This document shows positions 1-64,000 of a stretch of DNA of 64,000 bases, one piece after another. The DNA comes from a virus. The DNA lies in the IMG/VR virus record IMGVR_UViG_3300025131_000005. One strand, 5' to 3'. Under the pieces are notes generated by a model, which did no database searches, was not told where the DNA came from, and worked only from the letters and a program-made list of their open reading frames with translations. Position numbers and translations under genes: made by a program. Every line of letters begins with the position of its first letter. Within the stretch, counting starts at the first letter, position 1.

Positions 1-2
1 CT

Positions 3-1169
3 CGCAAAAAGAAATCGCCAGCGGTAATTCTCAATATGATGATGATTACTGAAGCACTTCAAGCGACATTAAATGACTACAATGAAAGTGCAGCAGGATT
101 TGTTTTTGAGGGATTTATGGCAGCATTGACTGGCGGTAAACAGATTGCTGGTAAGGTTGCTGGCACTCTCCCTATTGAAGACTTCGTTGCCTTTTCTGAG
201 TTTGGTGCTGATCAACCAGTTAGCCTGAAACTCTTGAGCGGGAAGACTCCTGTGAAAGGGAGCTTTACAAATTTGGTTGATTTTCTCTTAGTCAGAGGTG
301 CACCAGCAATTAAATACTTGGTGGCTTATAAATTGACATCTGGCAAAGGGAGCGTTGAAAAAATTAATATAATTGTCTTCGATATCACAATAGATAATTT
401 TATCGATTTTATGGAAGGGGTGGGTGGAGGATCTTCGTTGATTCGTAATACTGCTGTGTCGAAACACGGCAATAAGAAGAAATATCGCGAACGCTATGGG
501 ACATCCGATAGTAGTGAACTTGCACGCCTAGCTTTTAAGACATTCGCAGAGAAAGGCAAGGAATCCCTTCCAGAGATAGCTCCTCTTATCGCGGATTTTT
601 ATGGGTACCAAAGAGCCGGATTGCTTCACAACTTTATTAGGACTGGAGAATTACCTACGGAACGCTCACCGGAAGAAGAGGAGGCAGAACTCGCGAAACG
701 TTCGGACACCAGGGCAAAAGATTACGATAGAACGAAGTGGTATGTGGAGCAGCAGGATAGCCTTGCGGAGGCCACTCACCAACACTTAGACAACAAGCAG
801 CTAACTTTAAATGAGGCATTTCATTATCTAGAGAAAAGGGCGTTGTTGTCAGAAGCAGCGGGTGAGAGTCAGTGGGCAGCATCTTTAGCTCAATTAGAAA
901 AGCTTCGCCGCGCAATCAATCTAGAATCATATGGAGAGCTAGATTTATCTCAATCCAATATCGATCAATTAACAGAGATATATTCTGAGATACTGGGGGA
1001 CGAAATTAAGGCGCTCCTATCAAAGACTAAAGACTTGACTGAAAATATTGGAAAATATTATTCTGAAAAAAGAAGAAGCAAAGCCCAAGCAGCTGGACAA
1101 GCTGCACGCGTGGAAGCTGATGGAATTAAACAAGTTCTGGAAGGCGACCCAAGATACAAGAAAGATTAA
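3..1169 (+). CDS. Hypothetical protein, 5'-partial; possible PD-(D/E)XK-like fold
   Basis: Frame is open to the window start. The GFVFEGFMAAL...IEDF...SLKLL pattern loosely resembles a restriction-endonuclease fold. Confidence 0.5.
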   Translation, partial: RKKKSPAVILNMMMITEALQATLNDYNESAAGFVFEGFMAALTGGKQIAGKVAGTLPIEDFVAFSEFGADQPVSLKLLSGKTPVKGSFTNLVDFLLVRGAPAIKYLVAYKLTSGKGSVEKINIIVFDITIDNFIDFMEGVGGGSSLIRNTAVSKHGNKKKYRERYGTSDSSELARLAFKTFAEKGKESLPEIAPLIADFYGYQRAGLLHNFIRTGELPTERSPEEEEAELAKRSDTRAKDYDRTKWYVEQQDSLAEATHQHLDNKQLTLNEAFHYLEKRALLSEAAGESQWAASLAQLEKLRRAINLESYGELDLSQSNIDQLTEIYSEILGDEIKALLSKTKDLTENIGKYYSEKRRSKAQAAGQAARVEADGIKQVLEGDPRYKKD

Positions 1170-1189
1170 AACAAAATACTATTTTAACC

Positions 1190-1218
1190 TTGACAAACAA
1201 TGTCTTGGTTGCTATACT
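1190..1218 (+). promoter_or_regulatory. Sigma70-type promoter of groEL
   Basis: TTGACA (1190-95), 17 bp spacer, TATACT (1213-18), with TGn extension. Confidence 0.7.
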
Positions 1219-1267
1219 ATTAAATGTATATACAAAATCTCTTTTAGGAGATTCTTAAGAGGTGACA

Positions 1268-2851
1268 ATGACAGAGCATATAAGCTCCAAGAAATTCCAA
1301 AATGGTACTCAGTTACAAACTCAAATATTAAAAGGAATCAATAACTTAGCAGATGTAGTGGGCTCTACTCTTGGTCCCAAGGGACGCAACGTTCTTATAC
1401 ATAAGAAAGATTTGAATCCGGTAATTACCAAGGATGGTGTAACTGTTGCCAAATTTATAGATTTTGATGATCCTTTCGAGAATGCTGGTGCCCAATTAAT
1501 TAAACAAGTTGCTTCCCAAACAAACAACGTTGCTGGAGATGGTACCACAACTTCTACTATTCTTGCAAGAGCTTTAGTTAATGGTGCACATAAATATATA
1601 ACTGCGGGCGCTAGCCCTATCGATCTTAAACGAGGCATGGACAAAGCCACAGAAGCTATTATAAAAAATCTCAAGGATATTTCTAGACCGATTGAATCTC
1701 AAGCAGACATTGAACATGTAGCTTCAATATCCGCTAATAATGATAGCTCAATTGGCAAGCTTATTTCAACTGCTGTTGAACAGGCTGGGCACGATGGTTC
1801 GATAACTGTTGAAGATGGAAGGTCCCTTGAGACAACTTTGGATGTGGTAGAGGGATTTCGCTTTGGTACTGGATATTTTGCTGGGGCCTTTGTGACTAAC
1901 CAAAGACGCGGATCAGTAGAATATGACGATCCTTATATCATGGTTACTGATTACAAAATAGAATCTGTACAGGATATATTACCAGCTTTAGAATTAATCT
2001 CGCGGGAAGGAAAGCCATTTATCATAATAGCAGAGGAGGTTGAAGGGCAAGCCCTGGCTGCTTTAATTATGAATACAGTCCGGGGAACAATGAAGGTTGC
2101 AGCTGTCAAAGCACCTGGCTATGGGCAGGAACGAAGAGAGATCTTAAGTGATCTTTGTTTATCTTTAGGGGCTACTTTTATTAGTCGCGAATCTGGGAAA
2201 AAATTATCTGAGGTTAAATTAGTTGATTTTGGTAACTGTAATAAAGCTGAGATATTAAAGAATAATACAACCTTGGTAGGCGGCTCTGCTGATTGGGAAA
2301 AAGTGGACGATAAGATTAGTACGTTAAAAGAACTTATTAGCACCACGGATAATTTACAACAATGTGAAAGAATACAAGAAAGGATAACGAGATTAGCTAG
2401 CGGAGTAGCTATTATTAGGGTCGGTGCACCAACGGAAGTAGAAATGATAGAAAAAAGACATCGAATTGAAGATGCCCTTGAAGCCATTCGTTCTGCTCAA
2501 GAAGAAGGAGTCCTTCCGGGGGGAGGTATAGCTCTTTTGCAGGCGGCTAAGGATTTAGAAATAGAAGTAGAAAACGAAGATGAACGTTTTGGAGTTGAGA
2601 TTGTAAAAAAAGCTTGTGCTTCACCCCTACGACAGATGGCAGATAATGCCGATCTCTCTGCGGATTTACTTATCGACAAAATTGAAAATAGTAAAGAACA
2701 AAATGGTTATAATTTTCGGACAGATGAAATGGTTGATTTGTATGATGCCGGAATAATGGATCCGGCCAAAGTAACTCGCGTGGCATTACTTAACGCCGTT
2801 TCTGTAGCTTCGATATTAATAACAACCAATCATGCAATAGTGGAGATTTAA
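1268..2851 (+). CDS. groEL: Chaperonin GroEL (Cpn60), phage type
   Basis: TLGPKGRNV, ITKDGVTVA, AGDGTTT, VKAPGYG and RIEDALEA motifs. No C-terminal GGM tail. Confidence 0.97.
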   Translation: MTEHISSKKFQNGTQLQTQILKGINNLADVVGSTLGPKGRNVLIHKKDLNPVITKDGVTVAKFIDFDDPFENAGAQLIKQVASQTNNVAGDGTTTSTILARALVNGAHKYITAGASPIDLKRGMDKATEAIIKNLKDISRPIESQADIEHVASISANNDSSIGKLISTAVEQAGHDGSITVEDGRSLETTLDVVEGFRFGTGYFAGAFVTNQRRGSVEYDDPYIMVTDYKIESVQDILPALELISREGKPFIIIAEEVEGQALAALIMNTVRGTMKVAAVKAPGYGQERREILSDLCLSLGATFISRESGKKLSEVKLVDFGNCNKAEILKNNTTLVGGSADWEKVDDKISTLKELISTTDNLQQCERIQERITRLASGVAIIRVGAPTEVEMIEKRHRIEDALEAIRSAQEEGVLPGGGIALLQAAKDLEIEVENEDERFGVEIVKKACASPLRQMADNADLSADLLIDKIENSKEQNGYNFRTDEMVDLYDAGIMDPAKVTRVALLNAVSVASILITTNHAIVEI

Positions 2852-2853
2852 AT

Positions 2854-3273
2854 ATGAAAGTGACAATTCAATATGCAGTCGACTTAGGGGAAGTACCCTT
2901 TAAAGTGGAGGAACTTTATAAGGAATGTTTAGAACAATTGGAAACATTGAATTCTTCAGCTTCATCTTTGAATGTGTTTACTCCTGATATATTCGTTGAA
3001 CGGATTGATTCTCTCAGGGGTAAGATGGTCGACATTGATTCTAAATTAGAAGAATGTGCTGCTTTGATGAAAGGCTACTCAGAAGCATTGAAACAAGATG
3101 GCAATACAGCCTTTCCTCCCACGCAACCACAATTAGAATTACCAGATATCGAGAATTCCATCGAAGAAACTCAAGAAATACCCAAAGAGGCACCCCAATT
3201 TGAAATAAAAGATACAATACCAATGTCGATACCCGATCCTTCTGAGTGGCTTAAAAAAATGGAGAACAAATGA
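2854..3273 (+). CDS. Hypothetical protein (coiled coil, acidic tail)
   Basis: ORF follows groEL directly. Confidence 0.7.
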   Translation: MKVTIQYAVDLGEVPFKVEELYKECLEQLETLNSSASSLNVFTPDIFVERIDSLRGKMVDIDSKLEECAALMKGYSEALKQDGNTAFPPTQPQLELPDIENSIEETQEIPKEAPQFEIKDTIPMSIPDPSEWLKKMENK

Positions 3274-3485
3274 TGATGAAATCCATTGGAGAGTTAGTAT
3301 ATGTTCCTTCTTCTACGAGCTTGGTGAGCTATCATGCCAATGGGAATCCGCATCGAGTTCTTTCTTTGCCGGAGCCAAAATATCTTTTAGTAAAGGAAGA
3401 AAAAGATAATAAACTAGGGGTATTTTTAGATGGAAACATTTGGTATGTTGATAAAAGAAAGGTGTATGATGTTAAATCTGATTAA
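3270..3485 (+). CDS. Hypothetical protein, SH3-like
   Basis: ATGA overlap with the previous ORF. Confidence 0.6.
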   Translation: MMMKSIGELVYVPSSTSLVSYHANGNPHRVLSLPEPKYLLVKEEKDNKLGVFLDGNIWYVDKRKVYDVKSD

Positions 3486-3762
3486 ATTGGCGGAAATAAG
3501 AGAACATACGCAGCATTGGAGATCTAATGAGAAATTTTATGATTTGAGGGAAGTTCTAATTAATCCCAACAGTGTTGTTATGTTGTACGAGGATGAAGAT
3601 ATCAAAGATAAACTAAATGAATTTAATAAATGGCCAGAAGGTCTTGACAAAAGAAGTATTTTTACAAAGATTTATCTGAATAATGGTACGCAAAACAGTC
3701 CCTTATATTTATATGTGGTAGGGACGCTAGATTTAATTGGTAAAAAGCTAGGAAGTCATTAA
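3469..3762 (+). CDS. Hypothetical protein
   Basis: Coupled ORF; start chosen at MLNLIK. Confidence 0.6.
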   Translation: MLNLIKLAEIREHTQHWRSNEKFYDLREVLINPNSVVMLYEDEDIKDKLNEFNKWPEGLDKRSIFTKIYLNNGTQNSPLYLYVVGTLDLIGKKLGSH

Positions 3763-3763
3763 A

Positions 3764-4024
3764 ATGAAGACTGAGTTTATTCTTTACATCCGAAATAGTT
3801 GTCCTTTTTGTATTAAAGCAAAGGTTTTATTAGAAGAAAATCATTATCCGTTTAGATCGTTAGCACTAGATGACTACCAGCATATATTAGAGGGAATAAA
3901 GGATCTTTACGATTGGCAAACCGTTCCTATGATATTTAAGAAGGATGGTAATAATTATCATTTAATAGGGGGCTATAGTGATTTAGTTGCCTATCTTCGA
4001 CAGAAAGAGGGATTAAATGTCTGA
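3764..4024 (+). CDS. Glutaredoxin
   Basis: CPFC active site, TVPMIF and IGGYSDL motifs. Confidence 0.92.
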   Translation: MKTEFILYIRNSCPFCIKAKVLLEENHYPFRSLALDDYQHILEGIKDLYDWQTVPMIFKKDGNNYHLIGGYSDLVAYLRQKEGLNV

Positions 4025-4376
4025 TGAGAAAGCCAAGGGAACATACACCCTAGACGTGGCCTATACTCATAACATGCTTGATAAATCAGGACAACAACTC
4101 GAATTTATCGCTGACTTATTATCTATAGAAACTCGCGAAGATCCAATGTATACCAGGGTTATCACTTTGTTGTGTGATTCCTTCTCAGCAAATTATCACT
4201 TATGGAAAATTTTGAGTGTCAATTTAGATAATAATTTGTTTTATGACGAGGAAACGAAACAGAGTTATATTTTATTAGGTGAGAAAGATATAACGATGCT
4301 AGAACAAGCAGTCATAGCCAGGACTTATACCGCAACAGAGTTATCTAAATTAAATTATTCTTTACGTCTTCATTAA
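4017..4376 (+). CDS. Hypothetical protein
   Basis: Coupled ORF. Confidence 0.65.
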   Translation: MSDEKAKGTYTLDVAYTHNMLDKSGQQLEFIADLLSIETREDPMYTRVITLLCDSFSANYHLWKILSVNLDNNLFYDEETKQSYILLGEKDITMLEQAVIARTYTATELSKLNYSLRLH

Positions 4377-4393
4377 AAAAATATATTTTTTCT

Positions 4394-4422
4394 CTTGACT
4401 GCTTCCTGATGGTGCTTATTGT
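4394..4422 (+). promoter_or_regulatory. Class-B promoter (CTTGACT-N16-TATTGT) of hsp20
   Basis: TTGACT 4395-4400, TATTGT 4417-22; also reads CTTG-N17-CTTAT. Confidence 0.6.
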
Positions 4423-4431
4423 TTAAACAAT

Positions 4432-4494
4432 GCGAAAGTTGCCGCAAGGAACAATCGCTTAAGTAACTTGCTTTTAAAAGGAGAAAATATTATG
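4432..4494 (+). promoter_or_regulatory. ROSE-like RNA thermometer candidate in the hsp20 5' UTR
   Basis: GCAA-capped hairpin 4432-4458, then CTT(G)CTT pairs with the SD AAGGAG (4467-4483) leaving a bulged G (UUGCU motif). Confidence 0.55.
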
Positions 4495-4923
4495 AGTACT
4501 GCACTTACAAATTACCGTCCGAGCCTACTGGGCCGAGGCGTATTCGATGAGATTTTTGATTCTATGTTGGATTTCCCTTCGTTGATGAATCGCACAACGC
4601 AGGGGTATCCCGTAGCAGATATCTATCGTGACGACGGCGGGAATACCGCAATGGAGTTTGCATTAGCTGGATTTTCCAAGGACGATCTCTCTATCGAGAT
4701 TAAGCCTGAAAAGAATTCTATTACAGTTAGCGCTACCCAAGGAGAAGATGATAAGAAGAAAGGATTTCACCGCATTGCGCGACGAAACTTTTCCAAGACT
4801 TATATTAATTATGACAATAATTTAGATCTTGGCAATGCTACTGCTGAGTTCGAGAATGGTCTTCTTCGTTTGGTGGTGCCGGTTAAACCAGAGGTTAAGC
4901 CTTTAACTATTTCGATTAAGTAG
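4492..4923 (+). CDS. Small heat-shock protein Hsp20
   Basis: YPVADI, EFALAGF, IARRNF and AEFENGLLRLVVP alpha-crystallin motifs; SD AAGGAG. Confidence 0.95.
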   Translation: MSTALTNYRPSLLGRGVFDEIFDSMLDFPSLMNRTTQGYPVADIYRDDGGNTAMEFALAGFSKDDLSIEIKPEKNSITVSATQGEDDKKKGFHRIARRNFSKTYINYDNNLDLGNATAEFENGLLRLVVPVKPEVKPLTISIK

Positions 4924-4976
4924 AAAGTTAGTGTTTTGATCAGCCCTTTAACCTAGTTATCTATGAGGGTAAAAAA

Positions 4977-5162
4977 ATGGCTAAGGTTAAAGGGCGATCA
5001 ATACTCACTCCTTCATCTTCCAAGAAAACGAGCCAAGGCAATGGCAAGTTTAGCAAAAGCCCATCGGCAGGCGGCGAAGCGTTCACGGGAACCCAGCGTA
5101 GAGGAAGTCCCCCGAGCAAAGCACGGCGGCGTAAAAAACCCTACAGAGGACAAGGAAAATGA
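4977..5162 (+). CDS. Small basic protein ending KKPYRGQGK
   Basis: SD GAGGG. The C-terminal YRGQG motif is typical of a small phage protein family. Confidence 0.6.
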   Translation: MAKVKGRSILTPSSSKKTSQGNGKFSKSPSAGGEAFTGTQRRGSPPSKARRRKKPYRGQGK

Positions 5163-5308
5163 AGTCCGACGCGGATAAACTTAAAGATTTAAAATTAGAA
5201 AATGAGATGCTTATCACCACGGTTCATGAATTATATGACCTTGTAAAGGATTTACGTTCCGAGAACAAAGATTTAAAACAACAATTGGAGATAATTGAAG
5301 ATGTCTGA
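5159..5308 (+). CDS. Small coiled-coil protein
   Basis: ATGA-coupled ORF MKSDADKLKDLKLENE... Confidence 0.5.
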   Translation: MKSDADKLKDLKLENEMLITTVHELYDLVKDLRSENKDLKQQLEIIEDV

Positions 5309-5459
5309 GAACGAACGCCCATATTTAGAAATTCCGCTCCCTCCTCCTGAGTGGATTGAATATCATCAAAGACTCAAGGAAGAGGATGAGAAAAGAAAAA
5401 ACAAAGAAAGTGAAAAAAGTATTGACATTGACGGAAATGTGATTATAATTGATATATGA
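5301..5459 (+). CDS. Small hypothetical protein (RPYLEIPLPPP)
   Basis: Coupled ORF. Confidence 0.5.
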   Translation: MSENERPYLEIPLPPPEWIEYHQRLKEEDEKRKNKESEKSIDIDGNVIIIDI

Positions 5460-5650
5460 AAATTGAAGATTATATTGTTAATCACGCCAAGAGAGGTTGT
5501 TACGAAGTTCTATTGGAAGAAGGAGAGCAATTGCTTTATCTGACCAACTTCCGTAACCCAAGAGCAGCAAAGAAATTTATTGAGGAGCACAAGAGAGGCA
5601 ATGTGCGTATCGATCCTGATACTTGTATTCCTACACCTGATTTTGAATAA
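5456..5650 (+). CDS. Hypothetical protein
   Basis: ATGA-coupled ORF. Confidence 0.6.
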   Translation: MKIEDYIVNHAKRGCYEVLLEEGEQLLYLTNFRNPRAAKKFIEEHKRGNVRIDPDTCIPTPDFE

Positions 5651-5727
5651 GCCTTCGTAGCTCAGTTGGATAGAGCAACGGCCTTCTAAGCCATGGGTCA
5701 CAGGTTCGAGTCCTGTCGGAGGTACCA
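5651..5727 (+). tRNA. tRNA-Arg(UCU)
   Basis: Full cloverleaf GCCTTCG/CGGAGGT, anticodon loop CT-TCT-AA, T-loop TTCGAGT, encoded CCA; one C-A mismatch in the anticodon stem. Confidence 0.95.
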
Positions 5728-5731
5728 AAGA

Positions 5732-5896
5732 ATGAATAACGATAAAAAAATACAAGATATGATCTTAGAAAATGAGCAGCTTAAAAAGCACATACAAACG
5801 TTATACTTTCAAATAAGATCACTTGAAAGAGGGTGTGCTTGCTACATGAATAATTGCAAGAATACGGAAAATCATGTTCAAAAAAAAGAAGAATAG
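5732..5896 (+). CDS. Small coiled-coil hypothetical protein
   Basis: ORF after the tRNA. Confidence 0.5.
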   Translation: MNNDKKIQDMILENEQLKKHIQTLYFQIRSLERGCACYMNNCKNTENHVQKKEE

Positions 5897-6104
5897 TTTG
5901 AAAAAGTTATTGACATTTATACTGATGGTGTTTATAATACAGGGGTGTTTAGAAATAGATCATAGAGGAGCATTACCTGCGCCTGTTTCGTGGAAGGGCA
6001 AAATACCTCCCCCCCAAATAGAAGTAGTAGAAGTTATTGACCAAGATAACATTGAGGGTCTTTATGATGTAGCACCTAAATCAATTTCGATCGATTTCGA
6101 TTGA
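5874..6104 (+). CDS. Putative small lipoprotein
   Basis: Basic N-terminus, hydrophobic stretch, IQGC lipobox-like motif. Confidence 0.45.
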   Translation: MFKKKKNSLKKLLTFILMVFIIQGCLEIDHRGALPAPVSWKGKIPPPQIEVVEVIDQDNIEGLYDVAPKSISIDFD

Positions 6105-6152
6105 TTTTGGTTGCACACCATTTTAATAAATTACATGACAAGGAGTAAAATT

Positions 6153-6266
6153 ATGTATAACACTGATAAAAAGATTGGAAAATTTAGTTCCGATGATATT
6201 TTTCTTTTGAAGATTATCGGCGCATGCACGTTGGCAGGAGCTGTGTGCTGGATAGGTTTTCTGTAG
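6153..6266 (+). CDS. 37-aa single-TM microprotein
   Basis: SD AAGGAG; hydrophobic C-terminal half. Confidence 0.55.
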   Translation: MYNTDKKIGKFSSDDIFLLKIIGACTLAGAVCWIGFL

Positions 6267-6286
6267 GATTTAGTTAGGAGAAATTA

Positions 6287-6601
6287 ATGAAAAAATTATT
6301 ACTAATAACAGCTGCACTTTTGCTATCTTTCTCAAGTTGCATAGTACGCGATGCCTCCACTCCCACTATTGATTATGAATACGATGATAGTAATTTTTAT
6401 GATTACGATGATGTCATTGTATCTGATTATTTGTGGTGTGAATATAGTTCACCGTATTACAGAACACCAGAGTTTTGTGAAGAAGATTTTTATGGTGAGT
6501 TTATTTGTTGTACGTGGGAGGTAGGCTATGATTGTTACGAAGATTGGTGTGCCTGGTATGATACCTGCGAGTGGTATTTTGATATCGATATATGTTATTA
6601 A
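6287..6601 (+). CDS. Cys/Tyr/acid-rich lipoprotein
   Basis: Signal peptide with FSSC lipobox; SD AGGAG. Confidence 0.7.
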   Translation: MKKLLLITAALLLSFSSCIVRDASTPTIDYEYDDSNFYDYDDVIVSDYLWCEYSSPYYRTPEFCEEDFYGEFICCTWEVGYDCYEDWCAWYDTCEWYFDIDICY

Positions 6602-6619
6602 CATAATTGAGGATAGTCC

Positions 6620-6835
6620 GTGACAGAAAAGAAACCCAAGATACCTTCATTTCTGTTTAGGATATATATATCCCGCCGCGAAGCAAAACTGATTTTGAAT
6701 CGTTTAAATTTAACTGATGCAGAAATTGAAGAGAAGCCTTGGAAGGGCCGATTACAACAAAATTTAGTTGATTTAATTAAGCGCTCTCTGGTCAAGAAAG
6801 ATGAGAAAATAATGGAGAAGAAAGATGCTAGCTGA
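6620..6835 (+). CDS. Hypothetical protein
   Basis: SD GAGGA, GTG start. Confidence 0.55.
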   Translation: MTEKKPKIPSFLFRIYISRREAKLILNRLNLTDAEIEEKPWKGRLQQNLVDLIKRSLVKKDEKIMEKKDAS

Positions 6836-7808
6836 TGTAGTTTTGGGATTGCAATATGGTGATGAAGCTAAGGGAAAAGTTACTCATTATTTGACTAAGT
6901 TTAAACACTATACCCACGTATTGAGATTTAACGGAGGCTGTAATGCAGGCCACACCATTTATCATAATGGTAAGAAGTTTGTCACTCATCATATTCCGGC
7001 TGGTGTTTTTTATGGTATTAAATCTATCATAGGACCGGGCTGTGTGGTTAGTCCCAAACATTTTTTTAAAGAAATAGAACAACTTAAAGCGGGTGGTATT
7101 GACGTTGAAGGAAAGATTTTTATAGCTGAAAATACACATGTAATAATGGAAGAACACATGGCGGAAGAGGCATCTGAGAGCAAGATTGGTACAACGAAAC
7201 GAGGCAACGGGCCTGCCTACCGTGACAAATATAATAGAACCGGTGTCAGAGCTTCTGAAATTCCTTCTCTTAAGCCCTATCTTATTAATTTATATGAAGA
7301 ATTTCATGGAGATACTTGTGTCAATATATTGTGTGAAGGCGCACAAGGCTTTGGATTAGATATTGACTGGGGTGATTATCCCTTTGTAACATCCAGTCAT
7401 TGTGGTCTAGGAGGAGTATTTTTGAACGGTGTTTCTCCTCATTGGATTAGAGATGTGTGGGGGGTTGCTAAAATGTACGAAACGTATGTAGGGTCCAAAT
7501 CCTTTGAGCCAGATCAAGCTGTTTTCCAATCTTTGCGTGATGTAGGCGAGGAATACGGTGCAACGACAGGACGTCCACGGCAGTGTAACTGGATGAACTT
7601 GGATTTCCTTCAACGGAACGCAAGATTTAACTCTGTTAGCAAACTGGTGATCAATAAGGTTGACGTGCTAAGGGAGCTGGGACAATGGAAGCTTTACCAT
7701 AAAAATGAACTACTTGAATTTGAAAATGAAGCGCAAATGTGCGAATACATCTCTGGTGTACTAAATAAGGTAGAGGTCTTTTTTTCCGACGATAAGAACA
7801 GCATCTAA
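6825..7808 (+). CDS. purA: Adenylosuccinate synthetase (short form)
   Basis: QYGDEAKGK, RFNGGCNAGHT, IGTTKRGNGPAY, EGAQG, YPFVTSS and EYGATTGRPR motifs. Confidence 0.96.
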   Translation: MLADVVLGLQYGDEAKGKVTHYLTKFKHYTHVLRFNGGCNAGHTIYHNGKKFVTHHIPAGVFYGIKSIIGPGCVVSPKHFFKEIEQLKAGGIDVEGKIFIAENTHVIMEEHMAEEASESKIGTTKRGNGPAYRDKYNRTGVRASEIPSLKPYLINLYEEFHGDTCVNILCEGAQGFGLDIDWGDYPFVTSSHCGLGGVFLNGVSPHWIRDVWGVAKMYETYVGSKSFEPDQAVFQSLRDVGEEYGATTGRPRQCNWMNLDFLQRNARFNSVSKLVINKVDVLRELGQWKLYHKNELLEFENEAQMCEYISGVLNKVEVFFSDDKNSI

Positions 7809-7812
7809 TCTT

Positions 7813-8040
7813 ATGAAACCAAAGAAGCTACAAAAGCGGCTAGCCTTGATTTCAAGAGCCAACGCTAAGATCAGTTATCTCAAAGAAGCAAATGTTTTCA
7901 CGACGGACTTGGAGGCGTTGAATATTTTACAAGAGATGGTCAGTGAACTACAAGAAACAATATCAGAAAATCTAAAACTTTCGAAAGAAATGCAGATCAG
8001 TAAATCTCTTGGAACGAGGAACAAGAGGAAACACAAATGA
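7813..8040 (+). CDS. Hypothetical protein
   Basis: ORF in the purA operon. Confidence 0.55.
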   Translation: MKPKKLQKRLALISRANAKISYLKEANVFTTDLEALNILQEMVSELQETISENLKLSKEMQISKSLGTRNKRKHK

Positions 8041-8367
8041 AAGTATATATACCCAGTAAGGCAGATGAAATATTAGAGCAAGCAAAGAAGGAGCTTTATC
8101 TTTTGAAGACGGCTATCAAGACCGAAAGCGAAGAGAAGCTTAATACCCGTATTGATAAGATTCGACAGTTACTTATAGAGATGGAGGAATCTAAATAATG
8201 GACGAATACGACGTCGCCCAGAATTTACTTAAAAATATCTTAGCTAATATTAAAGTCATAAGAGAACTTTATTCATCACATCTAGAGGACTCCGACTTTG
8301 AATCTCTTCTTGAGGATGGAGACTTTAGCTGGTTCTTAGATATTTTAGATGAAATTGAAAATTAAAG

Positions 8368-8396
8368 CTTGACTTTTAAGACCGTGTGCATATAAT
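8368..8396 (+). promoter_or_regulatory. Class-B promoter upstream of the tRNA-like RNA
   Basis: TTGACT 8369-74, 16 bp spacer, TATAAT 8391-96. Confidence 0.65.
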
Positions 8397-8408
8397 ATTA
8401 AGAGAAAA

Positions 8409-8488
8409 GGGGGAGTATCCGCTCTGTCTTATAAGCAGTTGAAACGGTAAATGGTTACACGCGGGTTCGATCCCCGTCTCCCCTACCA
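8409..8488 (+). tRNA. Non-canonical tRNA-like RNA, anticodon UAU (Ile), lacking a D-arm
   Basis: Acceptor GGGGGAG/CTCCCCT plus A-CCA; T-arm GCGGG-TTCGATC-CCCGT; anticodon arm CTGT-CTTATAA-GCAG; only 8 nt between acceptor and anticodon stem. Confidence 0.7.
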
Positions 8489-8502
8489 AATTAAGAACAC
8501 AT

Positions 8503-8724
8503 ATGTCGAAAAGCCAGGAAAAATATCTACAAGAACTTGCAAAGTATAGTGATGTGATCCTAAATACGAGCACTACATACGTGAAAAAATCATTACCAAG
8601 TGAAAAGATTAAGATCTTGGAAGTGCAAGAAGGGGTTGTGGTTCTGGAGAATGTACGGACTGGCAATATCTTCACTAAGACAACTCATTGGTGCAGAAAG
8701 AATCTCGTTCCGAGCGGAGAATAA
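8503..8724 (+). CDS. Hypothetical protein
   Basis: ORF after the tRNA-like RNA. Confidence 0.55.
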   Translation: MSKSQEKYLQELAKYSDVILNTSTTYVKKSLPSEKIKILEVQEGVVVLENVRTGNIFTKTTHWCRKNLVPSGE

Positions 8725-8728
8725 AGAT

Positions 8729-9130
8729 ATGGGAAAATATTTTGATACAATAATTTTAAGCGGGGGTTTTGATCCAGTGGAGCAGAAACACCTAAATATG
8801 TTTAGGTCCGCTTCCCAGCTAGCTTGCAAGGTAGTGGTCGGGCTCAATTCTGACGAGTGGCTACAAAAGCACAAGGGGGCACTCAACACTCCTTTCCTTG
8901 CGCGTAAGGAAGCCCTAGAAGCTCTAGAAAATGTACACGAGGTTCTATCTTTTGATGATAGCGATGGAACAGCACAGGCTCTCATAAGTAGCTTAGATGC
9001 AGCGTACCCCACTCACGATTTGGCGTTTGGTAACGGGGGCAACCGCAAGATACAGAATACCCCAGAAGTAGAAATTTGTCAGAAGCTTGGCATTGCTCAA
9101 GTGTGGGGTGTGGGGAATTGTTTTGATTAG
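8729..9130 (+). CDS. Cytidylyltransferase-like protein (HxGH family, degenerate motif)
   Basis: SGGFDP, VVGLNSDEWL, VLSFDDSDGTA and FGNGGNR motifs. The HxGH position reads EQKH. Confidence 0.85.
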   Translation: MGKYFDTIILSGGFDPVEQKHLNMFRSASQLACKVVVGLNSDEWLQKHKGALNTPFLARKEALEALENVHEVLSFDDSDGTAQALISSLDAAYPTHDLAFGNGGNRKIQNTPEVEICQKLGIAQVWGVGNCFD

Positions 9131-9138
9131 GAGGAACT

Positions 9139-9246
9139 ATGTTTGAAATGTTTGAAGGAACATCGATGTTATTTGCCTTGTTAGGTATCAATATATTTAT
9201 GTTATATATGGTTAGGCACGTGATAAGGGATAACAAAGATGAATGA
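9139..9246 (+). CDS. 35-aa single-TM microprotein
   Basis: SD AGGAGG. Confidence 0.55.
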   Translation: MFEMFEGTSMLFALLGINIFMLYMVRHVIRDNKDE

Positions 9247-9373
9247 AGAAGACCTAGAGATTGATATTGAAGATATTGATCTGGCAGACTTAGATTTGCT
9301 GATTGACGATGATTGGATAAGTAGCATCGAAGGTACAGGCAGCATTCAGATCGATTTGGATTATTTGGATTGA
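9239..9373 (+). CDS. 44-aa hyperacidic microprotein
   Basis: Coupled ORF with 17 of 44 residues D/E and no K/R. Confidence 0.5.
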   Translation: MNEEDLEIDIEDIDLADLDLLIDDDWISSIEGTGSIQIDLDYLD

Positions 9374-9375
9374 AG

Positions 9376-9576
9376 ATGAAAGTTGGTGACTTAGTTAAAG
9401 ATATTTATTCTCATGTTTTGGGATTGATAATCGACATCCAAGAAAAACCAACTGGCGCGGATATTTATACAAAAGCGCATATTCTATGGGTCGACCCAGG
9501 GGATGAAATGAAACTTACCACTCCACGAAGTTGGCGAAGGGAAATGCAAATAGAGACCATCAATGAAGCAGGGTGA
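9376..9576 (+). CDS. KOW/SH3-like mini-protein (MKVGDLV family)
   Basis: MKVGDLVK...ETINEAG. Confidence 0.7.
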   Translation: MKVGDLVKDIYSHVLGLIIDIQEKPTGADIYTKAHILWVDPGDEMKLTTPRSWRREMQIETINEAG

Positions 9577-9838
9577 TTTAGTAAGATGTATCTGGTGTCC
9601 TTTTACAGACGGAGGAACACCAACAGATCATCCTCTTTTTGCTCGAAGTCCAGAGTGGGAGGGAACATATAAATTAACGCGACCTATTAAAAATGAGTTA
9701 GGAATAATTCTATGCGTCGATCCATATCCTCACAATGATTTTACTACAAACAAAGGTAAAAAGATACACATTTGTTTTTTTAACGGAGTCCGATGGGCTC
9801 TCTATAAAGAACAACTCACATTGCTTAATGCATCTTAA
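9563..9838 (+). CDS. KOW/SH3-like mini-protein
   Basis: MKQGDLVR; 14-nt overlap with the previous gene. Confidence 0.7.
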   Translation: MKQGDLVRCIWCPFTDGGTPTDHPLFARSPEWEGTYKLTRPIKNELGIILCVDPYPHNDFTTNKGKKIHICFFNGVRWALYKEQLTLLNAS

Positions 9839-9864
9839 AAAGATTAAAAACTATTTATATTATT

Positions 9865-10599
9865 ATGAAACTTCTACTTGAAAACTGGCGAAAGTATCTC
9901 TCAGAATCAAAGGCAGAGATAAATAATGAGCTTTCAGAGATAGCATTTAACACGATGTCTGCGATGTCTGTGTTTCGCGACGACGGCAACCTCTCAGAAG
10001 CGGAAGCAGCGGATCTCCAATATCTTGCAAGCAATGCTGCGAATCCAGATGCAGAAGTTGTTGATAGATTTTATGACTCATTATACGGTGGAAAGCGAGC
10101 CGGTTTCCTCTCCGCTTATTCGCGTGACGAGTTGGCTAGAATGGATTTATATCTCTTAGACGGACACAACGCAGGCTTCGCCATTAAGGATGGTGACGAT
10201 ATTGTTAGCGTCCACAATAACTCTGAGCTAAGAGGTTTGGGAAGCGAATTTATGAGAAAAGCCAAAGAGGTTGGAGGCGCAAGACTAGATCATTTTGATG
10301 GTTTTTTGAGTGGCTTGTATAGAAAATACGGCTTCAATAATGTGTATGAAGTATATCAGTGGGATGAAAAATATAAACCTGCAAAATGGAACTATGACGA
10401 GGTAGACATTTTGAATCCACAAAATAGTATATATGCAGACGCACTTGACGATATGATGTACGAAGATCCTGGTGCTCTCCCAAATGAAGAAGTCGACATC
10501 AAAGCTGAAAGCGGACTGGATATTGACATTAACCCGAAATTAAAATATAATAGTTACAAATATGGACGCCCTGATGTAATCATGAGAAAACTATCTTAA
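9865..10599 (+). CDS. MKLLLENWRKYL-leader protein with GNAT-like domain
   Basis: Shared leader. GFAIK...DIVSVHN...GLG...LDHFDGFLSGLYRKYGF resembles a GNAT fold. Confidence 0.6.
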   Translation: MKLLLENWRKYLSESKAEINNELSEIAFNTMSAMSVFRDDGNLSEAEAADLQYLASNAANPDAEVVDRFYDSLYGGKRAGFLSAYSRDELARMDLYLLDGHNAGFAIKDGDDIVSVHNNSELRGLGSEFMRKAKEVGGARLDHFDGFLSGLYRKYGFNNVYEVYQWDEKYKPAKWNYDEVDILNPQNSIYADALDDMMYEDPGALPNEEVDIKAESGLDIDINPKLKYNSYKYGRPDVIMRKLS

Positions 10600-10618
10600 T
10601 TTTAAATTCGGAGAAACA

Positions 10619-10837
10619 ATGAAGAAAGAAATACTTTATAAAGTACATGAAGGCTGTTATTTTAAGAAAGAAGAACTCACAGCCATGTGGTCGGAGAAAT
10701 ACAGTGATCCTAAGTTGGATCAAGAATGTTATTTGGTAAGAGTGATGCTCAAAAATAATTCTACTATATTAACTATCGCACATTCTCCCTCTAAGGAAGA
10801 GGCAGACAAGACGATTAAAGAAATAAATAAGACTTGA
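10619..10837 (+). CDS. Hypothetical protein
   Basis: SD GGAGA. Confidence 0.6.
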   Translation: MKKEILYKVHEGCYFKKEELTAMWSEKYSDPKLDQECYLVRVMLKNNSTILTIAHSPSKEEADKTIKEINKT

Positions 10838-10868
10838 CTCTTTAGCAAAAAATATTTATAATAGAAGA

Positions 10869-11069
10869 ATGGAAAAAGGAATTTTAAAAGTAGGGGATTT
10901 GGTAAAATCCAAATGGTGTACTGATTACAATGAAAATGATTACGGAATTGTTAAGTGTGTATCAAAATCCAAGTCCCATGGCTATGTAGCGGTAGCGTGG
11001 ACTGATGATTTTTTTAGTGAGTGGCAAGCTGAAGGATCTTTGGATCTAATAAGCGATGGAACATCTTAA
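10869..11069 (+). CDS. KOW/SH3-like mini-protein
   Basis: LKVGDLVKSK; TTGACT-17-TATAAT promoter at 10834-62. Confidence 0.7.
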   Translation: MEKGILKVGDLVKSKWCTDYNENDYGIVKCVSKSKSHGYVAVAWTDDFFSEWQAEGSLDLISDGTS

Positions 11070-11359
11070 TGAAAAGCGAGACCTTAAAGTTAGCTTGGTT
11101 TCTTATTGCTTATATTTTTAATTTTGGTGATGCTATCTTTACAATGTATGCTATATCTATGGGGGCAACCGAGTTAAATCCTGTTATGGCATATGCTCTA
11201 GACATCGATCCTGTATTTTTTCTATGCGTAAAGGTATTGGTTTTTGCATTGGCGCTCGAATATATTGTGCGGAGGGCACCGAGGCTATTGATTTACACTG
11301 CTATTCTCTATACTTTTGTAATGGGTTGGCATCTATCTTTTTGGATGGGGATTTGGTAA
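11069..11359 (+). CDS. Membrane protein, DUF5658-like
   Basis: DAIFT...GATELNPVM motif and three hydrophobic segments. Confidence 0.65.
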   Translation: MKSETLKLAWFLIAYIFNFGDAIFTMYAISMGATELNPVMAYALDIDPVFFLCVKVLVFALALEYIVRRAPRLLIYTAILYTFVMGWHLSFWMGIW

Positions 11360-11593
11360 ATGAAAATCGGTGACTTGATCAAGGTAGCTTTTTGCCCCCC
11401 TCCTGAGAGCAGCTTTTATAACTGCGGGTGCTTTTTCTGCTCTAACAAGAGCAATCGTATGGGGATAATCAAAAAGATACAGCAATCGGAGACGTCTGCT
11501 GCAAAGGCGTATACCGTTCAGTTCGATATAGGCGAGTGGATAGTCTTTGAAGAAGAAATGGAGCTAGTAAGCGTCTTAAATGAGAGTGAGTAG
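11360..11593 (+). CDS. KOW/SH3-like mini-protein
   Basis: MKIGDLIKV. Confidence 0.7.
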   Translation: MKIGDLIKVAFCPPPESSFYNCGCFFCSNKSNRMGIIKKIQQSETSAAKAYTVQFDIGEWIVFEEEMELVSVLNESE

Positions 11594-11601
11594 ATATTTT
11601 C

Positions 11602-11630
11602 CTTGACTTCGCTCAAGCGGTTCTTACAGT
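11602..11630 (+). promoter_or_regulatory. Class-B promoter
   Basis: TTGACT 11603-08, 16 bp spacer, TACAGT 11625-30. Confidence 0.65.
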
Positions 11631-11636
11631 ATATAC

Positions 11637-11852
11637 ATGCAAAAGAAAAGTCCACAACTTGGTGACTTGGTGATGTTCGATGAGTACAACAATAGCCTTA
11701 ACACACCTTGGCAGCATCAACTTGGCATCATTACTGAGATGCGACCGCACAAGCGATGTGTGGTACGTTGGCCCGATGGCGGCACCAGTATGCCTGAACT
11801 GCGAATTTTAGATATCCTAAATGAATGTGAGGGAGCGAGCAAGAACAAATGA
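11637..11852 (+). CDS. KOW/SH3-like mini-protein
   Basis: PQLGDLVMF...LGIIT...VRW. Confidence 0.65.
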   Translation: MQKKSPQLGDLVMFDEYNNSLNTPWQHQLGIITEMRPHKRCVVRWPDGGTSMPELRILDILNECEGASKNK

Positions 11853-12121
11853 GTTCAAAAAATACAAAGAAACCATGGTTTCTTTATGTAGTACGGTGTA
11901 GCGATGATACATTTTATACGGGAGTGACAAGTAATATTGACCGTCGTGTTAACGAGCACAACCATTCATCCAATGGAGCAAAATATACAAAGACACGAAG
12001 ACCGGTTCAGTTAATTTACTGGAGAGATTTCAAGGATCGATCGGCAGCACAAAAAGCTGAATATAAGTTTAAGAAATTAACTCGATGCCAAAAAGAGAAA
12101 ATCATAAATGAATATCTATAA
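11849..12121 (+). CDS. GIY-YIG nuclease (UPF0213-like)
   Basis: LYVVRCSDDTFYTGVT...RRVNEHN...GAKYTKTRRPVQL. Confidence 0.92.
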   Translation: MSSKNTKKPWFLYVVRCSDDTFYTGVTSNIDRRVNEHNHSSNGAKYTKTRRPVQLIYWRDFKDRSAAQKAEYKFKKLTRCQKEKIINEYL

Positions 12122-12320
12122 AGTATTAACAGTTAGTTTGTTTCTCATAACTCTTCTTCTGATATATAATGGTTACGAGAAGAAGCGAGCGCTGGACTCT
12201 TGTATAAACGATGTTACGCAAAAATGTTCAGGTTTATTTTCCTATGCTTCTGCGCTGGAAGAAGAGAATGCCAGACTGAACAAGCTCATTCGAGATTGTA
12301 GAGCTAATGAAAGCAGGTGA
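12108..12320 (+). CDS. N-terminal TM plus coiled-coil protein
   Basis: Hydrophobic N-terminus; ends in the array junction tail ANESR. Confidence 0.6.
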   Translation: MNIYKVLTVSLFLITLLLIYNGYEKKRALDSCINDVTQKCSGLFSYASALEEENARLNKLIRDCRANESR

Positions 12321-12510
12321 TCTAGTGAGGATCAATCGTCCAAGCTCCGAGATGACCCACGGATCCCTTGGTTTAATAATTGAATTATGTGCGCCAGGTG
12401 CTCATCACCAAAATGATTTGTGGAGAATCCTGCTTTGTGATAATACAAAAAGGACATCTCAATTGCTTTTTGTAGCCCAGAACTTGGTGATAGTCAGTGA
12501 AAGTAGGTGA
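12307..12510 (+). CDS. KOW/SH3-like mini-protein
   Basis: MKAGDLVRI...IVSESR. Confidence 0.75.
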   Translation: MKAGDLVRINRPSSEMTHGSLGLIIELCAPGAHHQNDLWRILLCDNTKRTSQLLFVAQNLVIVSESR

Positions 12511-12664
12511 TTTGGTCAAATGTAAAGATGACCGTAACTTATATTTTGGCTATGGTATGATTTTGGAAGCTGAATCTCGTATGATTCTTGTCCGCTGGTT
12601 TGAAGATAATAACGAAGAATGGGTTTGGAAAATTAGTTTAGAGGTAGTCAGTGAAAGTAGGTGA
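12497..12664 (+). CDS. KOW/SH3-like mini-protein (55 aa, below ORF-track cutoff)
   Basis: MKVGDLVKCKDD...EVVSESR. Confidence 0.75.
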   Translation: MKVGDLVKCKDDRNLYFGYGMILEAESRMILVRWFEDNNEEWVWKISLEVVSESR

Positions 12665-12833
12665 TTTAATTAGAGATAGAGACTATCCAGATGATTGCCC
12701 AGGCATAATCGTTCGTATAGATGATCGAAGAAAATCAAGACCGTATATTGTTTTGTGTTCCGATGGAGTTTGTAGGTCATTTCCGAAGCGCTACGTTGAA
12801 ACCGATTGCGAAATTGTAAGTGAAAATAGGTGA
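12651..12833 (+). CDS. KOW/SH3-like mini-protein
   Basis: MKVGDLIRD...EIVSENR. Confidence 0.75.
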   Translation: MKVGDLIRDRDYPDDCPGIIVRIDDRRKSRPYIVLCSDGVCRSFPKRYVETDCEIVSENR

Positions 12834-13023
12834 CCTAGTGTCCATACGACCTATTTTTGGTCGCCCCCTTGACAAAACCATCGGCGTTGTTATACTTGAA
12901 GCAGAATACGAGGGATATAAGGGACCTAAACCGATGAGGACGTTTTGCATTCAGTGGTTTGCAGACAGACCGCAGCAATGGTGGGACGAAGACGATTTGG
13001 AGATTGTAAGTGAAAGTCGGTGA
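12820..13023 (+). CDS. KOW/SH3-like mini-protein
   Basis: MKIGDLVSI...EIVSESR. Confidence 0.75.
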   Translation: MKIGDLVSIRPIFGRPLDKTIGVVILEAEYEGYKGPKPMRTFCIQWFADRPQQWWDEDDLEIVSESR

Positions 13024-13186
13024 TTTGGTTCAAATTTTACCTGCTCGCATCAGTCACTATATTATAGTTGATAGATGCGTTGATCAACAATACGGTACTC
13101 CGCAATGGATTCTCTATTCGTTGGATGATACAGGAGGAATAACAATGTCCGAGTCATGGATCGAGGTTGTCAGTGAAAGTCGGTGA
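13010..13186 (+). CDS. KOW/SH3-like mini-protein (58 aa)
   Basis: MKVGDLVQIL...EVVSESR. Confidence 0.75.
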   Translation: MKVGDLVQILPARISHYIIVDRCVDQQYGTPQWILYSLDDTGGITMSESWIEVVSESR

Positions 13187-13373
13187 TTTGGTTAGAGATA
13201 ACGGAGATAATGATTTGGGTCTTGTCGTGAGCGAGGTTCGTTCTTATGATTTGGATGGAGAAGAGGGCGCAGAGTATGTCTGGGTCCAATGGAGCGAGTA
13301 CGAAAACCCACAAAGAATGGCGCTGAAAGCAATAGTCGACGGCTGGGTTGAGGTAATCAGTGAAAGTCGGTGA
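13173..13373 (+). CDS. KOW/SH3-like mini-protein
   Basis: MKVGDLVRD...EVISESR. Confidence 0.75.
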   Translation: MKVGDLVRDNGDNDLGLVVSEVRSYDLDGEEGAEYVWVQWSEYENPQRMALKAIVDGWVEVISESR

Positions 13374-13569
13374 TTTAGTTCGTTTTTCAAAACATAATAT
13401 GTATAACAAAAAGTTAGACATTAAATGGGGCTTGGGCTTGGTTACCGAGGTATATAGCGACCATGGTCGTGATAATGACGATCATGATGTGGAAGTTTGG
13501 TGGGCTAAGGTTGGTACTTCGCGAACGATAGCAGAAGATGTCATGGAGATAGTTAATGAAGCTCGGTGA
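13360..13569 (+). CDS. KOW/SH3-like mini-protein
   Basis: MKVGDLVRF...EIVNEAR. Confidence 0.75.
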   Translation: MKVGDLVRFSKHNMYNKKLDIKWGLGLVTEVYSDHGRDNDDHDVEVWWAKVGTSRTIAEDVMEIVNEAR

Positions 13570-13738
13570 TTTAGTGGGGTTCGGTGATCGCACAGGCATC
13601 ATCGTCGAGGATCATACAATGTGGTGTACCTACGCCAATGATGAGCCATATCTAATGGGTGCAATGGTGGTTTATATTGAGGGTCGGCTTCGACGTGTGG
13701 TATATAAGAATCTGAGGCTGCTTAATGAAAGTCGGTGA
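13556..13738 (+). CDS. KOW/SH3-like mini-protein
   Basis: MKLGDLVGF...LLNESR. Confidence 0.75.
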   Translation: MKLGDLVGFGDRTGIIVEDHTMWCTYANDEPYLMGAMVVYIEGRLRRVVYKNLRLLNESR

Positions 13739-13931
13739 TTTAGTTCAATATCATGCTCGTGAAGAAGAGGAGGACACACTAGGCATTATTATAAAAGAAG
13801 AAGTTCAGCGAAACTATCTTGGAGAGCCAAAATTTTTTGTTGAGGTTCACTGGTTCGACAATGATGAAACAACTTATGAACACGCTGATATCCTTCTTGA
13901 TCCGGCTGAAGAGTGGATATGGGTAATATAA
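13725..13931 (+). CDS. KOW/SH3-like mini-protein
   Basis: MKVGDLVQY. Confidence 0.75.
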   Translation: MKVGDLVQYHAREEEEDTLGIIIKEEVQRNYLGEPKFFVEVHWFDNDETTYEHADILLDPAEEWIWVI

Positions 13932-14092
13932 TGAAAGTCGGTGATTTGATTGAATGCCCCGCAGGAATTGGGTTGATAACTGACGCCAATACTGTCAAAC
14001 AAGGTGGATATGTTTTTGTGCATTTTCTCGGTGGATGGGGCAATGTCGTTGTCTATTGTAATACATTGAAGGTGATAAGTGAAAGTCGGTGA
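13931..14092 (+). CDS. KOW/SH3-like mini-protein (53 aa)
   Basis: MKVGDLIEC...KVISESR. Confidence 0.75.
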   Translation: MKVGDLIECPAGIGLITDANTVKQGGYVFVHFLGGWGNVVVYCNTLKVISESR

Positions 14093-14123
14093 TTTGGTAA
14101 AACCTGTACCATGTTACCCTTGA
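14079..14123 (+). pseudogene. Truncated KOW-module stub MKVGDLVKPVPCYP*
   Basis: Stop TGA lies inside the next promoter's TTGACT. Confidence 0.6.
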
Positions 14124-14147
14124 CTTTCCGAATACCGTACCTATAGT
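14119..14147 (+). promoter_or_regulatory. Class-B promoter
   Basis: TTGACT 14120-25, 16 bp spacer, TATAGT 14142-47. Confidence 0.7.
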
Positions 14148-14181
14148 TAGAGCGTAACTGCTTACAAAAGGAGACAAGAAG

Positions 14182-14991
14182 ATGGTCTGGATGAAAGATC
14201 CAAAAACCGGCCGGAGCAAGAGAACGGTTCATTGTGGCTGGTGCTATGAAACAGGACACAACCGTGCGAGCTGCCCCCACTTAGGGGAAGCCATGAAGAA
14301 AAGAGTCGAGGATCTTAAAAAGCAAATTGAAAGAGGCGTGTTCGAGAATTCTTATTGGGATGAATCGAAGGCCAGATATGAGATAGACCGCGTAGAAAAA
14401 AGATATGGTAGAGGCAAAACGCGCAAGAAAAGTACGTGTTCTTATTGTGAAGATGAAGGGCACAATAGAAGGTCATGCGAATTTCGTAAGAGTGATGTGC
14501 GTGCAGACGTTCAGAAAACCTTGTCGGCACGCAAAGAAATCGCGACCCGATTAGACCTTTCGGGATTTGGTCCCGGTGCTCTCGTCATTATCCATAAAAA
14601 ATGGGGTGACGAGCCAGGAGAACAGCCTGCTTTGGTGGACAGTATCAATTTTGTTGCCATTACTCATGAAAATGTTTTCGGTGGCAATCATGATTTTACA
14701 AGATTAGCAATTGCTAGAGGGTTCCCTACAGAGGATTACCCAAAAGGGCGAACCTATCCAATTTCACTGCCTTTAGATGTAGTTGATATTCATAATCGCG
14801 CAACCAAGGCAAAACTTCACTGCTATACACAGTTTGATGCTTATGAATTGGTATCTCCTGTTAATGTCTCAGTCCCAGATGAGTTTTTAACTCTAGAGGG
14901 TTGTTCAAGGGGTGTTCGTTTGTCGGGCAAGTTTGAAGGGCGACGACCTCTCGAATATAGCAATCCGCACTATCCACCAGAGGAGGAATAA
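14182..14991 (+). CDS. Protein with two CCHC zinc knuckles
   Basis: CGWCYETGHNRASC and CSYCEDEGHNRRSC (CX2CX4HX4C); SD AGGAG. Confidence 0.8.
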   Translation: MVWMKDPKTGRSKRTVHCGWCYETGHNRASCPHLGEAMKKRVEDLKKQIERGVFENSYWDESKARYEIDRVEKRYGRGKTRKKSTCSYCEDEGHNRRSCEFRKSDVRADVQKTLSARKEIATRLDLSGFGPGALVIIHKKWGDEPGEQPALVDSINFVAITHENVFGGNHDFTRLAIARGFPTEDYPKGRTYPISLPLDVVDIHNRATKAKLHCYTQFDAYELVSPVNVSVPDEFLTLEGCSRGVRLSGKFEGRRPLEYSNPHYPPEEE

Positions 14992-14993
14992 TA

Positions 14994-15254
14994 ATGACTT
15001 TGAAAGAAGCACATAAGCTACAACCTGGCGCAATCGTTAGGGAATCTTGGGGGCATGCCTGGAATCAAGGGCTTGTCTTGGCTAAAACATATGTGAAGGA
15101 AACTCATAGAGCCAAGATGCTATGCCAAATGAAAGAGGAACGCTATGATGTTGTGGTTCATTGGCTAAAAGGTCCGAGGACAGGAGCCAGGGAGACAAAT
15201 CCAAACACCTATCAAAATTGGGAACTGATGCTTCTTTCTCATTATGTCCCTTGA
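14994..15254 (+). CDS. KOW/SH3-like protein (divergent)
   Basis: LQPGAIVRE...GLVL...VVVHW. Confidence 0.6.
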   Translation: MTLKEAHKLQPGAIVRESWGHAWNQGLVLAKTYVKETHRAKMLCQMKEERYDVVVHWLKGPRTGARETNPNTYQNWELMLLSHYVP

Positions 15255-15278
15255 CTTTGGAAAATCCGTCCCTATGGT
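15250..15278 (+). promoter_or_regulatory. Class-B promoter
   Basis: TTGACT 15251-56, 16 bp spacer, TATGGT 15273-78. Confidence 0.65.
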
Positions 15279-15311
15279 ATGGGCGTACCCTACTAACGAA
15301 GGAAAAGCAAA

Positions 15312-15686
15312 ATGGGTTATCGTTCAGAAGTAGTCTTCGCAGTTTCAGAAGAAGTGATTCCCGCTTTGATGTGTTTGTTCGCAAAGAAGCCAGAGGTGCA
15401 GAAGCTTTGCACTGTTGATTCAGAGCTAGATACTGACTACCAAGATGGTTGGCTAATGCGCTGGGACTATATCAAGTGGTACGAATCCGACACTGTGATA
15501 AATGATCTTGCGAGTTTCATCGAGGCTTTAGAATCTGATGACTTGTCTGATTATGGGTTAGATGACGACACGGACGGATGGTATCAACGGTTTAAGTTTA
15601 TCCGCATAGGCGAAGATTATGATGATGTGGAGTCTAAGGGATGCGGATTTGACGACATCCAATTGAACCGAGCAATTTCATATTAA
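15312..15686 (+). CDS. Acidic hypothetical protein (MGYRSEV family)
   Basis: SD AAGGA. Confidence 0.7.
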   Translation: MGYRSEVVFAVSEEVIPALMCLFAKKPEVQKLCTVDSELDTDYQDGWLMRWDYIKWYESDTVINDLASFIEALESDDLSDYGLDDDTDGWYQRFKFIRIGEDYDDVESKGCGFDDIQLNRAISY

Positions 15687-15689
15687 ATA

Positions 15690-15717
15690 TTGACTTTAGG
15701 TAATCCGTGCTTATAGT
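15690..15717 (+). promoter_or_regulatory. Class-B promoter
   Basis: TTGACT 15690-95, 16 bp spacer, TATAGT 15712-17. Confidence 0.7.
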
Positions 15718-15723
15718 TATATT

Positions 15724-16353
15724 GTGGGAGGATCATATTCAATGATACAGACTGAAAACGATAATTTTATCTCTAGGGTTAAGAAGCTTATAGATTCTCC
15801 TCATCTTTCGGATTGGGAGGAAGGCTTTTTGAGTTCTCTGAAGACCTCACTTGATAAATGGGGCAGACTAACAGCCCGACAGCATTCAGTATTGCAATCT
15901 ATTGAAAGCAAGAATGATCCTGCCCATGTGGCTGCTCGGAAGGCATGGGCAGAAAATTTCACTGATGAAATGCGTGAAAAGCTTGTGATTGCTGCTCGCT
16001 ACTACACACAGAATCCTCCTTACTTTGCAGATGCAGCGGAAAGAATTCTTTCCGATGATAAATACATGCCATCTCAAAAACTATATACCAAGATGGTTGA
16101 GAACAAATATGTCAACCGCGTCATCGCGAACATCGAATCTGAACCAACTTACCCAGCAGGTTCAATGGCTTGCGTCAGAGCAACTGCTAGCGGCTATCTG
16201 GGACGTTTGCGGAACAAATTGGTAATGGTAGTCGAATACCCTGACAAGTTGCCTCGTGCGGCCAAAGGTGCCAAACCTGTAGTGATTCTCCCGGTAGGTT
16301 CAACCGAGATGATTGAAACCGAAGAACGTTGGCTTAAACGTGCGAGTGTGTGA
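15724..16353 (+). CDS. Hypothetical protein
   Basis: Long ORF under its own promoter. Confidence 0.75.
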   Translation: MGGSYSMIQTENDNFISRVKKLIDSPHLSDWEEGFLSSLKTSLDKWGRLTARQHSVLQSIESKNDPAHVAARKAWAENFTDEMREKLVIAARYYTQNPPYFADAAERILSDDKYMPSQKLYTKMVENKYVNRVIANIESEPTYPAGSMACVRATASGYLGRLRNKLVMVVEYPDKLPRAAKGAKPVVILPVGSTEMIETEERWLKRASV

Positions 16354-16514
16354 TGAAAAAAGTATTTCAGTCCCTTGCAGGAATGGCATATGAATTGTTT
16401 GCACCCTTTGCTATTCTCTATTTAATATGCACCCTAATATGGGATCACCATCACATTACCAGAATGTGGTTTCACTTGCAGAGTTGGCTAGCTTCCGTGC
16501 TATGTGTGCTTTAA
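16353..16514 (+). CDS. 53-aa membrane protein
   Basis: TGATG-coupled ORF, hydrophobic. Confidence 0.5.
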   Translation: MKKVFQSLAGMAYELFAPFAILYLICTLIWDHHHITRMWFHLQSWLASVLCVL

Positions 16515-16545
16515 CTCGTTGAAATAATTAAAAAATATATTTTTT

Positions 16546-16574
16546 CTTTACTCATGAGATACTGTTCCTACAGT
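16546..16574 (+). promoter_or_regulatory. Class-B promoter of tRNA-Leu
   Basis: TTTACT 16547-52, 16 bp spacer, TACAGT 16569-74. Confidence 0.65.
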
Positions 16575-16586
16575 ATAGGAGATTAA

Positions 16587-16670
16587 AGCACTGTGGCGGA
16601 ATTGGCATACGCAACGGACTTAAAATCCGTCGCCCGTAAGGGATTGAGGGTTCAAGTCCCTCCAGTGCTA
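16587..16670 (+). tRNA. tRNA-Leu(UAA), CCA not encoded
   Basis: AGCACTG/CAGTGCT acceptor, D-loop AATTGGCATA, anticodon arm ACGGA-CTTAAAA-TCCGT, long variable arm, T-loop TTCAAGT. Confidence 0.95.
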
Positions 16671-16691
16671 CATTCACAAAAGGAGATAGAG

Positions 16692-16769
16692 GTGGATTTC
16701 ACTTTAATTACAATAGTTTACCCGGTAATGACGGCGTTGGTCCTGGCTTATCGAATTTTTGTTGCATAA
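16692..16769 (+). CDS. 25-aa TM microprotein
   Basis: SD AGGAG, GTG start. Confidence 0.45.
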   Translation: MDFTLITIVYPVMTALVLAYRIFVA

Positions 16770-16773
16770 AAAC

Positions 16774-16802
16774 CTTTACTTTGGTTTTTTCGTTCTTATA
16801 GT
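16774..16802 (+). promoter_or_regulatory. Class-B promoter of the AAA+ gene
   Basis: TTTACT 16775-80, 16 bp spacer, TATAGT 16797-802. Confidence 0.7.
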
Positions 16803-16846
16803 TTAAACATCAATGGAAGCTAATACTTATAGTATAGGAGAATAAA

Positions 16847-17917
16847 ATGGCTGTTGATTTCAAAACGTTTCGTTCCGTGGCATCCCACGTTATAGCTGTC
16901 AAGAAACCTGTCTTGCTGCGTGGTCGTCATGGAGTCGGTAAATCTGAGGTTGTATATCAGGTTGCTGAAGATCTTAAACTACCCGTTGTCGAACGTCGTG
17001 CGTCACAAATGACCGAGGGCGATCTCATTGGATTACCTAAGACTGACGGTGATATCACTTCTTTCTGTCCCCCTGATTGGTTTCATCATGCTTGTGAAAA
17101 AGCAGTGGTTCTCTTCTTTGATGAAGTTGATCGTGCTGTAACCGAAGTGCGTCAAGGTCTTTTCGAGTTGACTGATTCTCGCAAACTCTTTGGTAAACAC
17201 TTGCATCCGAAAACTGTCATCTTGGCTGCTGTTAATGGCGGCGAGCATGGTTCCCAATATCAGGTAGGGGAAATGGACCCGGCTGAATTGGACCGATGGA
17301 CTGTTTTTGATGTAGAGCCAAGCGTTGAAGATTGGTTGGATTGGGGCAAGAAAGAGATTGATTCTCTTATCTGGGACTTCATCAATCAGAATCGCTCTCA
17401 CTTGGAGCACTCTGAAGACTTTGAGCCAAACAAAGTTTATCCTTCACGTCGTTCTTGGAAGCGCTTGAATGATTGCTTGGTTGCTGCTAGTCTTCTGTCT
17501 GAGGAGCAAAAGCATAATGCTGACGTGTATCATCTTTCTAGTGCCTTTGTTGGCATGGAAGCCGCCGTTGCGTTCCACGATTTCGTTCAGAATTATGAAC
17601 GTCAAGTGACTGTTGAGATGATTCTTGATGAGGGACAAACCGAGAAGACTTCTGACTTTGGTATCAACGAGCATTGTGCGCTCATCGAGAAGATGGAAGC
17701 TACCGATACTTTTGTTGAACCTCTTGCAGAAGAACAGATTCAAAACTTGACGAATTACTTCGTAACGCTTCCTTCCGAGGCAGCAATGAAGCTTTGGACG
17801 GTTCTCGGTAAAGGCGATAATCAAAATGTAATCGCGTTGCACAAGGCAACTTCTGACGATGGTACTAAAGTTTCTGCTCGCATGGTTCAAATGCTAACCG
17901 GAAAGGAAAAGAAATAA
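16847..17917 (+). CDS. MoxR-like AAA+ ATPase
   Basis: Walker A GRHGVGKS, Walker B LFFDEVDRA, MDPAELDRW. Confidence 0.9.
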   Translation: MAVDFKTFRSVASHVIAVKKPVLLRGRHGVGKSEVVYQVAEDLKLPVVERRASQMTEGDLIGLPKTDGDITSFCPPDWFHHACEKAVVLFFDEVDRAVTEVRQGLFELTDSRKLFGKHLHPKTVILAAVNGGEHGSQYQVGEMDPAELDRWTVFDVEPSVEDWLDWGKKEIDSLIWDFINQNRSHLEHSEDFEPNKVYPSRRSWKRLNDCLVAASLLSEEQKHNADVYHLSSAFVGMEAAVAFHDFVQNYERQVTVEMILDEGQTEKTSDFGINEHCALIEKMEATDTFVEPLAEEQIQNLTNYFVTLPSEAAMKLWTVLGKGDNQNVIALHKATSDDGTKVSARMVQMLTGKEKK

Positions 17918-17923
17918 GAGTTA

Positions 17924-18030
17924 CGCAAAGGGTAAAAAGAGTTTATTTAATCAAACACCTTTCGCCTTCTAGGTGTCAAAACAAAAGCAGGATAGTAAGG
18001 CTGCTCTACGAGAAATCAGCCCCCTTTGCG
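17924..18030 (+). ncRNA. Candidate structured intergenic RNA or terminator-like element
   Basis: 9-bp closing stem CGCAAAGGG/CCCTTTGCG enclosing ACACCT/AGGTGT and AGCAG/CTGCT hairpins, followed by a T-rich tract. Confidence 0.35.
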
Positions 18031-18037
18031 CTTTTTC

Positions 18038-18066
18038 CTTTACTTAATCAAATCCGTTCCTATAGT
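18038..18066 (+). promoter_or_regulatory. Class-B promoter of the VWA gene
   Basis: TTTACT 18039-44, 16 bp spacer, TATAGT 18061-66. Confidence 0.7.
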
Positions 18067-18090
18067 TAGTATGTAACAGGGAGACAAACC

Positions 18091-19302
18091 GTGTTTAATT
18101 TGAATGACCATATATTTCGTTTGCTTCAACGCGAACCATTCTTCGCTGCCCTTTCCAGGCGCATCGAGAAGACAGAAAGCAAAGCCATTCCAACGGCTGG
18201 CGTTCGTGTGAACCCTGATACGGGTTATTATGAGATGATGTATAATGCAGACTTCTTTGAAAATCTGACTGATGAACAAAGGTCTGGTGTCTTGGTTCAT
18301 GAGTTTTATCATCTTGTTTTTGAACACGTAACTGGCCGTTTACCTGATGAACTAGAAGGCGCAATGGTTAAGCCTACGCGAAAGCAAATGGGTCTTTTTA
18401 AGCTTTGGAACATCGCAACTGATCTTTCAATCAATTGCCATATTGGCAAAAGTAAATTGCCTGAGAACTGTTGTTTTCCTGGTGTTGGTATGTTTGAAGA
18501 TTTCGCTGAATTTGAAACCGGGGAATTCTATTATGAAAAGCTCAAAGAGAAACTAGAAGAAGAAAAGCAAAAAGGCGAAGGTGGAGGCAAAGGCGAATTC
18601 GATCCTGATGCCGCTGGTCAGTTTGATGACCATGGCGAATGGGGTGATGAAGCTTGTGACGAGGCAACAAAGGAAATTGCCAAAGAACGCTTGAAAGAAG
18701 CCATGAAAGGTGCCGTGCAGGAAGCAGCCGGAAAGGGTTGGGGTTCTGTCTCAAGTAGTACCAAACGCGACATTATGGATAGGATATCCACTCGCGTTGA
18801 CTGGCGCAAAGTATTGCGATGGTTTGTTAAATGCTCACAACGTTCTAATAAGCGTTCAACGCCACGTCGATTGAATAAGCGTTATGCTTATATCCATCCG
18901 GGTAGGAAAACCGAACGGGTTGCGAACATTGCTGTTAGTATCGATCAGTCGGGCTCTGTTTCTGATGAAATGCTTGCACTCTTCTATGCTGAATTGAACA
19001 AGCTTGCTGATATTGCTAGCTTTACTGTTATTCCGTTCGATACGCAAGTCGCAGAAGACAAAGTGTATGCTTGGAAAAAGGGAGAGCACAAAAAGCGAGA
19101 GCGCGTTTTGCATGGAGGCACAGACTTTAATGCTCCCACCGAATATGTTAATAAAGGCAACTTTGATGGTCATATTGTACTGACTGATATGTGTGCCCCT
19201 AAACCTAAGCCTTCAAAATGTTCAAGAATGTGGATGACTGATAAAAGAAACGGAAGCAATCCATATTTTCAAACGAATGAAAGAATTGTTATTGTTGATT
19301 AA
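18091..19302 (+). CDS. DUF2201-like metallopeptidase plus VWA domain protein
   Basis: HEFYH motif, WNIATDLSIN, MIDAS DQSGS, GGTDF, VLTD. Confidence 0.88.
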   Translation: MFNLNDHIFRLLQREPFFAALSRRIEKTESKAIPTAGVRVNPDTGYYEMMYNADFFENLTDEQRSGVLVHEFYHLVFEHVTGRLPDELEGAMVKPTRKQMGLFKLWNIATDLSINCHIGKSKLPENCCFPGVGMFEDFAEFETGEFYYEKLKEKLEEEKQKGEGGGKGEFDPDAAGQFDDHGEWGDEACDEATKEIAKERLKEAMKGAVQEAAGKGWGSVSSSTKRDIMDRISTRVDWRKVLRWFVKCSQRSNKRSTPRRLNKRYAYIHPGRKTERVANIAVSIDQSGSVSDEMLALFYAELNKLADIASFTVIPFDTQVAEDKVYAWKKGEHKKRERVLHGGTDFNAPTEYVNKGNFDGHIVLTDMCAPKPKPSKCSRMWMTDKRNGSNPYFQTNERIVIVD

Positions 19303-19312
19303 GGAAAATGAA

Positions 19313-19492
19313 ATGAGAAACTTGATTAAACTTTTGTATTCTGTCACGGCAGGCTTGGAACAAGCTTTAGTGACGTTTGATACTATTACGAGGGCTGAAC
19401 ATATTCAAGCTACCTTGCCAGTACCTAAACAAATGAAGCAACGTCAAATAGGCTTTGCTATTCATAGAGAGGAAACACAAAGTGAAACTTAA
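19313..19492 (+). CDS. Hypothetical protein
   Basis: SD AAGGA; ends KQRQIGF-like. Confidence 0.5.
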   Translation: MRNLIKLLYSVTAGLEQALVTFDTITRAEHIQATLPVPKQMKQRQIGFAIHREETQSET

Positions 19493-19721
19493 AGCTACTC
19501 TAGGCGATTTGTTGTATGTAGAGCATAACAACACTTTCGGATTGATTTACAAACTAACTCCAAAGAAGGTCTACTATTATGCTTTGGGGGAAAATGGAAT
19601 AGGAGGACCTTATAAAATAGGAAAAGAGTTTCTTTATGAGAAGATCGATGATGGTTCATGTGAACACATCTTAGGAAAAACAAAACACAGAAGAAGGAGA
19701 AATGAAAATGATCACGCTTGA
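19482..19721 (+). CDS. KOW/SH3-like protein
   Basis: MKLKATLGDLLYV...GLIY. Confidence 0.6.
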   Translation: MKLKATLGDLLYVEHNNTFGLIYKLTPKKVYYYALGENGIGGPYKIGKEFLYEKIDDGSCEHILGKTKHRRRRNENDHA

Positions 19722-19859
19722 AGAATTGATTAAGCACCGAGATTGTCTTGATGGCATTGCGCGAGGAGATCGAACCACTGTAGAAGAAGCAGAATCGGTT
19801 CAGGTAGCCTTAAGCATGCTAAGTGCTTTGATCACTCAGCTAGAAAATCAATCCGTCGC

Positions 19860-19888
19860 CTTGACTTTCTGATATCGGTTCCTATAGT
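19860..19888 (+). promoter_or_regulatory. Class-B promoter of array 2
   Basis: TTGACT 19861-66, 16 bp spacer, TATAGT 19883-88. Confidence 0.7.
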
Positions 19889-19908
19889 TGAAGTGTAGGA
19901 GGGAAGCA

Positions 19909-20091
19909 ATGCAACCTGGAAACTTAGTCAGAACAACGCGAGCAAGGATAGGCGTACCATTGGGCACGCTAGCCTTGATTGTTGCTTTTTATCCAACGAT
20001 ACCTTCACGAACCATCGAGATCTGGGAAGTTCAGTTTCTAAACGGACGTCATCGCAGATTTTTGGAACAGGACTTAGAGGTTATTGAATGA
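19909..20091 (+). CDS. KOW/SH3-like mini-protein
   Basis: MQPGNLVRT...DLEVIE. Confidence 0.75.
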   Translation: MQPGNLVRTTRARIGVPLGTLALIVAFYPTIPSRTIEIWEVQFLNGRHRRFLEQDLEVIE

Positions 20092-20279
20092 AACTCGGTG
20101 AGTTGGTTAAGATAACACGGTCTCACCCATCTTCAACGGTTGACGTTCAGGCTGGCGCTCTGGGATTGATTATCAGACATGACCCAGTGGGATATCACAA
20201 CGTTGATATCTGGGAAGTTCAGCTAATGAGTGGACAAAGCTTTAGATATTTGGAAAGGGATTTAGAGGTTATCGAATGA
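20088..20279 (+). CDS. KOW/SH3-like mini-protein
   Basis: MKLGELVKI...DLEVIE. Confidence 0.75.
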   Translation: MKLGELVKITRSHPSSTVDVQAGALGLIIRHDPVGYHNVDIWEVQLMSGQSFRYLERDLEVIE

Positions 20280-20452
20280 ATCCTGGTGATTTAGTTAATA
20301 TCCGTTACGGTTGTAAACCCGTGATCACAAAAGTGGGAATAATTATTGAGGAGAACAATGGTCAACCATGGCATCATTGGCACGTTTTATTGGAAGGTCA
20401 ATCTTTTCTTTTGCCAGTGAGCTTTCTTGAGGTTATCAGTGAAAGTCGGTGA
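20276..20452 (+). CDS. KOW/SH3-like mini-protein (58 aa)
   Basis: MNPGDLVNI...EVISESR. Confidence 0.75.
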   Translation: MNPGDLVNIRYGCKPVITKVGIIIEENNGQPWHHWHVLLEGQSFLLPVSFLEVISESR

Positions 20453-20636
20453 CCTCGTAAGAATGACAATGGGTGAAATGCTCTCATGGGAGAGACAAGA
20501 GAAATGGGGTCAAGGCATTGTTACGCAGCTAAATATTTTCTCTAGTAACCAAGACTTGGTTGAAATATATTGGTTCAATTGGGGCCTTCGCAACCATATC
20601 AAAGAAGTGATAGAGGTGATAAGTGAAAGTCGGTGA
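20439..20636 (+). CDS. KOW/SH3-like mini-protein
   Basis: MKVGDLVRM...EVISESR. Confidence 0.75.
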   Translation: MKVGDLVRMTMGEMLSWERQEKWGQGIVTQLNIFSSNQDLVEIYWFNWGLRNHIKEVIEVISESR

Positions 20637-20808
20637 TTTAGTTGAAATGAGAACCCAAAATCAGCGTGACGTTTGGGGTTACTCCGCTTTGTGGTTGGTT
20701 TTAGCTGTCCATGACGAAGATTGCCAAGTTTTAGTCATAGATAATAAAACAGAGCACAAAATGTGGGCGTTGAATGGATATTTTGAGGTTGTAAGTGAAA
20801 GTCGGTGA
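20623..20808 (+). CDS. KOW/SH3-like mini-protein
   Basis: MKVGDLVEM...EVVSESR. Confidence 0.75.
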   Translation: MKVGDLVEMRTQNQRDVWGYSALWLVLAVHDEDCQVLVIDNKTEHKMWALNGYFEVVSESR

Positions 20809-20965
20809 TTTAGTTACATATAGTTCTAGTGGGATATCCAATAATTTTGTTGGCTTAGTCACTGAACGCGGCGCATGGACTGGAAATTGTGACGTTAAAA
20901 TTTTATGGAACACAGAAGAAGAATCTGTGACGCAGAAAAGTTGTTATCTGAAGGTAATCAAATGA
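20795..20965 (+). CDS. KOW/SH3-like mini-protein (56 aa)
   Basis: MKVGDLVTY...LKVIK. Confidence 0.75.
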   Translation: MKVGDLVTYSSSGISNNFVGLVTERGAWTGNCDVKILWNTEEESVTQKSCYLKVIK

Positions 20966-21147
20966 AAGTCGGTGACTTGGTAAAACACAAATTGATTGAT
21001 TCTTTGGGCATCGGTTTTGTGATTAGTTTACAAGGTGCTCACACTATGGTGTGCTGGTCACACAGTCACTCAGGTTCGGGACACATAGGCGAGCAACCAA
21101 CGTTGGAAGTAGTCAACAAGTTGGAGGTGATCAGTGAAAGTCGGTGA
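20962..21147 (+). CDS. KOW/SH3-like mini-protein
   Basis: MKVGDLVKH...EVISESR. Confidence 0.75.
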   Translation: MKVGDLVKHKLIDSLGIGFVISLQGAHTMVCWSHSHSGSGHIGEQPTLEVVNKLEVISESR

Positions 21148-21358
21148 CGTTGTAAAATTGAAAGGCAAAACTTCCCACGGCAAAAATAGAGTGAGGGAGC
21201 AGGGAGAACTTTGGAAGGTAATAAATTTTTCATCTGCTTTGCCTCATGGACCTTTTCCCAAAGGAACCCCAACTGTTAAACTAATTACTTTAGACGGGAA
21301 ACACTGGCGTATAATTTCGCATCCCAATGATGAAAATTTTGAGGTGGCAAATGAATAA
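21134..21358 (+). CDS. KOW/SH3-like mini-protein
   Basis: MKVGDVVKL...EVANE. Confidence 0.75.
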   Translation: MKVGDVVKLKGKTSHGKNRVREQGELWKVINFSSALPHGPFPKGTPTVKLITLDGKHWRIISHPNDENFEVANE

Positions 21359-21518
21359 AAGACCGAAGGTAGGAGACTTAATCATGTGCCACAATGAGCC
21401 CGCTTTAGTTACTGATTCATCTTCTGTTTATTCAGGTTACGTTGAAGTGATGATGTCTAATGGTTATAAAAAACTAATCAATGGAATGAATTCGGAAATA
21501 ATAAGTGAAGGTGGGTGA
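21351..21518 (+). CDS. KOW/SH3-like mini-protein
   Basis: PKVGDLIMC...EIISEGG. Confidence 0.7.
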   Translation: MNKRPKVGDLIMCHNEPALVTDSSSVYSGYVEVMMSNGYKKLINGMNSEIISEGG

Positions 21519-21660
21519 CCTCACTATCTACAAAGGGCAAATAGTTGTCATTGTCGATACTGAAGGTTGCGATATTGATAGGGTTAAGATAGTGCTTCCC
21601 AACGGGAAAATAAAAGAGGTTGATAAAACCGGGCTGGTAACATTGAGTGAAAACAGGTGA
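21505..21660 (+). CDS. KOW/SH3-like mini-protein (51 aa)
   Basis: MKVGDLTIY...LSENR. Confidence 0.7.
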   Translation: MKVGDLTIYKGQIVVIVDTEGCDIDRVKIVLPNGKIKEVDKTGLVTLSENR

Positions 21661-21802
21661 TTTAATAAAATGGTATGGTAAGTTAGGGTTCGTTGTAGAG
21701 CCTGCCGAACACTTTCCTGAATTTATTATTGTCTTGATGCTTGATGGTTCACGCAAACAAATCGATAGGGATTGCTTAGAGATTGTAAATGAAAGTCGGT
21801 GA
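21647..21802 (+). CDS. KOW/SH3-like mini-protein (51 aa)
   Basis: MKTGDLIKW...EIVNESR. Confidence 0.7.
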   Translation: MKTGDLIKWYGKLGFVVEPAEHFPEFIIVLMLDGSRKQIDRDCLEIVNESR

Positions 21803-21977
21803 TTTAGTTGAAGTTAATTTTAATACTGGTGAAGCCCCGTTGCTAGCCATTATTATAGGAAAGCACAAAACAAGGACACGATGGATGGACGTGCGATTTA
21901 TTGATGACCCTCACAATGGCTTTTGGGACTACCATAGTTATCCGTGGAGAAATTTACGTTTAATCTCAGAGAGTTAG
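21789..21977 (+). CDS. KOW/SH3-like mini-protein
   Basis: MKVGDLVEV...LISES. Confidence 0.75.
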   Translation: MKVGDLVEVNFNTGEAPLLAIIIGKHKTRTRWMDVRFIDDPHNGFWDYHSYPWRNLRLISES

Positions 21978-21996
21978 AAGAATAATTATTTTTTTT

Positions 21997-22025
21997 CTTT
22001 ACTCTGCTTGTCGCGTTCCTATAGT
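21997..22025 (+). promoter_or_regulatory. Class-B promoter
   Basis: TTTACT 21998-22003, 16 bp spacer, TATAGT 22020-25. Confidence 0.7.
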
Positions 22026-22061
22026 TCTACTGTAAGAGGGACACACCCAAGGAGTTGAAAG

Positions 22062-22364
22062 ATGTCATTAGGAAAACAAAAAGCCACGTTAGGAAATGCC
22101 GGCTCACGACGAGTTGAGAGAACCCGTCGAAGCTTTGGCCAACAATTACATACGCGCCCGATGCCGGCAAGGATTCATCTCCGCGCCCACATGGCAAACG
22201 GTAATATTCTAGGCATTGCTCAAATCAATGATCGTTTTATGGTTGCCATCTTCAATCAACACGAGCAACCTTTAAGCGAGCCCACCATCTTCAGCGGAGG
22301 CAATGGACGAACCAATGCCGCCACTTTTGCAAGCGATCTTCTTGGTCGCAGAGTTTCTCTCTAA
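22062..22364 (+). CDS. Basic hypothetical protein
   Basis: SD AAGGAG. Confidence 0.7.
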   Translation: MSLGKQKATLGNAGSRRVERTRRSFGQQLHTRPMPARIHLRAHMANGNILGIAQINDRFMVAIFNQHEQPLSEPTIFSGGNGRTNAATFASDLLGRRVSL

Positions 22365-22389
22365 CTATTAAATTATAAGGACAAGCACA

Positions 22390-22545
22390 ATGACCCGTGA
22401 GCATTTTGAACTAATCGCCAAAGTCGTCAGCACCATTGACAACGAAGACACGCGCAAAGAAACCGCGTTGAACTTTGCAAATGAGCTTCAGCATCTCAAC
22501 CCTCGCTTCCGCATTGACTTCTTCTTGAAAGCGTGCAATCCCTAA
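22390..22545 (+). CDS. 51-aa conserved early phage protein (MTRxHF...NPRF...F..AC)
   Basis: SD AAGGA; recognisable small phage family motif. Confidence 0.65.
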   Translation: MTREHFELIAKVVSTIDNEDTRKETALNFANELQHLNPRFRIDFFLKACNP

Positions 22546-22705
22546 CCCGATTCGCGGATTTTTATTCGCGCCAAATTTTCCCCTAACCCCAAGGATATCT
22601 AAATGTATGAATTCATTATAGTTTGTTGCCTGATTTATATTTGCATCAAATTATCTAATAAATACTAAATGATTCCGAGGGCTTAGAATTATTTTCATTT
22701 TCCCC

Positions 22706-22734
22706 CTTTACTTTCCCTTAACCGTTCTTATTAT
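22706..22734 (+). promoter_or_regulatory. Class-B promoter
   Basis: TTTACT 22707-12, 16 bp spacer, TATTAT 22729-34. Confidence 0.65.
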
Positions 22735-22760
22735 TCTATTGTAGGAAGGAGAAACCTAAC

Positions 22761-22985
22761 ATGAGAAACCTAAACACAGTGATGACACACGCGCAAGCGG
22801 TTGACTACTTTGAAAATGAAATTATGCCGGAGCTTCGCGCAATCGAAGCACAGCAAGGCGGAAACCCTGATTGGCCTCTTCGTTGCGAGACTTGGAACAA
22901 TTGGACGGACTCACTTTGCAAAGATGGTGAAATTTCCGATTGGCAATATGAGAATTGGTCTCAGCCCCCAAGCTGCGACGACTAG
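22761..22985 (+). CDS. Conserved small phage protein (WNNWTDSLCKDGEI)
   Basis: SD AAGGAG. Confidence 0.7.
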   Translation: MRNLNTVMTHAQAVDYFENEIMPELRAIEAQQGGNPDWPLRCETWNNWTDSLCKDGEISDWQYENWSQPPSCDD

Positions 22986-23098
22986 CAGAAAGGGTTGATT
23001 GATGATTTACCTATTAGCCTTTAGCATTGGAATCGCAGCCGGATTCACTTACGGAATGATTAGCATCAAGCTAGTTTAAAAGGACGAGGCAACAACGA

Positions 23099-23329
23099 AT
23101 GAATAAGCCAACCGAAGAAGACAAAGCTAACCAAGCAATCGGCAACCTATTTAAGCTAGCCTTTGATTTATCAGATAAGGCGCGTTACTGTTTGCATCCA
23201 TCCAGCGATGACTTGAGCCCTTACCTTCCAACTAGCGAGGAAATAGCAAACTACAATCAATTGCTTTTCGATGCTAAACTCTCTTACGTTGAACTTGAGC
23301 GAGCTTTGCTCAATCAGTGTAAGAATTAA
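23099..23329 (+). CDS. Hypothetical protein
   Basis: SD GAGG. Confidence 0.6.
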   Translation: MNKPTEEDKANQAIGNLFKLAFDLSDKARYCLHPSSDDLSPYLPTSEEIANYNQLLFDAKLSYVELERALLNQCKN

Positions 23330-23330
23330 C

Positions 23331-23401
23331 GTTGCAAGCTTGGTGGGTGTTGCTCCTTTGTGTCTTTAAGAGTAAAACATCACACCCACCAAGCTTGCAA
23401 C
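23331..23401. repeat. Perfect 20-bp inverted repeat with a 31-nt loop
   Basis: GTTGCAAGCTTGGTGGGTGT (23331-50) and ACACCCACCAAGCTTGCAAC (23382-401). Confidence 0.95.
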
Positions 23402-23482
23402 CCTTTAATATCATTGAGGAAACTATTTCAAACTATTTTCACTTATTTAATGATATCAACGAGTTACAATGTAAAATAGTTC

Positions 23483-23511
23483 TTGCAAAGAGTCTCATCA
23501 TATGCTAGAAT
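23483..23511 (+). promoter_or_regulatory. Sigma70-type promoter of the sigma-factor gene
   Basis: TTGCAA, 17 bp spacer, TAGAAT, with TGn extension. Confidence 0.55.
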
Positions 23512-23560
23512 CTATGTATAAACAAAAACGGTTGAGGAACCACTTACAAAGGAAAACCAC

Positions 23561-24355
23561 TTGAGCGCTTTAACGAACTTACTTGCAACAACTTTAATCC
23601 TTCCCCAAGATGACCAGACATTGCACGCTTTGTCTTTCCAAGATAACCAAGACCGGGAACACCTTGATGCACTCGTCAAGTCCAATTTGCCCATGGCTGT
23701 CAAGGTTGCCATGAAGAACAAGCGCAACGGACTTGACCTTGAAGACCTAACCAGCGAAGCAGTCACGGGAATTCTCAGGGCAGCGGAAAGCTTTGATCCT
23801 GATTGCGGTGCTTCCTTCACGCATTATGCAAAGCAATGGATGCGGGCGAAGGTCCAAGATTATGTTCAAGCCAATTGTGGAACCATTCGCGTTGGCAGTC
23901 GTTCAGCGAAAAAGCTTTTCAGTGGCTTGAATCGTGTCCGTCGTCAATTCGGTTCCGACGTAAGCAATGAAGTTATAGCGCAAGAACTTGGAATTGATGT
24001 TGAAGATGTCAACGAGATTTTGCCCCTTATCACTGCCCGTGCAGCTTCTTTGAATGCTCCCATCGGTGACGGTTCCGAGTTGCATGAAGTAATCCCAAGC
24101 AAGCGAATTAATCAAGCCGAGGCAATGGAAAGAACAGAAACTTCCGAGGCAATTGCACAAGCATTAAAAGAGTTTTCGGATAACCTAAAACCTAATCATG
24201 CAGCAATCTTTAATAACCGAATTCTTGCAGACTATCACGGTGAAGAGAAAGCACATGCCGAGTCTTTTGGTGTAACGAAGCAACGTGTGCAGCAGATTGA
24301 AAAAGACTTGAATACAAAGTTGCAAAATCACTTTATTGCTTGCGGCCTTCGCTAA
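23561..24355 (+). CDS. Sigma70-family RNA polymerase sigma factor, RpoH/sigma32-like
   Basis: Region 2 LVKSNL...EDLTSEAVTGILRAAESFDPDCGASFTHYAKQWMRA; region 3 IAQELGI; region 4 FGVTKQRVQQIE. Confidence 0.9.
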   Translation: MSALTNLLATTLILPQDDQTLHALSFQDNQDREHLDALVKSNLPMAVKVAMKNKRNGLDLEDLTSEAVTGILRAAESFDPDCGASFTHYAKQWMRAKVQDYVQANCGTIRVGSRSAKKLFSGLNRVRRQFGSDVSNEVIAQELGIDVEDVNEILPLITARAASLNAPIGDGSELHEVIPSKRINQAEAMERTETSEAIAQALKEFSDNLKPNHAAIFNNRILADYHGEEKAHAESFGVTKQRVQQIEKDLNTKLQNHFIACGLR

Positions 24356-24383
24356 ACGTTCGAGGCTTTAACTAACTATTTAT

Positions 24384-24530
24384 GTGAAATACACAGTTAA
24401 ATATATATCAGTAATTAACGAAGTTATTCAACTAAGTTTTATGTTTGAAGATATAGCATGCCAGTTCCAGCAAAAGCTTTTAGCTATGGGATGCGTTGCC
24501 TGGATTGAGATAGAAGAAGATGAAATATAA
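24384..24530 (+). CDS. 48-aa protein, paralog 1 of a CVAW triplet
   Basis: MKYTVKY...GCVAWIE. Confidence 0.55.
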   Translation: MKYTVKYISVINEVIQLSFMFEDIACQFQQKLLAMGCVAWIEIEEDEI

Positions 24531-24717
24531 AATGTTTTATAGGGTGCGTGGTTTGGATAATTTGCAACTTAAGGTTGATGAATTATACCGTTCAGAATAT
24601 ATGGCAAAAACAGTTATGCAAGCCTATTTAAAACGTTCTTGCGTTGCATGGGTTGAAGAGGAAATTAGAGTTTATGAAGCCGGATATGGATGGAAAAAGA
24701 CCGAAGCTTCTATATAA
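24520..24717 (+). CDS. Paralog 2 of the CVAW triplet
   Basis: MKYKMFY...SCVAWVE. Confidence 0.65.
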   Translation: MKYKMFYRVRGLDNLQLKVDELYRSEYMAKTVMQAYLKRSCVAWVEEEIRVYEAGYGWKKTEASI

Positions 24718-24865
24718 ACTTTTCTATATCAATCCACAGGGTGATTTGATTACCCCAATGTGCGAAAACAGAAACGTTGCTTATGCTTTTATGAACTTAA
24801 AACTTTCTCAAGGTTGCGCTTGTTGGATTAAAGAATGCCGTTGGGTGGAAGGTACAGAAGATTAG
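24674..24865 (+). CDS. Paralog 3 of the CVAW triplet
   Basis: LYKLFY...GCACWIK; exact start uncertain. Confidence 0.6.
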   Translation: MKPDMDGKRPKLLYKLFYINPQGDLITPMCENRNVAYAFMNLKLSQGCACWIKECRWVEGTED

Positions 24866-25194
24866 TTAACTTATTGGGCTAGCAGGATTTAGTTTTTTGG
24901 TTAATACTTTGGGTGCTTTGGGAGTATAAAGGAAGCTTAATAATAAAATGAAGTAAGATATACAATTCGACTTAGTATATACCCACCTAACTTGTCAACC
25001 CTTTTCTAACCTTTCCAAGCTACTTATTGTAACCTTTGAGGCGCAATATAATGCAACATGACTTTGATTTTATTGATTAATTGGTATACAGTTTGCTATT
25101 TATGTTAGGTTACTTATATTATATAGGCGCTTTTTAAAACACTAATGATATCAACAAGTTAATTTAACTTTCCCTAGGGCCACATAGAATAATA

Positions 25195-25458
25195 ATGACG
25201 GATAAAGATTCAGATAGCAACGACAATAATATTATCGATTTTGTCGAGGTAAAGATGCGTAAGCTAGCGCAAAGCTTTGCTGACGCTGGTAAATTTGATA
25301 TAGCTGAAAAGCTATGGAAAGCTTTGGATCTTTACTTAGACAATGAGTGCAAACTATGGTTCGATAAGGGTGAACCAGTAATGATCAAATACTCTGAAGA
25401 AGAGTTAGCTAATATTGGCAAAAAAGATGATGATAAAGATGACGTAACCTCGCCATAA
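25195..25458 (+). CDS. Hypothetical protein
   Basis: Acidic ORF, NNIIDF motif. Confidence 0.65.
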   Translation: MTDKDSDSNDNNIIDFVEVKMRKLAQSFADAGKFDIAEKLWKALDLYLDNECKLWFDKGEPVMIKYSEEELANIGKKDDDKDDVTSP

Positions 25459-25593
25459 AACATACATTATTAACGTTACAAAGGAGAGCGATATAATATA
25501 TTATTTTCTTGACAAAATACCTTAGCAATACCACCAGGTTACGCAGGGTTACAAAATAATGCAATTTAATGCGTTTTTTTCTTGACAAGCAAT

Positions 25594-25701
25594 ATGCATA
25601 TATGGTATGCATGGGTACCCCCCCTCCCCCGGTGGGTTGCCGAGAGATAAGTCCTAGTACGCTGGGAGCGCGAGAGGCGGCTAGATACGTTCGCGACCCA
25701 C
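25594..25701. other. GC-rich structured boundary element
   Basis: ATGCATA/TATGCAT inverted repeat, GGGTACCC palindrome, C7-T-C5 run, and stem GTGGGTTGC/GCGACCCAC enclosing CGCT-GGG-AGCG. Confidence 0.6.
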
Positions 25702-25764
25702 ACAGAAAATTACCAGATTTTAACATTTTGGAATTCTACTTATTATAACTCCAGGAGTTTGTTA

Positions 25765-26256
25765 GTGAATATACCTGCATCTCAACTCGAACAGATTATT
25801 AAGGAAGAAATCGATCAACTTTTGTTCGAACAAAACTTCAATCGTAAAACCGGTGAGCCAATGACTGATAAAGGACTTAAGATTTGCGCACAAAACGCAG
25901 GATGCAAAGAAAAGTGGCTTAAGCAAGATGATAAGGGAGCTTGGAGAAAGACTACCGATAGTGAATTGGGTGCTGCAGCAGTTAAAGGTGGAGCAGAAGG
26001 CATTAATGATCTTAAGAAGACTATGGCAGCACGTGCCGAGCAGGAAGAAAAAGAACGACAACAAGATCGGGAAGCCTTCTTAGCTAAAATGAAGAAAGAT
26101 AAGGAAAGAGATCGGTATTTTACCAATTGGACGATGACTAGAATGAAGGAAGATCCAGCTTCTATACCAAAATTAATACAATTACAAAAATTCTATGCTA
26201 GCTTGGAAGGTGAAAAAGCCGATGCATTTGTACAAAAGGCTGGCTGGAAGGGTTAG
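25765..26256 (+). CDS. Protein with QLEQIIKEE leader
   Basis: SD AGGAG, GTG start. Confidence 0.75.
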   Translation: MNIPASQLEQIIKEEIDQLLFEQNFNRKTGEPMTDKGLKICAQNAGCKEKWLKQDDKGAWRKTTDSELGAAAVKGGAEGINDLKKTMAARAEQEEKERQQDREAFLAKMKKDKERDRYFTNWTMTRMKEDPASIPKLIQLQKFYASLEGEKADAFVQKAGWKG

Positions 26257-26275
26257 AATAAAAAGAAGGATTTAA

Positions 26276-26608
26276 ATGAAAATCACAAAAGAGCAACTTG
26301 AGCAAATTATCAGAGAAGAAACCAGTAAGATCTTGAATGAAGCCGATGGTGATCCGCCATATAGTAGGTACGAACAAGATTTAATTAAAAATTTAAATTC
26401 AATTTTGCAAAGTTATTGGCAACCAGGTAATAAAATTGGAGATGAATCTGAATTTGCGCAGCAATTCAAATTGGCTAAAAGTAAATTATCTTCAGAGTTT
26501 CAAGACGCGTATGATCTGCAAGCACAAAAGTATATTAATCATATGAATTGGAAAAGAAAAGAAGAAGAAGAATACGAAGCAGAATTTCCGGATCCGGGAG
26601 GCCTATAA
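26276..26608 (+). CDS. Protein with MKITKEQLEQIIREE leader
   Basis: Shared leader. Confidence 0.75.
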   Translation: MKITKEQLEQIIREETSKILNEADGDPPYSRYEQDLIKNLNSILQSYWQPGNKIGDESEFAQQFKLAKSKLSSEFQDAYDLQAQKYINHMNWKRKEEEEYEAEFPDPGGL

Positions 26609-27171
26609 TGAAAATAACAAAAGAGCAATTAGCACAAATTATCAGAGAAGAAGCCGCTAATATCTTAGATGAAGGTGAGGGAGATTTCAAATATAGCGAT
26701 CTTGCCGGTATGTACGGTCCCGGATCGATGAAACCCCCAAAGCCACGAGCTGCGCAGAGCGCACCAGAGCCAGAAGAAGAGGCTAGCCTAGATATATGGG
26801 CAGTGGTCGAATATCTGCGCGGGCTGGTTGGGGGTAAGCATGCTGGTCGATTCGATCCAGCGGAAATTAAAGTGCTGCTGCGGGCTGCAGAGATATTGCA
26901 CGTCAAAAGTGGAGTCTTTGAGAGATTAGCGCTAGAAGAAGGCAGTATACCCGAAGAGAAATGCAAAGATTTGCAAAAAACCTATAAATCTGCTTATGAG
27001 CAATACCTTAAAGAGAAGGCACCAGCACATCCCAACAACAAAGGTTCGAAGGATAGATGGAACAGCACCCTTAAAAATCTCAAAGACCAAAAAGATCGTT
27101 TGTTGGAGCCAGGGGGAGTTGGTGGATGTGCTTTAGATAAGCTTGTGGTAGATGAGATGGAAACTAGCTAA
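26608..27171 (+). CDS. Protein with MKITKEQLAQIIREE leader
   Basis: TAATG coupling; shared leader. Confidence 0.75.
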   Translation: MKITKEQLAQIIREEAANILDEGEGDFKYSDLAGMYGPGSMKPPKPRAAQSAPEPEEEASLDIWAVVEYLRGLVGGKHAGRFDPAEIKVLLRAAEILHVKSGVFERLALEEGSIPEEKCKDLQKTYKSAYEQYLKEKAPAHPNNKGSKDRWNSTLKNLKDQKDRLLEPGGVGGCALDKLVVDEMETS

Positions 27172-27262
27172 CATCAGGAAAGAAAGGGAAAGTGAGAAGG
27201 CTTAAAAAATCCCCAAAATAATTATTGAGATTTTACGCAACCTATGCTATAGTTAATATGCA

Positions 27263-27520
27263 ATGTATATTGAACCAATGCCATATTTATCCAACGTTGG
27301 GAAGGTCGATGCTTTAAGCAAAGAGTCGAAAACACCATGCCCTGTTGGAGAGGCAGCTGCGACAAGCAGTGATTCAGGTGGCTTAAGCCCGCAACAGCGA
27401 AAGCTAAGCAAAAAACAATTGTTAACACATAAAATAACCAATGAGCAGAATAACTATGCAGAGGAAGTCAATCATTGCAATCTAAGCACTGAAGACTTCC
27501 TTAAATTGCTTTCCTGTTAA
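27263..27520 (+). CDS. Hypothetical protein
   Basis: TTGAGA-17-TATAGT promoter at 27225-53. Confidence 0.55.
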   Translation: MYIEPMPYLSNVGKVDALSKESKTPCPVGEAAATSSDSGGLSPQQRKLSKKQLLTHKITNEQNNYAEEVNHCNLSTEDFLKLLSC

Positions 27521-27533
27521 CTAGTTATTTTTG

Positions 27534-28148
27534 ATGGCTAAGCTTGCATTCAAATTAACAGCTATGTTGATTATGGTAGTAATTATTGGTATTCTACTTG
27601 TATCTTGCAATACGACCCTTGATAACACTAGTGACGAGCAACCAATCATGCCCACGCAGAATGCCCCTATAGTCGATTGGGAGGGCTGCAGCGGTAAGAT
27701 GAACGATCACCCTTGTGACTTTACGCTAATCGACCAAAACGGCATGCCATGGCGACTTTATGAGCAGACTGGAGATATTGTTGTACTGGATATCTCAACC
27801 ATATGGTGTATACCGTGTCAATTTGCCGGTGCTAGGGCTGAAGAGAGTCATGACTTATATAAAGATAAAGGGGTTACGTGGGTTACTGTAATATTGGAAA
27901 ATTACTTTGGTCAAAAACCAACATTAGAAGATATCAAAGAGTGGTCAATGATCTTTGGTATTGAAGATGCTACGGTATTGGCGGGGAATTTAGATTTATT
28001 GGACCCTTATAGCCTTACCGGGTGGTATGTGAATAGTTTACCTTTATTTGTTGTTATTGATCGCAATATGATAACAACGTATCGCTTAGACGGGTTTAAT
28101 GAGAAGCAAATTAAGATCTGGGTTGAAGAACTATTGGCTGCCGATTGA
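27534..28148 (+). CDS. TlpA/thioredoxin-like lipoprotein
   Basis: LVSC lipobox; DFTLIDQNG and IVVLDISTIWCIPCQ (CxxC) motifs. Confidence 0.85.
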   Translation: MAKLAFKLTAMLIMVVIIGILLVSCNTTLDNTSDEQPIMPTQNAPIVDWEGCSGKMNDHPCDFTLIDQNGMPWRLYEQTGDIVVLDISTIWCIPCQFAGARAEESHDLYKDKGVTWVTVILENYFGQKPTLEDIKEWSMIFGIEDATVLAGNLDLLDPYSLTGWYVNSLPLFVVIDRNMITTYRLDGFNEKQIKIWVEELLAAD

Positions 28149-28201
28149 TTTAACATTAGCAATCACATGTGCTATTATGCTTTTATAAAAGGAGGTTAAC
28201 T

Positions 28202-28285
28202 ATGGAATGTCTATTAGCTTGCGTTGCAACCGGTGCTGTGACCTTTGTTGTGTGTTACATGCTTAGCAAAAAGAATGTTATTTAA
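28202..28285 (+). CDS. 27-aa TM microprotein
   Basis: SD AAGGAGG. Confidence 0.5.
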   Translation: MECLLACVATGAVTFVVCYMLSKKNVI

Positions 28286-28308
28286 TTAACATATGCATCG
28301 TTATTTGC

Positions 28309-28337
28309 AAAGCCCTCGTATTCCGGGGGCTTTTTTT
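28309..28337 (+). terminator. Intrinsic terminator
   Basis: AAAGCCC/GGGCTTT stem followed by a T run. Confidence 0.75.
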
Positions 28338-28422
28338 ATGGGTGCGTAATATTTTACGCACCTTGCTAACTAGTTAATTATAGGTGGTTATTCCGCCTGT
28401 GTGTTTTATGGGAGGGTGTAGT

Positions 28423-28533
28423 ATGGCTGAAGTCATTACGCGTAGCCATGAGTGGTTGGATAAGTTAGCTGATTATGCATCATTGGCGTTCACTGCTTTG
28501 TTTATGGCTTTAATTATTATTACCCAATATTGA
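28423..28533 (+). CDS. 36-aa TM microprotein
   Basis: SD GGAGGG. Confidence 0.5.
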   Translation: MAEVITRSHEWLDKLADYASLAFTALFMALIIITQY

Positions 28534-28658
28534 TTAATCATCGTTTAGAATAAAATTTAATATTATTAGCAATATCGACATATATAATATTATTTTAATA
28601 CCAAGAATGGCTATATCTACATGATTCACACAATAAATAGGGAAAATTTTAGGAAAAA

Positions 28659-29438
28659 TTATCGCCGTCGTGGCGGGGCTTTACGATGTCTTTTTTGTTG
28701 TTTTCTGGACTTTTTGCCCTTTTTTTTGTGTTTTTCGGGTGTTTTTGCTTTATTCTGGCTATTATTTCTATGTTTTCTGCGTTGTTGGGTCTTTTTGCGT
28801 TGATTTGAAGCCTTTTTATGCCGCTTTGCGCGCTTTTGTTTTGCATGGGACTTGCGGGGGCTAGTATGACGTTTAACATGCTTCCTATGACGTTTAACAT
28901 GCTTCCTATGACGTTTAACATGCTTCCTATGACGTTTGGCATGCTTCCTATGGTGCGGAGTTGGTTTAACATGCTTGTGGTGTCGACGGTGATGCCGGTG
29001 CGCACGTTTTACTCTTGGCCTGATTACTTTATAGGGAAAATATAAAGGTGCTTCCGTATGATAGTAATAGTACTGGTTATAGCGATTCCTATAATTACCA
29101 ATTTCTAAAGATAAAGAGATATTATTGGGTACTTTTAAAATAGTCATGACACATACACCCAAAGAAGTATCTAAATCCAAACCAAAATGATTATTTTGAT
29201 AGTGTCTATCGTTAAAGCGTAGAATCTCTCTTGCTATAGTATGGGTGTAAACATCTCTTAGGATACAAGCACCTGCATCTAAAGTATAAATCAAATGATC
29301 TGCTGTCTCTTCATATTTCTCACCCTCGAAAGCATATACTTCATGCTCGTCGAATTCATTGGTTACTATTTCATATGTGACGTTGGGGTAACCTATTGCT
29401 GCAGCTATCATGAGCGGCAATATTGTTGAATTAATCAT
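28659..29438 (-). CDS. Protein with signal-like N-terminus and long His/Lys/Arg-rich tail
   Basis: SD GGAGG; KHVKRHR repeats. Confidence 0.75.
   Translation of the reverse strand: MINSTILPLMIAAAIGYPNVTYEIVTNEFDEHEVYAFEGEKYEETADHLIYTLDAGACILRDVYTHTIAREILRFNDRHYQNNHFGLDLDTSLGVCVMTILKVPNNISLSLEIGNYRNRYNQYYYYHTEAPLYFPYKVIRPRVKRAHRHHRRHHKHVKPTPHHRKHAKRHRKHVKRHRKHVKRHRKHVKRHTSPRKSHAKQKRAKRHKKASNQRKKTQQRRKHRNNSQNKAKTPEKHKKKGKKSRKQQKRHRKAPPRRR
28865..28948. repeat. 21-nt tandem repeat, four copies
   Basis: TATGACGTTTAACATGCTTCC three times plus one 2-mismatch copy; encodes RKHVKRH on the minus strand. Confidence 0.95.
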
Positions 29439-29508
29439 ATTAAACCTCCAATTGTGTTAATATTCATTTATAATTATAACACATTTTTCTTTAAAATCAA
29501 GGAAAATT

Positions 29509-29709
29509 TTACGAAATTTTTCGGACGGTGCCGTGTCGCCATTTTTCATATCTTCCGGTATTATAACAATATATTTTATAAACGAGATCTCCCAAATCTT
29601 GATTGTAACCCAAACAAGCTACAATGATACCATGAAGTCGTGGTTTTCTTAAGTATGAAGTATTCTCTACAAGATCGCCTAAATTATATTCGTGAATGCT
29701 AGCGCCCAT
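29509..29709 (-). CDS. KOW/SH3-like mini-protein
   Basis: YNLGDLVEN...GIIV. Confidence 0.65.
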   Translation of the reverse strand: MGASIHEYNLGDLVENTSYLRKPRLHGIIVACLGYNQDLGDLVYKIYCYNTGRYEKWRHGTVRKIS

Positions 29710-29757
29710 AATATAAATATAAAATACTATTTATAAAACGACAGTGGAGAAGTCAAT

Positions 29758-30108
29758 ATGGGTAAAATTAGACTCATTCCTCTAGATAAAGAAGAAAAAG
29801 ATAAGTTTGAGGTGTACGTACCTGGAAGATATCGCGATTATCCTATAGGGCGCATATGGTATGATCTCATGAAGAATAAATGGCTTTTAAAACCATACTT
29901 CCTTCCAATGACCCGCGATGAATTAAAAAAAAATAGACTCTATGAAGATTCAATGGAAGCTGCTCGAATGCTTAAAAAAATGTTCGAACGTGTTGATCAT
30001 GATTTTAGCGATGATCATGACTTCGGAATCGAAGAAAGAGTGGAAGATACAGAACCAATGTTTCAAATACCTCTGTTTAGTTTGGATGATTACAGCGGCT
30101 CTAACTAG
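29758..30108 (+). CDS. Hypothetical protein
   Basis: SD GGAGA. Confidence 0.7.
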   Translation: MGKIRLIPLDKEEKDKFEVYVPGRYRDYPIGRIWYDLMKNKWLLKPYFLPMTRDELKKNRLYEDSMEAARMLKKMFERVDHDFSDDHDFGIEERVEDTEPMFQIPLFSLDDYSGSN

Positions 30109-30305
30109 TCGTCGATGCCATTAATCACCTCCAAAGAGTCTCCTTCTACAATTGGCCCTAAAGCCCATCTAACTGCTATATCGTCATCCAGCCACCTAAC
30201 TTTAAATTTATTTAAACCAAAATTAGCAGCTATTAGCCCATGAGGTATCTCATTGGGATCCGTAAGATTGAATCCTTTTAATTTCACTAAATCGCCAACT
30301 TTCAC
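30105..30305 (-). CDS. KOW/SH3-like mini-protein
   Basis: MKVGDLVKL...LEVING; minus-strand TTGACT-16-TATAAT promoter at 30339-30312. Confidence 0.75.
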   Translation of the reverse strand: MKVGDLVKLKGFNLTDPNEIPHGLIAANFGLNKFKVRWLDDDIAVRWALGPIVEGDSLEVINGIDD

Positions 30306-30447
30306 ATCTTAATTATAGACACATTTTTTAAAAAGTCAAGTATTATATAATCATTCGTACTTTCTCGTTGACTTCTTCAGCACAATAGTTTATAATGATA
30401 AGTAAAGTCAAGGATAGGCAATACTATTTATTTTAAAGGAGTAAAAA

Positions 30448-30945
30448 ATGGATGTAGGATCAGTTAGCGGCGTAGCAGGAGGATCCGGAGTCGGTATGAC
30501 GCCAGAGAGTGCTCCTGTTGGGAACACCTCCGAAACGTCGAATGATACTCTCAATACACCGGTTATTGGTGAAGAGGTCGAAGGTGGCAAAGATGGACGA
30601 GGAGTATGCGCACCCGGAGGTACTGACCCTATGGAAACTAATATGTCATCTGAAGATCTTGTCTCGCTTGGTCAAAATAAAGGTACCTCAAGTACGGATG
30701 ATATTGGTTGGCGCTTTAATATAGGCGGTGGTGAAGAAAGTGGAGAGGGAAAAGATTTAATAGATCAAATTATGAAAATAATGGAAATTTTATTGGCCCT
30801 CCAATTATTAGAAGAGACAATGAAACAACTTAATGAATCCGGTGGGATGGGTGGTGAAAGCGGTGGATCCGCAGCTGCTGGTACGGGCGCGGGGGGCATG
30901 AGTGAAGGCTCCAGCGGTGGAGCAGCTGCAGGAGGAGCTTTGTAA
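30448..30945 (+). CDS. Gly/Ser-rich hypothetical protein
   Basis: SD AAGGAG. Confidence 0.7.
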   Translation: MDVGSVSGVAGGSGVGMTPESAPVGNTSETSNDTLNTPVIGEEVEGGKDGRGVCAPGGTDPMETNMSSEDLVSLGQNKGTSSTDDIGWRFNIGGGEESGEGKDLIDQIMKIMEILLALQLLEETMKQLNESGGMGGESGGSAAAGTGAGGMSEGSSGGAAAGGAL

Positions 30946-30949
30946 GGTA

Positions 30950-31114
30950 TTGACCGAATATATTGAACCTCATCACTATTCGAGAGAAGAAGTAGAAGAG
31001 CTTTTAAAACTAGCATCGTCTGGTAAATTCAATATATTCTATGATAGAAACAAAATTATTATCAATCTGTGTAGAACATTGTTAAAAATAATGGAAGAAA
31101 GAAATGAACAATAA
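30950..31114 (+). CDS. Hypothetical protein
   Basis: TTG start after SD AAGG. Confidence 0.45.
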   Translation: MTEYIEPHHYSREEVEELLKLASSGKFNIFYDRNKIIINLCRTLLKIMEERNEQ

Positions 31115-31355
31115 AAATGATAAAATTAAAGAAGTAATCGGAGCAATGGAAGATGAAATCCAAGAGTTGCTTTTAGAAAATTCTAAATTAGTGCTGAAAG
31201 TGAAATCTCTACGAGATGAAGTTAATTCTTTGTGGGCAATGATGGATGAAATGACCAAATCTGATATAGAAAACTGGTCTCATTTATTAAATGAGATTAA
31301 AGCAGATGTCATAACGAGGGCTCTTATGATATCAAAAACAAAAGGGGAAGCATGA
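31104..31355 (+). CDS. Coiled-coil hypothetical protein
   Basis: Coupled ORF. Confidence 0.65.
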   Translation: MNNKNDKIKEVIGAMEDEIQELLLENSKLVLKVKSLRDEVNSLWAMMDEMTKSDIENWSHLLNEIKADVITRALMISKTKGEA

Positions 31356-31356
31356 A

Positions 31357-31614
31357 TTGAAAAAAATTAAATTCTGTATTTTTTGTGGTATAATATTGGT
31401 GACGATGTTGGCTAGCGCGTCGACTGCTAAAGGAAGCAATATGAGAAGTAAATTTTATGATTTTTCGGAACAACTAATCGATGGAGAAATTAAGAAACCA
31501 ACTACTCTTTATACAGATGTTCGTAAACAAGTGAGATTTGATCGTCTTTTGAAACTTAAAAAAAGTTTTTTGCCAAAGTTGTTCGCAACGGCTAAAGAAA
31601 GAGTGTTTAAGTGA
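31357..31614 (+). CDS. CglF/GltF-like (myxobacterial gliding-motility) secreted protein
   Basis: Signal peptide plus YDFSEQLIDGEIKKPTTLYTDVRKQVRFDRLLKLKKSF, collinear with the CglF pattern DFxxxxIxGxxxKPxxxYxxxRK...LIRIRxxF as recalled from memory. Confidence 0.6.
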   Translation: MKKIKFCIFCGIILVTMLASASTAKGSNMRSKFYDFSEQLIDGEIKKPTTLYTDVRKQVRFDRLLKLKKSFLPKLFATAKERVFK

Positions 31615-32327
31615 AAAATTTAGTTTTTTTAGTTATATTAATTATAAGTTCTTGTATTACTCATCTTAAATCTAGTAGCTTTGAAAACAAAAGAGATGAC
31701 ATATTTCATTCTGAAAACATAGTAAAAGTTGAATTTGTTTTTATGGAAGAATGTTCTGAGGATGCATGCAAAACAAATCGATTTATCAAGACATACGGCT
31801 CAGGTACTATTATAAATAAAGATATTCTTAATACGGTCGGTGTGTTGACGGCAGGCCATTTATGTTATCAATATTCTCTTTCAGTTAAAGAACATGGTAA
31901 GGAAAGGAATATATTAAAAATATATAATAATAAGATGGAATCTTATGAGGCTACAATCAGAGATTACTATCTTGAAAGTGATATATGTTTATTAAAAATT
32001 GAACACTATGATAATGAAATAGAAAAAATATATTTACGTGAGGACGCAATTATCCCAGGTGAAGAAATCTTTAATATTGGTGCGCCGACAGGATTGTTTT
32101 CTTACAATATGGTTAATCGTTTTCGAGGGTTTTATGCAGGAAATATTGCTCTAGGAGATGCAAATAATTTAAAAAATGTTTTTAATTTTCCAGCAGTTGA
32201 GGGAAGTTCCGGGTCTCCAATATTTGACGATGAGGGATTATTGATAGGTATTGTTTCAATGTTCTCAAAAGACTTTAACTATATAATCCTTTCACCAACC
32301 ATACCAGAGCTGAGAAAAAGGCTATAG
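31611..32327 (+). CDS. Trypsin-like serine protease (exported/lipoprotein)
   Basis: Catalytic triad in LTAGHLC, SDICLL and EGSSGSP; ISSC lipobox-like motif. Confidence 0.9.
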   Translation: MKNLVFLVILIISSCITHLKSSSFENKRDDIFHSENIVKVEFVFMEECSEDACKTNRFIKTYGSGTIINKDILNTVGVLTAGHLCYQYSLSVKEHGKERNILKIYNNKMESYEATIRDYYLESDICLLKIEHYDNEIEKIYLREDAIIPGEEIFNIGAPTGLFSYNMVNRFRGFYAGNIALGDANNLKNVFNFPAVEGSSGSPIFDDEGLLIGIVSMFSKDFNYIILSPTIPELRKRL

Positions 32328-32787
32328 ACTGAATTAGCCCTATAGGATCAAACTTATTTTTATCTTTGAGAGCTATAGCATCTTTTGCTGCTTTAAGAAA
32401 ATTTGGAGTGATCGGATATTTTTCTTTTTGTACTTGATCGAGTGTTAATAATTTATATTCCGAATGCTCAAAACTTAATTTTATATTTTTTACCTTGTCG
32501 GATGATAATTTAGAGTAATAATAAGTTATATCATCTTCATGACGAAATATTGTGGGATTTTTAATACTTAAACCTGTTTCTTCTTTGACTTCTCGCTTTA
32601 AAGCAACAATAAGATCTTCACCATGGTGCACGTGTCCCCCTGGTAAATCTAGATTACCTTTAAATCTTTCGATATCGCTTATAAGAAATAATATTTTATC
32701 GCCTACAAATAAAATAATTTTTGCAACGTATCTACTATCTTCACTTTTCTTAAGATATTTGCACCATTTCTTAATATTGTATTTCAT
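32275..32787 (-). CDS. NUDIX hydrolase
   Basis: Nudix box PGGHVHHGEDLIVALKREVKEETGL. Confidence 0.9.
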   Translation of the reverse strand: MKYNIKKWCKYLKKSEDSRYVAKIILFVGDKILFLISDIERFKGNLDLPGGHVHHGEDLIVALKREVKEETGLSIKNPTIFRHEDDITYYYSKLSSDKVKNIKLSFEHSEYKLLTLDQVQKEKYPITPNFLKAAKDAIALKDKNKFDPIGLIQSIAFFSALVWLVKGLYS

Positions 32788-32790
32788 ATT

Positions 32791-33111
32791 TCAAGTATTG
32801 TCAGTTTTTGTTTTTATAACTGATTCTACAGGACTAGGTGGCGCGGCTTCTTCTGGTGCTGGAGCAAAATCAGAAACATCATCTAGAATATTTCCACATT
32901 CTAAACATCTTAGAGTTTGTACCGGTGCCATCTGCTCTTGTCCATTAGGAGACATAAGAGCACTTACCCTTTTCACCTTAAAAACATTTTCAAAATAGAC
33001 GCCTTGACATTTGCCGCAATGAGCATCGGGCGCGGTCATGATTTGTTGCCTCATTTGAGCTGCAGCGGCAGCTTGTGCTACCTGTGCGTTGTTATTTTCC
33101 ATTCCGTTCAT
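32791..33111 (-). CDS. Zinc-ribbon hypothetical protein
   Basis: CGKC...CLEC. Confidence 0.7.
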   Translation of the reverse strand: MNGMENNNAQVAQAAAAAQMRQQIMTAPDAHCGKCQGVYFENVFKVKRVSALMSPNGQEQMAPVQTLRCLECGNILDDVSDFAPAPEEAAPPSPVESVIKTKTDNT

Positions 33112-33694
33112 AATAATCCTTCTCCAATTTAGTTAATGTGCTAATTGTTTTAGCAACTGATGTATGTAATATCGCAATACCTCCACTTTTTTCCCAAGCT
33201 TCGGTATAAATCTCGAAATCATCAATCAAAATACAGGGTTTTCCGTTTTTATCGGTAGCCCATTTTTCTTTTTCCCCGTCCAGTGGTAATAGTATATCAT
33301 ACTTTTCAGGATTTGGAAACAAATATTTTTGAATCCAGTACTTTTTTCCTTCTATGCACTCTTCATCCATTGGATGTGAGAGGATTTTGGGGGTTGAAAT
33401 GAATGCTAAGTGTCTCCAAAGTCTAAAAGTCCCCGGAAGAGGCTTTAAGGAAGCCCAAAATTCGTAATCATTCGATAGCAAGTTCTTTACCCAATCAATT
33501 GCAGCTTGTATGCCTCTGTTTTTGACGGGCTCAGTCCAATCTAGACGCCTTTTGAATACTTTTTTAACATTTTTTAGCATTTTTGGGTCTTTTGCGCATG
33601 GGTATATACCATTTTCAAATAAATCTACCAGTACGCCATCCATATCACAGTAAATTTCATATGGAAAGTCATTTTTTTTGGATTTTGCAATCAT
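33092..33694 (-). CDS. HAD-family 5'(3')-deoxyribonucleotidase-like protein
   Basis: IYCDMDGVL, ILSHP and LIDDF motifs; minus-strand TTGACA-17-TATTAT promoter at 33732-33704. Confidence 0.85.
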   Translation of the reverse strand: MIAKSKKNDFPYEIYCDMDGVLVDLFENGIYPCAKDPKMLKNVKKVFKRRLDWTEPVKNRGIQAAIDWVKNLLSNDYEFWASLKPLPGTFRLWRHLAFISTPKILSHPMDEECIEGKKYWIQKYLFPNPEKYDILLPLDGEKEKWATDKNGKPCILIDDFEIYTEAWEKSGGIAILHTSVAKTISTLTKLEKDYYERNGK

Positions 33695-33782
33695 AATGAG
33701 CAAATAATATCAACATTTGGCTCTTTTGTCAAGAAAAAAGGTGTTTTTTGCTAAAAAAAGGCTATTTTTAGTGTTTTTTAGC

Positions 33783-34340
33783 CTATTTTCGAACATTTAT
33801 GCGATCGGAGACCATTAAAATTTCGGGGTATTTATCTCCCAAAAGTGCCACAATATCGACATTTTGTTGAGAATCATCTAAAAATAACACATCATCAGCC
33901 CCTGATTTGATGCGATCTTCGATCCAATTGGCTTTTTCTTGTGGATTTGGGTCCTCTAGTCCCACAATTTTTATTTTTGAGGTATCAATACCAATACTTT
34001 TCAACCAGCCTCTGATTGCCGGTGCTGCTTTTTGTGATCTAGCAGTCAAAATAACGATTTCTCGTTCTCCTTCTGCCTCAACAGCGCCTCGTAAGCGCTT
34101 TACAACCGATTTTATCTGCACAGGGTTGATAACTTCATCAAATTGGCTAAAATCATATTCATTTTCATACGGTTTGTACTCATGATCGGCAAATTCTTCT
34201 GGAGTAAACTCTTCTGAGGTATTGTCCGGATAAACAACTACTACTTTCGAATCAGAGACAGCTAATGTATCATCAAAATCAAAAACACGAAGCTTTGATT
34301 CATTTATATACTCTCGCCAATTTTCAAATAGAAGTTTCAT
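33783..34340 (-). CDS. HAD phosphatase with MKLLFENWREY leader
   Basis: VFDFDDTL, LTAR and FLDDSQQN motifs. Confidence 0.85.
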   Translation of the reverse strand: MKLLFENWREYINESKLRVFDFDDTLAVSDSKVVVVYPDNTSEEFTPEEFADHEYKPYENEYDFSQFDEVINPVQIKSVVKRLRGAVEAEGEREIVILTARSQKAAPAIRGWLKSIGIDTSKIKIVGLEDPNPQEKANWIEDRIKSGADDVLFLDDSQQNVDIVALLGDKYPEILMVSDRINVRK

Positions 34341-34543
34341 TCCTCATCTTCCGTAGTTTTAAACGTCTTACATTCACAAATAGTTCTACCATCATCAGTT
34401 CTTGCGTAGTCTAAATCGATATTTTCAGCGTAACAGAACTTGTTTTTGTTAAAAATGCAATCTACGCACAAACAAGAGCAAGTCACTTGCGGTAATTCTT
34501 CTTCAGAAATTAAATCTCGCCATTTTTCAAGTAATAGTTTCAT
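34337..34543 (-). CDS. Cys-rich (DUF1540-like) protein with MKLLLEKWR leader
   Basis: CSCLCVDCIFNKNKFCYAENIDL...CEC. Confidence 0.65.
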   Translation of the reverse strand: MKLLLEKWRDLISEEELPQVTCSCLCVDCIFNKNKFCYAENIDLDYARTDDGRTICECKTFKTTEDEE

Positions 34544-34545
34544 CT

Positions 34546-34914
34546 TTAAGCCTCCAAAGGTGTTAAATATACTGGGAATTCTTTTATTCCTAGCTTTTTA
34601 GCTGCTTCTAATCGATGGTGACCATTTAGAACAAAATAAACTGGTTCTGATATACCTGATTTCGCCGCTTTTGGCTGATCATCGATTCTGTGTGGGTTAA
34701 CTGGCGCTTGATTACAAACTTCTAGAGGCTCTAGAATTCCTTGTTGTATTTGTTGCATTTTATCTTGAACAATGTTTTCGCACTCTTGACTTGGACAATC
34801 ATGATCTTTTCCATGGCCCATTTCCTCAGAAGGAACTAATAAATTAACGTCGACATAAAAAACTTTCTTATTTTCTTTCACATACTCTCGCCAATTTTCA
34901 AATAGGAGTTTCAT
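34546..34914 (-). CDS. ParB/Srx-like domain protein with MKLLFENWREY leader
   Basis: VLNGHHRLEAAKKLG...PV. Confidence 0.75.
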   Translation of the reverse strand: MKLLFENWREYVKENKKVFYVDVNLLVPSEEMGHGKDHDCPSQECENIVQDKMQQIQQGILEPLEVCNQAPVNPHRIDDQPKAAKSGISEPVYFVLNGHHRLEAAKKLGIKEFPVYLTPLEA

Positions 34915-35177
34915 TCCTCTTCCGCCGAAGGGAATAATACATTCAACATTTCATCGATTTCGTTAAATGCTTCAAATTGTTCTGGGGGCCAATCGTCGGC
35001 GGATCCATATACTTCTTTCATACGTTCACTAATGAATTTTTCGATATCGTTTGCTATTACCCCATTTTTTATTAAAAACATTCTATGGGATTTCTTTTCC
35101 TCCGCGCTTTTCCACGGACCTCGAACAACATCCCCTTCTTTTAGGCGTTTTCGCCATTTTTCAAGTAATAGTTTCAT
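34911..35177 (-). CDS. Hypothetical protein with MKLLLEKWR leader
   Basis: Shared leader. Confidence 0.7.
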   Translation of the reverse strand: MKLLLEKWRKRLKEGDVVRGPWKSAEEKKSHRMFLIKNGVIANDIEKFISERMKEVYGSADDWPPEQFEAFNEIDEMLNVLFPSAEEE

Positions 35178-35187
35178 TTTATATTTC

Positions 35188-36246
35188 CTATCGAGGTAAG
35201 CCACCTAATAATGTAATTGCGATTAAGCCTGGTGCCCCCGGCTTTACATAAACACCAGAAAATAACGTTTCTGTGCGCCCACCAACATAAGAAATAGCAG
35301 CATCTAAATGTTGGCTGATGGCTGGATCGTTTGCCATTTCCGGAGGCATCACCAAGAGCATTGCTCCAATTTTTGATTTACCAACAGTTGTGGGACATGG
35401 AGATCTTTTTACACAATTTTGAAGTATTTTTGCTCCAAGATCTGGAATATTGGGATCTTTAATCAGTGTCGTGCCAATAAGCATTCTCTTTTCTGCCTCC
35501 AGGCATCTTTCTAGATCTTTTGAGTCAAATGACTGAATTGAGGACTTTTCTGAAGCCAATTTAAGAGTTTGGCTGAACAACTTTGCAAAAGCAGTATTTG
35601 CTGTTGGAAGCATATTAACCAATCCTACTTTACCTCGAAGAAACTTGATTTGTCTCTCATTATCTAAGATAATATGGGGAGAATCCATAACATCATTTGC
35701 CAATACCATAGCATTTTTTGCTATAGTGCCGTTTAATAGCTCCTGAGCGTTCGGGAAGGTCATAATGTAGAATACCTTGCCTTCTGCCCCAACTGCTCTT
35801 AAATAGCGCTTAAACACGTCGTCTAGGGCAAAACATGCACTACCCGTGCCTCCACCCCCGCCTGCGAGGACAAAAAGCCAATCAACCTTACCAAGTTTTG
35901 TTCTGAGGGCATCTTCGACAACAGCGCTGTTCTGGCTGAAGGCACTTTTCCCAACTTCAACGTTTTTGGCAACTCCGTCAGCGTCTGGAATAAGAACCAT
36001 GTTTTTAGGATCAACATTTTCCGGTTGATCTTTGGGAGTTGTATTGATCAGAAGAGTTTTGTTAAAGCCGAGATCCAAAAATGCTTTGGCCAATTTGCCG
36101 CCTCCTCCACCAACACCAATAAAAGCGCAATTTAGGGCGCACTCCACAGTATTGTCTTCTAACATATCTTCATTTTTGATTTCTTCAGAATCATCGTAAT
36201 GATCTACAAAATCAAAATCATCAAATTCATTTTCATCGTTATTCAT
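35188..36246 (-). CDS. Tubulin/FtsZ-family GTPase (PhuZ/TubZ-like)
   Basis: FIGVGGGGGK, INT, GVAKN, signature GGGTGSA, and D(S)KDL T7-like loop. Confidence 0.88.
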   Translation of the reverse strand: MNNDENEFDDFDFVDHYDDSEEIKNEDMLEDNTVECALNCAFIGVGGGGGKLAKAFLDLGFNKTLLINTTPKDQPENVDPKNMVLIPDADGVAKNVEVGKSAFSQNSAVVEDALRTKLGKVDWLFVLAGGGGGTGSACFALDDVFKRYLRAVGAEGKVFYIMTFPNAQELLNGTIAKNAMVLANDVMDSPHIILDNERQIKFLRGKVGLVNMLPTANTAFAKLFSQTLKLASEKSSIQSFDSKDLERCLEAEKRMLIGTTLIKDPNIPDLGAKILQNCVKRSPCPTTVGKSKIGAMLLVMPPEMANDPAISQHLDAAISYVGGRTETLFSGVYVKPGAPGLIAITLLGGLPR

Positions 36247-36526
36247 CTTTATCTCCTTTTGTTGATGTATATTTTTTAAGAGGGTCGCGGGCGGTGTTTC
36301 TTACAAGCGCATCAAAATCCTTCTTTAGTTGTTCAAGATCCGGATTATACGTTTGTTTATAAACTTTTTTACGCGGATTCTTTGCTCGTTTAGTCTGCAA
36401 GACTAGTTTTTTCATTGTCGATTTATTGGGATACTCTTTTTCTTCAGCTGCTTCCTGCATGATAGCATAGGTATTCTTAATTTCTTCTTCAATAATCTCT
36501 TTCAATTTTTGTTTTGTAATCTTCAT
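36239..36526 (-). CDS. Protein with MKITKQKLKEIIEEE leader
   Basis: ATGA coupling; shared leader. Confidence 0.7.
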   Translation of the reverse strand: MKITKQKLKEIIEEEIKNTYAIMQEAAEEKEYPNKSTMKKLVLQTKRAKNPRKKVYKQTYNPDLEQLKKDFDALVRNTARDPLKKYTSTKGDKDE

Positions 36527-38772
36527 TTGAACATATTTCCCCATTTCGTAAATAATTTTAGATTTTCTTTAGATTCTGACATCAAATCGGATAATTCTTC
36601 TACATCTTTCATATCTTTTCTTATTTGAGGAACAATCACTTTTTGTATTTTGTTATTAACTAGACCTTCGAGAAGCTCGCGAGTATACTCTAAAAACTTT
36701 GGTTTGTCGAGGATTTTTATAAATCTTTCAATAGCATTTACTTCTTCTTCAGTATTTTCCCTTACTTGAATATCTAGAGCGTAGCCAAAAGTTAAATGAT
36801 CGGATATCTTATGGGGAAACGCCGGTCCGCCGCCTTTGGGCATCGATCCACCTTTATCTGTTGTTAGCCACAAAGTTACATTGTTTACAGGTACTTGGAC
36901 GCCTTCTTCTTCTGAAAGGGGGAGTTCCATTTGTTTAGTGGCTGCTTGATATACTTTTTCAAATACTCCTTGGAGGTGTTTAAGGAATTCATTTTTTATT
37001 TCAAGGTTTATATGTTTGCCGATCTGTATCATTATCTTATTATAAAATGCTTTTTCTTCGTCAGTGGGGGCGCTTTTTGATGCATCGATGATTTCTGGTG
37101 GGAGCAAGATCTGAATGGGTAGTTGCGTGCTTAACTCAACCTCTGTACCTTCTGGTGTAACCTCAAAATGATCTAGCTCTAAGTCCTCAAAGCGTTTTGA
37201 CATATCTTTGATGGTTTGCCCCACTATCAAACCTGATTCTCTGAATGCTTCTAAAATTTCTTCGTATATTGCTTCGTATTTTTCTTCTAGTGTAACATTT
37301 TCCTCAACAAAGGAACGGAACTCATCCATTGTTGATCCACCGTAAGTGTAAGTGTCGGAAGGAGTAAAGTTAGCGGACACCTCAACTGAACCTCTCCAAT
37401 CGTTAACATCAAGTTCCTCTGGATAAAAATAGTTGTTGTCTAATGCTTTCTCAATGATATCTTTCATATCATCAGTATCTGGATCTTCTACCATATCGTC
37501 AACATCAGAAAAATCAAATGATGTTGAGGAGTTAAAATAATATTTACCCTCATCATATTCGTCGACATTGATGTGAACGCGTGACCATTCATATTCATCT
37601 ATAATATTTTGGAATTCTTCTAGGGTGGGACCGGCTGGATTTTCTTCAAAGTGACCTCCAGCGTATCCCGTTATTTCGCTCAACTCTTCCGATACTTTTT
37701 CATCAAACGTTTCGATAGCGATCTGTATTTGCTGTTCTGGGCTCAAATCTTCATCGGGCTCAGCCTCAATACCCAATGCTTCAAAGGCAACTTTTACATC
37801 TCTGGGAATTTCTAAGGTGTCTTGATTGTAGAACTCAGTACGCCATGTATCAAAATGAGTTTGAAGTTGCTCCTTTCCTGTTTTAAAGTAGCTAGTCTTT
37901 TTATCGCCTTTAAGTTTTTTGCCGACATCAGCAAGACTGGAATCCATAAATCCTTTCGCCAACAGGTTCTCTTTGATTGCTTCTTCTAAACCACCGTATC
38001 CAACTTCATCATCTGCAGCATCATATATTTCTTCTGGTTCATAATCACTTCCTGGACCGTATACCAAAGCCATTTTTTTATTATCGCTATCTTGCGGGAG
38101 ATGCTTGAAGAGGGCCATATAAAAAGCTTTTCCTTCGCCTGAGTACTGGTTAAAGTAATTTTGTGAGGTTGTAGACGAGATACACCACTTCGTGCCTCTG
38201 CCGTAATAACAAGAGCCTTCTGGGCTATAGGGGCGTACCATCATAACATCATCAGTATCCATTACTACTTCGCTGGTTTCTTTTGCGCCCTTTTCTAATT
38301 TGCGCATCGTTTCTCTTTCATTAAATTCTTTTTCTGCATTATATACTTGATGCTCGAAGTCGCCCAAATCTTTAAACTTATCAATATTTTTATCAATCAA
38401 GTTCATAGAAGCAAATTTGTGATACTTGGGTAAGGTGCTTGCTATTCTTCTCGTATAGTGTCTTATATTATCTTCTATATCGCGGACATCTACCTCTCTA
38501 TCATACTCTTTAGCCTCGCCCTCTGCATTTTTTATATACTGCATCACTCTGGAGTTGAGGCGACGAGCAGCCCATCCTAAATATTTTTGATTGCCCGAGG
38601 GATCAGCTTCTATGATAGTATCAAGAAGTTTTTCCAATTCTTTTGCAACCTGCTCGTATTTAACATTTTTTACAACGGCTTTTTTAGCGTCTTCTTTACG
38701 ACCTTCAATGAGAAGCACTTCCTCATCTTCGGATAAAAACTTGCGCCATCTTTCAAATAATAGCTTACTCAT
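36523..38772 (-). CDS. Large acidic protein with MSKLLFERWRKFL leader
   Basis: Leader; internal SCYYGRGTKWCIS motif. Confidence 0.8.
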   Translation of the reverse strand: MSKLLFERWRKFLSEDEEVLLIEGRKEDAKKAVVKNVKYEQVAKELEKLLDTIIEADPSGNQKYLGWAARRLNSRVMQYIKNAEGEAKEYDREVDVRDIEDNIRHYTRRIASTLPKYHKFASMNLIDKNIDKFKDLGDFEHQVYNAEKEFNERETMRKLEKGAKETSEVVMDTDDVMMVRPYSPEGSCYYGRGTKWCISSTTSQNYFNQYSGEGKAFYMALFKHLPQDSDNKKMALVYGPGSDYEPEEIYDAADDEVGYGGLEEAIKENLLAKGFMDSSLADVGKKLKGDKKTSYFKTGKEQLQTHFDTWRTEFYNQDTLEIPRDVKVAFEALGIEAEPDEDLSPEQQIQIAIETFDEKVSEELSEITGYAGGHFEENPAGPTLEEFQNIIDEYEWSRVHINVDEYDEGKYYFNSSTSFDFSDVDDMVEDPDTDDMKDIIEKALDNNYFYPEELDVNDWRGSVEVSANFTPSDTYTYGGSTMDEFRSFVEENVTLEEKYEAIYEEILEAFRESGLIVGQTIKDMSKRFEDLELDHFEVTPEGTEVELSTQLPIQILLPPEIIDASKSAPTDEEKAFYNKIMIQIGKHINLEIKNEFLKHLQGVFEKVYQAATKQMELPLSEEEGVQVPVNNVTLWLTTDKGGSMPKGGGPAFPHKISDHLTFGYALDIQVRENTEEEVNAIERFIKILDKPKFLEYTRELLEGLVNNKIQKVIVPQIRKDMKDVEELSDLMSESKENLKLFTKWGNMFK

Positions 38773-38821
38773 ACAAAACTCCAATTGGAATGAAACGATT
38801 AATCATCATAAATAGTAAGAT

Positions 38822-39442
38822 TTAAAGAGAAAATACCCTTATCATGCCTTTTGTTACATCAATCATTCTAGTGTGAGCCGGCGTCCATCCGTGATATTTA
38901 GGACCTTCGTGGTCTGGGTCTCCATGTCCTTGGCGAGTTTGTGCACGAATAGCTAAATGAACCAGTTCGTGGATAAATGCTGTCTCTGATATTTCTTCCT
39001 TTTCTCCCTTATAAACCCATATTGTTGTCGGACCCATAACACGACCAATAATATTGTGGTTTGTAAATTTCTTACCGTCGAGAAAGAAACCTCGCTTCGA
39101 AACTTTAACCTTTTCGCCCCATTCGATCATAACTTTACGGAGAAGTTCTTTTACAGAATAATCATAGTCACCAAAATTCTCCACCCAATTATAATAAAAT
39201 AATGTCATAGCAAGAGACACTCTATGATTAGGATATATATCACATCGGGTTACAATCTGTGTGGCATATTTAAAATAAGGTATCATTATCATTTGAGGAA
39301 AGGGCTTACTAGAATCACACTGTGATAAAATCTTTCGCACCTTTTCAAAGGTAGCATTAGTAGAGGGGGGCATATTAACTCCATGACCCGAACAAGTTAG
39401 AGTGATTAACGATAAAAACAACACTATCAACACCTTTCTCAC
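38822..39442 (-). CDS. Putative zinc-metallopeptidase lipoprotein
   Basis: Signal peptide with Cys; FIHELVH...H motif. Confidence 0.65.
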   Translation of the reverse strand: MRKVLIVLFLSLITLTCSGHGVNMPPSTNATFEKVRKILSQCDSSKPFPQMIMIPYFKYATQIVTRCDIYPNHRVSLAMTLFYYNWVENFGDYDYSVKELLRKVMIEWGEKVKVSKRGFFLDGKKFTNHNIIGRVMGPTTIWVYKGEKEEISETAFIHELVHLAIRAQTRQGHGDPDHEGPKYHGWTPAHTRMIDVTKGMIRVFSL

Positions 39443-39459
39443 CTTGTTTCTTCTCCCAC

Positions 39460-41475
39460 CTATTTGCAAATCTCATTAAATATTTCCATTAAATTGTTAT
39501 ACATATCAGTCGGATTGCTAGTGAGCATATAATTCTTTCCATTTCCTGCATCCGATAAATCGGTCCATGATTGTATTGTATTTTTTGAAAACGTGTATAG
39601 TTTAAGTTGGGGGGTGCCGCCAATTGCGGTGATAACATCTTGCTCAGTTAACTGAGGCACTAAGTAACTCTGAGGGGGTTCATCACTAAAAACGATTACA
39701 ATACGATCAGCTCCTGCGCGCCAACTAACTTTAAAATCTTGTAAAGGAGGTATTGATTCTTTAACTCCCCATGGTTGAGTACTGTATACTCCGCTTTCTC
39801 CTTTCCATACCATATCACTAATATTATAGTTAATAGTGGCGCTAATATTACGAAGCGATAAGTATACAGCGTCTAGAATCATCTCATAAGAAGTTTGCAT
39901 CGCTGCCCAATTGGTACCTAACTGTCCCATAGAAGTAAGGAATTCAGTAAACCCGACCAGATTTTGGTGCAATTCTAAACGTTCATCTTGAGATCCGAAT
40001 GTTTCGAAAACATCCAATGGTCCACGAATTAAAGCCCAATTAATAACTTCTTCATCGCTAAAATTAGCAGCAAATTGATTTAACGCTATCATAACGGCGT
40101 CGATTTCATCAGCCATTGAACCGGACCAATCTACAATGAAAAGAATATCTGTATCGGGTATTTCTTCACCCCAATCCGTTTCACCGTCACAATCATCGTC
40201 TAGACCGTTGCAAAGTTCTTCTTGAGGAGTTACTTCTTCTTTACAATAATAAGGAATAAAAGCGCCTTCTTCAGAATCATTACCCCAAATACCTTTATCA
40301 CAATACATTTCTCCAGGTTTGCATTCTCCGGCGTATAAGGTCCCTTCGGGTCCTGTATAACATCCAGAAAACAAATCTTCATCAATTAGTTGATTGCAGT
40401 TATCATCAAAATTATTACACTCTTCCTTTTCTAGTTCCATTCCTATGAGCGGATCACATACAGTTTGAGGATTCGGGGGGAAATGATGACAAATAGCATA
40501 GCAGGGAGTTGTTATAATTGTTTTGCATTCAGGATCTAAACATTCGCAAGTTTTATATCCTTGACCACATAGGAGAGGCGATTCTTGACATGGAAATAGA
40601 GATCCTACATCTTGTATAGTACAAATACATTCAAGACCTTCGTCGACTTGTCCATTGCAGTTATTATCTAGTCCATCGCAAATTTCATCTAATTCTGGTG
40701 GGGCCGTACAAGATATCCAATTACCACTTTCACATATTTCTACCCCATTTCCACAAGCAGTAGCACATGGTTGAAAAAGCTCTTCATCTGTTAATCCATC
40801 GCAATCATCATCATAAGCGTTGCACTCTTCTGAGGGGATGGTTCCGCATTCATTACAATCATTTAATTGTTCTTCATCTGTAAATCCATCGCAGTCATCA
40901 TCAAGTTCGTTACAGGTTTCTTCTGGGATTTCTTCACAATCATTACAAGCATTTAAAACACCTTCATCTATTTCACCATCGCAGTCATTGTCAATATAAT
41001 CGCAAGTTTCTTCTACACAATCTGTAATACAATCTGTATATTGAATTTTTCCTTTATTACAAACTTTTTCTACAACGCCAGCGTATCCATCATCAGTTGT
41101 GCATTCTAAAAAGTCAATATGATATTGTGATGGGTCACATTCCATATATTCTTCACATTCACCTTCGGAATGCAATGTGGGGGGATTATCACACATGTTT
41201 AAACAAATTTCTTTTTGCCATATAGCATCTAGAGGTGGACAAAAATACCATTTGCACTCGACACATTCTTCAAGAGGAGGAGAAATATCTTCTTCTACCC
41301 ATGGAGTCCAACGTACTGCATCATCAGAAAAAATATCTTCTTGTTCGGTGTAGGTATTTTCGTCAGAAAAAAAAGATCCATCGCTGCCGGAGGTATTAGA
41401 ACAATTAACAGCCGATGCGCCGATAAAAATTATCAACAGTGTCAGTCGCGTGATTGTTTTAATATTGTTTTTCAT
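39460..41475 (-). CDS. Exported Cys-rich MopE-like repeat protein with C-terminal VWA domain
   Basis: Signal/lipobox AVNC; six ExCxxxD(D/N)xCxGxxDE-type repeats; MIDAS DWSGS; IVIVFSDE. Confidence 0.85.
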   Translation of the reverse strand: MKNNIKTITRLTLLIIFIGASAVNCSNTSGSDGSFFSDENTYTEQEDIFSDDAVRWTPWVEEDISPPLEECVECKWYFCPPLDAIWQKEICLNMCDNPPTLHSEGECEEYMECDPSQYHIDFLECTTDDGYAGVVEKVCNKGKIQYTDCITDCVEETCDYIDNDCDGEIDEGVLNACNDCEEIPEETCNELDDDCDGFTDEEQLNDCNECGTIPSEECNAYDDDCDGLTDEELFQPCATACGNGVEICESGNWISCTAPPELDEICDGLDNNCNGQVDEGLECICTIQDVGSLFPCQESPLLCGQGYKTCECLDPECKTIITTPCYAICHHFPPNPQTVCDPLIGMELEKEECNNFDDNCNQLIDEDLFSGCYTGPEGTLYAGECKPGEMYCDKGIWGNDSEEGAFIPYYCKEEVTPQEELCNGLDDDCDGETDWGEEIPDTDILFIVDWSGSMADEIDAVMIALNQFAANFSDEEVINWALIRGPLDVFETFGSQDERLELHQNLVGFTEFLTSMGQLGTNWAAMQTSYEMILDAVYLSLRNISATINYNISDMVWKGESGVYSTQPWGVKESIPPLQDFKVSWRAGADRIVIVFSDEPPQSYLVPQLTEQDVITAIGGTPQLKLYTFSKNTIQSWTDLSDAGNGKNYMLTSNPTDMYNNLMEIFNEICK

Positions 41476-41553
41476 TCTTGTTTATTAAAGAAAGTTCCCA
41501 CAATATAACTAGTTAAAAACCTACACTATATATATTATAATATTTAACTGTCA

Positions 41554-41844
41554 TTGGAGTACAAAACTACTTATTATATTATGAGCACAAAAAGATGTGA
41601 TTTGTCAAGGAAAAACATGTGTTACTTGACTTTTATTCTCTCAATCGTATTTTTTATTACGTCGATGGTGTTTTTTGTTTCTGTTGGTGGTGTTGCCTCG
41701 AAAGAAAAACTCATTAATCATGATAAAATTCATCATGCGCAGCAACGAAAAATAATTGATAAACTCAAGCTTCTTGAAAATAAAGTTCATAAAAATAAAA
41801 ATAAATTAAATAGATTAAAGAAAAGAAGAAAGGATAATAATTGA
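41554..41844 (+). CDS. TM plus coiled-coil protein
   Basis: One TM segment, basic C-terminus; start uncertain. Confidence 0.55.
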   Translation: MEYKTTYYIMSTKRCDLSRKNMCYLTFILSIVFFITSMVFFVSVGGVASKEKLINHDKIHHAQQRKIIDKLKLLENKVHKNKNKLNRLKKRRKDNN

Positions 41845-42089
41845 TGTCGACCGGTGAAGCCAAAATATCTCTTAGCAGTTTAAGAGATTATATTTTATTA
41901 GGCGTTGCTATAGTGAGCGCCATTGCTGGGATTATTTTTTGGGTGCAGGGCTCTAATGATGAAAAAATATCCAGATTGGAACACGATATTGAATTAGTCC
42001 AATTGGATATCGATAAAATAAGAGAAAATAATACCGAAATACTAAGAGTTATAGGACGTCTTGAAGGCAAGCTGGATAATTTAAAATGA
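41844..42089 (+). CDS. TM plus coiled-coil protein (holin-like architecture)
   Basis: N-terminal TM segment followed by a heptad coil. Confidence 0.55.
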   Translation: MSTGEAKISLSSLRDYILLGVAIVSAIAGIIFWVQGSNDEKISRLEHDIELVQLDIDKIRENNTEILRVIGRLEGKLDNLK

Positions 42090-43072
42090 TTAAAAATCTT
42101 TGGGAAGAATATGTCCGAGAAAACGAGATTGATTTACAATCTTTAATACCAAAGGATAATTTACAACCAAGTTTTTGGAATAATAAATTAGAACTTAAAA
42201 AATCTATAGCTGATAAATTAATGGAAATTGCTAAAGATTTTCTTGAATCTATTAATTTAGATACGGAAATCGAACTTAAAGATGTAACCATAACAGGCTC
42301 AATAGCTAGCTATAATTGGTCAAAATATTCTGATGTAGATCTTCATTTAATAATTGATTATAAAGATGTAGATGAAAATGAAGATTTGGTAAAAGAATAT
42401 TTTTCTGGAAAGATATTTGTGTGGAATACTAAACATGAAATCATGATGAACGATCATGAAGTCGAAGTATACGTACAAAATGAATCAGAGACGCATGTTT
42501 CTGGCGGCGTCTATTCAGTGATGCATAATAAATGGTTACAAAAACCAAAGAAGGAAGATGTTATAATAAATCTTGCAGTGGTAGAAAAAAAAGTACTTGG
42601 ATTAATCGATCATATCGAAAGATCTTTTGATTTATTTGAGCAAAAAAAATATCATCCCGCAATGGTTACTGCCAAAAGTATAAAAGAAAAAATTAAACTC
42701 TTAAGACGCTCTGGGTTATCTAAAGAAGGCATATATTCAATTGAAAATCTAGCTTTTAAGTTACTTCGAAGATCAGGGCATTTAAAACTTATTAATGATA
42801 TTATCACTAAGTCATATGATAGAGTTATGTCTTTACATAAAGATTTGCGAGGATCTTTGAAAGTTTTTATTGGAAGTACTGAGTCTGAGGCTAATGAATC
42901 TTATGATGCTCTTTTAGAAGAAGAAGGATATCAACGTCGGGTAAAACAGAGACATTATCTTATGAAAAAGAAATTAATTGGTCTTGGAGGAGAGAAAAAT
43001 ACCTCCCCTTATGTAAAGAAACCTAGTTATAAGAGATCAAAATCTGCTCCTGCTGGATTGGGGGGAAGTTAA
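42086..43072 (+). CDS. Pol-beta superfamily nucleotidyltransferase
   Basis: TITGSIASYNWSKYSDVDLHL (GS-x10-DxD) plus EVEVYVQ; leader-like NLWEEYVRE. Confidence 0.8.
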   Translation: MIKNLWEEYVRENEIDLQSLIPKDNLQPSFWNNKLELKKSIADKLMEIAKDFLESINLDTEIELKDVTITGSIASYNWSKYSDVDLHLIIDYKDVDENEDLVKEYFSGKIFVWNTKHEIMMNDHEVEVYVQNESETHVSGGVYSVMHNKWLQKPKKEDVIINLAVVEKKVLGLIDHIERSFDLFEQKKYHPAMVTAKSIKEKIKLLRRSGLSKEGIYSIENLAFKLLRRSGHLKLINDIITKSYDRVMSLHKDLRGSLKVFIGSTESEANESYDALLEEEGYQRRVKQRHYLMKKKLIGLGGEKNTSPYVKKPSYKRSKSAPAGLGGS

Positions 43073-45960
43073 TGAAATTAAAAGTTATATTAAAAGAAAA
43101 AAAGAACTTAAACGAAGTTGATACGGCCAAAGTAGCAGAATTAAGAAGAAGGATGAATAAGCCATCAGCTATTGAAAGAGAATTAGAAGTAGCATTTAAA
43201 AAAGCAGAAAAAAGTCCGCAAGAATTCTTTAATGTAATGCAACAAGTGATACAAAGAACAAAAAAGGATTTACAAAAATTAGCCAGTATATTTCCCACAA
43301 TGCCGCGTTTTTTAGAAACTATTAATAAAATTACAATTGGGGCAGCCGAAGACGCAGAAGATATAGAAGATTTTGGTGATGATATAGAAGACGCGCTTAG
43401 AAGTGATGAAAAAGAATCCGGAGAAGAAGAAGACGCGTTCGATAATATTGAATTAGAGGAAGCAGAAAAAGATATAGATTATGAAAAACTTTTCCAATTT
43501 GTAAAATCTCGGGAAGACGACGAAGAGAAAAGCAAAAAGTTGGGAAAAGTATTAGATACTCTTAATTTTTCCAGTATTGCCAAATTAATAGGAAATACAC
43601 CTTTTGAAGATCTTATTAAAAGTTATCAAAAGGATTTAGCAGAAGGATTAAAAGCAATTGCTAAAAAAGGCACAGATCCTGTAAATTATTTTATTAATAA
43701 TCCACAATTAGCCATGGATCTTCGAGGTGTCTATCAAATTATTAATCTATCTTTTGAATTTTCAAAAGTGATATTAAAAGTTCGCTCTAGAATGGCTGGT
43801 TTATATAAAAAAGGACGCGAAGATCCCGAATCTATAATTAATGCAATTGAAAAAAATCCAGATATTTTATTAAATAATTTTAAAGAAGAATTTAAGCATT
43901 TGAAAATATCTCCCATGTTAGCTAAGGGACAACAAACGTTTAATAACTTTTTTATAGGTCAAATATTCCAAGCTAGCGACGTTGCAACGGGTGGTGGATA
44001 TGCTAAGCAAGTAGCTGCTGTAGGAAGAGCTGGTAGTCGGTTAGATCGTCTTAAAAAAGCGGGAGCAGTTCGAGAAGAGGTATTAGGAGAACAAGATGCA
44101 GATGTCGATGCTGCAATGAAGGACCTACAATCAGATCCTCTTACACAAACGTTTGATGAATATGAAAAACAGGCTAAGGCCGAACTTAAATCTGCAGCAT
44201 CGAAAGAAAAAATAGATGAATTAACTGAATTAGCTAATAAGATTGTGACTGCTTTCGCTTCAAAACATAGGATGAGAGATGCACAGCATCGAGATTTTAA
44301 AGTAAAATTTATAAATTTAATTAATAATAATTTTGATAAAGCTGCTGGACAGTTAGAACGTATAATGGATTTCTTTAAAGAAGATATTGATAATATACTG
44401 GATGGTGCGATCGAGCCTCAAATTAAACGATGGATAAAATTAAGGCAAAGAGTCAAAAAAGCAAATATATCTCCGGAAAGGGCTGCAGCCTATATTGAGG
44501 AACTTAATAATACGATTAAATATTTAAATAAATTAAGAAAAGACTACGGTTTAAAACATTTGGATACTATTAATAAAAATCCTGCTAACTATGCTGAATT
44601 TCTAGAAGATGTTGAAGCTGCATTATCTAAAGAATTTCCTAATATAGAAAAACAATTAGGCGCAAAATTCAAAAGCATTAAACAGGGAAATGGTGCACCA
44701 GGCGAAGATAAAAAAGAAGATGAAAAAGAAAAAGAACCTGGGGATCCCAATTCTCTAAAGAATTTAAGTACTGGAAAAATTAACGTTGCGCTTAACCAAC
44801 TTAGAAATAAAGGACTAGGCGCAGATCAAATAACTAAACAAATAAATAATATAGCAAATGATATTAGTAAAAATGCAGGCCCCCAAAGAGATAATTTTAT
44901 AAATAAAGATTTACCAGTTATTAATAAAATTAAAGATGAAATAAGTAAAATACTTAAGGGAGATTTTACTAATTTAGTTAAAGAATCTAATAACTTAGTT
45001 TATATACATCCTATAACTTATGATTTACTTAAAAGATTAAGTATTAAATTTAAATCTAAAATAGATTATAATATTAAAGCTTTAAATGAAAATACATTAA
45101 ATATTAATAAATATAATTTGATTGTATCACAAATTTCTAATTTAGTAAAGAGCTATTCTGAAAAAGATAAAAAGAAACTTTTAAACTTTAATGAAAACAA
45201 ATACTTACAAGTCAACTCAAAATTAAGTCCGGAAGCGATTCGAGTAATAATCGATGCGTTTCATAGCTCCAAAGACACAATAGTACCATTAAAAGAAGAA
45301 TGTGTCATTAAAAATCACTCAGATAGAGACATGTCTCATTTAGAAGATATATTAACTCAGTTTTATCCATATGCCAAAAAAAAACTTGACTTTGAAGAAC
45401 CTGTAAATATTAATTTAGTTTCAGATGCAGAAAATTCTAAAGATCCATTTGGAAAAACTGCTTATTATAATCCAGAAGCAATGGAAATTTCTATATTTGT
45501 AGATGAAAGACATCCCAAAGATATGTTAAGATCAATTGCACACGAATTGGTGCATCATGCACAAAATTGTCGAGGCGAATTTGATAACGTCGGTAGTACA
45601 GAACCGGGTTATGCTCAAAAAGATTCTCATTTGAGAAATTTGGAAGGAGAAGCTTATTTATTAGGAAATGGATTTTTGGTTAGAGATTACGAGGATTTAC
45701 TTAAACTTAATTCAAAGGAGAAAAAAGAAGTGAAGAAATTAACTAAAGAAAGATTAGAAGCTGTCTTAACAAGAGTAGTTTCAGAAATTGTTGCAGAAGA
45801 AGGAGAAACAACTGTTTACAACAGAGATGAGGATGAAGAGTCCGCTTGTGTTGAAGAAGCAGAAGCTTCTACTCTTACTGAAGATATGGTTGAGGAATTA
45901 TTCAGAGTTCGTAAAGATGCTCTTATAAATGAAGCATTGAAAAAGAAATGGTGTAAGTAA
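43072..45960 (+). CDS. Large helical protein with C-terminal HExxH zincin domain
   Basis: RHPKDMLRSIAHELVHHAQN...EGEAY; many LxE motifs. Confidence 0.8.
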   Translation: MKLKVILKEKKNLNEVDTAKVAELRRRMNKPSAIERELEVAFKKAEKSPQEFFNVMQQVIQRTKKDLQKLASIFPTMPRFLETINKITIGAAEDAEDIEDFGDDIEDALRSDEKESGEEEDAFDNIELEEAEKDIDYEKLFQFVKSREDDEEKSKKLGKVLDTLNFSSIAKLIGNTPFEDLIKSYQKDLAEGLKAIAKKGTDPVNYFINNPQLAMDLRGVYQIINLSFEFSKVILKVRSRMAGLYKKGREDPESIINAIEKNPDILLNNFKEEFKHLKISPMLAKGQQTFNNFFIGQIFQASDVATGGGYAKQVAAVGRAGSRLDRLKKAGAVREEVLGEQDADVDAAMKDLQSDPLTQTFDEYEKQAKAELKSAASKEKIDELTELANKIVTAFASKHRMRDAQHRDFKVKFINLINNNFDKAAGQLERIMDFFKEDIDNILDGAIEPQIKRWIKLRQRVKKANISPERAAAYIEELNNTIKYLNKLRKDYGLKHLDTINKNPANYAEFLEDVEAALSKEFPNIEKQLGAKFKSIKQGNGAPGEDKKEDEKEKEPGDPNSLKNLSTGKINVALNQLRNKGLGADQITKQINNIANDISKNAGPQRDNFINKDLPVINKIKDEISKILKGDFTNLVKESNNLVYIHPITYDLLKRLSIKFKSKIDYNIKALNENTLNINKYNLIVSQISNLVKSYSEKDKKKLLNFNENKYLQVNSKLSPEAIRVIIDAFHSSKDTIVPLKEECVIKNHSDRDMSHLEDILTQFYPYAKKKLDFEEPVNINLVSDAENSKDPFGKTAYYNPEAMEISIFVDERHPKDMLRSIAHELVHHAQNCRGEFDNVGSTEPGYAQKDSHLRNLEGEAYLLGNGFLVRDYEDLLKLNSKEKKEVKKLTKERLEAVLTRVVSEIVAEEGETTVYNRDEDEESACVEEAEASTLTEDMVEELFRVRKDALINEALKKKWCK

Positions 45961-45971
45961 GGAGTTAAATT

Positions 45972-48860
45972 ATGGGTGGTTTTTATGGACATATGTCACA
46001 CTTGTACGATAATCCAAATCTGAAATTCTCCCAGATGATGGATATCTTTAAAAAAGCTGCCGATGGAGAACTAGAAGGCACCGAGAAAACTGATGGTCAA
46101 AATTTATATGTAGCTTATAATACCGCAGAAGGCAAAGCAAAGGCAGTCCGCAATAAGTCTAATATATCCGGCTATTATCGTGAAAAAAACGAAGAAACCG
46201 GTAAAACAGAACTGGTTAAAAAACACGAACCAGGAGGAATGGATGCAGCTGCTATAGCGAAAACGTTTGCAAAACGAGGATCCGTTGAGAAAGCTTTTGT
46301 GGAAGCATTTGAATCGTTCGAAGCAATTGCGCGATCTTTCCCAAAAGAAAAACAAACACAGATATTTGGCGATGGAGTTAATTCAATTGTATTCTATAGT
46401 GCTGAGATCCAGGATCCTAAGAACCCTAATGTAGTTAATTATGATTCGAGAGTATTCAATATTCACAGAGTTGAACCAGCTGTTGTTGATATAAAAACTG
46501 GAAAAGCTTTGGAAGATAGTGATATCAAAGGTAACGTACAAGAATTAGGAAAAGTATTAAATCAAGTTCAAAAAATGACCGGTGATCAAAAATTTAAAGT
46601 TCAGGTTAATGCTATTAGGCAGCTTGAAGGACTTTCTGATGGTGATCAATTAGACAGATACTTGGAGCGCTTAAACAATGTTATTAGCGATGCTGGTATA
46701 TCTGATGAACAAACAGTAGGTGAATATTTAATTGCTCGTTTATTGCCAATGATTAGTAATCAAGTTTCTTTGACACCAGAAAAAGAAGACTTGATTATTA
46801 AAAAGATGCTTGGAGTCAAAGGAATCAACATAAGAGAGATTAAAAAAGATTTAAATCCAACACAAGTAGAGACAATTAATATGCTTTTAGGCAATTCAAA
46901 AGCTTTAGTTCAAAATGCCATTCAGCCACTGGAGGACATAGTACACGATTTTTCAGTAGAAATGATCAAGAATCTAGAATCAGTTTTTGTTTTAGACAGA
47001 GGAAAGGAAGTAGCGCGCTTAAGAAAAGAACTTAGAACGGCAAAACTAGCAATAGAAAAATCCGGTCATGATGCCGCGATAGAAATATTAAAAAAACAAA
47101 TGGGGAAAATTAAAGATATAGAAAAAAATATTTCTACTGCCGCTGAAGGATTTGTTTTTGACTACGACGGACACACTTATAAACTTACTGGTAATTTTGC
47201 TCCAATGAATCAACTATTGGGCTTATTTAAGTATGGTAGAGGTAAAATCCCAGCAATGCAAAAGCTTTCGGAAGAGCTAGAAGATTCCATTGCATTAGTA
47301 CCTGGAGGTTTCAAACCCCCTCATGCTGGGCACTATCAACTAGCAGCTTGGGCCGGCAACCATCCAGGAGTCGACAAGGCAATTGTTCTTGTATCGCCAA
47401 AACCACGTGGTATAATTGGTCCGGAACAATCTAAACAAATTTGGGAAATCTATAGAGATAGGTTAGGTGGGAATTTTGATGTTCAAATTAGTGGTGAGAA
47501 TTCACCCGTAGGCGCAACTTATGAATTTGTCGACAATGACGCTCAGCCTGGACAGACTATCTATGTTATCAAAGGGGAAAAAGATCGTGGCGATGAAAGA
47601 TTTAAAGCCATGAGTGGAAGAAAAGAAGGTGTCGAGGTTAAAGAATTAGTATCTCCATCATTTGCAGGAGGCATAAGTGGGACTGTAATGAGAGATGAGT
47701 TTATTAAAAAAGGAAACAAAGAAGGTTTTCAAGCAGCATTGCCAAAAGATTTACCTCAAGAAGATAAAGATAAGATTTGGGATATTGTCTCCATTAAAGA
47801 AAGAGAAGAGACATTGAATGAAGGCGAGGAGGTAAAGAGCTTGCCGCTCGGTATATTTCTTGGGATAATCGAAGAAGTGGTTAGAGAAATGACTTCTGAA
47901 ACAGAAGAAGAACTATTTACTGAAGAAGAGTTAGAAGAAATTTCATCAATGGCTGGAGGATCTGTTACTGGCTATTCATTGCCATTAGGAGCTAAACCTC
48001 CTCACGGTAAGAAAAAGAAAAAAAGGACATATGAACAAATGGATCGTATTAAAGTTTATGAAGAAATTAAATTAAGAAACTTAATTCGCGAAGGAATTCA
48101 AAAGGTTTCACAAAAAATTGAAAAAGAAAAAGAACAAAATCTTGTAGAAGAAAAGAGGCTTAGGACTGTAATTCGAAAACTTATTCTTTCAGAAGGGACA
48201 ACAACTGGAGATAGCGACCCTGCTCCTCATGAATCAACCGGTATTAACTTTTTAGAAGATTTACTTAAGCAGATTATTCCTGTATTAGAACAATCGTATA
48301 AAAGACTCACTACTTCAAAGGATCAGAGAATATCTTTTCGTGAACATATCTTGAAGGCTATTGAGGATACGATTGTTCCATTGCAAGTAACTGATCAAGT
48401 TAACTTGCAAGAACAATTCGAAGAGGAAGAAGATATCACCGTAAGTGTAGAAGACGATCCGGATTTTATTGATATTCGTTCTGATAAAGAAGTAGAAAAT
48501 GATGAGAAAGAAGCGAATGGAGAACCTTTATCTGGCGAAGAAGAAATAGAGCAATTTGCAATTGAAGGAGAGGATGAAGTAGGAAGAAGTTCTGCTTTTG
48601 AGACGTTTAAGTCGATTTCGAAACAAATTGTTAATTTTTATGAAGAACTTTCTGGAAGCCCTGAAGATCAAAAGCTTTTTTATGAATATTTGTTGACAAA
48701 TCTAAAACTTTATTTTGATAAATTTGAAAATGACATGTCCTCAGTAGAGGAACCAAAGAGTCCTGATTATGGAAGCAGCCAATTGGATACAGGTGGTGAA
48801 GAAATAACCCCTTCTTCGGAAACAATGGGGCAAGAACAAGAATTAGGTTTAGGAGCTTAA
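45972..48860 (+). CDS. Multidomain protein: RNA-ligase-like nucleotidyltransferase, HxGH nucleotidyltransferase and acidic tail
   Basis: EKTDGQN (motif I), SAEI (III), AEGFVF (IV), TYKL (V); PGGFKPPHAGH and ISGTVMR. Confidence 0.75.
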   Translation: MGGFYGHMSHLYDNPNLKFSQMMDIFKKAADGELEGTEKTDGQNLYVAYNTAEGKAKAVRNKSNISGYYREKNEETGKTELVKKHEPGGMDAAAIAKTFAKRGSVEKAFVEAFESFEAIARSFPKEKQTQIFGDGVNSIVFYSAEIQDPKNPNVVNYDSRVFNIHRVEPAVVDIKTGKALEDSDIKGNVQELGKVLNQVQKMTGDQKFKVQVNAIRQLEGLSDGDQLDRYLERLNNVISDAGISDEQTVGEYLIARLLPMISNQVSLTPEKEDLIIKKMLGVKGINIREIKKDLNPTQVETINMLLGNSKALVQNAIQPLEDIVHDFSVEMIKNLESVFVLDRGKEVARLRKELRTAKLAIEKSGHDAAIEILKKQMGKIKDIEKNISTAAEGFVFDYDGHTYKLTGNFAPMNQLLGLFKYGRGKIPAMQKLSEELEDSIALVPGGFKPPHAGHYQLAAWAGNHPGVDKAIVLVSPKPRGIIGPEQSKQIWEIYRDRLGGNFDVQISGENSPVGATYEFVDNDAQPGQTIYVIKGEKDRGDERFKAMSGRKEGVEVKELVSPSFAGGISGTVMRDEFIKKGNKEGFQAALPKDLPQEDKDKIWDIVSIKEREETLNEGEEVKSLPLGIFLGIIEEVVREMTSETEEELFTEEELEEISSMAGGSVTGYSLPLGAKPPHGKKKKKRTYEQMDRIKVYEEIKLRNLIREGIQKVSQKIEKEKEQNLVEEKRLRTVIRKLILSEGTTTGDSDPAPHESTGINFLEDLLKQIIPVLEQSYKRLTTSKDQRISFREHILKAIEDTIVPLQVTDQVNLQEQFEEEEDITVSVEDDPDFIDIRSDKEVENDEKEANGEPLSGEEEIEQFAIEGEDEVGRSSAFETFKSISKQIVNFYEELSGSPEDQKLFYEYLLTNLKLYFDKFENDMSSVEEPKSPDYGSSQLDTGGEEITPSSETMGQEQELGLGA

Positions 48861-48862
48861 AA

Positions 48863-50494
48863 ATGAAGAAAAAAAAACAACTCTTAAAACTTTCTCGAAA
48901 AAACTTAGAAAGAATTGTTAGCAAGGAGCTTAATTCTACTCAAAGAAAAAATACTGCTTTGCTTAAATTACAGCTTGAAAATATACAAAAAGCGATAGAT
49001 GTGGTCGCAGAAGAAAACGATTCAGATCTCCGTGAACATTTTTTAGAACATCAAAATAATATATTTATTCCCATACTCGACGAGGCAACCGGCGAAAAAA
49101 TCTATGAAGCTAAAAATCTTGATGAATATCTTGCTGAATTTAAAGATAATTATGATTTATACGACGAGGTTTATCAGAGACTTGAAGAGTCTATTGATTA
49201 CGAACGTTCTCTTTATTTTGAAGAAAACGAAAATGATGTTTTAGCCGAGGTCGATTGGGCGAAAAGAGCTGCTGAAATTGAAGCGGGCGGCGAAGCTGAA
49301 GAATATGATGCTGAAGGCAGAAAGAAAGACATGCTTCAGAGAGGAAAAGAAAAAGTTAAAGGCGCAGTAGAGAAAGTAAAAAGTGCTTATAAAAAAGGGG
49401 CGCTTTATTTCTTTCTTAAGACAGTTCAGATGGGCTTAAAGGCTGCACTGGCAGCATCAAAAGGTATTTTCTCTTTAATTAAAAAAGTTATGTTACAAGC
49501 AGTATTTAAAGCAATTAAATCATGGGCAACTAGCAAAAAGAAAGTACAAGACGCTTTCAAAGAAGTCAAGGAGGGTGCACTCCAAGGCGGTTTTATGAAA
49601 CTCATGAGCAAAATTATGAAGCCCTTTATGTGGATTGCGAGCAAGCTTACAAAGGATGTAGAAAAACAAAAAGAGCTAGCACCGATTATTTTGAGCATCG
49701 TCGCATCATCTCTTATGTTGGCCTTTTTGTGGGCTATGGGCGGTATAAGTATATTTGGCGAAGCAACTACGGGTATGTCAAAAGCGATGACGGAGGTTGT
49801 TGAAGGCATGCCTTCCGAAGAAGCTGCTATGATGTGTATAACAGAGGGAATTAATTATAAAAATCGTGATCCTAAAAAGCAATTTCTTCTGGAGGGGTGT
49901 GGAATAATCTTACAGAACGGTGAAGAACTATCTAATGCCATGGCAAAAGCAGTAATGAAAGATCTTCTGGAAAGAGATATTGTGGGTAAAATAAATGAAG
50001 CAACCCAAACGGTACGTACCCAAGTTCAAGAGGTTATAAATGACAAACTAGTTCAGGATATTGATACATTTACTGGTTATGCTCAAACTAGTTTTGATCA
50101 ATCTCAGGAAGTGATTGCACTTATGCAGGGCGCTATCACACGCGGATCTGCGCATGGTATGGGTTTGGACTTAACCGAGAGCGGATGGTCATCGTTCGTA
50201 AACAAGAAGATTGCTGGATCAATAGCTCGCATCACTGCCCAAGCGCATGAAGCCCTTCCCGATGTACCTACGAGCGAACTTAAGGCGGTTGCAGATGGCA
50301 TCAAATGGACACATGCAATTGAATCCGTCGACGAGTTTGTTGATAGCCAGCATGTAGTAAATGATGTTCTCAAACATACTCGCGAATTTGCAAGCATGGT
50401 TTCGAAATCACAAATTGTCGGTGTTGATACCGGGGGTTTGACTAATGAACAAGTCTTAAGATTTAGAAAGCTTAGTGGTTTGTTGAAGAGCTAA
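48863..50494 (+). CDS. Large hypothetical protein with hydrophobic central segments
   Basis: ILSIVASSLMLAFLWAMGGISIF segment; LxE motifs. Confidence 0.75.
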   Translation: MKKKKQLLKLSRKNLERIVSKELNSTQRKNTALLKLQLENIQKAIDVVAEENDSDLREHFLEHQNNIFIPILDEATGEKIYEAKNLDEYLAEFKDNYDLYDEVYQRLEESIDYERSLYFEENENDVLAEVDWAKRAAEIEAGGEAEEYDAEGRKKDMLQRGKEKVKGAVEKVKSAYKKGALYFFLKTVQMGLKAALAASKGIFSLIKKVMLQAVFKAIKSWATSKKKVQDAFKEVKEGALQGGFMKLMSKIMKPFMWIASKLTKDVEKQKELAPIILSIVASSLMLAFLWAMGGISIFGEATTGMSKAMTEVVEGMPSEEAAMMCITEGINYKNRDPKKQFLLEGCGIILQNGEELSNAMAKAVMKDLLERDIVGKINEATQTVRTQVQEVINDKLVQDIDTFTGYAQTSFDQSQEVIALMQGAITRGSAHGMGLDLTESGWSSFVNKKIAGSIARITAQAHEALPDVPTSELKAVADGIKWTHAIESVDEFVDSQHVVNDVLKHTREFASMVSKSQIVGVDTGGLTNEQVLRFRKLSGLLKS

Positions 50495-50495
50495 A

Positions 50496-50855
50496 GTGTG
50501 GGAAATGAAACGAAAGAAGTATTCGAAACCTGATCAAGAATATTATTCTATTTCCAATAAATTAAAGTCCGAGGGTAAAATCAATACTGATTTCGAGATC
50601 ATGCTTTCTTCTTTAACCCTTGAAGAGATTATTGCTTTAAGGCTTGAATTAGCAGCGAACGCAGTTAATGGAAAGCTTTATGGGTTGAATTTATGGAAGG
50701 AAATACCTAATATAGCTAGAGACGCTGTATTAAAATATGCTCATAGTGCCACTAGAACAAAAAATGAGGCAGCTGCGATGCTGGGAATTAACAAATCTGA
50801 ATTTCGAAAATTATTAAAGAAATTTAATATTACAAATTGGTTTAATAAAGATTAA
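50496..50855 (+). CDS. Fis-like HTH protein
   Basis: C-terminal A..TKNEAAAMLGINKSEFRKLLKKFNI. Confidence 0.7.
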   Translation: MWEMKRKKYSKPDQEYYSISNKLKSEGKINTDFEIMLSSLTLEEIIALRLELAANAVNGKLYGLNLWKEIPNIARDAVLKYAHSATRTKNEAAAMLGINKSEFRKLLKKFNITNWFNKD

Positions 50856-50903
50856 CATTTGTAAAATAATATGATACTATTACTTTTAAGAGGAGGTCGA
50901 AAA

Positions 50904-51083
50904 ATGACTGAAAATGAATTAACAAAATTGGTAGAACAACAGCAAGAGACTATTGCCCATTTAACCGGGCGTATGAGTTCATTAACCGATGAACTGGCTG
51001 TTTTCAAAGGTGATATCGAAACATTTAGAGGAAATGTAGCTAACGATATACATCGTCTGATTGAAATGATTAGAAATAAGTAA
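50904..51083 (+). CDS. Coiled-coil protein
   Basis: SD AGGAGG. Confidence 0.7.
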   Translation: MTENELTKLVEQQQETIAHLTGRMSSLTDELAVFKGDIETFRGNVANDIHRLIEMIRNK

Positions 51084-51089
51084 TACAAA

Positions 51090-51404
51090 ATGTCAGACGA
51101 GCAAGAAATTAATGTTGTTAAGCATGGTAGCCCTTGGACTAATAATTCATTTCATCCTTCTTTTCAAGAAGCTAATGAAAAACGAACTACACTATTATCG
51201 ATATGGGAAGACGATAATTCTCATAAAGGAATGCAAGTAAAGGTCAAATTTATGCCGTCAAAGAATCAGTTTGTAGTAAAAACACGTCTACATCCAGATT
51301 TTGTGAAACCAAAGAAAAGTAAGAAGAAAAATGTCAAACGAGGAAAAAGAAAAAATAAAAGCTCTTTTGAAAAAAGAGAAAACGACTCTCAAAAAGTTAA
51401 TTGA
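51090..51404 (+). CDS. Hypothetical protein
   Basis: ORF with basic tail. Confidence 0.65.
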   Translation: MSDEQEINVVKHGSPWTNNSFHPSFQEANEKRTTLLSIWEDDNSHKGMQVKVKFMPSKNQFVVKTRLHPDFVKPKKSKKKNVKRGKRKNKSSFEKRENDSQKVN

Positions 51405-51508
51405 GAAATATCCTCATTTGACGGAAGTGTACTTAGAAGATCTTCTCGCACAAGATGATCTACAAGAAAAAAAGGACAACACTAAGAAGTTGTTATTGGA
51501 CTGAGAAA

Positions 51509-51709
51509 ATGCTTAGACAGAAACTTTATTTTTTTACTTTTAGTGACCAATCGACTAAAAGAGTTGAAACCCTGCAAGTAAAAGCTGCGTCGTTTGCAGA
51601 GGCATTACCGGAAGCTTTTATACACCGCCAGAATTTAAATAAACGACATAATAAAAGTAACTGGGATGTTATATCGATAGAAGATAAAAATTTCTACAAT
51701 GAGCGCTAA
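51509..51709 (+). CDS. Hypothetical protein
   Basis: Coupled ORF. Confidence 0.55.
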   Translation: MLRQKLYFFTFSDQSTKRVETLQVKAASFAEALPEAFIHRQNLNKRHNKSNWDVISIEDKNFYNER

Positions 51710-52022
51710 AGACACCGATAAGATCAAGAAGATCGTCGCGGAAGAAGTCTTAGAAGCAATAATAAATTATAATGTAGAATTCGAATTTGATCATATCTGT
51801 TCTCATGTACAGATTGTGTATGTTCGCGAACTTCGTTCATCTCCGGAACCCGTAGAATATCACATGTTAGAGAATCTGTCTAAGCGAATATCTGAAATTA
51901 ATCCGAGATATAAAATAGGAATTATTTTTGAAGATCTCTCAATGATACCTATATCTGAAGATTTTGAACAGATCCAAAAAGAAATAGATAGGTTAGATCG
52001 TGAAAATAGTAAGCTTAAATAA
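51699..52022 (+). CDS. Hypothetical protein
   Basis: Coupled ORF. Confidence 0.6.
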   Translation: MSAKDTDKIKKIVAEEVLEAIINYNVEFEFDHICSHVQIVYVRELRSSPEPVEYHMLENLSKRISEINPRYKIGIIFEDLSMIPISEDFEQIQKEIDRLDRENSKLK

Positions 52023-52034
52023 TCTACTTATAGA

Positions 52035-52250
52035 ATGGAAGAGAATTTAATAACCATTATCGAGTGCCCTCATTGCTCGGATAAAAAGACCACTAAAACA
52101 TATAAAGGCAATTGTAAGTGTGGTAATCTATCTATTGACTCTCTTACGCCGAAGACAAAATGTAAATTTAAATATTTTACAACTGTTAGCTATAAACATG
52201 AACCACCAAATATATATGAAATCTCCTCATCGCTGGAGAAATTTCCATAA
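52035..52250 (+). CDS. Zinc-finger-like small protein
   Basis: CPHC...CKCG. Confidence 0.6.
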   Translation: MEENLITIIECPHCSDKKTTKTYKGNCKCGNLSIDSLTPKTKCKFKYFTTVSYKHEPPNIYEISSSLEKFP

Positions 52251-52961
52251 ATCTTCGAAAGTAGCTGAAACTGAAACATGGTGGAAGAAAGCATATACAG
52301 AATGTGTAACACCTACTATTTCACCTTTTCTATTTATTAAAGGAGATCCACTTGAACCACCCATTGCCGGAATACTATAAAAAGCGCGGCTATCAAGAAT
52401 ACCTAAAAATCTTCCCTCAAAAATAGGTATTACACCATTTTCAGCCAATCCACCCGGAGAGGCGATAGTAAATATTTTTTCTCCGTAGGTTGGCTTTTTA
52501 TTTGAGATTTTTAATGCTGGTCCTTCCAATTCATTACCTTTCATCATACAAATATCATTTTCGTCATCTAGTTTGAAAGGAACTACTTCATACTTATCCC
52601 AATCATTACCTTCTACACTAACAATATAATCATATTGAATATCGTCTCCTAATAATGTTGCCATGTGATCCAATTGCATTTGACGACATACATGTGCGAC
52701 AGTAAGAATAACTTTATTTCCTTTATTCAAGATTATTGATCCGGATCCCCATGCTCCACCAAGCTTGTTTTTTATGCACTCTGTGACACCATCTTCAAGA
52801 GTTTGGCATGCAGTACCCCATACGGAAACTTCTATTTTAACAAAAGATCTTTTTGCTTTTTTAAGTAAGTTTTGTGTATTATTAATATGTTGATTGATAC
52901 CACAACTTGATAAAAATAAGATTAGAAAACAAAAAAATATTTTTTTTATGTAAGACATCAT
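52227..52961 (-). CDS. Trypsin-like serine protease lipoprotein
   Basis: LSSC lipobox; LTVAHVC, NDICMM and GGSSGSP motifs. Confidence 0.9.
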   Translation of the reverse strand: MMSYIKKIFFCFLILFLSSCGINQHINNTQNLLKKAKRSFVKIEVSVWGTACQTLEDGVTECIKNKLGGAWGSGSIILNKGNKVILTVAHVCRQMQLDHMATLLGDDIQYDYIVSVEGNDWDKYEVVPFKLDDENDICMMKGNELEGPALKISNKKPTYGEKIFTIASPGGLAENGVIPIFEGRFLGILDSRAFYSIPAMGGSSGSPLINRKGEIVGVTHSVYAFFHHVSVSATFEDLWKFLQR

Positions 52962-52993
52962 ATTAGTAAATACTTATATTGTAAGGAAAATTG

Positions 52994-54304
52994 ATGAAAA
53001 AAACATACGTCTTAGATACCAACGTCCTTCTAACAGAAGCTAACTCTATATTTTCATTTAAAAATAACGATATAATAATTCCTTTAAAAGTTTTAGAAGA
53101 AATCGATAAACACAAGAAAAGACAGGATGGCGTTGGACAAAACGCTCGTAAATCGATACGTATTCTAGATGGACTCCGTACAAAAGGAAATTTACATAAT
53201 GGTATTCGTTTAGAGAAACGAAAAGGAATTTTATATGTTCGGATGTACGATCCATCTTTAATGCCAATCGGTTTAGACGCGTCAGATGCAGATAACCAAA
53301 TTATCACTACAGCAATCACTGAAAAACAAAAAAATCCGAAACGTAAAGTATCTGTTGTTTCGCGTGATATTAATATGCGTATTAAATGTGACGCATTACA
53401 AATATTAGCAGAAGATTATGATAGAGGTAAAATTGTTTCTACTATCGATGAACTTTACGACGGTTTTACCGCTCATTTAGTAGATACTCAAATAATAGAT
53501 AGATTTTATGAAGGTGAAGAGATAAGCGCCTCGATGATTGAGGGAAGATTTAGTCCAAATGAGTTTGTTATGCTGATTTCAAATTCTAATTCAAAACATA
53601 CCGCATTGGCCAAGTATGGAGGCGCTGTTGATAAATTAATAGCTATTAATGAATATAAAAATAACGGTATCTGGGGTTTACGTTCTAGAAATAAAGAACA
53701 AATGTTTGCTTTAGATCTTCTTATGGATGAAAGTATTCCTATTATTACTATTACAGGAAAAGCCGGATGTGGTAAGACTTTGCTAACATTAGCTGCGGGT
53801 TTAAATCAAGTACTGGATCAAGATAAATATAAAAAACTTGTTGTTTCGCGCCCCGTACAGCCAATTGGCAGAGATCTTGGATATTTGCCTGGTACTCTAG
53901 AAGAAAAAATGCATCCATGGCTCAAACCAATTGGAGATAATTTAGAATTTTTAATGGGTGATAAAAAAGATACAATGGAACTTTTAATAGAGCAGGGAAC
54001 AATTGAAGTTGAAGCTTTAACATATATTCGAGGCAGATCGATATCGAATGCTTTTGTAATTATTGATGAAGCTCAGAATCTTTCAGTTCACGAACTTAAA
54101 ACTATTGTTACAAGAATTGGTGAAAATTCTAAAATTGTTCTAACGGGAGATATTGAACAAATAGATAACACATATTTAGATTCAACATCTAATGGGCTTT
54201 CCTATGCTATTGAAAAGTTTAAAACCGAAGAAATAGCGGGTCATATAACACTTAAAAAGGGTGAAAGGTCTGAGGTTGCAACATTGGCGTCAAAAATACT
54301 TTAA
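52994..54304 (+). CDS. phoH: PhoH family protein with N-terminal PIN domain
   Basis: YVLDTNVLL, DADNQII, SRDINMRIK, GKAGCGKT, GYLPG, IRGRS, IIDEAQN and GDIEQID motifs. Confidence 0.95.
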   Translation: MKKTYVLDTNVLLTEANSIFSFKNNDIIIPLKVLEEIDKHKKRQDGVGQNARKSIRILDGLRTKGNLHNGIRLEKRKGILYVRMYDPSLMPIGLDASDADNQIITTAITEKQKNPKRKVSVVSRDINMRIKCDALQILAEDYDRGKIVSTIDELYDGFTAHLVDTQIIDRFYEGEEISASMIEGRFSPNEFVMLISNSNSKHTALAKYGGAVDKLIAINEYKNNGIWGLRSRNKEQMFALDLLMDESIPIITITGKAGCGKTLLTLAAGLNQVLDQDKYKKLVVSRPVQPIGRDLGYLPGTLEEKMHPWLKPIGDNLEFLMGDKKDTMELLIEQGTIEVEALTYIRGRSISNAFVIIDEAQNLSVHELKTIVTRIGENSKIVLTGDIEQIDNTYLDSTSNGLSYAIEKFKTEEIAGHITLKKGERSEVATLASKIL

Positions 54305-54346
54305 TAATATATAGCTATATGCTATACTGTATACAAGGAGCTAATT

Positions 54347-54619
54347 ATGAAAAATGTTACACCACCAGAAGAATATGATACAAATCCAGACCTAGAGCAG
54401 TTAGTTGAACCAGATACGGATTTAAAAAATTGGCTTGTTGAATATGTTGGCTCACAGTTGAATCCTGATAACATGGATGTTACTGTTGAGATGATCATCG
54501 AAGTTGTGGCATCTGAATTTCCTGAGTTTTTATTGGCCGTAGCCGAAGAGAACTTTATTAGAGGATATGAACAGGCGTTAGATGATTTAAATGAAGCCGA
54601 AAAAATACAAAATGAATAA
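54347..54619 (+). CDS. Acidic hypothetical protein
   Basis: SD AAGGAG. Confidence 0.7.
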   Translation: MKNVTPPEEYDTNPDLEQLVEPDTDLKNWLVEYVGSQLNPDNMDVTVEMIIEVVASEFPEFLLAVAEENFIRGYEQALDDLNEAEKIQNE

Positions 54620-55286
54620 TTTCGTCAAAGAAGGTTTAAGAAATACAAAAGAGTTTGTAATTTTTAATAGAGTCCCGGTTCATCTAGATGCACCCCTTAT
54701 AAATAATGATATTATTCTAAGCGATATTTTAAAACAGATTGAGAACCTAACTCATCGAAACTATTTTCAAGGTATTAATCGAATCCGCATCGGAGACTAT
54801 AAGTTTTTGAATGATAGGGACATTAATGCTGCTTTTCATGAGGGAACCATATATCTTTCCAATATCCAAGATGATGATGACGACATTATCGATGATATAC
54901 TACATGAAGTAGCCCATAACTTGGAAAGATTATATGATGACGAAATTTATGATGATAGAAAACTTGAAGATGAATTTCTTCTCAAAAGATCAAAATTAAA
55001 AAGAATTTTACAGGATTTGGATTTTAATGTTGACAAACACAACTTCTTTGAGGTAGAATATAACAAAGAATTTGATCGATTTTTATATAAAGACGTTACA
55101 TATTCTTCGCTTAAGCAACTAGCCGTAAATTTGTTTTGTTCAGTTTACGGTGCAACGTCACTAAGTGAATATTATGCTACAGGTGTACAACAATATTTGA
55201 TGGACGACCGCAAATGTCTATCAGAATTAAGTCCGGTACTTTATAAAAAGATTGATAAATTGAATCATTTATTAACTGAAAAATAA
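54612..55286 (+). CDS. Zincin-like metallopeptidase
   Basis: ILHEVAH...SEYYATG. Confidence 0.7.
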   Translation: MNNFVKEGLRNTKEFVIFNRVPVHLDAPLINNDIILSDILKQIENLTHRNYFQGINRIRIGDYKFLNDRDINAAFHEGTIYLSNIQDDDDDIIDDILHEVAHNLERLYDDEIYDDRKLEDEFLLKRSKLKRILQDLDFNVDKHNFFEVEYNKEFDRFLYKDVTYSSLKQLAVNLFCSVYGATSLSEYYATGVQQYLMDDRKCLSELSPVLYKKIDKLNHLLTEK

Positions 55287-55291
55287 AAATT

Positions 55292-56065
55292 ATGAAAAAA
55301 CCTCATATCTCTTTTTCCGAATTAAAAATTTGGAGTGAATGCCCACACAGACATAAACTAGATTATATTGACAAACTTAGGGTTTTCAAAGGAAACGAAT
55401 ACACAGCATTTGGCAAAGCCATCCACGCTGTGGGAGAAAAGTTTGTCTTCGAAGCCGATGGCGACGAAATGGAAGAGTTTGAGTCCAACTTCTTATATGA
55501 ATTAAAACTCCTCAAAGAGGAAGATAAAGATATATCCTTTAACGACAAGTTAATACAAGAAATGCGACCCCAAGGAGCCAAAATAGCTCCCAAAATGATT
55601 CCAGCGTTGAAAGACCACTTTGGACCCTACGAAGTAGTATCCGCAGAAGAGGAGTTATATGAGCCTCTAACGCATCCTGGCGTCAAGTTCAAGGGATTCA
55701 TCGATTTGGTCATCAAAGTCGATCAGACGTACCATATCCTGGACTGGAAGAGCTGCACGTGGGGTTGGGACACAAGAAAGAAATCAGATCGTATTATTTC
55801 TTATCAATTAACCCTATATAAACATTTTTATGCAGCAAAACATAATATCGATCCTGCAGATATACGAACTCACTTTGCATTACTTAAAAGAACTGCAAAA
55901 GCAAAACCTGTTGAAATCTTTGAAATAAAGTGTGGAACAAAAAAAACCAATAATGCACTTAAATTATTAAACACTTTCATGTATAATGTTGAAAAAGGAA
56001 TTCACATTAAGAATAGATTATCATGTAAATACTGTCCTTATACGAAAACCGAACATTGTACATAA
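55292..56065 (+). CDS. PD-(D/E)XK nuclease, RecB/Cas4-like
   Basis: ISFSEL..W.ECP, FKGFIDLV, ILDWKS, QLTLY and C-terminal CKYCPY...C. Confidence 0.9.
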   Translation: MKKPHISFSELKIWSECPHRHKLDYIDKLRVFKGNEYTAFGKAIHAVGEKFVFEADGDEMEEFESNFLYELKLLKEEDKDISFNDKLIQEMRPQGAKIAPKMIPALKDHFGPYEVVSAEEELYEPLTHPGVKFKGFIDLVIKVDQTYHILDWKSCTWGWDTRKKSDRIISYQLTLYKHFYAAKHNIDPADIRTHFALLKRTAKAKPVEIFEIKCGTKKTNNALKLLNTFMYNVEKGIHIKNRLSCKYCPYTKTEHCT

Positions 56066-56078
56066 AAGTGATTTAAAA

Positions 56079-57338
56079 ATGAATAAAAAGATTAAAGTAT
56101 TAGTTTTAAGTGATCATCCATTTTCACCTTCTGGTGTTGGGACTCAAACAAGATATGTGATAGAAGCCTGTTTAAAAACAGGTAGATATTCATTTGTTTG
56201 TCTCGCAGGTGCTATTAAGCACGAAAAGTACGAACCAATCAAAACGGAGGAATGGGGAGAAGATTTAATTATTTATCCTGTCGATGGTTATGGTACTCAT
56301 GATATAGTACGTTCCATGTTAAGAAATCATAAACCGGATATTGTTTGGTTTATGACGGACCCCCGTTTCTGGGGATGGTTGTGGGAAATAGAAAACGAAA
56401 TTAGACCAGTCGCCCCTATGGTTTATTACCACGTGTGGGATAATTATCCTTATCCTAAATTTAATGAGGTATATTACAGATCTTGCGATAAAATTCTCAC
56501 TATATCGAAAGTAACTGACGACTTAGTACGTACTGTTGCTCCGGATGTAGAAGTAGAATATTTACCCCATGCCGTAAATCAAGATATTTTTAAACCTCTC
56601 CCTAAAGAAGCTTCTGATAAATTCATTTTACAATCTATTCCGCATATGGAAGGAAAAATAATGTTTTTTTGGAACAATAGAAATGCTAGGCGTAAACAAA
56701 GTGGTTCTATTATCTGGTGGTTTGCCGAATTCGCAGAGAAAGTGGGTAGGGAAAATGTGGGTCTTCTTATGCATACAGATCCAAAAGACGAAAATGGCCA
56801 AGATTTACAAGCAATTATTCATGAACTAGGTTTAGATGATGGCACTGTTATATTTTCTACCACCCCTGTAATTCCACAGGTATTAGCTGAGTTATATAAT
56901 TATGCATCCTGTACCATCAATATTTCTGATGCCGAAGGGTTTGGTTTGTCTACATTAGAATCTTTGGCTTGTGGAACACCTATCATTGTAAATATGACCG
57001 GGGGACTTCAAGAACAAGTAACAGATGGCAAAAATTGGTTTGGAATAGGGATAGAACCAAGTTCCAAAGCTATTATAGGATCCCAACTAGTACCCTATAT
57101 CCAGGAAGACAGGCTTAATAAAAATGATTTTATTAATGCATTAACTAAAATATATGAAATGTCTCAAGAGGAACGCGATGCTCTGGGAAATGGTGGGCTA
57201 GAACATGTAACCAAAAATTATAATTTTAAGAACTTTGAAAAACGATGGGTAGAAACGCTAGATGGGGTATATGAGAAACATGGTTCTTGGGAGACACGAA
57301 AGAATTATAAATCTTGGTTTCTTCAAGAGGTGGTTTGA
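56079..57338 (+). CDS. Glycosyltransferase family 4
   Basis: PSGVGTQ, FWNNRNARRK and EGFGLSTLESLACGTP motifs. Confidence 0.9.
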   Translation: MNKKIKVLVLSDHPFSPSGVGTQTRYVIEACLKTGRYSFVCLAGAIKHEKYEPIKTEEWGEDLIIYPVDGYGTHDIVRSMLRNHKPDIVWFMTDPRFWGWLWEIENEIRPVAPMVYYHVWDNYPYPKFNEVYYRSCDKILTISKVTDDLVRTVAPDVEVEYLPHAVNQDIFKPLPKEASDKFILQSIPHMEGKIMFFWNNRNARRKQSGSIIWWFAEFAEKVGRENVGLLMHTDPKDENGQDLQAIIHELGLDDGTVIFSTTPVIPQVLAELYNYASCTINISDAEGFGLSTLESLACGTPIIVNMTGGLQEQVTDGKNWFGIGIEPSSKAIIGSQLVPYIQEDRLNKNDFINALTKIYEMSQEERDALGNGGLEHVTKNYNFKNFEKRWVETLDGVYEKHGSWETRKNYKSWFLQEVV

Positions 57339-58621
57339 TGAAGAAAATTTTGATTAGAGGTCCGGTCTTAACACGGAGTGGATATGGCGAACATGTAAGA
57401 TTTATTTTACGAGCTTTGAGACAATTAGAAGATAAATTAGATATCTATCTCATACCAGTTAATTGGGGAAATACTGGGTGGATTTATGATGATGATGAAG
57501 AAAGAATTTGGATCGACTCACTTATTAATAAAACGGCTGCTCTCAAGCACAACGCTGCTCTTTCGCAAGAGCCACCAAATTTTGATTTGAGTATCCAAGT
57601 TAGTATACCAAATGAGTGGGAGAAATTGGCACCAATTAATATTGGGGTTACGGCAGGTATTGAAACTACAAAAGTAGCTCCCCAGTGGGTGGAGAAAGGT
57701 AATATGGTGGATTTGATTATAGTTCCCTCTCATCACTCAAAACATGTTTACGAAAATACTAATTACAACATGACAGTACAACAAACAGGACAAGTTGTGC
57801 CTAATTACAAATGTACTACTCCAATCGAGGTTCTTTCTTATCCGGTAAAAGATTTTTCAGTATGCGATCTGGGTATTGATTTTGAAACAGATTTTAATTT
57901 TCTCAATATTGCGCAATGGTCCTCTCGAAAAGATGTAGAGAATTGTATTAAATGGTTTGTTGAAGAATTTATCGATCAAGAAGTCGGATTAATTTTAAAG
58001 CTGAATATAGCTAAGAACTGTTTAATGGATAGAAGAATGAGTGAAAGTAAAATTAAATTTCTTTTATCTGATGAAAAATACACTGATAGAAAATGTAAAA
58101 TATATCTTCTTCATGGTGATATGACTGATCAAGAGATACATCAATTATATCGTCATTCTAAAATTAAAGCTTTTGTGACAACAACCCATGGCGAAGGTTT
58201 TGGCTTGCCAATGTTCGAAGCTGCCTACGAAGGCATGCCACTGATTGCTCCGGATTGGAGTGGTTATATGGATTTTCTTTATATGCCCGTTGCGGATAAA
58301 AAGGGTAAAACCAAAAATAAAGCTAAGTTTGCGAAAGTGGGCTATACTTTGCAACCTATTGCTCCCGATGTAGTGTGGGATGGTGTACTTCAAAAAGATT
58401 CGATGTGGGCGTATGCTGATCAAGGGTCTTTTAAAATGCGTATGCGAGAGGTTTATAGAGATCATGGTAGATTCAAGAAGCAAGCCAAAGAACTTCAAGG
58501 ATGGATTAGAGAAAATTTTTCACTTCATCAACAATATAAAAAATGTTTATATATGTTAGAGAATTTTTTATTAGATGAAGAGGAAATAGATGATTTTTCT
58601 TTTTTTGAGAGAGAAAATTAA
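57338..58621 (+). CDS. Glycosyltransferase family 4
   Basis: TRSGYGEH and HGEGFGLPMFEAA motifs. Confidence 0.9.
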   Translation: MKKILIRGPVLTRSGYGEHVRFILRALRQLEDKLDIYLIPVNWGNTGWIYDDDEERIWIDSLINKTAALKHNAALSQEPPNFDLSIQVSIPNEWEKLAPINIGVTAGIETTKVAPQWVEKGNMVDLIIVPSHHSKHVYENTNYNMTVQQTGQVVPNYKCTTPIEVLSYPVKDFSVCDLGIDFETDFNFLNIAQWSSRKDVENCIKWFVEEFIDQEVGLILKLNIAKNCLMDRRMSESKIKFLLSDEKYTDRKCKIYLLHGDMTDQEIHQLYRHSKIKAFVTTTHGEGFGLPMFEAAYEGMPLIAPDWSGYMDFLYMPVADKKGKTKNKAKFAKVGYTLQPIAPDVVWDGVLQKDSMWAYADQGSFKMRMREVYRDHGRFKKQAKELQGWIRENFSLHQQYKKCLYMLENFLLDEEEIDDFSFFEREN

Positions 58622-59466
58622 TGTCAAAAAAAGCGCTTTTAATCCAACCGGGAAAGCTTGGAGATCTTGTTATTACGACTCCTATAGCAAAACATTATCA
58701 TGATATGGGCTATGAAGTACACTGGCCAGTCTTTGATAATTTTGCTAATTATTTTAAAGCGTTTGATCATATAAATTCATTTTGTTTTGGTGCAAAAATG
58801 AACCCTTCGGCATATTATAGAAATGAACGTCTAGATCGACATACACCTGAAGTATTTTTAAAAGCAGGAGGACAATTCTTTACTCATTTGAATAAATTCA
58901 TTAATGACAATAATGACTATGAAATAGTTGATTTCTGCTTTACTTTTCCGGGCCATTTTAATAATTACAATAATCGTTTAACAAAAACCTTCGAAGCGGA
59001 AAATAGAAACTGGATTGATTTAAAATATCATTTAGCTGAAGTTCCTTTGAAAAAAAGATGGGAATATGAGTGGAATAGAGATGAAGAAAAAGAAGATAAA
59101 TTATTAGAATTTATAACTAATTTTACAAAGAAAAAATATGGGTCAGAAAAATATTCAATAGTACATGAATATCGAGGAGGTACCCCATTAAAAGAAATAA
59201 AAACAGAAAATCCAATTAATTTTTCATATATAAAAGGATATGAAATTTATGATTGGTATAAAGTATTGTTAAATGCACAATCAATTGTGTGCGTCGATTC
59301 ATGTTTAGCAAATTTTGTAGAAGTAATACCAGCTTTCAAGAATATAAAAAAACATTATTTGGGAAGTGAGGAGCCTCATTTTCACCCATATATGAGAAAT
59401 ATACTTTTAAATAATTGGATTGATCATTCCGATAGCGATACTGCTTATAATGGCTTTCAATTATGA
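58621..59466 (+). CDS. GT9 (heptosyltransferase)-like protein
   Basis: QPGKLGDLVITTP and VCVDSCLAN motifs. Confidence 0.6.
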   Translation: MSKKALLIQPGKLGDLVITTPIAKHYHDMGYEVHWPVFDNFANYFKAFDHINSFCFGAKMNPSAYYRNERLDRHTPEVFLKAGGQFFTHLNKFINDNNDYEIVDFCFTFPGHFNNYNNRLTKTFEAENRNWIDLKYHLAEVPLKKRWEYEWNRDEEKEDKLLEFITNFTKKKYGSEKYSIVHEYRGGTPLKEIKTENPINFSYIKGYEIYDWYKVLLNAQSIVCVDSCLANFVEVIPAFKNIKKHYLGSEEPHFHPYMRNILLNNWIDHSDSDTAYNGFQL

Positions 59467-59864
59467 GAAAAATAGGATTTGTAAATGGATGTTTTGATAT
59501 TCTTCATATCGGACATTTGAAATTATTTGAATTTTGTAGAAGCCAATGTGATTATTTAGTTGTAGGAATTGATTCGGATTCAATGGTAAAAAAAGCTAAG
59601 GGAGAATCAAGACCATATAACAATGAAGCGGATAGAAAATATTTTTTAGAAAATATAAAAGCCGTCGACAAAGTTTTTATTTTTAATTCTCATTCTTTTT
59701 TAGAAAATAAATTAAGCACACTAAGCCCGGATATCATGTTTGTGGGTTCTGATTATAGAGATAGGAAAGTCATTGGCAGCCAATTTGCCAAAGAATTAAA
59801 ATTTTTTGAGAAAATAAATGGGCACTCAACAACAAAACTCATACAAGATATTACTTTTGGGTGA
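59463..59864 (+). CDS. Sugar-phosphate nucleotidyltransferase (RfaE/HldE domain II-like)
   Basis: NGCFDILHIGH, VGIDSD, KGESRP, GSDY and STT motifs. Confidence 0.92.
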   Translation: MRKIGFVNGCFDILHIGHLKLFEFCRSQCDYLVVGIDSDSMVKKAKGESRPYNNEADRKYFLENIKAVDKVFIFNSHSFLENKLSTLSPDIMFVGSDYRDRKVIGSQFAKELKFFEKINGHSTTKLIQDITFG

Positions 59865-60615
59865 TGGATGCATTGACAAATATCATTTTGGTCAATGCGA
59901 AAGACTATCACCAGAAGCACCGGTACCAGTTTTCAAATTGATGAGAACCAAACCAATGCCAGGAATGGCTTTGAATGTAGAGAAGAATTTGTCTGCTTTT
60001 GGTATTAATGTAGATACCATCAGTAATGAGGGTAAACTGATTACAAAAGAAAGATTCATCGATGAAAAATCCGGGCAACAACTTTTGCGTTTAGATACCG
60101 GTGAAAATGAATTATTAGATCCTATAGATGTAGAGGATATTGACTTAAATCTATACGACTGTGTTGTGGTTTCGGATTACAATAAGGGTATTTTAGATTA
60201 TCACAATTGTTCTCTCTTGGCGAAGAAGTGTATACAAGAAAATAAATTTTTATTTGTGGATAGCAAGAAAAAGGATTTAAGTTGTTTCGAGGGAGCAATA
60301 ATAAAAATTAATAAAAGAGAAAAGGAATTAGTTGAAAATTTTCCTATTAAATATGATATAATTATAACTCATGGAGAGCAGGGTGCTACATGGGATGGTT
60401 TACATTTCCCCTCGGATCCTACCGAAGTATTTGATGTATCTGGAGCGGGAGATACTTTCTTTGCCGCTCTTGTAAGCGAGTATTTGGTATCTAAAAATAT
60501 AGCTACTTCTATAGTATTTGCTAATAAATGCGCGGCCCTTACCGTCAAAAAAATTGGAGTATATTCACCAACACAGACAGAAATAAAGGATATTAAAAAT
60601 GGTTTATGTGGTTGA
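59818..60615 (+). CDS. PfkB sugar kinase (RfaE/HldE domain I-like)
   Basis: RLSPEAPVPV, GMALNV, VSDYNKG and DVSGAGDTF motifs. Confidence 0.92.
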   Translation: MGTQQQNSYKILLLGDGCIDKYHFGQCERLSPEAPVPVFKLMRTKPMPGMALNVEKNLSAFGINVDTISNEGKLITKERFIDEKSGQQLLRLDTGENELLDPIDVEDIDLNLYDCVVVSDYNKGILDYHNCSLLAKKCIQENKFLFVDSKKKDLSCFEGAIIKINKREKELVENFPIKYDIIITHGEQGATWDGLHFPSDPTEVFDVSGAGDTFFAALVSEYLVSKNIATSIVFANKCAALTVKKIGVYSPTQTEIKDIKNGLCG

Positions 60616-60940
60616 TATCGATGGTACTATATGTACTTTGAGTAAAGATTTAACTTATACAGATTCGAAACCTCTTAAAGAGAGAATTGAAAAACTTAAT
60701 AAACTACACGACGAGGGTCATACTATAATTTACCACACAGCTCGTGGGATGGGTCGTAACAACAATATACGCTCCTTGGCTGAAGCTAAGTTTTATCTTT
60801 TTACCGTTAAACAACTTAAAGGATGGGGATGCAAGTATCACCGAATCTTTTTAGGCAAACCTGCTGGCGATATTTATATTGATGATAAAGCAATGAAAGA
60901 TGGAGAGTTTTTTGAAGATCGCGATGACATTTGTCCCTAA
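60599..60940 (+). CDS. HAD capsule-biosynthesis-type phosphatase
   Basis: VDIDGTIC, HTARG, GKP and YIDDKA motifs. Confidence 0.88.
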   Translation: MVYVVDIDGTICTLSKDLTYTDSKPLKERIEKLNKLHDEGHTIIYHTARGMGRNNNIRSLAEAKFYLFTVKQLKGWGCKYHRIFLGKPAGDIYIDDKAMKDGEFFEDRDDICP

Positions 60941-61265
60941 AGGATGGGGATTTGAAAAATGGATTGTTAACTGTGACAAATATTGTGGAAAATTACTTTA
61001 TTTCGTAAAAGGAAAAAAGTGTTCATGGCATTATCATAAAATAAAAGATGAAGTTTTTTATGTACAAAGCGGTAAAATTATGGTAAAGTATTCGTATAAT
61101 GATGATCTTTCCAAGGCACGCAAAATTATTCTTGAAGCGGGAGATAATTTTCATGTTGCCGTGGGCATGAGACACCAAATGATAGCACTACAAGATACTG
61201 AATTATTTGAGTTTTCTACTCAACATTTTGATGAAGATAGCTATCGGATTGTGAAAGGAGACTGA
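60924..61265 (+). CDS. Cupin sugar isomerase-like protein
   Basis: VPKGWG.E.W, CSWHYH..KDEVF, H.M and EFSTQH motifs. Confidence 0.85.
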   Translation: MTFVPKGWGFEKWIVNCDKYCGKLLYFVKGKKCSWHYHKIKDEVFYVQSGKIMVKYSYNDDLSKARKIILEAGDNFHVAVGMRHQMIALQDTELFEFSTQHFDEDSYRIVKGD

Positions 61266-62042
61266 ATGAGTGAGAGAGAGTTCGAATTTGTACACAAGAA
61301 CCCAAAGTCTTTTATAACAACCGGGGATATGGGAGACGTTATATATCACCTTCTCTTCATAAAGAAACTAGGGGGCACCAAATATCATATCGATCCATCT
61401 CCTACCAGCTATGAGAGAAATGGATACATTCGAGTTGGGGACGGTAACCCAGGAAAATTTAATTTAACTAAGGCGCTTTTTCTGTTGCCGTTAATTAAGA
61501 AACAATCTTATCTGGAAGATGTAGATCTCTATAATAGTGAGCCCTCACGAGCTTGGCAGTATTATGATGTCCATACAGGGGAATACCACAAGGATGATCT
61601 AGGCATGCAAAATTTAGTTCAGTTTCATGCTAAGAAGTATGGCTTGCCCCTCGACGAGCTAAATGAGCCATGGCTAGAGGTTAAGTCAGCGAGAAGAGTC
61701 GATCCCAACCGCGACACGGTAATTAGCCGAACGCTAAGATATCGAGGAAATGATAATTATTATTACTTTAATAGAGAGCGTCTTAACCAGAGGGGAGTTT
61801 TTGTTGGACTTGGCGAGGAATATACAGATTTTGTGCAGAGATTTGGTTGCGTTAATGTACCTCTCCGCCGCGTAGATACCGCCTTGGAGATGGCAGAAGT
61901 CATTAATGGACATCAACACTTTGTAGGTAACGGCTCTTTGGTAGCGTCAATTGCTTTAGGTTTGGGATTAGAGATAGAATATGAGTTTTGTCCAGCTGCT
62001 GCTCATTATTTATTCAAAAGAGATAATATTAATATATTTTAA
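61266..62042 (+). CDS. GT9-like glycosyltransferase
   Basis: GDMGDVIY and FVGNGS motifs. Confidence 0.55.
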   Translation: MSEREFEFVHKNPKSFITTGDMGDVIYHLLFIKKLGGTKYHIDPSPTSYERNGYIRVGDGNPGKFNLTKALFLLPLIKKQSYLEDVDLYNSEPSRAWQYYDVHTGEYHKDDLGMQNLVQFHAKKYGLPLDELNEPWLEVKSARRVDPNRDTVISRTLRYRGNDNYYYFNRERLNQRGVFVGLGEEYTDFVQRFGCVNVPLRRVDTALEMAEVINGHQHFVGNGSLVASIALGLGLEIEYEFCPAAAHYLFKRDNINIF

Positions 62043-62059
62043 TAAAAAAGGAAACACAC

Positions 62060-62860
62060 ATGAAAATTGCATTTATATCATATATTTTTGGCAACGACCA
62101 CGCCGTTGTTAATTTTGGAACCTTCAAGATGATGAGTTCTTTCAAACGTTTTCATCCGGATATTCCTCTCTATATGCTTACAGAGAAAGAGATTAACAAA
62201 GAGGCACAAACAGTAGTTCCGATGAGTATGACTTATTTAAATCCTCTAATGACGCGTACAATCGCTGATGATTATGACCTTGTGGTTCATATCGATACCG
62301 ATGTTGTGGTAACGGATCGCTTAGATGAAATTCTAGAGGGCGATTATGATGTTGCGGTGGGACGCAATAATGCGGATCAAAGAACTGCAGGATGTGGCAC
62401 TCCTCACACTCTAAATGGAGAAGTAGACGTTTTTAAATATGCAAATGCGGGAATTGTAGCATCTACTAAAAAGGAATTTTGGGATGATTGGGTTGAATTA
62501 AATCAAAAGAATTTTAATAAATATCCTATGCATGAACAAGACAATTTAAATATTTTGATTAATTCAGGTAAATATAAAGTTAAATGGTTAGATCCACCGG
62601 AAAAATCGCTATATTATAATATTGCTAGTGCCTATGGAGATCCCAAGTGGAATGGTCAGTGGGACAAACACTGGGAAAGTTGGGAAAGAATTGAACTTAA
62701 AGATGATAAATTGTGGCTCGATGGAAAACTGATAAAGATGTTACATTATGCCGGGGGGAATACGCCCGATAAATTTAATCTTACGAGGCATTTTTCTGAT
62801 GAAGTCACAGAGCATATTAAAAAGCTTTGTAATATACCAAAGAAATTTAAAGGAGAATAA
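62060..62860 (+). CDS. GT-A fold glycosyltransferase (GT8-like)
   Basis: HIDTD, NAGIV, EQDNLN and LHYAGG motifs. Confidence 0.75.
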   Translation: MKIAFISYIFGNDHAVVNFGTFKMMSSFKRFHPDIPLYMLTEKEINKEAQTVVPMSMTYLNPLMTRTIADDYDLVVHIDTDVVVTDRLDEILEGDYDVAVGRNNADQRTAGCGTPHTLNGEVDVFKYANAGIVASTKKEFWDDWVELNQKNFNKYPMHEQDNLNILINSGKYKVKWLDPPEKSLYYNIASAYGDPKWNGQWDKHWESWERIELKDDKLWLDGKLIKMLHYAGGNTPDKFNLTRHFSDEVTEHIKKLCNIPKKFKGE

Positions 62861-62864
62861 AAAG

Positions 62865-63806
62865 ATGACTGTTTATGATTTCTGTCCATTTTTAGACGAA
62901 AACGATCTATATGAACTTAGGTTAAACCAGCATTGGAATTTTGTTGATAAATTTATTGTAGTGGAAGCTTCAGAAACACACACTGGACACGCAAAACCTT
63001 TTAACTTTGATCAAAAAAGATTTGAAAAATATTCTGAAAAACTCATATATGTTCAAATTGATTTTCATGACGCGTTCACGAGTAACGATTTTTTAGATAG
63101 TTTTACAAATTTTGATGAAAGACCACCTGAGTGGATTAGAGATAACTATCAAGGAAATTATTTTACTAAAATTTTAAAAGATTTAGGCGCGCAAGATGAC
63201 GATATAATTTATGCTAGTTCTTTAGATGAGATAATTAGAGAAGAAGCTTTTTATGAATCTTTGCGTATTTTTAAAAACACAAAAAATATCAAATTTGCAT
63301 TGCAAACCCCTCCTAATCACCCGCCCCATCTTGTGCAATATTGGCATCATAATCAAAATGTTTTTTTTCCAAACAAGGTAAGTCGTCCTATAATGGGCTT
63401 TCATATGGAGTGGTTTGTATATAAGTTTAATTTAACATCTCACATACGTTGCCCCATGGGCAATATTACAGAATATTCAACTTATAAACAAATCTTACCA
63501 GCAACGATGAGACACATGGCTCTTTCGACACACCCGCCAATTGGCACAACTGAAAAGCCTGCAGGGTGGCATTTTACTTTTTTAGATGACACAAATGGAG
63601 ATAAAATTATAAAAAAACTAGATTCTTATGCGCATCATGTCGATTATATGCCCGAGTATTTAAACCTCGATAAACACGATGTAACACTAAAGATGCTTAG
63701 AAAACACAGAGCAAAGAAAAAACCGCTGACATTTCCTGATTTTCCATCTTATTTAATTGACAACTTAGATAAATTTAAAAATTATATCTTCGAAGGCAGC
63801 ACTTAA
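62865..63806 (+). CDS. GT17-like N-acetylglucosaminyltransferase
   Basis: YDFCPFLDENDLYELRL, VEASETHTG, SSLDEI and GWHFTF motifs. Confidence 0.8.
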   Translation: MTVYDFCPFLDENDLYELRLNQHWNFVDKFIVVEASETHTGHAKPFNFDQKRFEKYSEKLIYVQIDFHDAFTSNDFLDSFTNFDERPPEWIRDNYQGNYFTKILKDLGAQDDDIIYASSLDEIIREEAFYESLRIFKNTKNIKFALQTPPNHPPHLVQYWHHNQNVFFPNKVSRPIMGFHMEWFVYKFNLTSHIRCPMGNITEYSTYKQILPATMRHMALSTHPPIGTTEKPAGWHFTFLDDTNGDKIIKKLDSYAHHVDYMPEYLNLDKHDVTLKMLRKHRAKKKPLTFPDFPSYLIDNLDKFKNYIFEGST

Positions 63807-63807
63807 A

Positions 63808-63987
63808 ATGGCTGTTTACGATTGCTTTCCTTTTTTCAACGAAAATGATTTATTAGAACTAAGGTTAAATCAACATTGGAATTACGTAGACAAATTTATT
63901 ATCACTGAAGCCGGTGGGACAAACACTGGGAAAGTTGGGAAAGAATTGAACTTAAAGATGATAAATTGTGGCTCGATGGAAAACTGA
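63808..63987 (+). CDS. Second GT17-like gene, 5' fragment broken by a duplicated segment
   Basis: MAVYDCFPFFNENDLLELRLNQHWNYVDKFIITEAG, after which the sequence switches to a copy of 62659-62745. Confidence 0.7.
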   Translation: MAVYDCFPFFNENDLLELRLNQHWNYVDKFIITEAGGTNTGKVGKELNLKMINCGSMEN

Positions 63988-64000
63988 TAAAGATGTTACA
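63914..64000. repeat. Exact 87-nt duplicate of 62659-62745
   Basis: Direct comparison shows identity. Confidence 0.95.

What the first reader, a model, noticed from the sequence alone, without database searches (positions are those of the whole stretch)
8409..8488. D-armless tRNA-like RNA with UAU anticodon and a displaced GG hairpin
Seen: a complete acceptor stem with CCA, a canonical T-arm and a 7-nt anticodon loop (CU-UAU-AA), but only 8 nt (TATCCGCT) where a D-arm belongs. About 22 nt sit in the variable position and fold as GTAA-ATGG-TTAC; CCG (8419-21) can also pair with CGG (8445-47). It has its own promoter. Established: bacteria normally read AUA with lysidine-modified CAU, and the D-loop GG contacts the T-loop. 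Inference: the ATGG loop could replace that GG, giving a rearranged cloverleaf that reads AUA without TilS, or acts as a decoy for anticodon nucleases.
Basis: partly seen in the sequence, partly recalled or inferred. Interest (0 to 1): 0.8.

Follow-up and report, generated by a model that had tools for sequence, protein, structure and literature searches.

The report
Rewired phage isoleucine tRNA (UAU)
This 80-base gene in an uncultured marine phage is very probably a working isoleucine tRNA for the AUA codon whose inner segments lie in a different order from the universal cloverleaf, a layout shared by many phages, missed by tRNA finders and absent from every paper I could search.

Summary
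Window 8409-8488 has a 7-bp acceptor stem with CCA, a standard T-arm and a CUUAUAA anticodon loop, but no D hairpin. ARAGORN does not call it, and Rfam tRNA scores 28.6 bits against a cut-off of 29.

It is not D-armless. CCG 8419-21 pairs with CGG 8445-47 around the anticodon arm. In 37 homologues this helix is 100% paired, with 22 and 17 double changes. A 9-nt D-loop-like segment (A14 R15 .. G18 G19 N20 .. A21) follows it, just before the T-arm.

Evidence that the family decodes:
- The base after GG is A in 9/9 arginine members and 0/44 others (A20, the ArgRS determinant).
- R15 covaries with the base before the T-stem.
- In 17 large phage tRNA arrays, all 18 non-CAU rewired genes carry an anticodon that the ordinary tRNAs lack.
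- A 74%-identical relative keeps this gene at 77/80.
- Relatives carry an ordinary tRNA-Ile(UAU) nearby.
- AUA makes up 34% of this phage's Ile codons.

No expression or charging data exist. The decoy idea is not supported. This scan has reported the same family many times on other DNA, and I found no paper describing it.

The parts
8369..8396 (+). Sigma-70-type promoter: TTGACT (8369-8374), 16-nt spacer, TATAAT (8391-8396). The predicted start is about 8402-8404, leaving a 5-7 nt leader for RNase P to remove.
   Evidence: 11 of 12 match; the exact motif occurs 4 times in the window against 0.1 expected; both hexamers are kept in the TARA relative while the spacer diverged. The start site and RNase P step are inferred.
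8409..8415 (+). Acceptor stem, 5' strand (GGGGGAG), pairs with 8478-8484.
   Evidence: all 7 pairs covary across the family (97.7% of cells paired).
8416..8418 (+). U8, A9, and a U that faces U8448.
   Evidence: UAU is invariant in the main class, partly because the search pattern fixed it. The sister class has UA + A/U/G.
8419..8421 (+). D-stem-equivalent helix, 5' strand (CCG), pairs with CGG 8445-8447 across the anticodon arm.
   Evidence: 100% paired in 37 sequences; the two variable pairs have 22 and 17 double changes. RNAalifold predicts it on its own; the sister class shows ACC/GGU, AUC/GAU, ACG/CGU.
8422..8423 (+). 5' linker CU. U8423 may form a U.U fifth pair of the anticodon stem with U8439.
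   Evidence: Read from the sequence. The U.U pair is inferred.
8424..8438 (+). Anticodon arm: stem CUGU/GCAG, loop C32 U33 U34 A35 U36 A37 A38. Anticodon UAU is at 8430-8432.
8439..8444 (+). 3' linker UUGAAA (5-6 nt), about the length of a class I variable loop.
   Evidence: Its invariance is partly due to the search pattern. The sister class has a 5-nt linker, ACYWA.
8445..8448 (+). D-stem-equivalent helix, 3' strand (CGG), followed by U8448.
8449..8457 (+). D-loop-equivalent segment AAAUGGUUA: A14 8449, A15 8450, G18 G19 8453-8454, U20 8455, A21 8457.
   Evidence: GG is present in 53/53 although it was not in the search pattern. The base after GG is A in 9/9 Arg members and 0/44 others (Fisher p = 2e-10). 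The segment has the same 9-nt length and GGUUA as the ordinary tRNA-Ile(UAU) of relatives.
8458..8460 (+). CAC joint to the T-stem. C8460 sits in the place of Y48.
   Evidence: R15 against this base is A-U 29, G-C 14, A-C 3 (this copy among them), G-G 7. (nine unique sequences): the same rule in every one.
8461..8477 (+). T-arm: GCGGG / UUCGAUC / CCCGU.
   Evidence: all 5 pairs covary.
8478..8488 (+). Acceptor stem 3' strand CUCCCCU, discriminator A 8485, encoded CCA 8486-8488.
   Evidence: The discriminator is A in 44/44 non-Arg members.

Best explanation
The gene encodes a working elongator tRNA-Ile(UAU) that supplies AUA decoding to an AT-rich marine phage. It keeps every functional module of a tRNA, but two inner blocks are transposed.

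- Ordinary order: 8-9, [D-stem 5' strand + D-loop], [D-stem 3' strand + anticodon arm + variable loop], T-arm.
- Order here: 8-9, [stem strand + anticodon arm + 5-6 nt linker], [stem strand + D-loop], Y48, T-arm.

The D-stem equivalent is therefore a long-range helix that extends the anticodon stem. The D-loop equivalent leaves its top and runs straight into the T-stem.

Shown:
- the helix, by covariation
- the D-loop-like consensus
- identity elements that track the anticodon
- filling of gaps in phage tRNA sets
- purifying selection in this lineage.

Inferred:
- It folds into the usual L-shape. The three new backbone joints (9 to 22, 47 to 10, 21 to 48) link residues that are neighbours in the canonical core (U8-A14-A21, R15-Y48, 9-12-23 and 45-10-25 contacts).
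- It is cut by RNase P, charged by the host IleRS and used on the ribosome.
- It arose by duplication of the inner part followed by loss of the outer copies.
For: Structure:
- Helix 8419-21/8445-47 is 100% paired, with 22 and 17 double changes.
- RNAalifold finds the same fold.
- A sister class with unrelated sequence has the same topology and covaries when the helix is left free in the search.

Core contacts:
- G18G19 is present in 53/53 members.
- R15/Y48-like pairs are A-U 29 and G-C 14 of 53.

Identity:
- A after GG in 9/9 Arg members and 0/44 others, p = 2e-10.
- G73 occurs only in Arg members; A73 in all Ile/Met/Val members.
- This matches bacterial determinants: A20 and A/G73 for Arg; A73 and U20 for Ile (PMC9976931).
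- The window's own ordinary tRNA-Arg has GGA.

Decoding role:
- 18/18 non-CAU rewired genes in 17 arrays of 15 or more ordinary tRNAs carry an anticodon absent from the ordinary set.
- In L020, 30 ordinary tRNAs cover 19 amino acids, and the rewired gene is Ile(GAU).

This lineage:
- The TARA relative is 74% identical over 6.9 kb but 77/80 in the gene; one change turns a G.U pair into G-C.
- Relatives carry ordinary tRNA-Ile(UAU) within 1.5 kb of the same purA-like gene.
- The window's three tRNA genes match AUA (34% of Ile), AGA (38% of Arg) and UUA (34% of Leu).
- Model R1 scores this gene 92.9 bits, against 17 bits for the ordinary tRNAs in the window.
Against: - There is no expression, processing, modification or aminoacylation evidence for any member.
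- The L-shape is argued from known contacts, not modelled.
- The homologue set was gathered with a pattern that fixes UAUC, CUCUG and CAGUUGAAA. Invariance of those columns therefore means little, and many sequences are related (crAss-like group), which inflates the counts.
- This copy has A15.C48 rather than a Levitt-type pair, and a G1.U72 end pair.
- Only 64 kb of the phage is in hand, so an ordinary tRNA-Ile(UAU) elsewhere in its genome cannot be excluded.
- One array (L007) has both a rewired and an ordinary UAU gene.
Confidence: 0.72

Rival explanations
1. It is a tRNA mimic that is not used in translation. It could be a decoy or sponge for host anticodon nucleases or other tRNA-targeting defence proteins.
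For: Phage tRNAs are known to counter tRNA-targeting defences (PMC10264068, PMC11464382, PMC11555353). The anticodon stem-loop is canonical while the body is unusual.
Against: - Anticodons fill the holes of phage tRNA sets, 18/18.
- Synthetase determinants outside the anticodon (A20, discriminator) track the anticodon. A nuclease bait has no need for that.
- The CCA end, acceptor stem and T-arm are all under selection.
Confidence: 0.12
2. It is a tRNA-like processing or regulatory element for the operon it heads. For example, it could be an RNase P cleavage signal that shapes the 5' end of the mRNA of ORF 8503-8724.
For: It lies between a strong promoter and an ORF that starts 14 nt after the CCA, with no terminator.
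Against: - Family members sit inside dense tRNA arrays in unrelated phages, not in one mRNA context.
- The conserved anticodon loop and identity elements would be unexplained.
- Ordinary phage tRNAs are also co-transcribed with ORFs.
Confidence: 0.06
3. It is a decayed tRNA pseudogene, in which a D-arm deletion and an insertion happen to give a foldable remnant.
For: Rfam aligns it as a tRNA with a deleted D-arm and an 18-nt insert. The single-sequence fold is no better than shuffles (z = -0.46).
Against: - There are 53 unique main-class members plus a sister class, in Streptomyces, Bacteroides, marine and other phages, with compensatory changes in all helices.
- The gene is 96% conserved where its flanks are 74%.
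Confidence: 0.02
4. The transcript is cut and rejoined after transcription into an ordinary cloverleaf, as with permuted or split tRNA genes.
For: None found. It is considered only because permuted tRNA genes exist in a red alga.
Against: - The acceptor 5' and 3' strands are already in normal order.
- Restoring the cloverleaf would need two cuts and two ligations inside the core.
- The helix that covaries is the one formed by the unrearranged transcript.
- No bulge-helix-bulge motif is evident in the sequence.
Confidence: 0.02

Closest known systems
Ordinary bacterial and phage elongator tRNA-Ile(UAU), Rfam RF00005. Examples: the genes at L084 6449-6525 and L129 3907-3983 in this phage's relatives, and Mycoplasma mobile tRNA-Ile(UAU) (PMC3575796).
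   Same: 7/5 acceptor/T-stem layout, U8 A9, the same CUUAUAA anticodon loop, a 9-nt D-loop sequence ending GGUUA, GUUCRA T-loop, A73, encoded CCA. The expected role is the same: reading AUA without lysidine.
   Different: The D-loop and one D-stem strand lie 3' of the anticodon arm. The D-stem is a long-range helix, there is no D hairpin and no separate variable loop. ARAGORN does not call it and its Rfam score is below the cut-off.
D-armless mitochondrial tRNAs (for example metazoan mt tRNA-Ser(AGY) and nematode mt tRNAs; PMC2797822, PMC3326299)
   Same: There is no D hairpin between the acceptor and anticodon stems. Both are missed by standard finders.
   Different: Those tRNAs have truly lost the D-arm and the G18G19/T-loop contacts, and are shorter (about 55-65 nt). 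This one is full length (77 nt) and keeps the D-stem pairs, A14, R15, G18G19, A21 and a normal T-loop.
Allo-tRNAs and other 8/4 or 9/3 tRNAs (Mukai et al. 2017, PMC5389517)
   Same: Non-standard tRNAs found in bacteria and phages by metagenome mining, some with UAU anticodons.
   Different: Allo-tRNAs are still cloverleaves with a D hairpin, a long variable arm and an 8/4 or 9/3 acceptor/T layout. This gene is 7/5, with no D hairpin and no covarying variable arm.
Permuted tRNA genes of Cyanidioschyzon merolae (reviewed in PMC4090602)
   Same: The order of tRNA segments in the gene differs from the textbook order.
   Different: Those are circular permutations of the whole gene, undone by RNA processing to give a normal cloverleaf. 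Here the ends are normal, two inner blocks are swapped, and covariation supports the fold of the unprocessed order.

Membership tests
Canonical tRNA (Rfam RF00005 cloverleaf) | 7-bp acceptor stem, discriminator, 5-bp T-stem with GUUCRANYC loop | tested here: met
   both stems covary. The T-loop is UUCGAUC.
Canonical tRNA (Rfam RF00005 cloverleaf) | Anticodon arm with a 7-nt loop, U33 and purine 37 | tested here: met
   CUGU/GCAG stem (plus a possible U.U pair), loop C U UAU A A.
Canonical tRNA (Rfam RF00005 cloverleaf) | D hairpin (stem 10-13/22-25 closing the D-loop) between position 9 and the anticodon stem | tested here: not met
   Only 8 nt lie there. Rfam deletes the D-arm. The pairing partner lies 3' of the anticodon arm.
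Canonical tRNA (Rfam RF00005 cloverleaf) | Reaches the Rfam gathering score, or is called by a tRNA finder | tested here: not met
   28.6 bits against 29. ARAGORN gives no call here or in 0/56 family genes. In 12 sampled loci, 5 of 13 main-class genes scored 29.9-33.6 bits and 8 fell below the cut-off, while ordinary tRNAs scored 40-74 bits. tRNAscan-SE was not available.
Canonical tRNA (functional definition) | Aminoacylated and used on the ribosome | not testable with these tools
   Only indirect evidence: identity elements and gap filling.
Rewired (block-transposed) phage tRNA family, as defined here by model R1 | A covarying helix whose strands flank the anticodon arm, followed by U-A14-R15..G18G19..A21 and then the T-arm | tested here: met
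   R1 scores 92.9 bits, E = 8e-26, full length.
D-armless mitochondrial-type tRNA | The D-arm is replaced by a short unpaired connector, G18G19 is lost, and overall length is reduced | tested here: not met
   77 nt; GG conserved in 53/53; a D-stem equivalent is present.
Allo-tRNA (8/4 or 9/3) | 12-bp acceptor branch split 8/4 or 9/3, with a long variable arm (PMC5389517 abstract) | tested here: not met
   7/5 split with covariation in all 12 pairs. The candidate variable hairpin does not covary.
Permuted tRNA gene | The 3' half is encoded upstream of the 5' half, so the acceptor strands are in reversed gene order | tested here: not met
   The acceptor 5' strand (8409-15) precedes the 3' strand (8478-84).

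The most novel reading that the evidence does not exclude
A tRNA that is not a cloverleaf works in translation. The rewired core is charged by host class Ia synthetases (IleRS here; ArgRS and perhaps ValRS or MetRS for other members) and read on the ribosome. Phages keep this layout because it escapes host tRNA-targeting defence nucleases, or the phage's own attack on host tRNAs, which recognise the ordinary D-arm/core.
Probability: 0.2. Interest if true: 0.95.

Novelty: new variant of a known kind. Interest (0 to 1): 0.8.

Why it matters
All known cytoplasmic tRNAs share one chain order, and exceptions so far are losses of arms in mitochondria. A full-size tRNA that rebuilds the same core with its segments in another order would have three consequences.
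- It would show that the cloverleaf order is not required for the L-shape.
- It would give a natural test case for how synthetases, RNase P, EF-Tu, modification enzymes and the ribosome read tRNA shape.
- It would expose a blind spot in annotation. Phage tRNA sets that look as if they lack Ile or Arg are in fact complete.

It may also bear on the arms race around tRNA-cleaving defence systems. It could offer a new scaffold for orthogonal tRNAs.

Tried and rejected
Counted on 37 sequences, it shows no double changes and the middle pair is unpaired in 12. Rejected as a conserved element.
- Single-sequence folding. The MFE is no better than shuffles (z = -0.46) and gives a different, unsupported fold. 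Uninformative.
- Own-genome search. No genome is held for this window.
- Nucleotide search of the phage collection with 25 kb. Only tRNA-Arg hits came back, so there is no close cultured relative. GroEL tblastn reached at most 45% identity in the listed rows.
- A second copy in the window. None found.
- A rewired gene in 80 loci of relatives found through the purA-like neighbour. None found, only ordinary tRNAs.
- Cellular origin. Only 9 true hits in one genome each of 185,579 species. Of these, 8 lie next to other tRNA genes, 5 in arrays of 7-22 tRNAs, and one has none within 8 kb. Most are on MAG contigs.
- Literature. Eight searches (D-armless, non-cloverleaf, permuted, T5 unusual tRNAs, phage-encoded tRNA structure, and others) found no description. 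Allo-tRNAs were checked and differ.
- The two adjacent 962-aa ORFs are not paralogues.

Full report
**What is there**

Window 8409-8488 (+ strand) reads as follows:
- acceptor GGGGGAG
- UA
- U-CCG-CU
- anticodon arm CUGU/CUUAUAA/GCAG
- UUGAAA
- CGG-U
- AAAUGGUUA
- CAC
- T-arm GCGGG/UUCGAUC/CCCGU
- acceptor CUCCCCU, then A and CCA.

ARAGORN finds only tRNA-Arg(UCU) at 5651 and tRNA-Leu(UAA) at 16587 in the 64 kb. Rfam at gathering threshold finds the same two. With relaxed thresholds the Rfam tRNA model aligns 8409-8485 at 28.6 bits, just under its cut-off of 29. It does so by deleting the D-arm and inserting 18 nt before the T-arm.

**It is one of a family**

A blastn search of the phage collection hit the same layout in Streptomyces phages and in a crAss-like Kehishuvirus. 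In Mildred21 it is annotated 'tRNA-Phe(gaa)', although the loop reads UCG. In Kehishuvirus it is unannotated.

A pattern built from the shared core found 78 stretches in IMG/VR. Of these, 69 passed the stricter family pattern that adds NNGUA, giving 42 distinct sequences (which also counts the window's own copy). Adding the genome-collection hits gives 53 unique main-class genes. Their anticodons are GAU and UAU (Ile), CAU, UCU/CCU/ACG/UCG (Arg) and one UAC (Val).

In one genome for each of 185,579 prokaryote species the same pattern gave only 9 true members. Of these, 8 lie next to other tRNA genes, 5 of them in arrays of 7-22 tRNAs, and one has none within 8 kb. Most are on MAG contigs. On this sampling the family is essentially viral.

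**Structure**

On 37 distinct sequences the helix CNN/NNG (window 8419-21 with 8445-47) is paired in 100% of cells. Its two variable pairs have 22 and 17 changes on both sides. The acceptor and T stems also covary throughout. RNAalifold predicts exactly this structure without being told.

The search pattern fixed UAUC, CUCUG and CAGUUGAAA, so the constancy of those columns carries no weight. The two variable helix positions, the GG and everything 3' of it were free.

A sister class with different sequence was found by model R1 inside the same phage arrays, and then by a pattern that leaves the helix free. It has the same topology, and its helix reads ACC/GGU, AUC/GAU, ACG/CGU or UCC/GGU.

**The segment behind the helix is a D-loop**

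After the helix comes U, then A-R-(1-3 nt)-G-G-N-(1-2 nt)-A. This has the consensus and the 9-nt length of an ordinary D-loop (A14 R15 .. G18 G19 N20 .. A21). Compare AGUAGGUUA in the ordinary tRNA-Ile(UAU) of this phage's relatives.

GG is present in 53/53 members.

The purine at '15' covaries with the last base before the T-stem: A with U in 29, G with C in 14, A-C in 3, G-G in 7. All nine unique sequences follow the same rule. This is the pattern of the R15-Y48 Levitt pair.

The base after GG is A in all 9 arginine members and in none of the 44 others (Fisher p = 2e-10). Among sister-class genes it is A in 4 of 5 arginine members and in none of the 4 Ile members (sequences). A20 is the main determinant for bacterial ArgRS, and U20 and A73 are listed for IleRS (PMC9976931).

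G73 occurs only in arginine members, and A73 occurs in all Ile/Met/Val members. The window's ordinary tRNA-Arg also has GGA.

Synthetase determinants outside the anticodon therefore follow the anticodon. That is expected of tRNAs that are charged.

**How the parts fit (inference)**

Relative to a cloverleaf, the block [D-stem strand + D-loop] and the block [D-stem strand + anticodon arm + variable-loop-length linker] have changed places.

If the long-range helix stacks on the anticodon stem as the D-stem does, the strand that precedes A14 occupies the place of 10-13. The strand after A9 occupies the place of 22-25.

Only three backbone joints then differ: 9 to 22, 47 to 10, and 21 to 48. Each joins residues that are neighbours in the known tRNA core:
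- U8-A14-A21 triple
- R15-Y48
- A9 on 12-23
- 45 on 10-25
- 26-44.

The stack has 3 pairs plus U.U, then C/U-linker contacts, then U.U plus 4 pairs. That is about the 10 layers of D-stem + 26 + anticodon stem.

I could not model this in 3D. A duplication of the inner part followed by loss of the outer copies would produce exactly this order.

**Does it decode?**

I took unique loci with at least 15 ordinary tRNAs called by ARAGORN (17 arrays). In these, all 18 rewired genes with a non-CAU anticodon carry an anticodon that the ordinary set lacks. By comparison, 35 of 347 ordinary tRNAs have a same-anticodon twin.
- In L020, 30 ordinary tRNAs cover every amino acid except Ile, and the rewired gene is GAU.
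- In L011 and L019, rewired GAU and UAU genes are the only Ile tRNAs.

Many arrays are related, so these are not 18 independent events. Duplicates occur for CAU, which is expected since CAU serves three tRNA species, and once for UAU (L007).

ARAGORN called 0 of 56 rewired genes. In a sample of 12 loci, Rfam scored five main-class genes at 29.9-33.6 bits and left eight below the cut-off. Ordinary tRNAs scored 40-74 bits.

**This phage**

The window has groEL-like and purA/purZ-like genes and no close cultured relative.

Two marine metagenome contigs carry the same gene at the same place:
- Ga0098061 (L227) is about 90% identical over 8 kb, and identical in the gene and its promoter.
- A TARA contig (L226) is 74% identical over 6.9 kb but 77/80 in the gene. 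One of the three changes turns the G.U pair of the T-stem into G-C. Both promoter hexamers are kept although the spacer differs.

More distant relatives, found through the purA-like neighbour, lack the rewired gene. Some carry an ordinary tRNA-Ile(UAU) with the same CUUAUAA loop close to that gene (L084, L129). Supplying a UAU tRNA is thus a recurrent trait of this group, met here by the rewired form.

In 51 long ORFs of the window, AUA is 34% of Ile codons, AGA 38% of Arg and UUA 34% of Leu. These are exactly the three codons served by the window's three tRNA genes.

The promoter TTGACT-16-TATAAT at 8369-8396 is an 11/12 match. Its exact form occurs four times in the window against 0.1 expected. 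There is no terminator before the ORF at 8503, so the tRNA heads an operon. It needs RNase P and 3' trimming (inferred).

**Rivals**

- A decoy for anticodon nucleases fits the current interest in phage tRNAs as counter-defence. It does not explain A20/G73 tracking or the gap filling.
- A pseudogene is excluded by covariation and by 96% versus 74% conservation.
- RNA-level reordering is unsupported.
- A purely cis processing signal does not fit the family's presence in dense tRNA arrays.

What remains open is why the layout exists. Escape from nucleases or other factors that read the ordinary core is attractive but untested.

**Prior knowledge**

Eight full-text searches found no description. 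Allo-tRNAs (PMC5389517) are 8/4 or 9/3 cloverleaves and differ. D-armless mitochondrial tRNAs have lost, not moved, the D elements.

This scan has reported the same family many times on other DNA, with Ile UAU/GAU and Arg members, and with the same reading. One note says that part of a related claim fell on later checking, but I could not learn which part.

**Verdict**

- Observation: confirmed.
- Interpretation: partly supported.
- Most likely a working, non-cloverleaf tRNA-Ile(UAU): confidence 0.72.
- Experimental proof of charging and decoding is lacking for the whole family.

Noticed in passing
L003:11632-11708, L012:310-387, L040:4973-5049, L163:7210-7286, L228-L235; L058:2534-2608, L062:4361-4438, L018:1681-1759, L076:6682-6761, L064:4639-4715: A sister class of rewired tRNAs (Ile GAU; Arg UCU/UCG/ACG) has a different core sequence: a 5-bp anticodon stem, a 5-nt linker ACYWA and the D-loop tail GGUUGAAAAY. 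Its topology is the same, and the helix covaries (ACC/GGU, AUC/GAU, ACG/CGU). It often sits in the same phage as a main-class gene.
   Followed up: partly
L003, L004, L010, L012, L014, L023, L029, L040, L061-L063, L068, L074, L168, L223: Rewired CAU genes have G1-C72, mostly C4-G69, and often a U50.U64 mismatch in the T-stem. In 7 of 15 cases they sit beside an ordinary CAU tRNA. They may be lysidine-type tRNA-Ile2 rather than tRNA-Met, which would make the family mainly Ile plus Arg.
   Followed up: no
L001 596-671 (Streptomyces phage Mildred21, MF155946.1 91367-91442): A rewired gene with loop CUUCGAA (anticodon UCG, Arg) is annotated in GenBank as tRNA-Phe(gaa). The same gene is unannotated in TunaTartare, Braelyn, Persimmon and others. 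These genes lie next to HNH or endonuclease VII genes.
   Followed up: partly
window 6825-7808: A short (327 aa) adenylosuccinate synthetase-family gene (PF00709; PHROG 1211, named as the PurZ-type enzyme) has 342 relatives in IMG/VR marine contigs. I did not test whether it is PurZ (2-aminoadenine genomes) or PurA-like.
   Followed up: no
window 1262-2851: A phage-encoded GroEL-like chaperonin (PHROG 5725, E = 6e-146); the top listed match in the phage collection is 45% identical.
   Followed up: no
window 8369, 10834, 30339 (-), 30368: The exact motif TTGACT-N15-18-TATAAT occurs four times against 0.1 expected by chance. Another first-stage note describes a wider promoter set with a phage sigma factor in this window.
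   Followed up: partly
L021 2049-2452 and L058 6508-6874: Two phage contigs that carry rewired tRNAs also encode full-length tmRNA genes (Rfam RF00023, 72 bits).
   Followed up: no

What the first reader, a model, noticed from the sequence alone, without database searches (positions are those of the whole stretch)
9865..43072. Shared N-terminal leader peptides on unrelated cargo domains: a possible capsid-targeting system
Seen: MKLL(F/L)E(N/K/R)WR-type leaders on proteins at 9865 (GNAT-like), 34340 (HAD), 34543 (Cys-rich), 34914 (ParB-like), 35177 and 38772, with weaker versions at 32787 (NUDIX) and 42086 (NTase). MKITKxQLxxIIxEE leaders occur at 25765, 26276, 26608 and 36526. Most end in L/I-x-E. 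Established: T4 internal proteins use a short N-terminal capsid-targeting sequence cleaved after Glu by the prohead protease. Inference: these leaders are address tags that load a diverse enzyme payload into the virion for injection.
Basis: partly seen in the sequence, partly recalled or inferred. Interest (0 to 1): 0.8.

Follow-up and report, generated by a model that had tools for sequence, protein, structure and literature searches.

The report
Capsid-targeting-like leader tags, marine T4-like phage
An uncultured marine T4-like phage starts many unrelated proteins with the same short peptide, which looks like phage T4's signal for loading proteins into the virus head, so these phages probably pre-pack a large, swappable set of enzymes; packaging itself has not been shown.

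Summary
Six window genes start with MKLL(L/F)E.WR..(L/I).E. Orthologues show that the NTase (42086) and NUDIX (32787) genes carry diverged versions. Four genes carry the second leader, MKITK..L..II.EE.

Both leaders are widespread in marine viral contigs (at least 120 contigs each, scans capped) on more than 100 unrelated bodies.

Support for a T4-type capsid-targeting propeptide:
- Conservation stops at Glu14, and 81% of leaders have [LIVM]xE exactly there.
- Anchored on that Glu, W8, Y/F11, L/I12 and E14 fall on the T4 IPIII residues needed for targeting (4, 7) and processing (8, 10).
- The core W..[FY][LIV].E occurs only at N-termini.
- Every near-complete leader-bearing genome tested encodes a gp21-type prohead protease, and both leaders sit on head-module genes.
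- Cargo bodies are specifically depleted in [LI]xE, the gp21 cleavage motif.

A new point: leader codons 2-9 are also conserved at synonymous sites, and truncated leader stubs exist. So the tag also behaves as a DNA cassette junction.

Packaging, cleavage and injection are inferred, not shown. The window's own protease could not be read. Pfam did not confirm the GNAT-like or ParB-like labels. First readers of this scan noted the same leaders in other windows of this genome and in another genome. I class it as a new variant of a known kind.

The parts
9865..10599 (+). Gene with MKLL-type leader MKLLLENWRKYLSE (leader DNA 9865-9906). The 230-aa body has no recognisable family.
   Evidence: no Pfam, PDB or atlas function
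33783..34340 (-). HAD-type phosphatase with leader MKLLFENWREYINE (34299-34340). The HAD motif FDFDDT starts 6 residues after Glu14.
   Evidence: There are 912 metagenomic homologues, and the best 120 all carry the leader core.
34337..34543 (-). 68-aa Cys-rich protein with leader MKLLLEKWRDLISE (34502-34543)
34546..34914 (-). 122-aa protein with leader MKLLFENWREYVKE (34873-34914). Orthologues in L031, L035 and L084 also carry the leader.
   Evidence: the ParB-like label is not confirmed
34911..35177 (-). 88-aa protein with leader MKLLLEKWRKRLKE (35136-35177). Its first 27 nt are identical to those of the 34543 leader.
36523..38772 (-). 749-aa protein with leader MSKLLFERWRKFLSE (38728-38772). 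It belongs to a conserved cargo family (LLIEGR.ED.KK) that also carries the leader in L008 and L039.
   Evidence: only PHROGs of unknown function
42086..43072 (+). Nucleotidyltransferase-like protein with diverged leader MIKNLWEEYVRE (42086-42121). The core W..YV.E is kept.
32275..32787 (-). NUDIX hydrolase with decayed leader MKYNIKKWCKYLKK (32746-32787). The Glu is replaced by Lys.
25765..26256 (+). Gene with a variant of the second leader, (M)NIPASQLEQIIKEEIDQLLFE, GTG start with AGGAG upstream
26276..26608 (+). 110-aa protein with MKITK-type leader MKITKEQLEQIIREETSKILNE (26276-26341)
26608..27171 (+). 187-aa protein with MKITK-type leader MKITKEQLAQIIREEAANILDE (26608-26673)
36239..36526 (-). 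95-aa protein with MKITK-type leader MKITKQKLKEIIEEE (36482-36526), between the 749-aa leader gene and the tubulin-like gene
33092..33703 (-). NT5C-like nucleotidase without a leader, in the same minus-strand gene block. Orthologues in other contigs carry the MKLL leader, so the tag is optional on this cargo.
35188..36246 (-). Tubulin/FtsZ-like gene with an acidic N-terminal extension, embedded among the leader genes (context only, no leader)

Best explanation
The 14-residue MKLL(L/F)ENWR(K/Q/E)(Y/F)(L/I)xE leader, and the roughly 22-residue MKITKxQL(K/R)QIIKEE(L/I)..L.E leader, are capsid-targeting propeptides of a clade of uncultured marine T4-like myoviruses. As an amphipathic N-terminal helix, the leader would dock the newly made protein onto the assembling prohead core. 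The gp21-type (S77) prohead protease would then cut after the [LIV]-x-Glu that ends the leader. This would leave the mature enzyme (HAD and NT5C phosphatases, NUDIX, nucleotidyltransferase, protein kinases, zeta-toxin-like kinases, nucleases and many unknowns) inside the head, to be delivered with the DNA.

Shown here: the motif, its N-terminal-only position, its sharp end at Glu, its spread over more than 100 unrelated bodies, its occurrence in T4-like phages and on head-module genes, and the avoidance of [LI]xE in the cargo.

Inferred: docking, cleavage, packaging and injection.

The DNA of leader codons 2-9 is also kept nearly constant. It probably serves as the homology handle by which cargo genes are swapped behind the tag.
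For: (1) Among 158 unique IMG/VR leader ORFs (104 unrelated bodies), positions the search pattern left free are conserved: Y/F at 11 (91%), L/I/V at 12 (91%) and E at 14 (82%). Information falls from 3.1 to 0.84 bits right after residue 14.

(2) [LIVM]xE sits exactly at 12-14 in 128 of 158. Of the other 30, 21 have it ending at residues 13-22. Background is 1.7% per position.

(3) T4 IPII and IPIII start MKTYQEFIAE|A. According to PMC9026906, targeting needs residues 4 and 7, and processing needs residues 8 and 10. Anchored on the Glu these are P7, P4, P3 and P1, which correspond to W8, Y/F11, L/I12 and E14 here.

(4) The core W..[FY][LIVM].E is only N-terminal across all six frames: 5 of 5 hits in the window and 11 of 11 in ORFs of at least 60 aa in the 203-kb genome G001.

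(5) The gp21-type protease PF03420 is present in 8 of 8 MKLL-bearing records that are at least 90% complete, and in 5 of 5 large MKITK-bearing records. The gp23 capsid protein is present in 5 of 5.

(6) Leaders lie on head-module genes. In G001, MKLLLEHWNRYLQE sits on the acidic protein two ORFs upstream of the protease, and ATWRTFLNE lies near the N-terminus of the next gene. In G010, both leader types sit next to terminase and portal, and MKLSREDLERMIKEE starts the gene right after the protease.

(7) Cargo bodies avoid the cleavage motif. [LI]xE observed/expected is 0.94 (MKLL) and 0.91 (MKITK) against 1.19 in size-matched neighbours (permutation p about 0.002 and 0.004). [LI]xD, [LI]xK and the reversed motif Ex[LI] are not depleted.

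(8) Orthologous NUDIX, NT5C and NTase genes carry full, shortened (MNKWNKFLTE) or no leaders, but always keep the W..F/Y-L-x-E core when tagged.

(9) The window phage belongs to this clade. Its GroEL is 52-61% identical and its tubulin-like protein 66-81% identical to those of leader-bearing contigs, including protease-positive G010 and G012.
Against: - There are no virion proteomes or cultured relatives. The phage collection gave no match to the HAD, the tubulin-like protein or the leaders.
- The window's own protease could not be read.
- Co-occurrence with the protease is weak evidence, because it is a clade trait; GroEL also co-occurs in 5 of 5. No base rate for the protease among leader-free large contigs was measured.
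- Similarity to the T4 CTS is at pattern level only, not demonstrable homology.
- Much of the cargo (nucleotidases, NUDIX) is typical of cytoplasmic nucleotide metabolism.
- Synonymous conservation of codons 2-9 shows a DNA- or RNA-level constraint that the peptide model does not itself explain.
- The head module of cyanophage S-SSM4 has no such leaders.
Confidence: 0.6

Rival explanations
1. The primary function is at the nucleic-acid level. The roughly 27-nt leader DNA would be a cassette junction (recombination handle, or translational coupling or operator element) that lets genes be shuffled or co-regulated. The shared peptide would be a by-product.
For: Leader codons 2-9 use rare codons far above background: CTC 58% against 9%, CTA 69% against 13%, CGA 57% against 15%. 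Within orthologue families the same-codon fraction is 0.68-1.0 in leader codons 2-9 against 0.40-0.62 in the bodies. Truncated stubs (the first 27-29 nt of the leader, then a stop and a new ATG, with the leader's GAGG serving as Shine-Dalgarno) precede unrelated genes in 7 loci. Near-identical 27-37-nt repeats head adjacent window genes. The ATGA start gives stop/start overlaps.
Against: All six Arg codons, eight codons for the aliphatic residue at position 12, and Y/F and L/F exchanges show selection on the amino acids. Short leader variants with quite different DNA keep only the W..F-L-x-E core. There is no conserved RNA structure: mean z is 0.06 over 157 sites. A DNA element would explain neither the exact [LIV]xE end nor the [LI]xE depletion in cargo. 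This rival is compatible with the main model as a second layer.
Confidence: 0.12
2. The leader is a docking helix for some other phage assembly in the cytoplasm (a nucleotide-metabolism complex, the tubulin-like filament or the phage chaperonin), not for the capsid.
For: Cargo is rich in nucleotide-handling enzymes. A tubulin-like gene sits among leader genes in the window and in G001. GroEL is present in 5 of 5 complete leader-bearing genomes.
Against: The tubulin-like gene is absent from 3 of 5 complete leader-bearing genomes. GroEL needs no tag. This rival does not explain the Glu-terminated module, the T4-CTS spacing, the head-module location or the [LI]xE avoidance.
Confidence: 0.12
3. 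The leader is a removable pro-sequence or degron that controls activity or lifetime of potentially toxic enzymes. It would be processed by a protease in the cytoplasm, without packaging.
For: Some cargo is toxin-like: Zeta_toxin, protein kinases, nucleases and a Tox-PLDMTX hit. The leader ends in a protease-type motif.
Against: In T4 the gp21 protease becomes active only after the prohead is complete (PMC9958956). Many cargo bodies are harmless-looking small proteins. The leaders occur on head-module proteins.
Confidence: 0.08
4. The leader is a functionless shared N-terminal exon that spread by duplication, or a chance resemblance.
For: Paralogue arrays and DNA repeats exist.
Against: There were 0 hits in shuffles. 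The leader is retained in all 120 best HAD homologues at about 50% body identity. Its position and residues are strictly conserved across more than 100 unrelated bodies.
Confidence: 0.02

Closest known systems
Capsid-targeting sequence (CTS) of phage T4 internal proteins IPII/IPIII (MKTYQEFIAE), cleaved by prohead protease gp21 (Mullaney & Black 1996; reviewed in PMC9026906, PMC3012670, PMC9958956)
   Same: Both are short N-terminal peptides shared by otherwise unrelated proteins. Both have hydrophobic or aromatic residues at P7 and P4, an aliphatic residue at P3 and Glu at P1. Both occur in phages with a gp21-type protease. Cargo sets are diverse and fast-changing, with only the tag conserved.
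   Different: The leader here is 14 residues (or about 22), not 10, and has no demonstrable sequence homology to the T4 CTS. It is far more widespread (hundreds of marine contigs, more than 100 cargo families). Cargo includes many enzymes up to about 840 aa. The tag DNA is conserved at synonymous sites. Packaging and cleavage are untested.
N-terminal propeptides of head and ejection proteins in giant phages phiKZ, 201phi2-1 and SPN3US (cleaved at S/A/G-x-E; PMC5694885)
   Same: Both involve a Glu-specific prohead protease and conserved N-termini on diverged paralogues that are thought to target proteins to the prohead.
   Different: Those propeptides are mostly more than 100 residues and end in A/S/G-x-E. 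Those phages are not T4-like in their core proteins. The tags are not shared across unrelated enzyme families.
Polymorphic internal-protein loci of T-even phages, where diverse defence proteins share only the CTS (cited in PMC3012670)
   Same: Both fit the idea of a swappable payload behind a constant tag. The tag-coding DNA could act as the recombination point.
   Different: Here the arrays are larger and dispersed. Truncated leader stubs and synonymous-site conservation are documented directly. The hosts are unknown marine bacteria.

Membership tests
T4-type capsid-targeting propeptide (CTS) | Short (10-20 aa) peptide at the extreme N-terminus | tested here: met
   All copies start at the initiator Met. 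The core motif is never internal in six frames of the window (5/5) or of G001 (11/11).
T4-type capsid-targeting propeptide (CTS) | Ends in the gp21 cleavage consensus [L/I]-x-Glu | tested here: met
   128 of 158 have [LIVM]xE at residues 12-14, and 149 of 158 have it ending by residue 22. Conservation collapses right after the Glu.
T4-type capsid-targeting propeptide (CTS) | Hydrophobic or aromatic residues at the positions needed for targeting (IPIII residues 4 and 7, which are P7 and P4) | tested here: met
   W8 is invariant and position 11 is Y/F in 91%. The spacing is identical to Y4/F7 of MKTYQEFIAE when anchored on Glu (PMC9026906).
T4-type capsid-targeting propeptide (CTS) | The phage encodes a gp21-type (Peptidase_S77) prohead protease | tested here: inconclusive
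Met in relatives: 8 of 8 near-complete MKLL records and 5 of 5 large MKITK records. The window's own genome could not be read.
T4-type capsid-targeting propeptide (CTS) | Sequence homology to the T4 CTS | tested here: not met
   Only pattern-level similarity to MKTYQEFIAE. No alignment-based relationship is possible at this length.
T4-type capsid-targeting propeptide (CTS) | Tagged proteins are present in proheads or virions, with the tag removed after Glu | not testable with these tools
   No isolate or proteome is available. Indirect support comes from specific [LI]xE depletion in cargo bodies.
T4-type capsid-targeting propeptide (CTS) | The tag alone suffices to package a foreign protein | not testable with these tools
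   Needs a leader-reporter experiment.
Sec/Tat/lipoprotein signal peptide | Basic n-region followed by an uninterrupted hydrophobic h-region of about 10-15 residues and a signal-peptidase site | tested here: not met
   The leader is amphipathic and charged throughout (K2, E6, R9, K10, E14) with no hydrophobic run. True signal peptides in the same gene block look different, as in 38822-39469 and 39460-41475.
Recombination or regulatory DNA cassette junction (integron-attC-like or T4 PeSL-like) | A conserved DNA element, not merely a conserved peptide, at the borders of variable genes | tested here: met
   There is excess synonymous conservation of codons 2-9, there are leader stubs, and there are 27-37-nt repeats. 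No hairpin structure was found, so it is not PeSL- or attC-like in form.

The most novel reading that the evidence does not exclude
Marine T4-like phages may run a two-layer 'address-tag cassette' system. A 27-nt DNA module, conserved even at synonymous sites, would act as the exchange or expression handle. The peptide it encodes would be a capsid-targeting, protease-removed tag. Together they would let these abundant ocean phages trade a pool of more than 100 protein families (kinases, nucleotidases, NUDIX and HAD enzymes, toxin-like proteins) that are pre-packed in the head and injected with the DNA as immediate host-takeover or anti-defence effectors.
Probability: 0.3. Interest if true: 0.8.

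Novelty: new variant of a known kind. Interest (0 to 1): 0.62.

Why it matters
If the tag works as in T4, it gives a sequence-only way to list the proteins that abundant, uncultured ocean myoviruses carry inside their heads. It predicts an unexpectedly large, enzyme-rich and rapidly exchanged payload that acts at the first moment of infection. It would also supply a second natural, compact packaging tag, distinct from T4's, that could be tested for loading foreign proteins into phage heads. The unexplained DNA-level conservation of the tag bears on how phages shuffle genes.

Tried and rejected
- RNA structure around the start: −35 to +45 at 157 sites gives a mean z of 0.06 and no recurrent pairs. 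A hairpin or SD-sequestering explanation for the codon conservation is rejected.
- T4 late promoter TATAAATA: not associated with the leader genes. ACTATTTA lies upstream of 9865 and 38772 but is not enriched overall (6 found against 3.9 expected). Expression timing stays open.
- Cultured relatives: blastn and tblastn of the leader block, HAD, tubulin-like protein, a 25-aa leader piece and an MKITK protein against 50,697 phage records found nothing.
- Literature: full-text searches for the motif strings found no relevant paper.
- Window's own genome: none is held.
- Tubulin-docking tag: rejected as a general explanation, because the gene is absent from 3 of 5 complete leader-bearing genomes.
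- Leader in smaller, non-T4 phages: the 5 contigs of 85-108 kb that were tested are all fragments, 29-59% complete.
- PHROGs gave no names for the head-module leader proteins.
- The head module of cyanophage S-SSM4 lacks such leaders.
Full report
**1. What is there**

The window is a gene-dense phage segment (GC 33-42%, two tRNAs, a bacterial-type GroEL and a PIN-PhoH gene).

Six genes begin with MKLL(L/F)E(N/K/R)WR followed by x-x-[LIV]-x-E: 9865(+), 34340, 34543, 34914, 35177 and 38772 (all −). A degenerate DNA pattern for the first nine residues hits 5 times against 0 in 100 shuffles. In all six frames the peptide is found only at these starts.

The second leader, MKITK..L..II.EE, is exact at 26276, 26608 and 36526 (3 hits against 0 in shuffles). 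A GTG-started variant sits at 25765.

Pfam supports NUDIX firmly. It gives only weak, below-cut-off hits for the HAD and NTase bodies; the HAD also has the FDFDDT motif. It does not support 'GNAT-like' (9865) or 'ParB-like' (34914).

**2. The leaders are widespread and modular**

An exact-pattern scan of IMG/VR for MKLLxExWR returned the capped maximum of 120 contigs, where roughly 7 chance matches would be expected from the pattern's information content (my estimate). These contigs hold 185 ORFs, 158 of them unique, on 104 unrelated bodies.

Positions the pattern left free are strongly conserved: Y/F at 11 (91%), L/I/V at 12 (91%) and E at 14 (82%). Information content drops from 3.1 to 0.84 and then 0.5 bits immediately after residue 14.

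[LIVM]xE lies exactly at 12-14 in 128 of 158. In 21 of the remaining 30 it ends at residues 13-22, usually after a one-residue insertion. The background is 1.7% per position.

Of 94 bodies scanned, only about a quarter at most hit Pfam. The hits were protein kinases (4), NUDIX, AAA_33/Zeta_toxin kinases, HAD, RNase_T, GDSL and others. Catalytic domains begin within a few residues of Glu14, for example the HAD DxDxT motif and the NT5C DMDG motif.

The MKITK leader is equally common: at least 120 contigs and 160 unique ORFs with a median length of 106 aa. The consensus is MKITK.QL(K/R)QIIKEE(L/I)..L.E.

Within orthologous NUDIX, NT5C and NTase families the N-terminus ranges from the full leader, through short forms (MKKWHNFVNE, MNKWNKFLTE, MDFIKSWKSFLEE), to none. 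When a tag is present it always keeps W..[FY][LIV].E. This shows that the window's NTase (MIKNLWEEYVRE) and NUDIX (MKYNIKKWCKYLKK, Glu lost) carry diverged leaders. It also shows that the window's leaderless NT5C-like gene (33092-33703) has tagged orthologues. The tagged HAD family has 912 metagenomic homologues, and the best 120 all carry the core.

**3. Which phages carry them**

The T4 gp21-type prohead protease (Peptidase_S77) is present in all 8 MKLL-bearing records that are at least 90% complete, and in both records that are 83-85% complete. The one large record without it had only a chance-like 14-aa ORF. The protease is also in 5 of 5 large MKITK-bearing records, and gp23-type capsid genes are in 5 of 5. 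The protease of G001 is about 40-44% identical to those of Flavobacterium phage immuto and of cyanophages. The 5 leader contigs of 85-108 kb that were tested are all fragments, 29-59% complete.

The window phage shares many genes with these contigs. GroEL is 52-61% identical and the tubulin-like protein 66-81% identical, including with protease-positive G010 and G012.

I could not read the window's own head module. Unchecked earlier notes place a protease gene and MKITK-type leaders about 50 kb upstream.

**4. Link to the head**

In G001 a 182-aa acidic protein starting MKLLLEHWNRYLQE lies two ORFs upstream of the protease. The next gene after the protease has ATWRTFLNE near its N-terminus, and the one after that starts MKKSDLKQLIKPLVKE.

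In G010, reading along the coding strand, an MKLL gene (MKLLMENWREYLNE) comes first, followed several genes later by two MKITK-type genes and an MKIL-type gene (MKILMENWRSYLEA). Then come terminase, portal, a tubulin-like gene, the protease, a 330-aa MKLSREDLERMIKEE protein, a scaffold-like gene and the capsid gene.

The capsid proteins of this clade, and T4 gp23, carry an LLxKW...LLE element in the N-terminal region. In T4 this region is removed during maturation. T4 gp22 begins MLKEQLIAE. These are resemblances only.

**5. Comparison with the T4 CTS**

T4 IPII and IPIII start MKTYQEFIAE|A. The review PMC9026906 reports that targeting depends on residues 4 and 7 and processing on residues 8 and 10. 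Counted back from the Glu, these are P7, P4, P3 and P1. In the marine leader those positions are W8, Y/F11, L/I12 and E14, which are the most conserved unconstrained positions.

The idea that T-even internal proteins are diverse defence proteins sharing only a CTS is already published (PMC3012670).

**6. An independent test: cleavage-motif avoidance**

If cargo sits in a prohead with an [L/I]xE-specific protease, it should avoid that motif. In non-redundant, size-matched sets, [LI]xE observed/expected is 0.94 in MKLL cargo and 0.91 in MKITK cargo, against 1.19 in neighbouring genes (permutation p about 0.002 and 0.004). [LI]xD, [LI]xK and the reversed motif Ex[LI] are not depleted.

Caveat: gene calling was crude, and differences in fold class were not controlled beyond these control motifs.

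**7. A second layer at the DNA level**

Leader codons 2-9 use specific, mostly rare codons far above background: CTC-CTA-CTT, and CGA at 57% against 15%. Codons 10-14 follow background usage.

Within orthologue families the same-codon fraction at conserved residues is 0.68-1.0 in leader codons 2-9 against 0.40-0.62 in the bodies.

Seven loci carry truncated leader stubs, each followed by a stop and an unrelated gene with its own ATG. In the window, adjacent leader genes carry 27-37-nt near-identical repeats and ATGA stop/start overlaps. No RNA structure explains this.

Peptide-level selection is nevertheless clear. All six Arg codons occur, many codons are used for the aliphatic residue at position 12, and short variants keep only the core. 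I read the DNA conservation as recombination or homogenisation at the tag, or as an unidentified nucleotide-level function, on top of the peptide function.

**8. Verdict**

The best explanation is a T4-type capsid-targeting, protease-removed propeptide (confidence 0.6). The cassette-junction role of its DNA is an added, partly unexplained feature.

Co-occurrence with the protease is weak evidence by itself, because GroEL also co-occurs in 5 of 5 genomes; both are clade traits. The tubulin-like gene is absent from 3 of 5 complete leader-bearing genomes, so it is not the docking partner.

Nothing shows packaging, cleavage or injection directly. No paper in the searchable library describes these motifs. 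First readers of this scan noted the same leaders in other windows of this genome and in another genome.

Noticed in passing
window 35188-36246 (-); G001 111992-113032; G010 71154-72362 (L158): A tubulin/FtsZ-family gene (Pfam Tubulin E 1e-5; best PDB match 3zid) with a roughly 40-aa acidic N-terminal extension sits among the leader genes. It lies between an MKLL gene and an MKITK gene in G001, and directly upstream of the prohead protease in G010. It is present in only 2 of 5 complete relatives. A tubulin homologue in the head region of a T4-like phage seems unusual.
   Followed up: partly
window 1262-2851 (+): A phage-encoded bacterial-type GroEL (Cpn60, about 45% identical to bacterial GroL). 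It is present in 5 of 5 complete leader-bearing relatives, so it is a trait of the clade.
   Followed up: partly
L034, L037, L044, L058, L100, L104, L116 (IMG/VR loci): Truncated leader stubs: the first 27-29 nt of the consensus leader DNA, then a stop within a few codons, then an unrelated gene with its own ATG (TTG in L058). The leader's GAGG is placed as the Shine-Dalgarno of that gene.
   Followed up: partly
window 43072-45960 (+), residues 744-906: This 962-aa protein has an HExxH-type motif (HELVHH) in a roughly 140-aa C-terminal region. That region matches 36 of the fetched loci at up to 55% identity. Its N-terminus, MKLKVILKEKKNLNE, also ends in L-x-E.
   Followed up: no
window 45972-48860 (+): This 962-aa protein has a K-T-D-G (ligase-type) motif near residue 39 and a PPHAGH (nucleotidyltransferase HxGH-type) motif near residue 450. 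It follows the NTase gene, which suggests an RNA-repair-like block. This is read from the sequence only.
   Followed up: no
window 9850, 24375, 29726, 30423, 38816(-): ACTATTTA lies just upstream of gene starts, in the gene's orientation, in 5 of its 6 occurrences. These include the leader genes at 9865 and 38772. CTATTTA is strongly strand-biased in G001 (48 against 5). It is a candidate promoter element, and it is not T4's TATAAATA.
   Followed up: partly
window 9370-9838, 10869-11069, 11360-11852, 12307-13738, 19888-21977, 29509-29709(-), 30105-30305(-): Dozens of small genes (about 55-75 aa) begin MK(V/I/L)GDLV or carry it near the start, in overlapping tandem arrays. This is a third shared-N-terminus family in the same window.
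   Followed up: no
L136 (Flavobacterium phage immuto, NC_055915) 1930-3230, 7654-7875, 9540-9767: A cultured T4-like flavobacterial phage has its own shared leaders on genes around terminase, portal and protease: MADNFNLRSFLTENKL, MENFDLKKFLVENKL, MENNFDIHKWQAKFLKE and MKKSQIVKAVQEVLEE. It could serve as an experimental model.
   Followed up: partly
window 38822-39469 and 39460-41475 (-): Two genes at the upstream end of the same minus-strand block as the leader genes have signal or lipoprotein-like N-termini. One has MopE-type metal-binding repeats (Pfam E 3e-12).
   Followed up: no

What the first reader, a model, noticed from the sequence alone, without database searches (positions are those of the whole stretch)
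45972..48860. Fusion of an RNA-ligase-like adenylyltransferase with an HxGH nucleotidyltransferase
Seen: KxDG motif I (EKTDGQN, 46083-46103), a candidate motif III (SAEI), motif IV (EGFVF, about 47145) and motif V (YK, 47178), followed directly by PGGFKPPHAGH (47322) and ISGTVMR, then a long acidic LxE-rich tail. Established: these are the covalent nucleotidyltransferase (ligase/capping) and NMNAT/cytidylyltransferase superfamily signatures. Inference: a two-step nucleotide-transfer enzyme, possibly for RNA repair or NAD/second-messenger counter-defence, which may be proteolytically processed.
Basis: partly seen in the sequence, partly recalled or inferred. Interest (0 to 1): 0.7.

Follow-up and report, generated by a model that had tools for sequence, protein, structure and literature searches.

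The report
Phage ligase-like enzyme fused to adenylyltransferase
A marine T4-like phage makes one protein that joins an RNA-ligase-like enzyme, an NAD-synthase-like (NadD/PPAT-type) enzyme and a conserved acidic tail; the same enzyme pair, never characterised, occurs in over a thousand marine phage sequences including nearly all T4-like cyanophages, which are known to lack a recognisable ligase.

Summary
ORF 45972-48860 (+, 962 aa) carries every motif at the stated coordinates.

New findings:

1. The tail (aa ~690-962) is a conserved module, encoded as a separate gene in about half of relatives. It is not enriched in LxE.
2. The family is large and phage-only, with 1,553 representatives. Domains are shuffled, permuted and recently exchanged exactly at the domain boundary.
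3. Cyanophage DUF6267 plus "cytitidyltransferase" (fused in S-PM2d138) is probably the same pair.
4. Two conserved Φ-x-E junctions flank the core (64/64 and 71/95), matching the T4 prohead-protease consensus.
5. Fusions to a 2H phosphoesterase, an M23 peptidase and a zincin occur, and published virion proteomes contain the NTase partner.

Best reading: a probably capsid-delivered polynucleotide (RNA-type) end-sealing enzyme coupled to a NadD-like adenylyltransferase. The function is inferred, not shown. The scan had noted this stretch before.

The parts
45972..48860 (+). Whole ORF, 962 aa: ligase-like domain + HIGH nucleotidyltransferase + linker + tail module
45972..47276 (+). N-domain (aa 1-435): covalent nucleotidyltransferase (RNA-ligase-like) fold, no OB domain
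45987..46013 (+). N-terminal GHMSHLYDN block (G6, H7, H10 invariant). It has no counterpart in known ligases and starts right after Met-Gly-Gly.
46083..46103 (+). Motif I EKTDGQN; K39 is the predicted AMP-accepting lysine
   Evidence: Invariant K39/D41/G42/N44. Lies between strands 35-39 and 43-50. Aligned on T4 Rnl2 EKIHGTN in a low-confidence hhalign.
46146..46163 (+). Basic VRNKSN motif (R60, K62 invariant), candidate motif Ia, ~21 residues after K39
   Evidence: assigning it to motif Ia is inference
46395..46469 (+). Motif III YSAEIQDP (E145 invariant, on strand 138-147) and motif IIIa-like NVVNYD...NIHR (N153, Y157, H165 invariant)
46527..47129 (+). About 200-residue alpha-helical insert (aa ~186-386) between motifs IIIa and IV; contains the invariant P319, E321, H325-D326-F327
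   Evidence: secondary structure; invariants
47145..47192 (+). Motif IV EGFVFD (aa 392-397) and motif V TYKLTG (K404), forming a beta hairpin
45775..47270 (+). Block 99-100% identical in DNA to IMG/VR contig L003, whose flanks are 68-91% identical by 150-nt window (mostly ~75-85%) and whose second domain is a different type. This is a recent exchange of the N-domain module ending at the domain boundary.
47277..47831 (+). HIGH (HxGH) nucleotidyltransferase domain, NadD/PPAT-like; PGGFKPPHAGH 47301-47333, SPKPRG 47394-47411, GGISGTVMR 47667-47693
47832..48038 (+). Acidic linker with conserved junction L653-E654-E655 | I656-SSMAGGSVTGYS (47928-47978) and a poly-Lys run
   Evidence: [LIMV]-x-E precedes this motif in 71/95 family members against a 5.1% background. 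The motif occurs only in this family in the window.
48039..48857 (+). Tail module (aa ~690-962), pI 4.35. Motifs: PHESTGINFLEDLLK, YKxLTT..QRxSFRxH, FIDI, GRxxA..F, LFYEYLLTNLKLYFDKFE
   Evidence: Separate ORF of 244-344 aa directly downstream in 40/81 related loci. Alignment A3. Found in 343 viral contigs. No Pfam, PHROG or PDB match.
45304..45711 (+). Context: zincin module (HELVHH at 45541-45558) in upstream ORF 43072-45960. It is a conserved, often free-standing neighbour and is fused to the HIGH NTase in Flavobacterium phage immuto.
   Evidence: DUF6647 E 2e-5; E 2.5e-21
42086..43072 (+). Context: pol-beta nucleotidyltransferase-like ORF (weak)
   Evidence: MTPAP-like E 0.0039 and NTP_transf_2 E 0.0078, both below threshold. 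phrog_36119 E 3.6e-39. Neighbour in 11 loci.

Best explanation
Shown: the gene encodes a three-module protein. (1) A divergent covalent (lysine) nucleotidyltransferase of the ATP-dependent RNA-ligase type, with all catalytic motifs intact, a large helical insert and no OB domain. (2) A NadD/PPAT-like HIGH adenylyltransferase with intact HxGH and ISxTxxR motifs. (3) A conserved acidic helical module that in half of the relatives is a separate downstream gene. The ligase-like + HIGH pair is a conserved functional unit of a very large, apparently phage-only family. It is fused in both orders or encoded by adjacent genes, and it probably includes Pfam DUF6267 plus the 'cytitidyltransferase' of T4-like cyanophages. 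Inferred mechanism: K39 takes AMP from ATP and transfers it to a 5'-phosphate polynucleotide end, which is then sealed. RNA-type nick or end sealing is the most likely activity. The HIGH domain condenses ATP with a phosphorylated small substrate (NMN/NaMN-like) to make an adenylylated dinucleotide such as NAD+, supporting the same repair or counter-defence task. Many family members, and probably this protein at L653-E654-E655|I656, are cut at hydrophobic-x-E junctions by the T4-type prohead protease. This implies that the core enzyme is packaged in the capsid and delivered with the DNA, so it can act at the very start of infection.
For: Fold and motifs. Functional coupling of the two domains: permuted order in Microcystis phage Mel-JY01; fusion in S-PM2d138 = DUF6267 E 1.6e-111 + CTP_transf_like; adjacent genes in P-HM2, ACG-2014h, S-8S56, Melnitz and DLP6 (coordinates); module exchange exactly at the boundary. 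Family size: 1,553 representatives, 417 IMG/VR contigs. RNA-repair context: P0388 fuses the pair to a 2H phosphoesterase with both HxTx motifs; a Zeta/AAA_33 P-loop kinase lies beside DUF6267 in HTVC008M; the nearest structures are nick-sealing RNA ligases; viral RNA ligases interleave in BFVD. Delivery and processing: hydrophobic-x-E|GG in 64/64 cases against 3.1% background; second junction in 71/95 against 5.1%; gp21-type protease in 5/5 complete relatives; fusion to M23 peptidase; zincin neighbour or fusion. In the literature, NMNAT-like or cytidylyltransferase proteins are repeatedly detected in cyanophage virion proteomes (PMC9602691, PMC10665884), and the S-CREM2 virion protein is homologous to the S-PM2d138 HIGH domain (E 1.4e-25).
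Confidence: 0.5

Rival explanations
1. It is the 'missing' replicative or repair DNA ligase of marine T4-like phages. The N-domain seals DNA nicks such as Okazaki fragments, and the HIGH domain makes or regenerates its nucleotide cofactor.
For: Five complete (CheckV 100%) relatives have no PF01068, PF01653, PF09414 or PF09511 ligase. In S-PM2 and HTVC008M the DUF6267 gene follows gp43-UvsX-gp41. Reviews state that cyanomyoviruses lack an identifiable g30 and may have unrecognised distant homologues (PMC2984593, PMC1079782).
Against: Stenotrophomonas phage DLP6 has a gp30 DNA ligase and RNase H, and also has DUF6267 + cytitidyltransferase, so the two are not complementary. RNA ligases score above DNA ligases structurally (8.5 against 6-7). 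There is no OB or DNA-clamping domain. In the window the gene lies among mosaic zincin and pol-beta-NTase proteins, not replication genes. Virion association and protease junctions do not fit a replisome enzyme.
Confidence: 0.2
2. It is mainly an NAD+ (or other dinucleotide cofactor) salvage or counter-defence enzyme. The HIGH domain is a phage NMNAT that restores NAD+ after depletion by host defences. The ligase-like domain adenylylates a small molecule or protein rather than a nucleic acid.
For: Best sequence-profile matches are NadD enzymes, with HxGH and ISxTxxR aligned. Sources annotate relatives as NMNAT. PMC9602691 proposes virion-carried NMNAT-like proteins that modulate NAD.
Against: No NAMPT in five complete relatives. 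Structural matches favour PPAT slightly. This reading does not explain why an intact ligase-type active site is invariably coupled to the domain, nor the 2H fusion.
Confidence: 0.15
3. The two domains act in series on one polynucleotide end, or the ligase uses a dinucleotide made in situ. For example, the HIGH domain might directly adenylylate a 5'-phosphate end, or make the AMP donor that K39 consumes. That would be a new ligation chemistry.
For: Obligate coupling in both fusion orders. The HIGH reaction (5'-phospho-nucleotide + ATP -> A(5')pp(5')N) is chemically the same as ligase step 2 (established chemistry; applying it here is inference).
Against: No precedent and no direct evidence. The ligase domain keeps its own complete set of adenylylation motifs, which would make such a relay redundant.
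Confidence: 0.1
4. It is a structural or scaffolding virion protein whose enzyme-like domains are degenerate.
For: Acidic helical tail, large mosaic neighbours, virion detection of relatives.
Against: Catalytic residues of both domains are invariant across more than 1,000 sequences at ~40-50% identity. That pattern indicates selection for catalysis.
Confidence: 0.03

Closest known systems
Nick-sealing ATP-dependent RNA ligases: T4 Rnl2, Trypanosoma brucei REL1 (Rnl2 family) and Naegleria gruberi NgrRnl (Rnl5 family)
   Different: No Pfam RNA_ligase hit and no significant profile match. A ~200-residue helical insert lies between motifs IIIa and IV. There is an extra invariant N-terminal G-H-x-x-H block. 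Motif V has a single Lys (YKxT). It has neither the Rnl2 C-domain nor the Rnl5 N-terminal OB-like domain. It is always coupled to a HIGH NTase.
Fungal/plant tRNA ligase Trl1 (ligase + P-loop kinase + 2H cyclic phosphodiesterase)
   Different: These partners are sporadic, not universal. The window's lineage encodes no 2H or KptA. The HIGH NTase has no counterpart in Trl1.
NadD / NMNAT and PPAT (CoaD) HIGH-superfamily adenylyltransferases
   Different: 18-20% identity. The window's own sequence is below the Pfam threshold (E 0.3). Substrate unknown. Alternative cassettes (GxxH-type PGRFQPMGxHH, TKAH-type) replace it in close relatives.
Pfam DUF6267 (PF19782) plus 'cytitidyltransferase' of T4-like cyanophages and pelagiphages (e.g. 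S-PM2d138, HTVC008M AGE60461/AGE60464)
   Same: Same architecture (about 400-aa N-domain + HIGH NTase, fused or adjacent). Same motif order (HxxH, KxDG, basic motif, N-x-x-x-Y, EGxV, K). In uncultured phages it is followed by the same tail gene. Foldseek match of the window model to the S-PM2 protein (prob 1.0, E 1.7e-3).
   Different: Sequence-profile similarity is not significant (hhalign E 0.045 and 0.016). The DUF6267 HMM does not hit the window or its close relatives. The cultured phages lack the tail module.
Polyvalent proteins of phages (Iyer et al. 2017, PMC5512222) and T4 capsid-targeted, gp21-processed internal proteins (Alt, IPI-III)
   Same: Several unrelated enzymatic domains in one polypeptide. 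Zincin metallopeptidase and pol-beta NTase as associated domains. Predicted proteolytic release at L/I-x-E sites. Likely capsid packaging.
   Different: Ligase-type and HIGH NTase domains were not among the polyvalent-protein domains described in the passages read. The window's protein has no N-terminal targeting leader.

Membership tests
Covalent nucleotidyltransferase superfamily (ATP/NAD+ ligases, capping enzymes) | Motif I KxDG with nucleophilic lysine | tested here: met
   EKTDGQN; K39, D41 and G42 invariant in 35 sequences. Equivalent K is invariant in types B and C.
Covalent nucleotidyltransferase superfamily (ATP/NAD+ ligases, capping enzymes) | Motifs III, IV and V in order on the beta-strands of the nucleotide-binding pocket | tested here: met
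   E145 on strand 138-147. EGFVFD on strand 393-398. TYK on strand 401-405.
Covalent nucleotidyltransferase superfamily (ATP/NAD+ ligases, capping enzymes) | Nucleotidyltransferase fold | tested here: met
Covalent nucleotidyltransferase superfamily (ATP/NAD+ ligases, capping enzymes) | Formation of a covalent enzyme-(lysyl-N)-NMP intermediate | not testable with these tools
   Needs a radiolabelled nucleotide adduct assay with K39A as control.
DNA ligases / mRNA capping enzymes | OB-fold domain following the nucleotidyltransferase domain | tested here: not met
   The model of aa 1-640 shows the NTase domain followed directly by the Rossmann-like HIGH domain. No OB-like strands are present.
Rnl2-type RNA ligases (Pfam RNA_ligase PF09414) | Significant match to the family profile | tested here: not met
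   No Pfam hit at E <= 1. hhalign against T4 Rnl2 gives E 0.18. It works like a ligase but is not a member of a defined Rnl family.
HIGH (HxGH) nucleotidyltransferase superfamily | (H/T)xGH motif after strand 1 and ISxTxxR motif near the C-terminus | tested here: met
   PGGFKPPHAGH and GGISGTVMR align to NadD GGTFNPVHLAH and ISSTKIR.
HIGH (HxGH) nucleotidyltransferase superfamily | Rossmann-like fold of PPAT/NadD | tested here: met
NMNAT / NadD specifically | Adenylyl transfer to NMN or NaMN | not testable with these tools
   The profile favours NadD (E 6.5e-8) while structure favours PPAT. No NAMPT partner in relatives.
Pfam DUF6267 (PF19782) | Match to the family HMM above 27 bits | tested here: not met
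   No hit on the window or on five relatives' genomes at E <= 1. The control did not ring in that search.
Pfam DUF6267 (PF19782) | Remote homology (profile-profile or structure) | tested here: inconclusive
   hhalign E 0.045 (A-C) and 0.0011 / 0.016 (B-C). Foldseek to S-PM2 A0A0M6VVW4 gives prob 1.0, E 1.7e-3, TM 0.39. Same motif order and gene context.
Substrates of the T4-type prohead protease (gp21) | (L/I)-x-E cleavage motif at domain junctions | tested here: met
   Family level: 64/64 at the N-terminal junction and 71/95 at the linker junction. The window has L653-E654-E655|I656 but no N-terminal leader.
Substrates of the T4-type prohead protease (gp21) | Actual cleavage and presence in capsids | not testable with these tools
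   The protease gene is present in 5/5 relatives. Virion proteomes contain distant HIGH-domain relatives (PMC10665884, PMC9602691).

The most novel reading that the evidence does not exclude
The ligase-like and HIGH domains form one catalytic relay that constitutes a new ligation system. Either the HIGH domain makes the AMP donor or directly adenylylates the 5'-phosphate end that the ligase domain then seals. This capsid-delivered enzyme would be the long-sought ligase activity of marine T4-like phages (Kyanoviridae), acting on the incoming genome or on host-cleaved RNAs within seconds of injection.
Probability: 0.12. Interest if true: 0.9.

Novelty: new variant of a known kind. Interest (0 to 1): 0.72.

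Why it matters
Ligases are among the best-studied enzymes. A new, very abundant clade with its own architecture (helical insert, no OB domain, obligate HIGH-NTase partner) would interest RNA-repair enzymologists and could become a new molecular-biology tool.

It would also give a testable function to Pfam DUF6267 and to the 'cytitidyltransferase', two conserved genes of unknown role in essentially all T4-like cyanophages and pelagiphages, which are some of the most abundant viruses in the ocean.

It bears on an open question as well: reviews since 2005-2010 note that these phages have no identifiable ligase.

If the protease junctions are real, this would be a new class of enzyme injected with phage DNA. 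That would be relevant to counter-defence against anticodon nucleases or NAD-depleting systems.

Tried and rejected
- Pfam and PHROG on the whole protein gave nothing significant.
- phmmer and profile searches against PDB found no ligase by sequence.
- The DUF6267 HMM on relatives gave no hit, and the control did not ring.
- hhalign of the family against a single T4 Rnl2 sequence was not significant.
- The tail has no Pfam, PHROG or PDB relative. The ESM Atlas gave only unnamed viral clusters. The tail was not found near the gene in S-PM2, HTVC008M, Mel-JY01 or immuto.
- 'LxE-rich tail as protease substrate' is rejected: there is no enrichment.
- The EISSMAGG motif as a general processing signal of other window proteins is rejected: it occurs only here.
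- Promoter, terminator and T4 late-promoter scans were uninformative.
- A NAMPT + NMNAT (NARP2-like) pair is rejected for this lineage: no NAMPT in 5 complete relatives.
- A complete RNA-repair set in relatives was not found: no KptA, no 2H, kinases distant.
- A simple 'replacement of gp30' reading is weakened by DLP6, which has both.
- RlaP identity of the upstream pol-beta NTase is not supported (no PF10127 hit).
Full report
**1. Observation.**
The ORF 45972-48860 (+) encodes 962 aa. An identical protein is on record from an independent ENA contig (P0001). In an alignment of 35 homologues at 44-78% identity these residues are invariant, so they are not chance matches. Pfam and PHROGs give nothing significant for the protein itself.

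**2. The two enzyme domains.**
- **N-domain.** It was folded alone (aa 1-435, pLDDT 85.4, pTM 0.80). Foldseek's best PDB hits are Rnl3, Rnl2, Trl1, Rnl1, Rnl5 and DNA ligases, each individually weak (E 2e-3 and up).
- **Motif placement.** The motifs sit on the expected strands. A ~200-residue helical insert (aa ~186-386) separates motif IIIa from motif IV, and there is no OB domain.
- **Family membership.** The domain is not a member of any defined Rnl family by sequence.

**3. The tail is a third module.**
- In 40 of 81 related loci, the region equivalent to aa ~690-950 is a separate ORF of 244-344 aa starting typically 0-12 nt after a shorter core gene. In the others it is fused.
- It has its own invariant motifs, is found in 343 viral contigs, and has no Pfam, PHROG or PDB relative.
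- It is acidic (pI 4.35), but L/I-x-E is not enriched in it.

**4. Family and modularity.**
- **Size.** An exhaustive phmmer search with the N-domain finds 1,553 representatives of 50%-identity clusters (352 at E <= 1e-30), with lengths from 417 to 2,075 aa and the domain sometimes internal. 417 IMG/VR contigs carry it. The Atlas clusters are viral.
- **T4-like lineage.** Five complete relatives of 184-193 kb all have a gp21-type prohead protease.
- **Alternative second domains.** The HIGH domain comes in interchangeable types: HxGH, PGRFQPMGxHH and PPTKAH.
- **Recent exchange.** Contig L003 shares a 1.5-kb block (45775-47270) that is 99-100% identical in DNA. Its flanks are 68-91% identical per 150-nt window. 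Its second domain is the other type, and the break lies exactly at the domain boundary.
- **Permuted order.** In Microcystis phage Mel-JY01 the order is reversed: HIGH first, then ligase-like.
- **Zincin linkage.** Flavobacterium phage immuto fuses a pol-beta-NTase-like region, the HIGH domain and a zincin homologous to the one in the window's upstream ORF (E 2.5e-21).

**5. Link to cyanophages.**
- **Three N-domain types.** Scanning with the tail shows N-domains of three types upstream of the same HIGH + tail unit: A (the window), B (GHMxHPFD...KIDGVN) and C (NTHLTHLEE...KWDGAP).
- **Type C is DUF6267.** It matches Pfam DUF6267 at E 1e-95.
- **Sequence relationships.** A and B are clear homologues (hhalign 99.9%, E 3.5e-37). 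A-C and B-C are not significant (E 0.045; 0.0011 and 0.016), although the motifs align in register and occur in the same order.
- **Structural link.** The window's model matches the S-PM2 DUF6267 protein in BFVD (prob 1.0, E 1.7e-3), as well as stand-alone phage proteins and annotated viral RNA ligases.
- **Distribution.** DUF6267 occurs in 466 phage records, mostly T4-like cyanophages, plus HTVC008M, Melnitz and DLP6. The 'cytitidyltransferase' occurs in 557 records. The two are fused in S-PM2d138, and adjacent or close together in P-HM2, ACG-2014h, S-8S56, Melnitz and DLP6 (coordinates).
- **Conclusion.** I regard DUF6267 as the probable cyanophage branch of the same ligase-like superfamily. 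This is not proven.

**6. Function.**
- **DNA ligase reading.** None of the five complete relatives has any recognised DNA or RNA ligase. In S-PM2 and HTVC008M the gene follows gp43-UvsX-gp41. Reviews note that cyanomyoviruses lack an identifiable g30 ligase (PMC2984593, PMC1079782). That makes 'missing DNA ligase' attractive. However, DLP6 has gp30 and RNase H as well as the pair, and RNA ligases are the nearest structures.
- **RNA-repair reading.** This is supported by P0388 (N-domain + HIGH + a 2H phosphoesterase with both HxTx motifs) and by a Zeta/AAA_33 kinase next to DUF6267 in HTVC008M. It is weakened because the window's lineage lacks 2H and KptA.
- **NAD salvage reading.** NAMPT + NMNAT salvage is not supported (no NAMPT).

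**7. Processing and delivery.**
- **Junction 1.** In 136 independent representatives, 45 proteins start M-GG. In all 64 where anything precedes the GGxxGH(M/L)xH block (57 short leaders, 7 internal domains), the junction is hydrophobic-x-E|GG, against 3.1% before other GG dipeptides (first seen).
- **Junction 2.** The linker motif before the tail (window L653-E654-E655|ISSMAGG) is preceded by [LIMV]-x-E in 71 of 95 proteins, against 5.1% background.
- **Interpretation.** Both junctions fit the T4 gp21 consensus (established knowledge). That protease works inside proheads.
- **Supporting context.** One family member is fused to an M23 peptidase. The zincin is a conserved neighbour. Published virion proteomes repeatedly contain NMNAT-like or cytidylyltransferase proteins (PMC9602691, PMC10665884), and the S-CREM2 virion protein is homologous to the S-PM2d138 HIGH domain. 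Together these point to a capsid-packaged, injected enzyme, in the manner of polyvalent proteins (PMC5512222).
- **Caveat.** The window's own protein starts at MGG and has no leader, so only the linker junction applies to it.

**8. Verdict.**
Still inferred are the biochemical role (RNA-type end sealing coupled to NadD-like adenylyl transfer), the delivery route and the equivalence with DUF6267. I found no paper describing the fusion or DUF6267. Earlier first-stage notes on this genome had flagged the same stretch, the neighbouring zincin and pol-beta NTase, and L/I-x-E leaders. I tested these partly and independently.

Noticed in passing
window 6825-7808 (+): A 327-aa adenylosuccinate-synthetase homologue (PF00709 E 7.7e-84), whose best PHROG is annotated '2-aminooxy adenylosuccinate synthetase' (phrog_1211, E 9.7e-70). 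It is short for a PurA. It could be a PurZ-like enzyme of a 2-aminoadenine (Z-base) DNA pathway.
   Followed up: no
window 43072-45960 (+): The upstream ORF is also exactly 962 aa. It is a mosaic protein whose only recognisable part is a C-terminal zincin module (HELVHH, aa ~745-880; DUF6647-like). That module is free-standing (130-230 aa) in many relatives and is fused to the HIGH NTase in Flavobacterium phage immuto.
   Followed up: partly
related loci, gene at -1 (e.g. L036:1623-1880): An ~86-aa coiled-coil protein sits directly upstream of the core gene in 34 loci. Its N-terminus (e.g. M..NNRWKEFILNEG) resembles the leader motif that earlier notes reported on other enzymes of this genome. 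The window has no separate copy.
   Followed up: no
window 48863-50494 (+): The 543-aa ORF downstream of the target has no homologue in any of the 80 related loci. L003 has unrelated, shorter sequence in its place, so this is a hypervariable slot next to the conserved module.
   Followed up: partly
window 52227-52961 (-) and 52991-54304 (+): A trypsin-like serine peptidase (Trypsin_2 E 4e-11) and a PIN_4 + PhoH fusion. Both are conserved a few genes downstream of the target in 29-35 related loci.
   Followed up: no
window 16847-19302 (+): A MoxR-like AAA_5 ATPase followed by a DUF2201_N/VWA putative metallopeptidase. This pairing is common in cells and unusual in a phage.
   Followed up: no
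window 23561-24355 (+): A sigma-70-family factor with regions 2 and 3 (phrog_351 E 5.7e-36) in a T4-like phage.
   Followed up: no
HTVC008M locus L164:8332-10119 and DLP6 locus L165:7640-9805: The stand-alone 'cytitidyltransferase' partners are 596-722 aa. They have a long C-terminal extension (DUF5824 in HTVC008M) of unknown function, which may play the role of the window's tail.
   Followed up: no
BFVD hit A0A218ML49 (971 aa, uncultured virus): A structural relative of the N-domain is annotated as a SET domain-containing protein. This suggests further fusion partners, such as a protein methyltransferase, in this superfamily.
   Followed up: no
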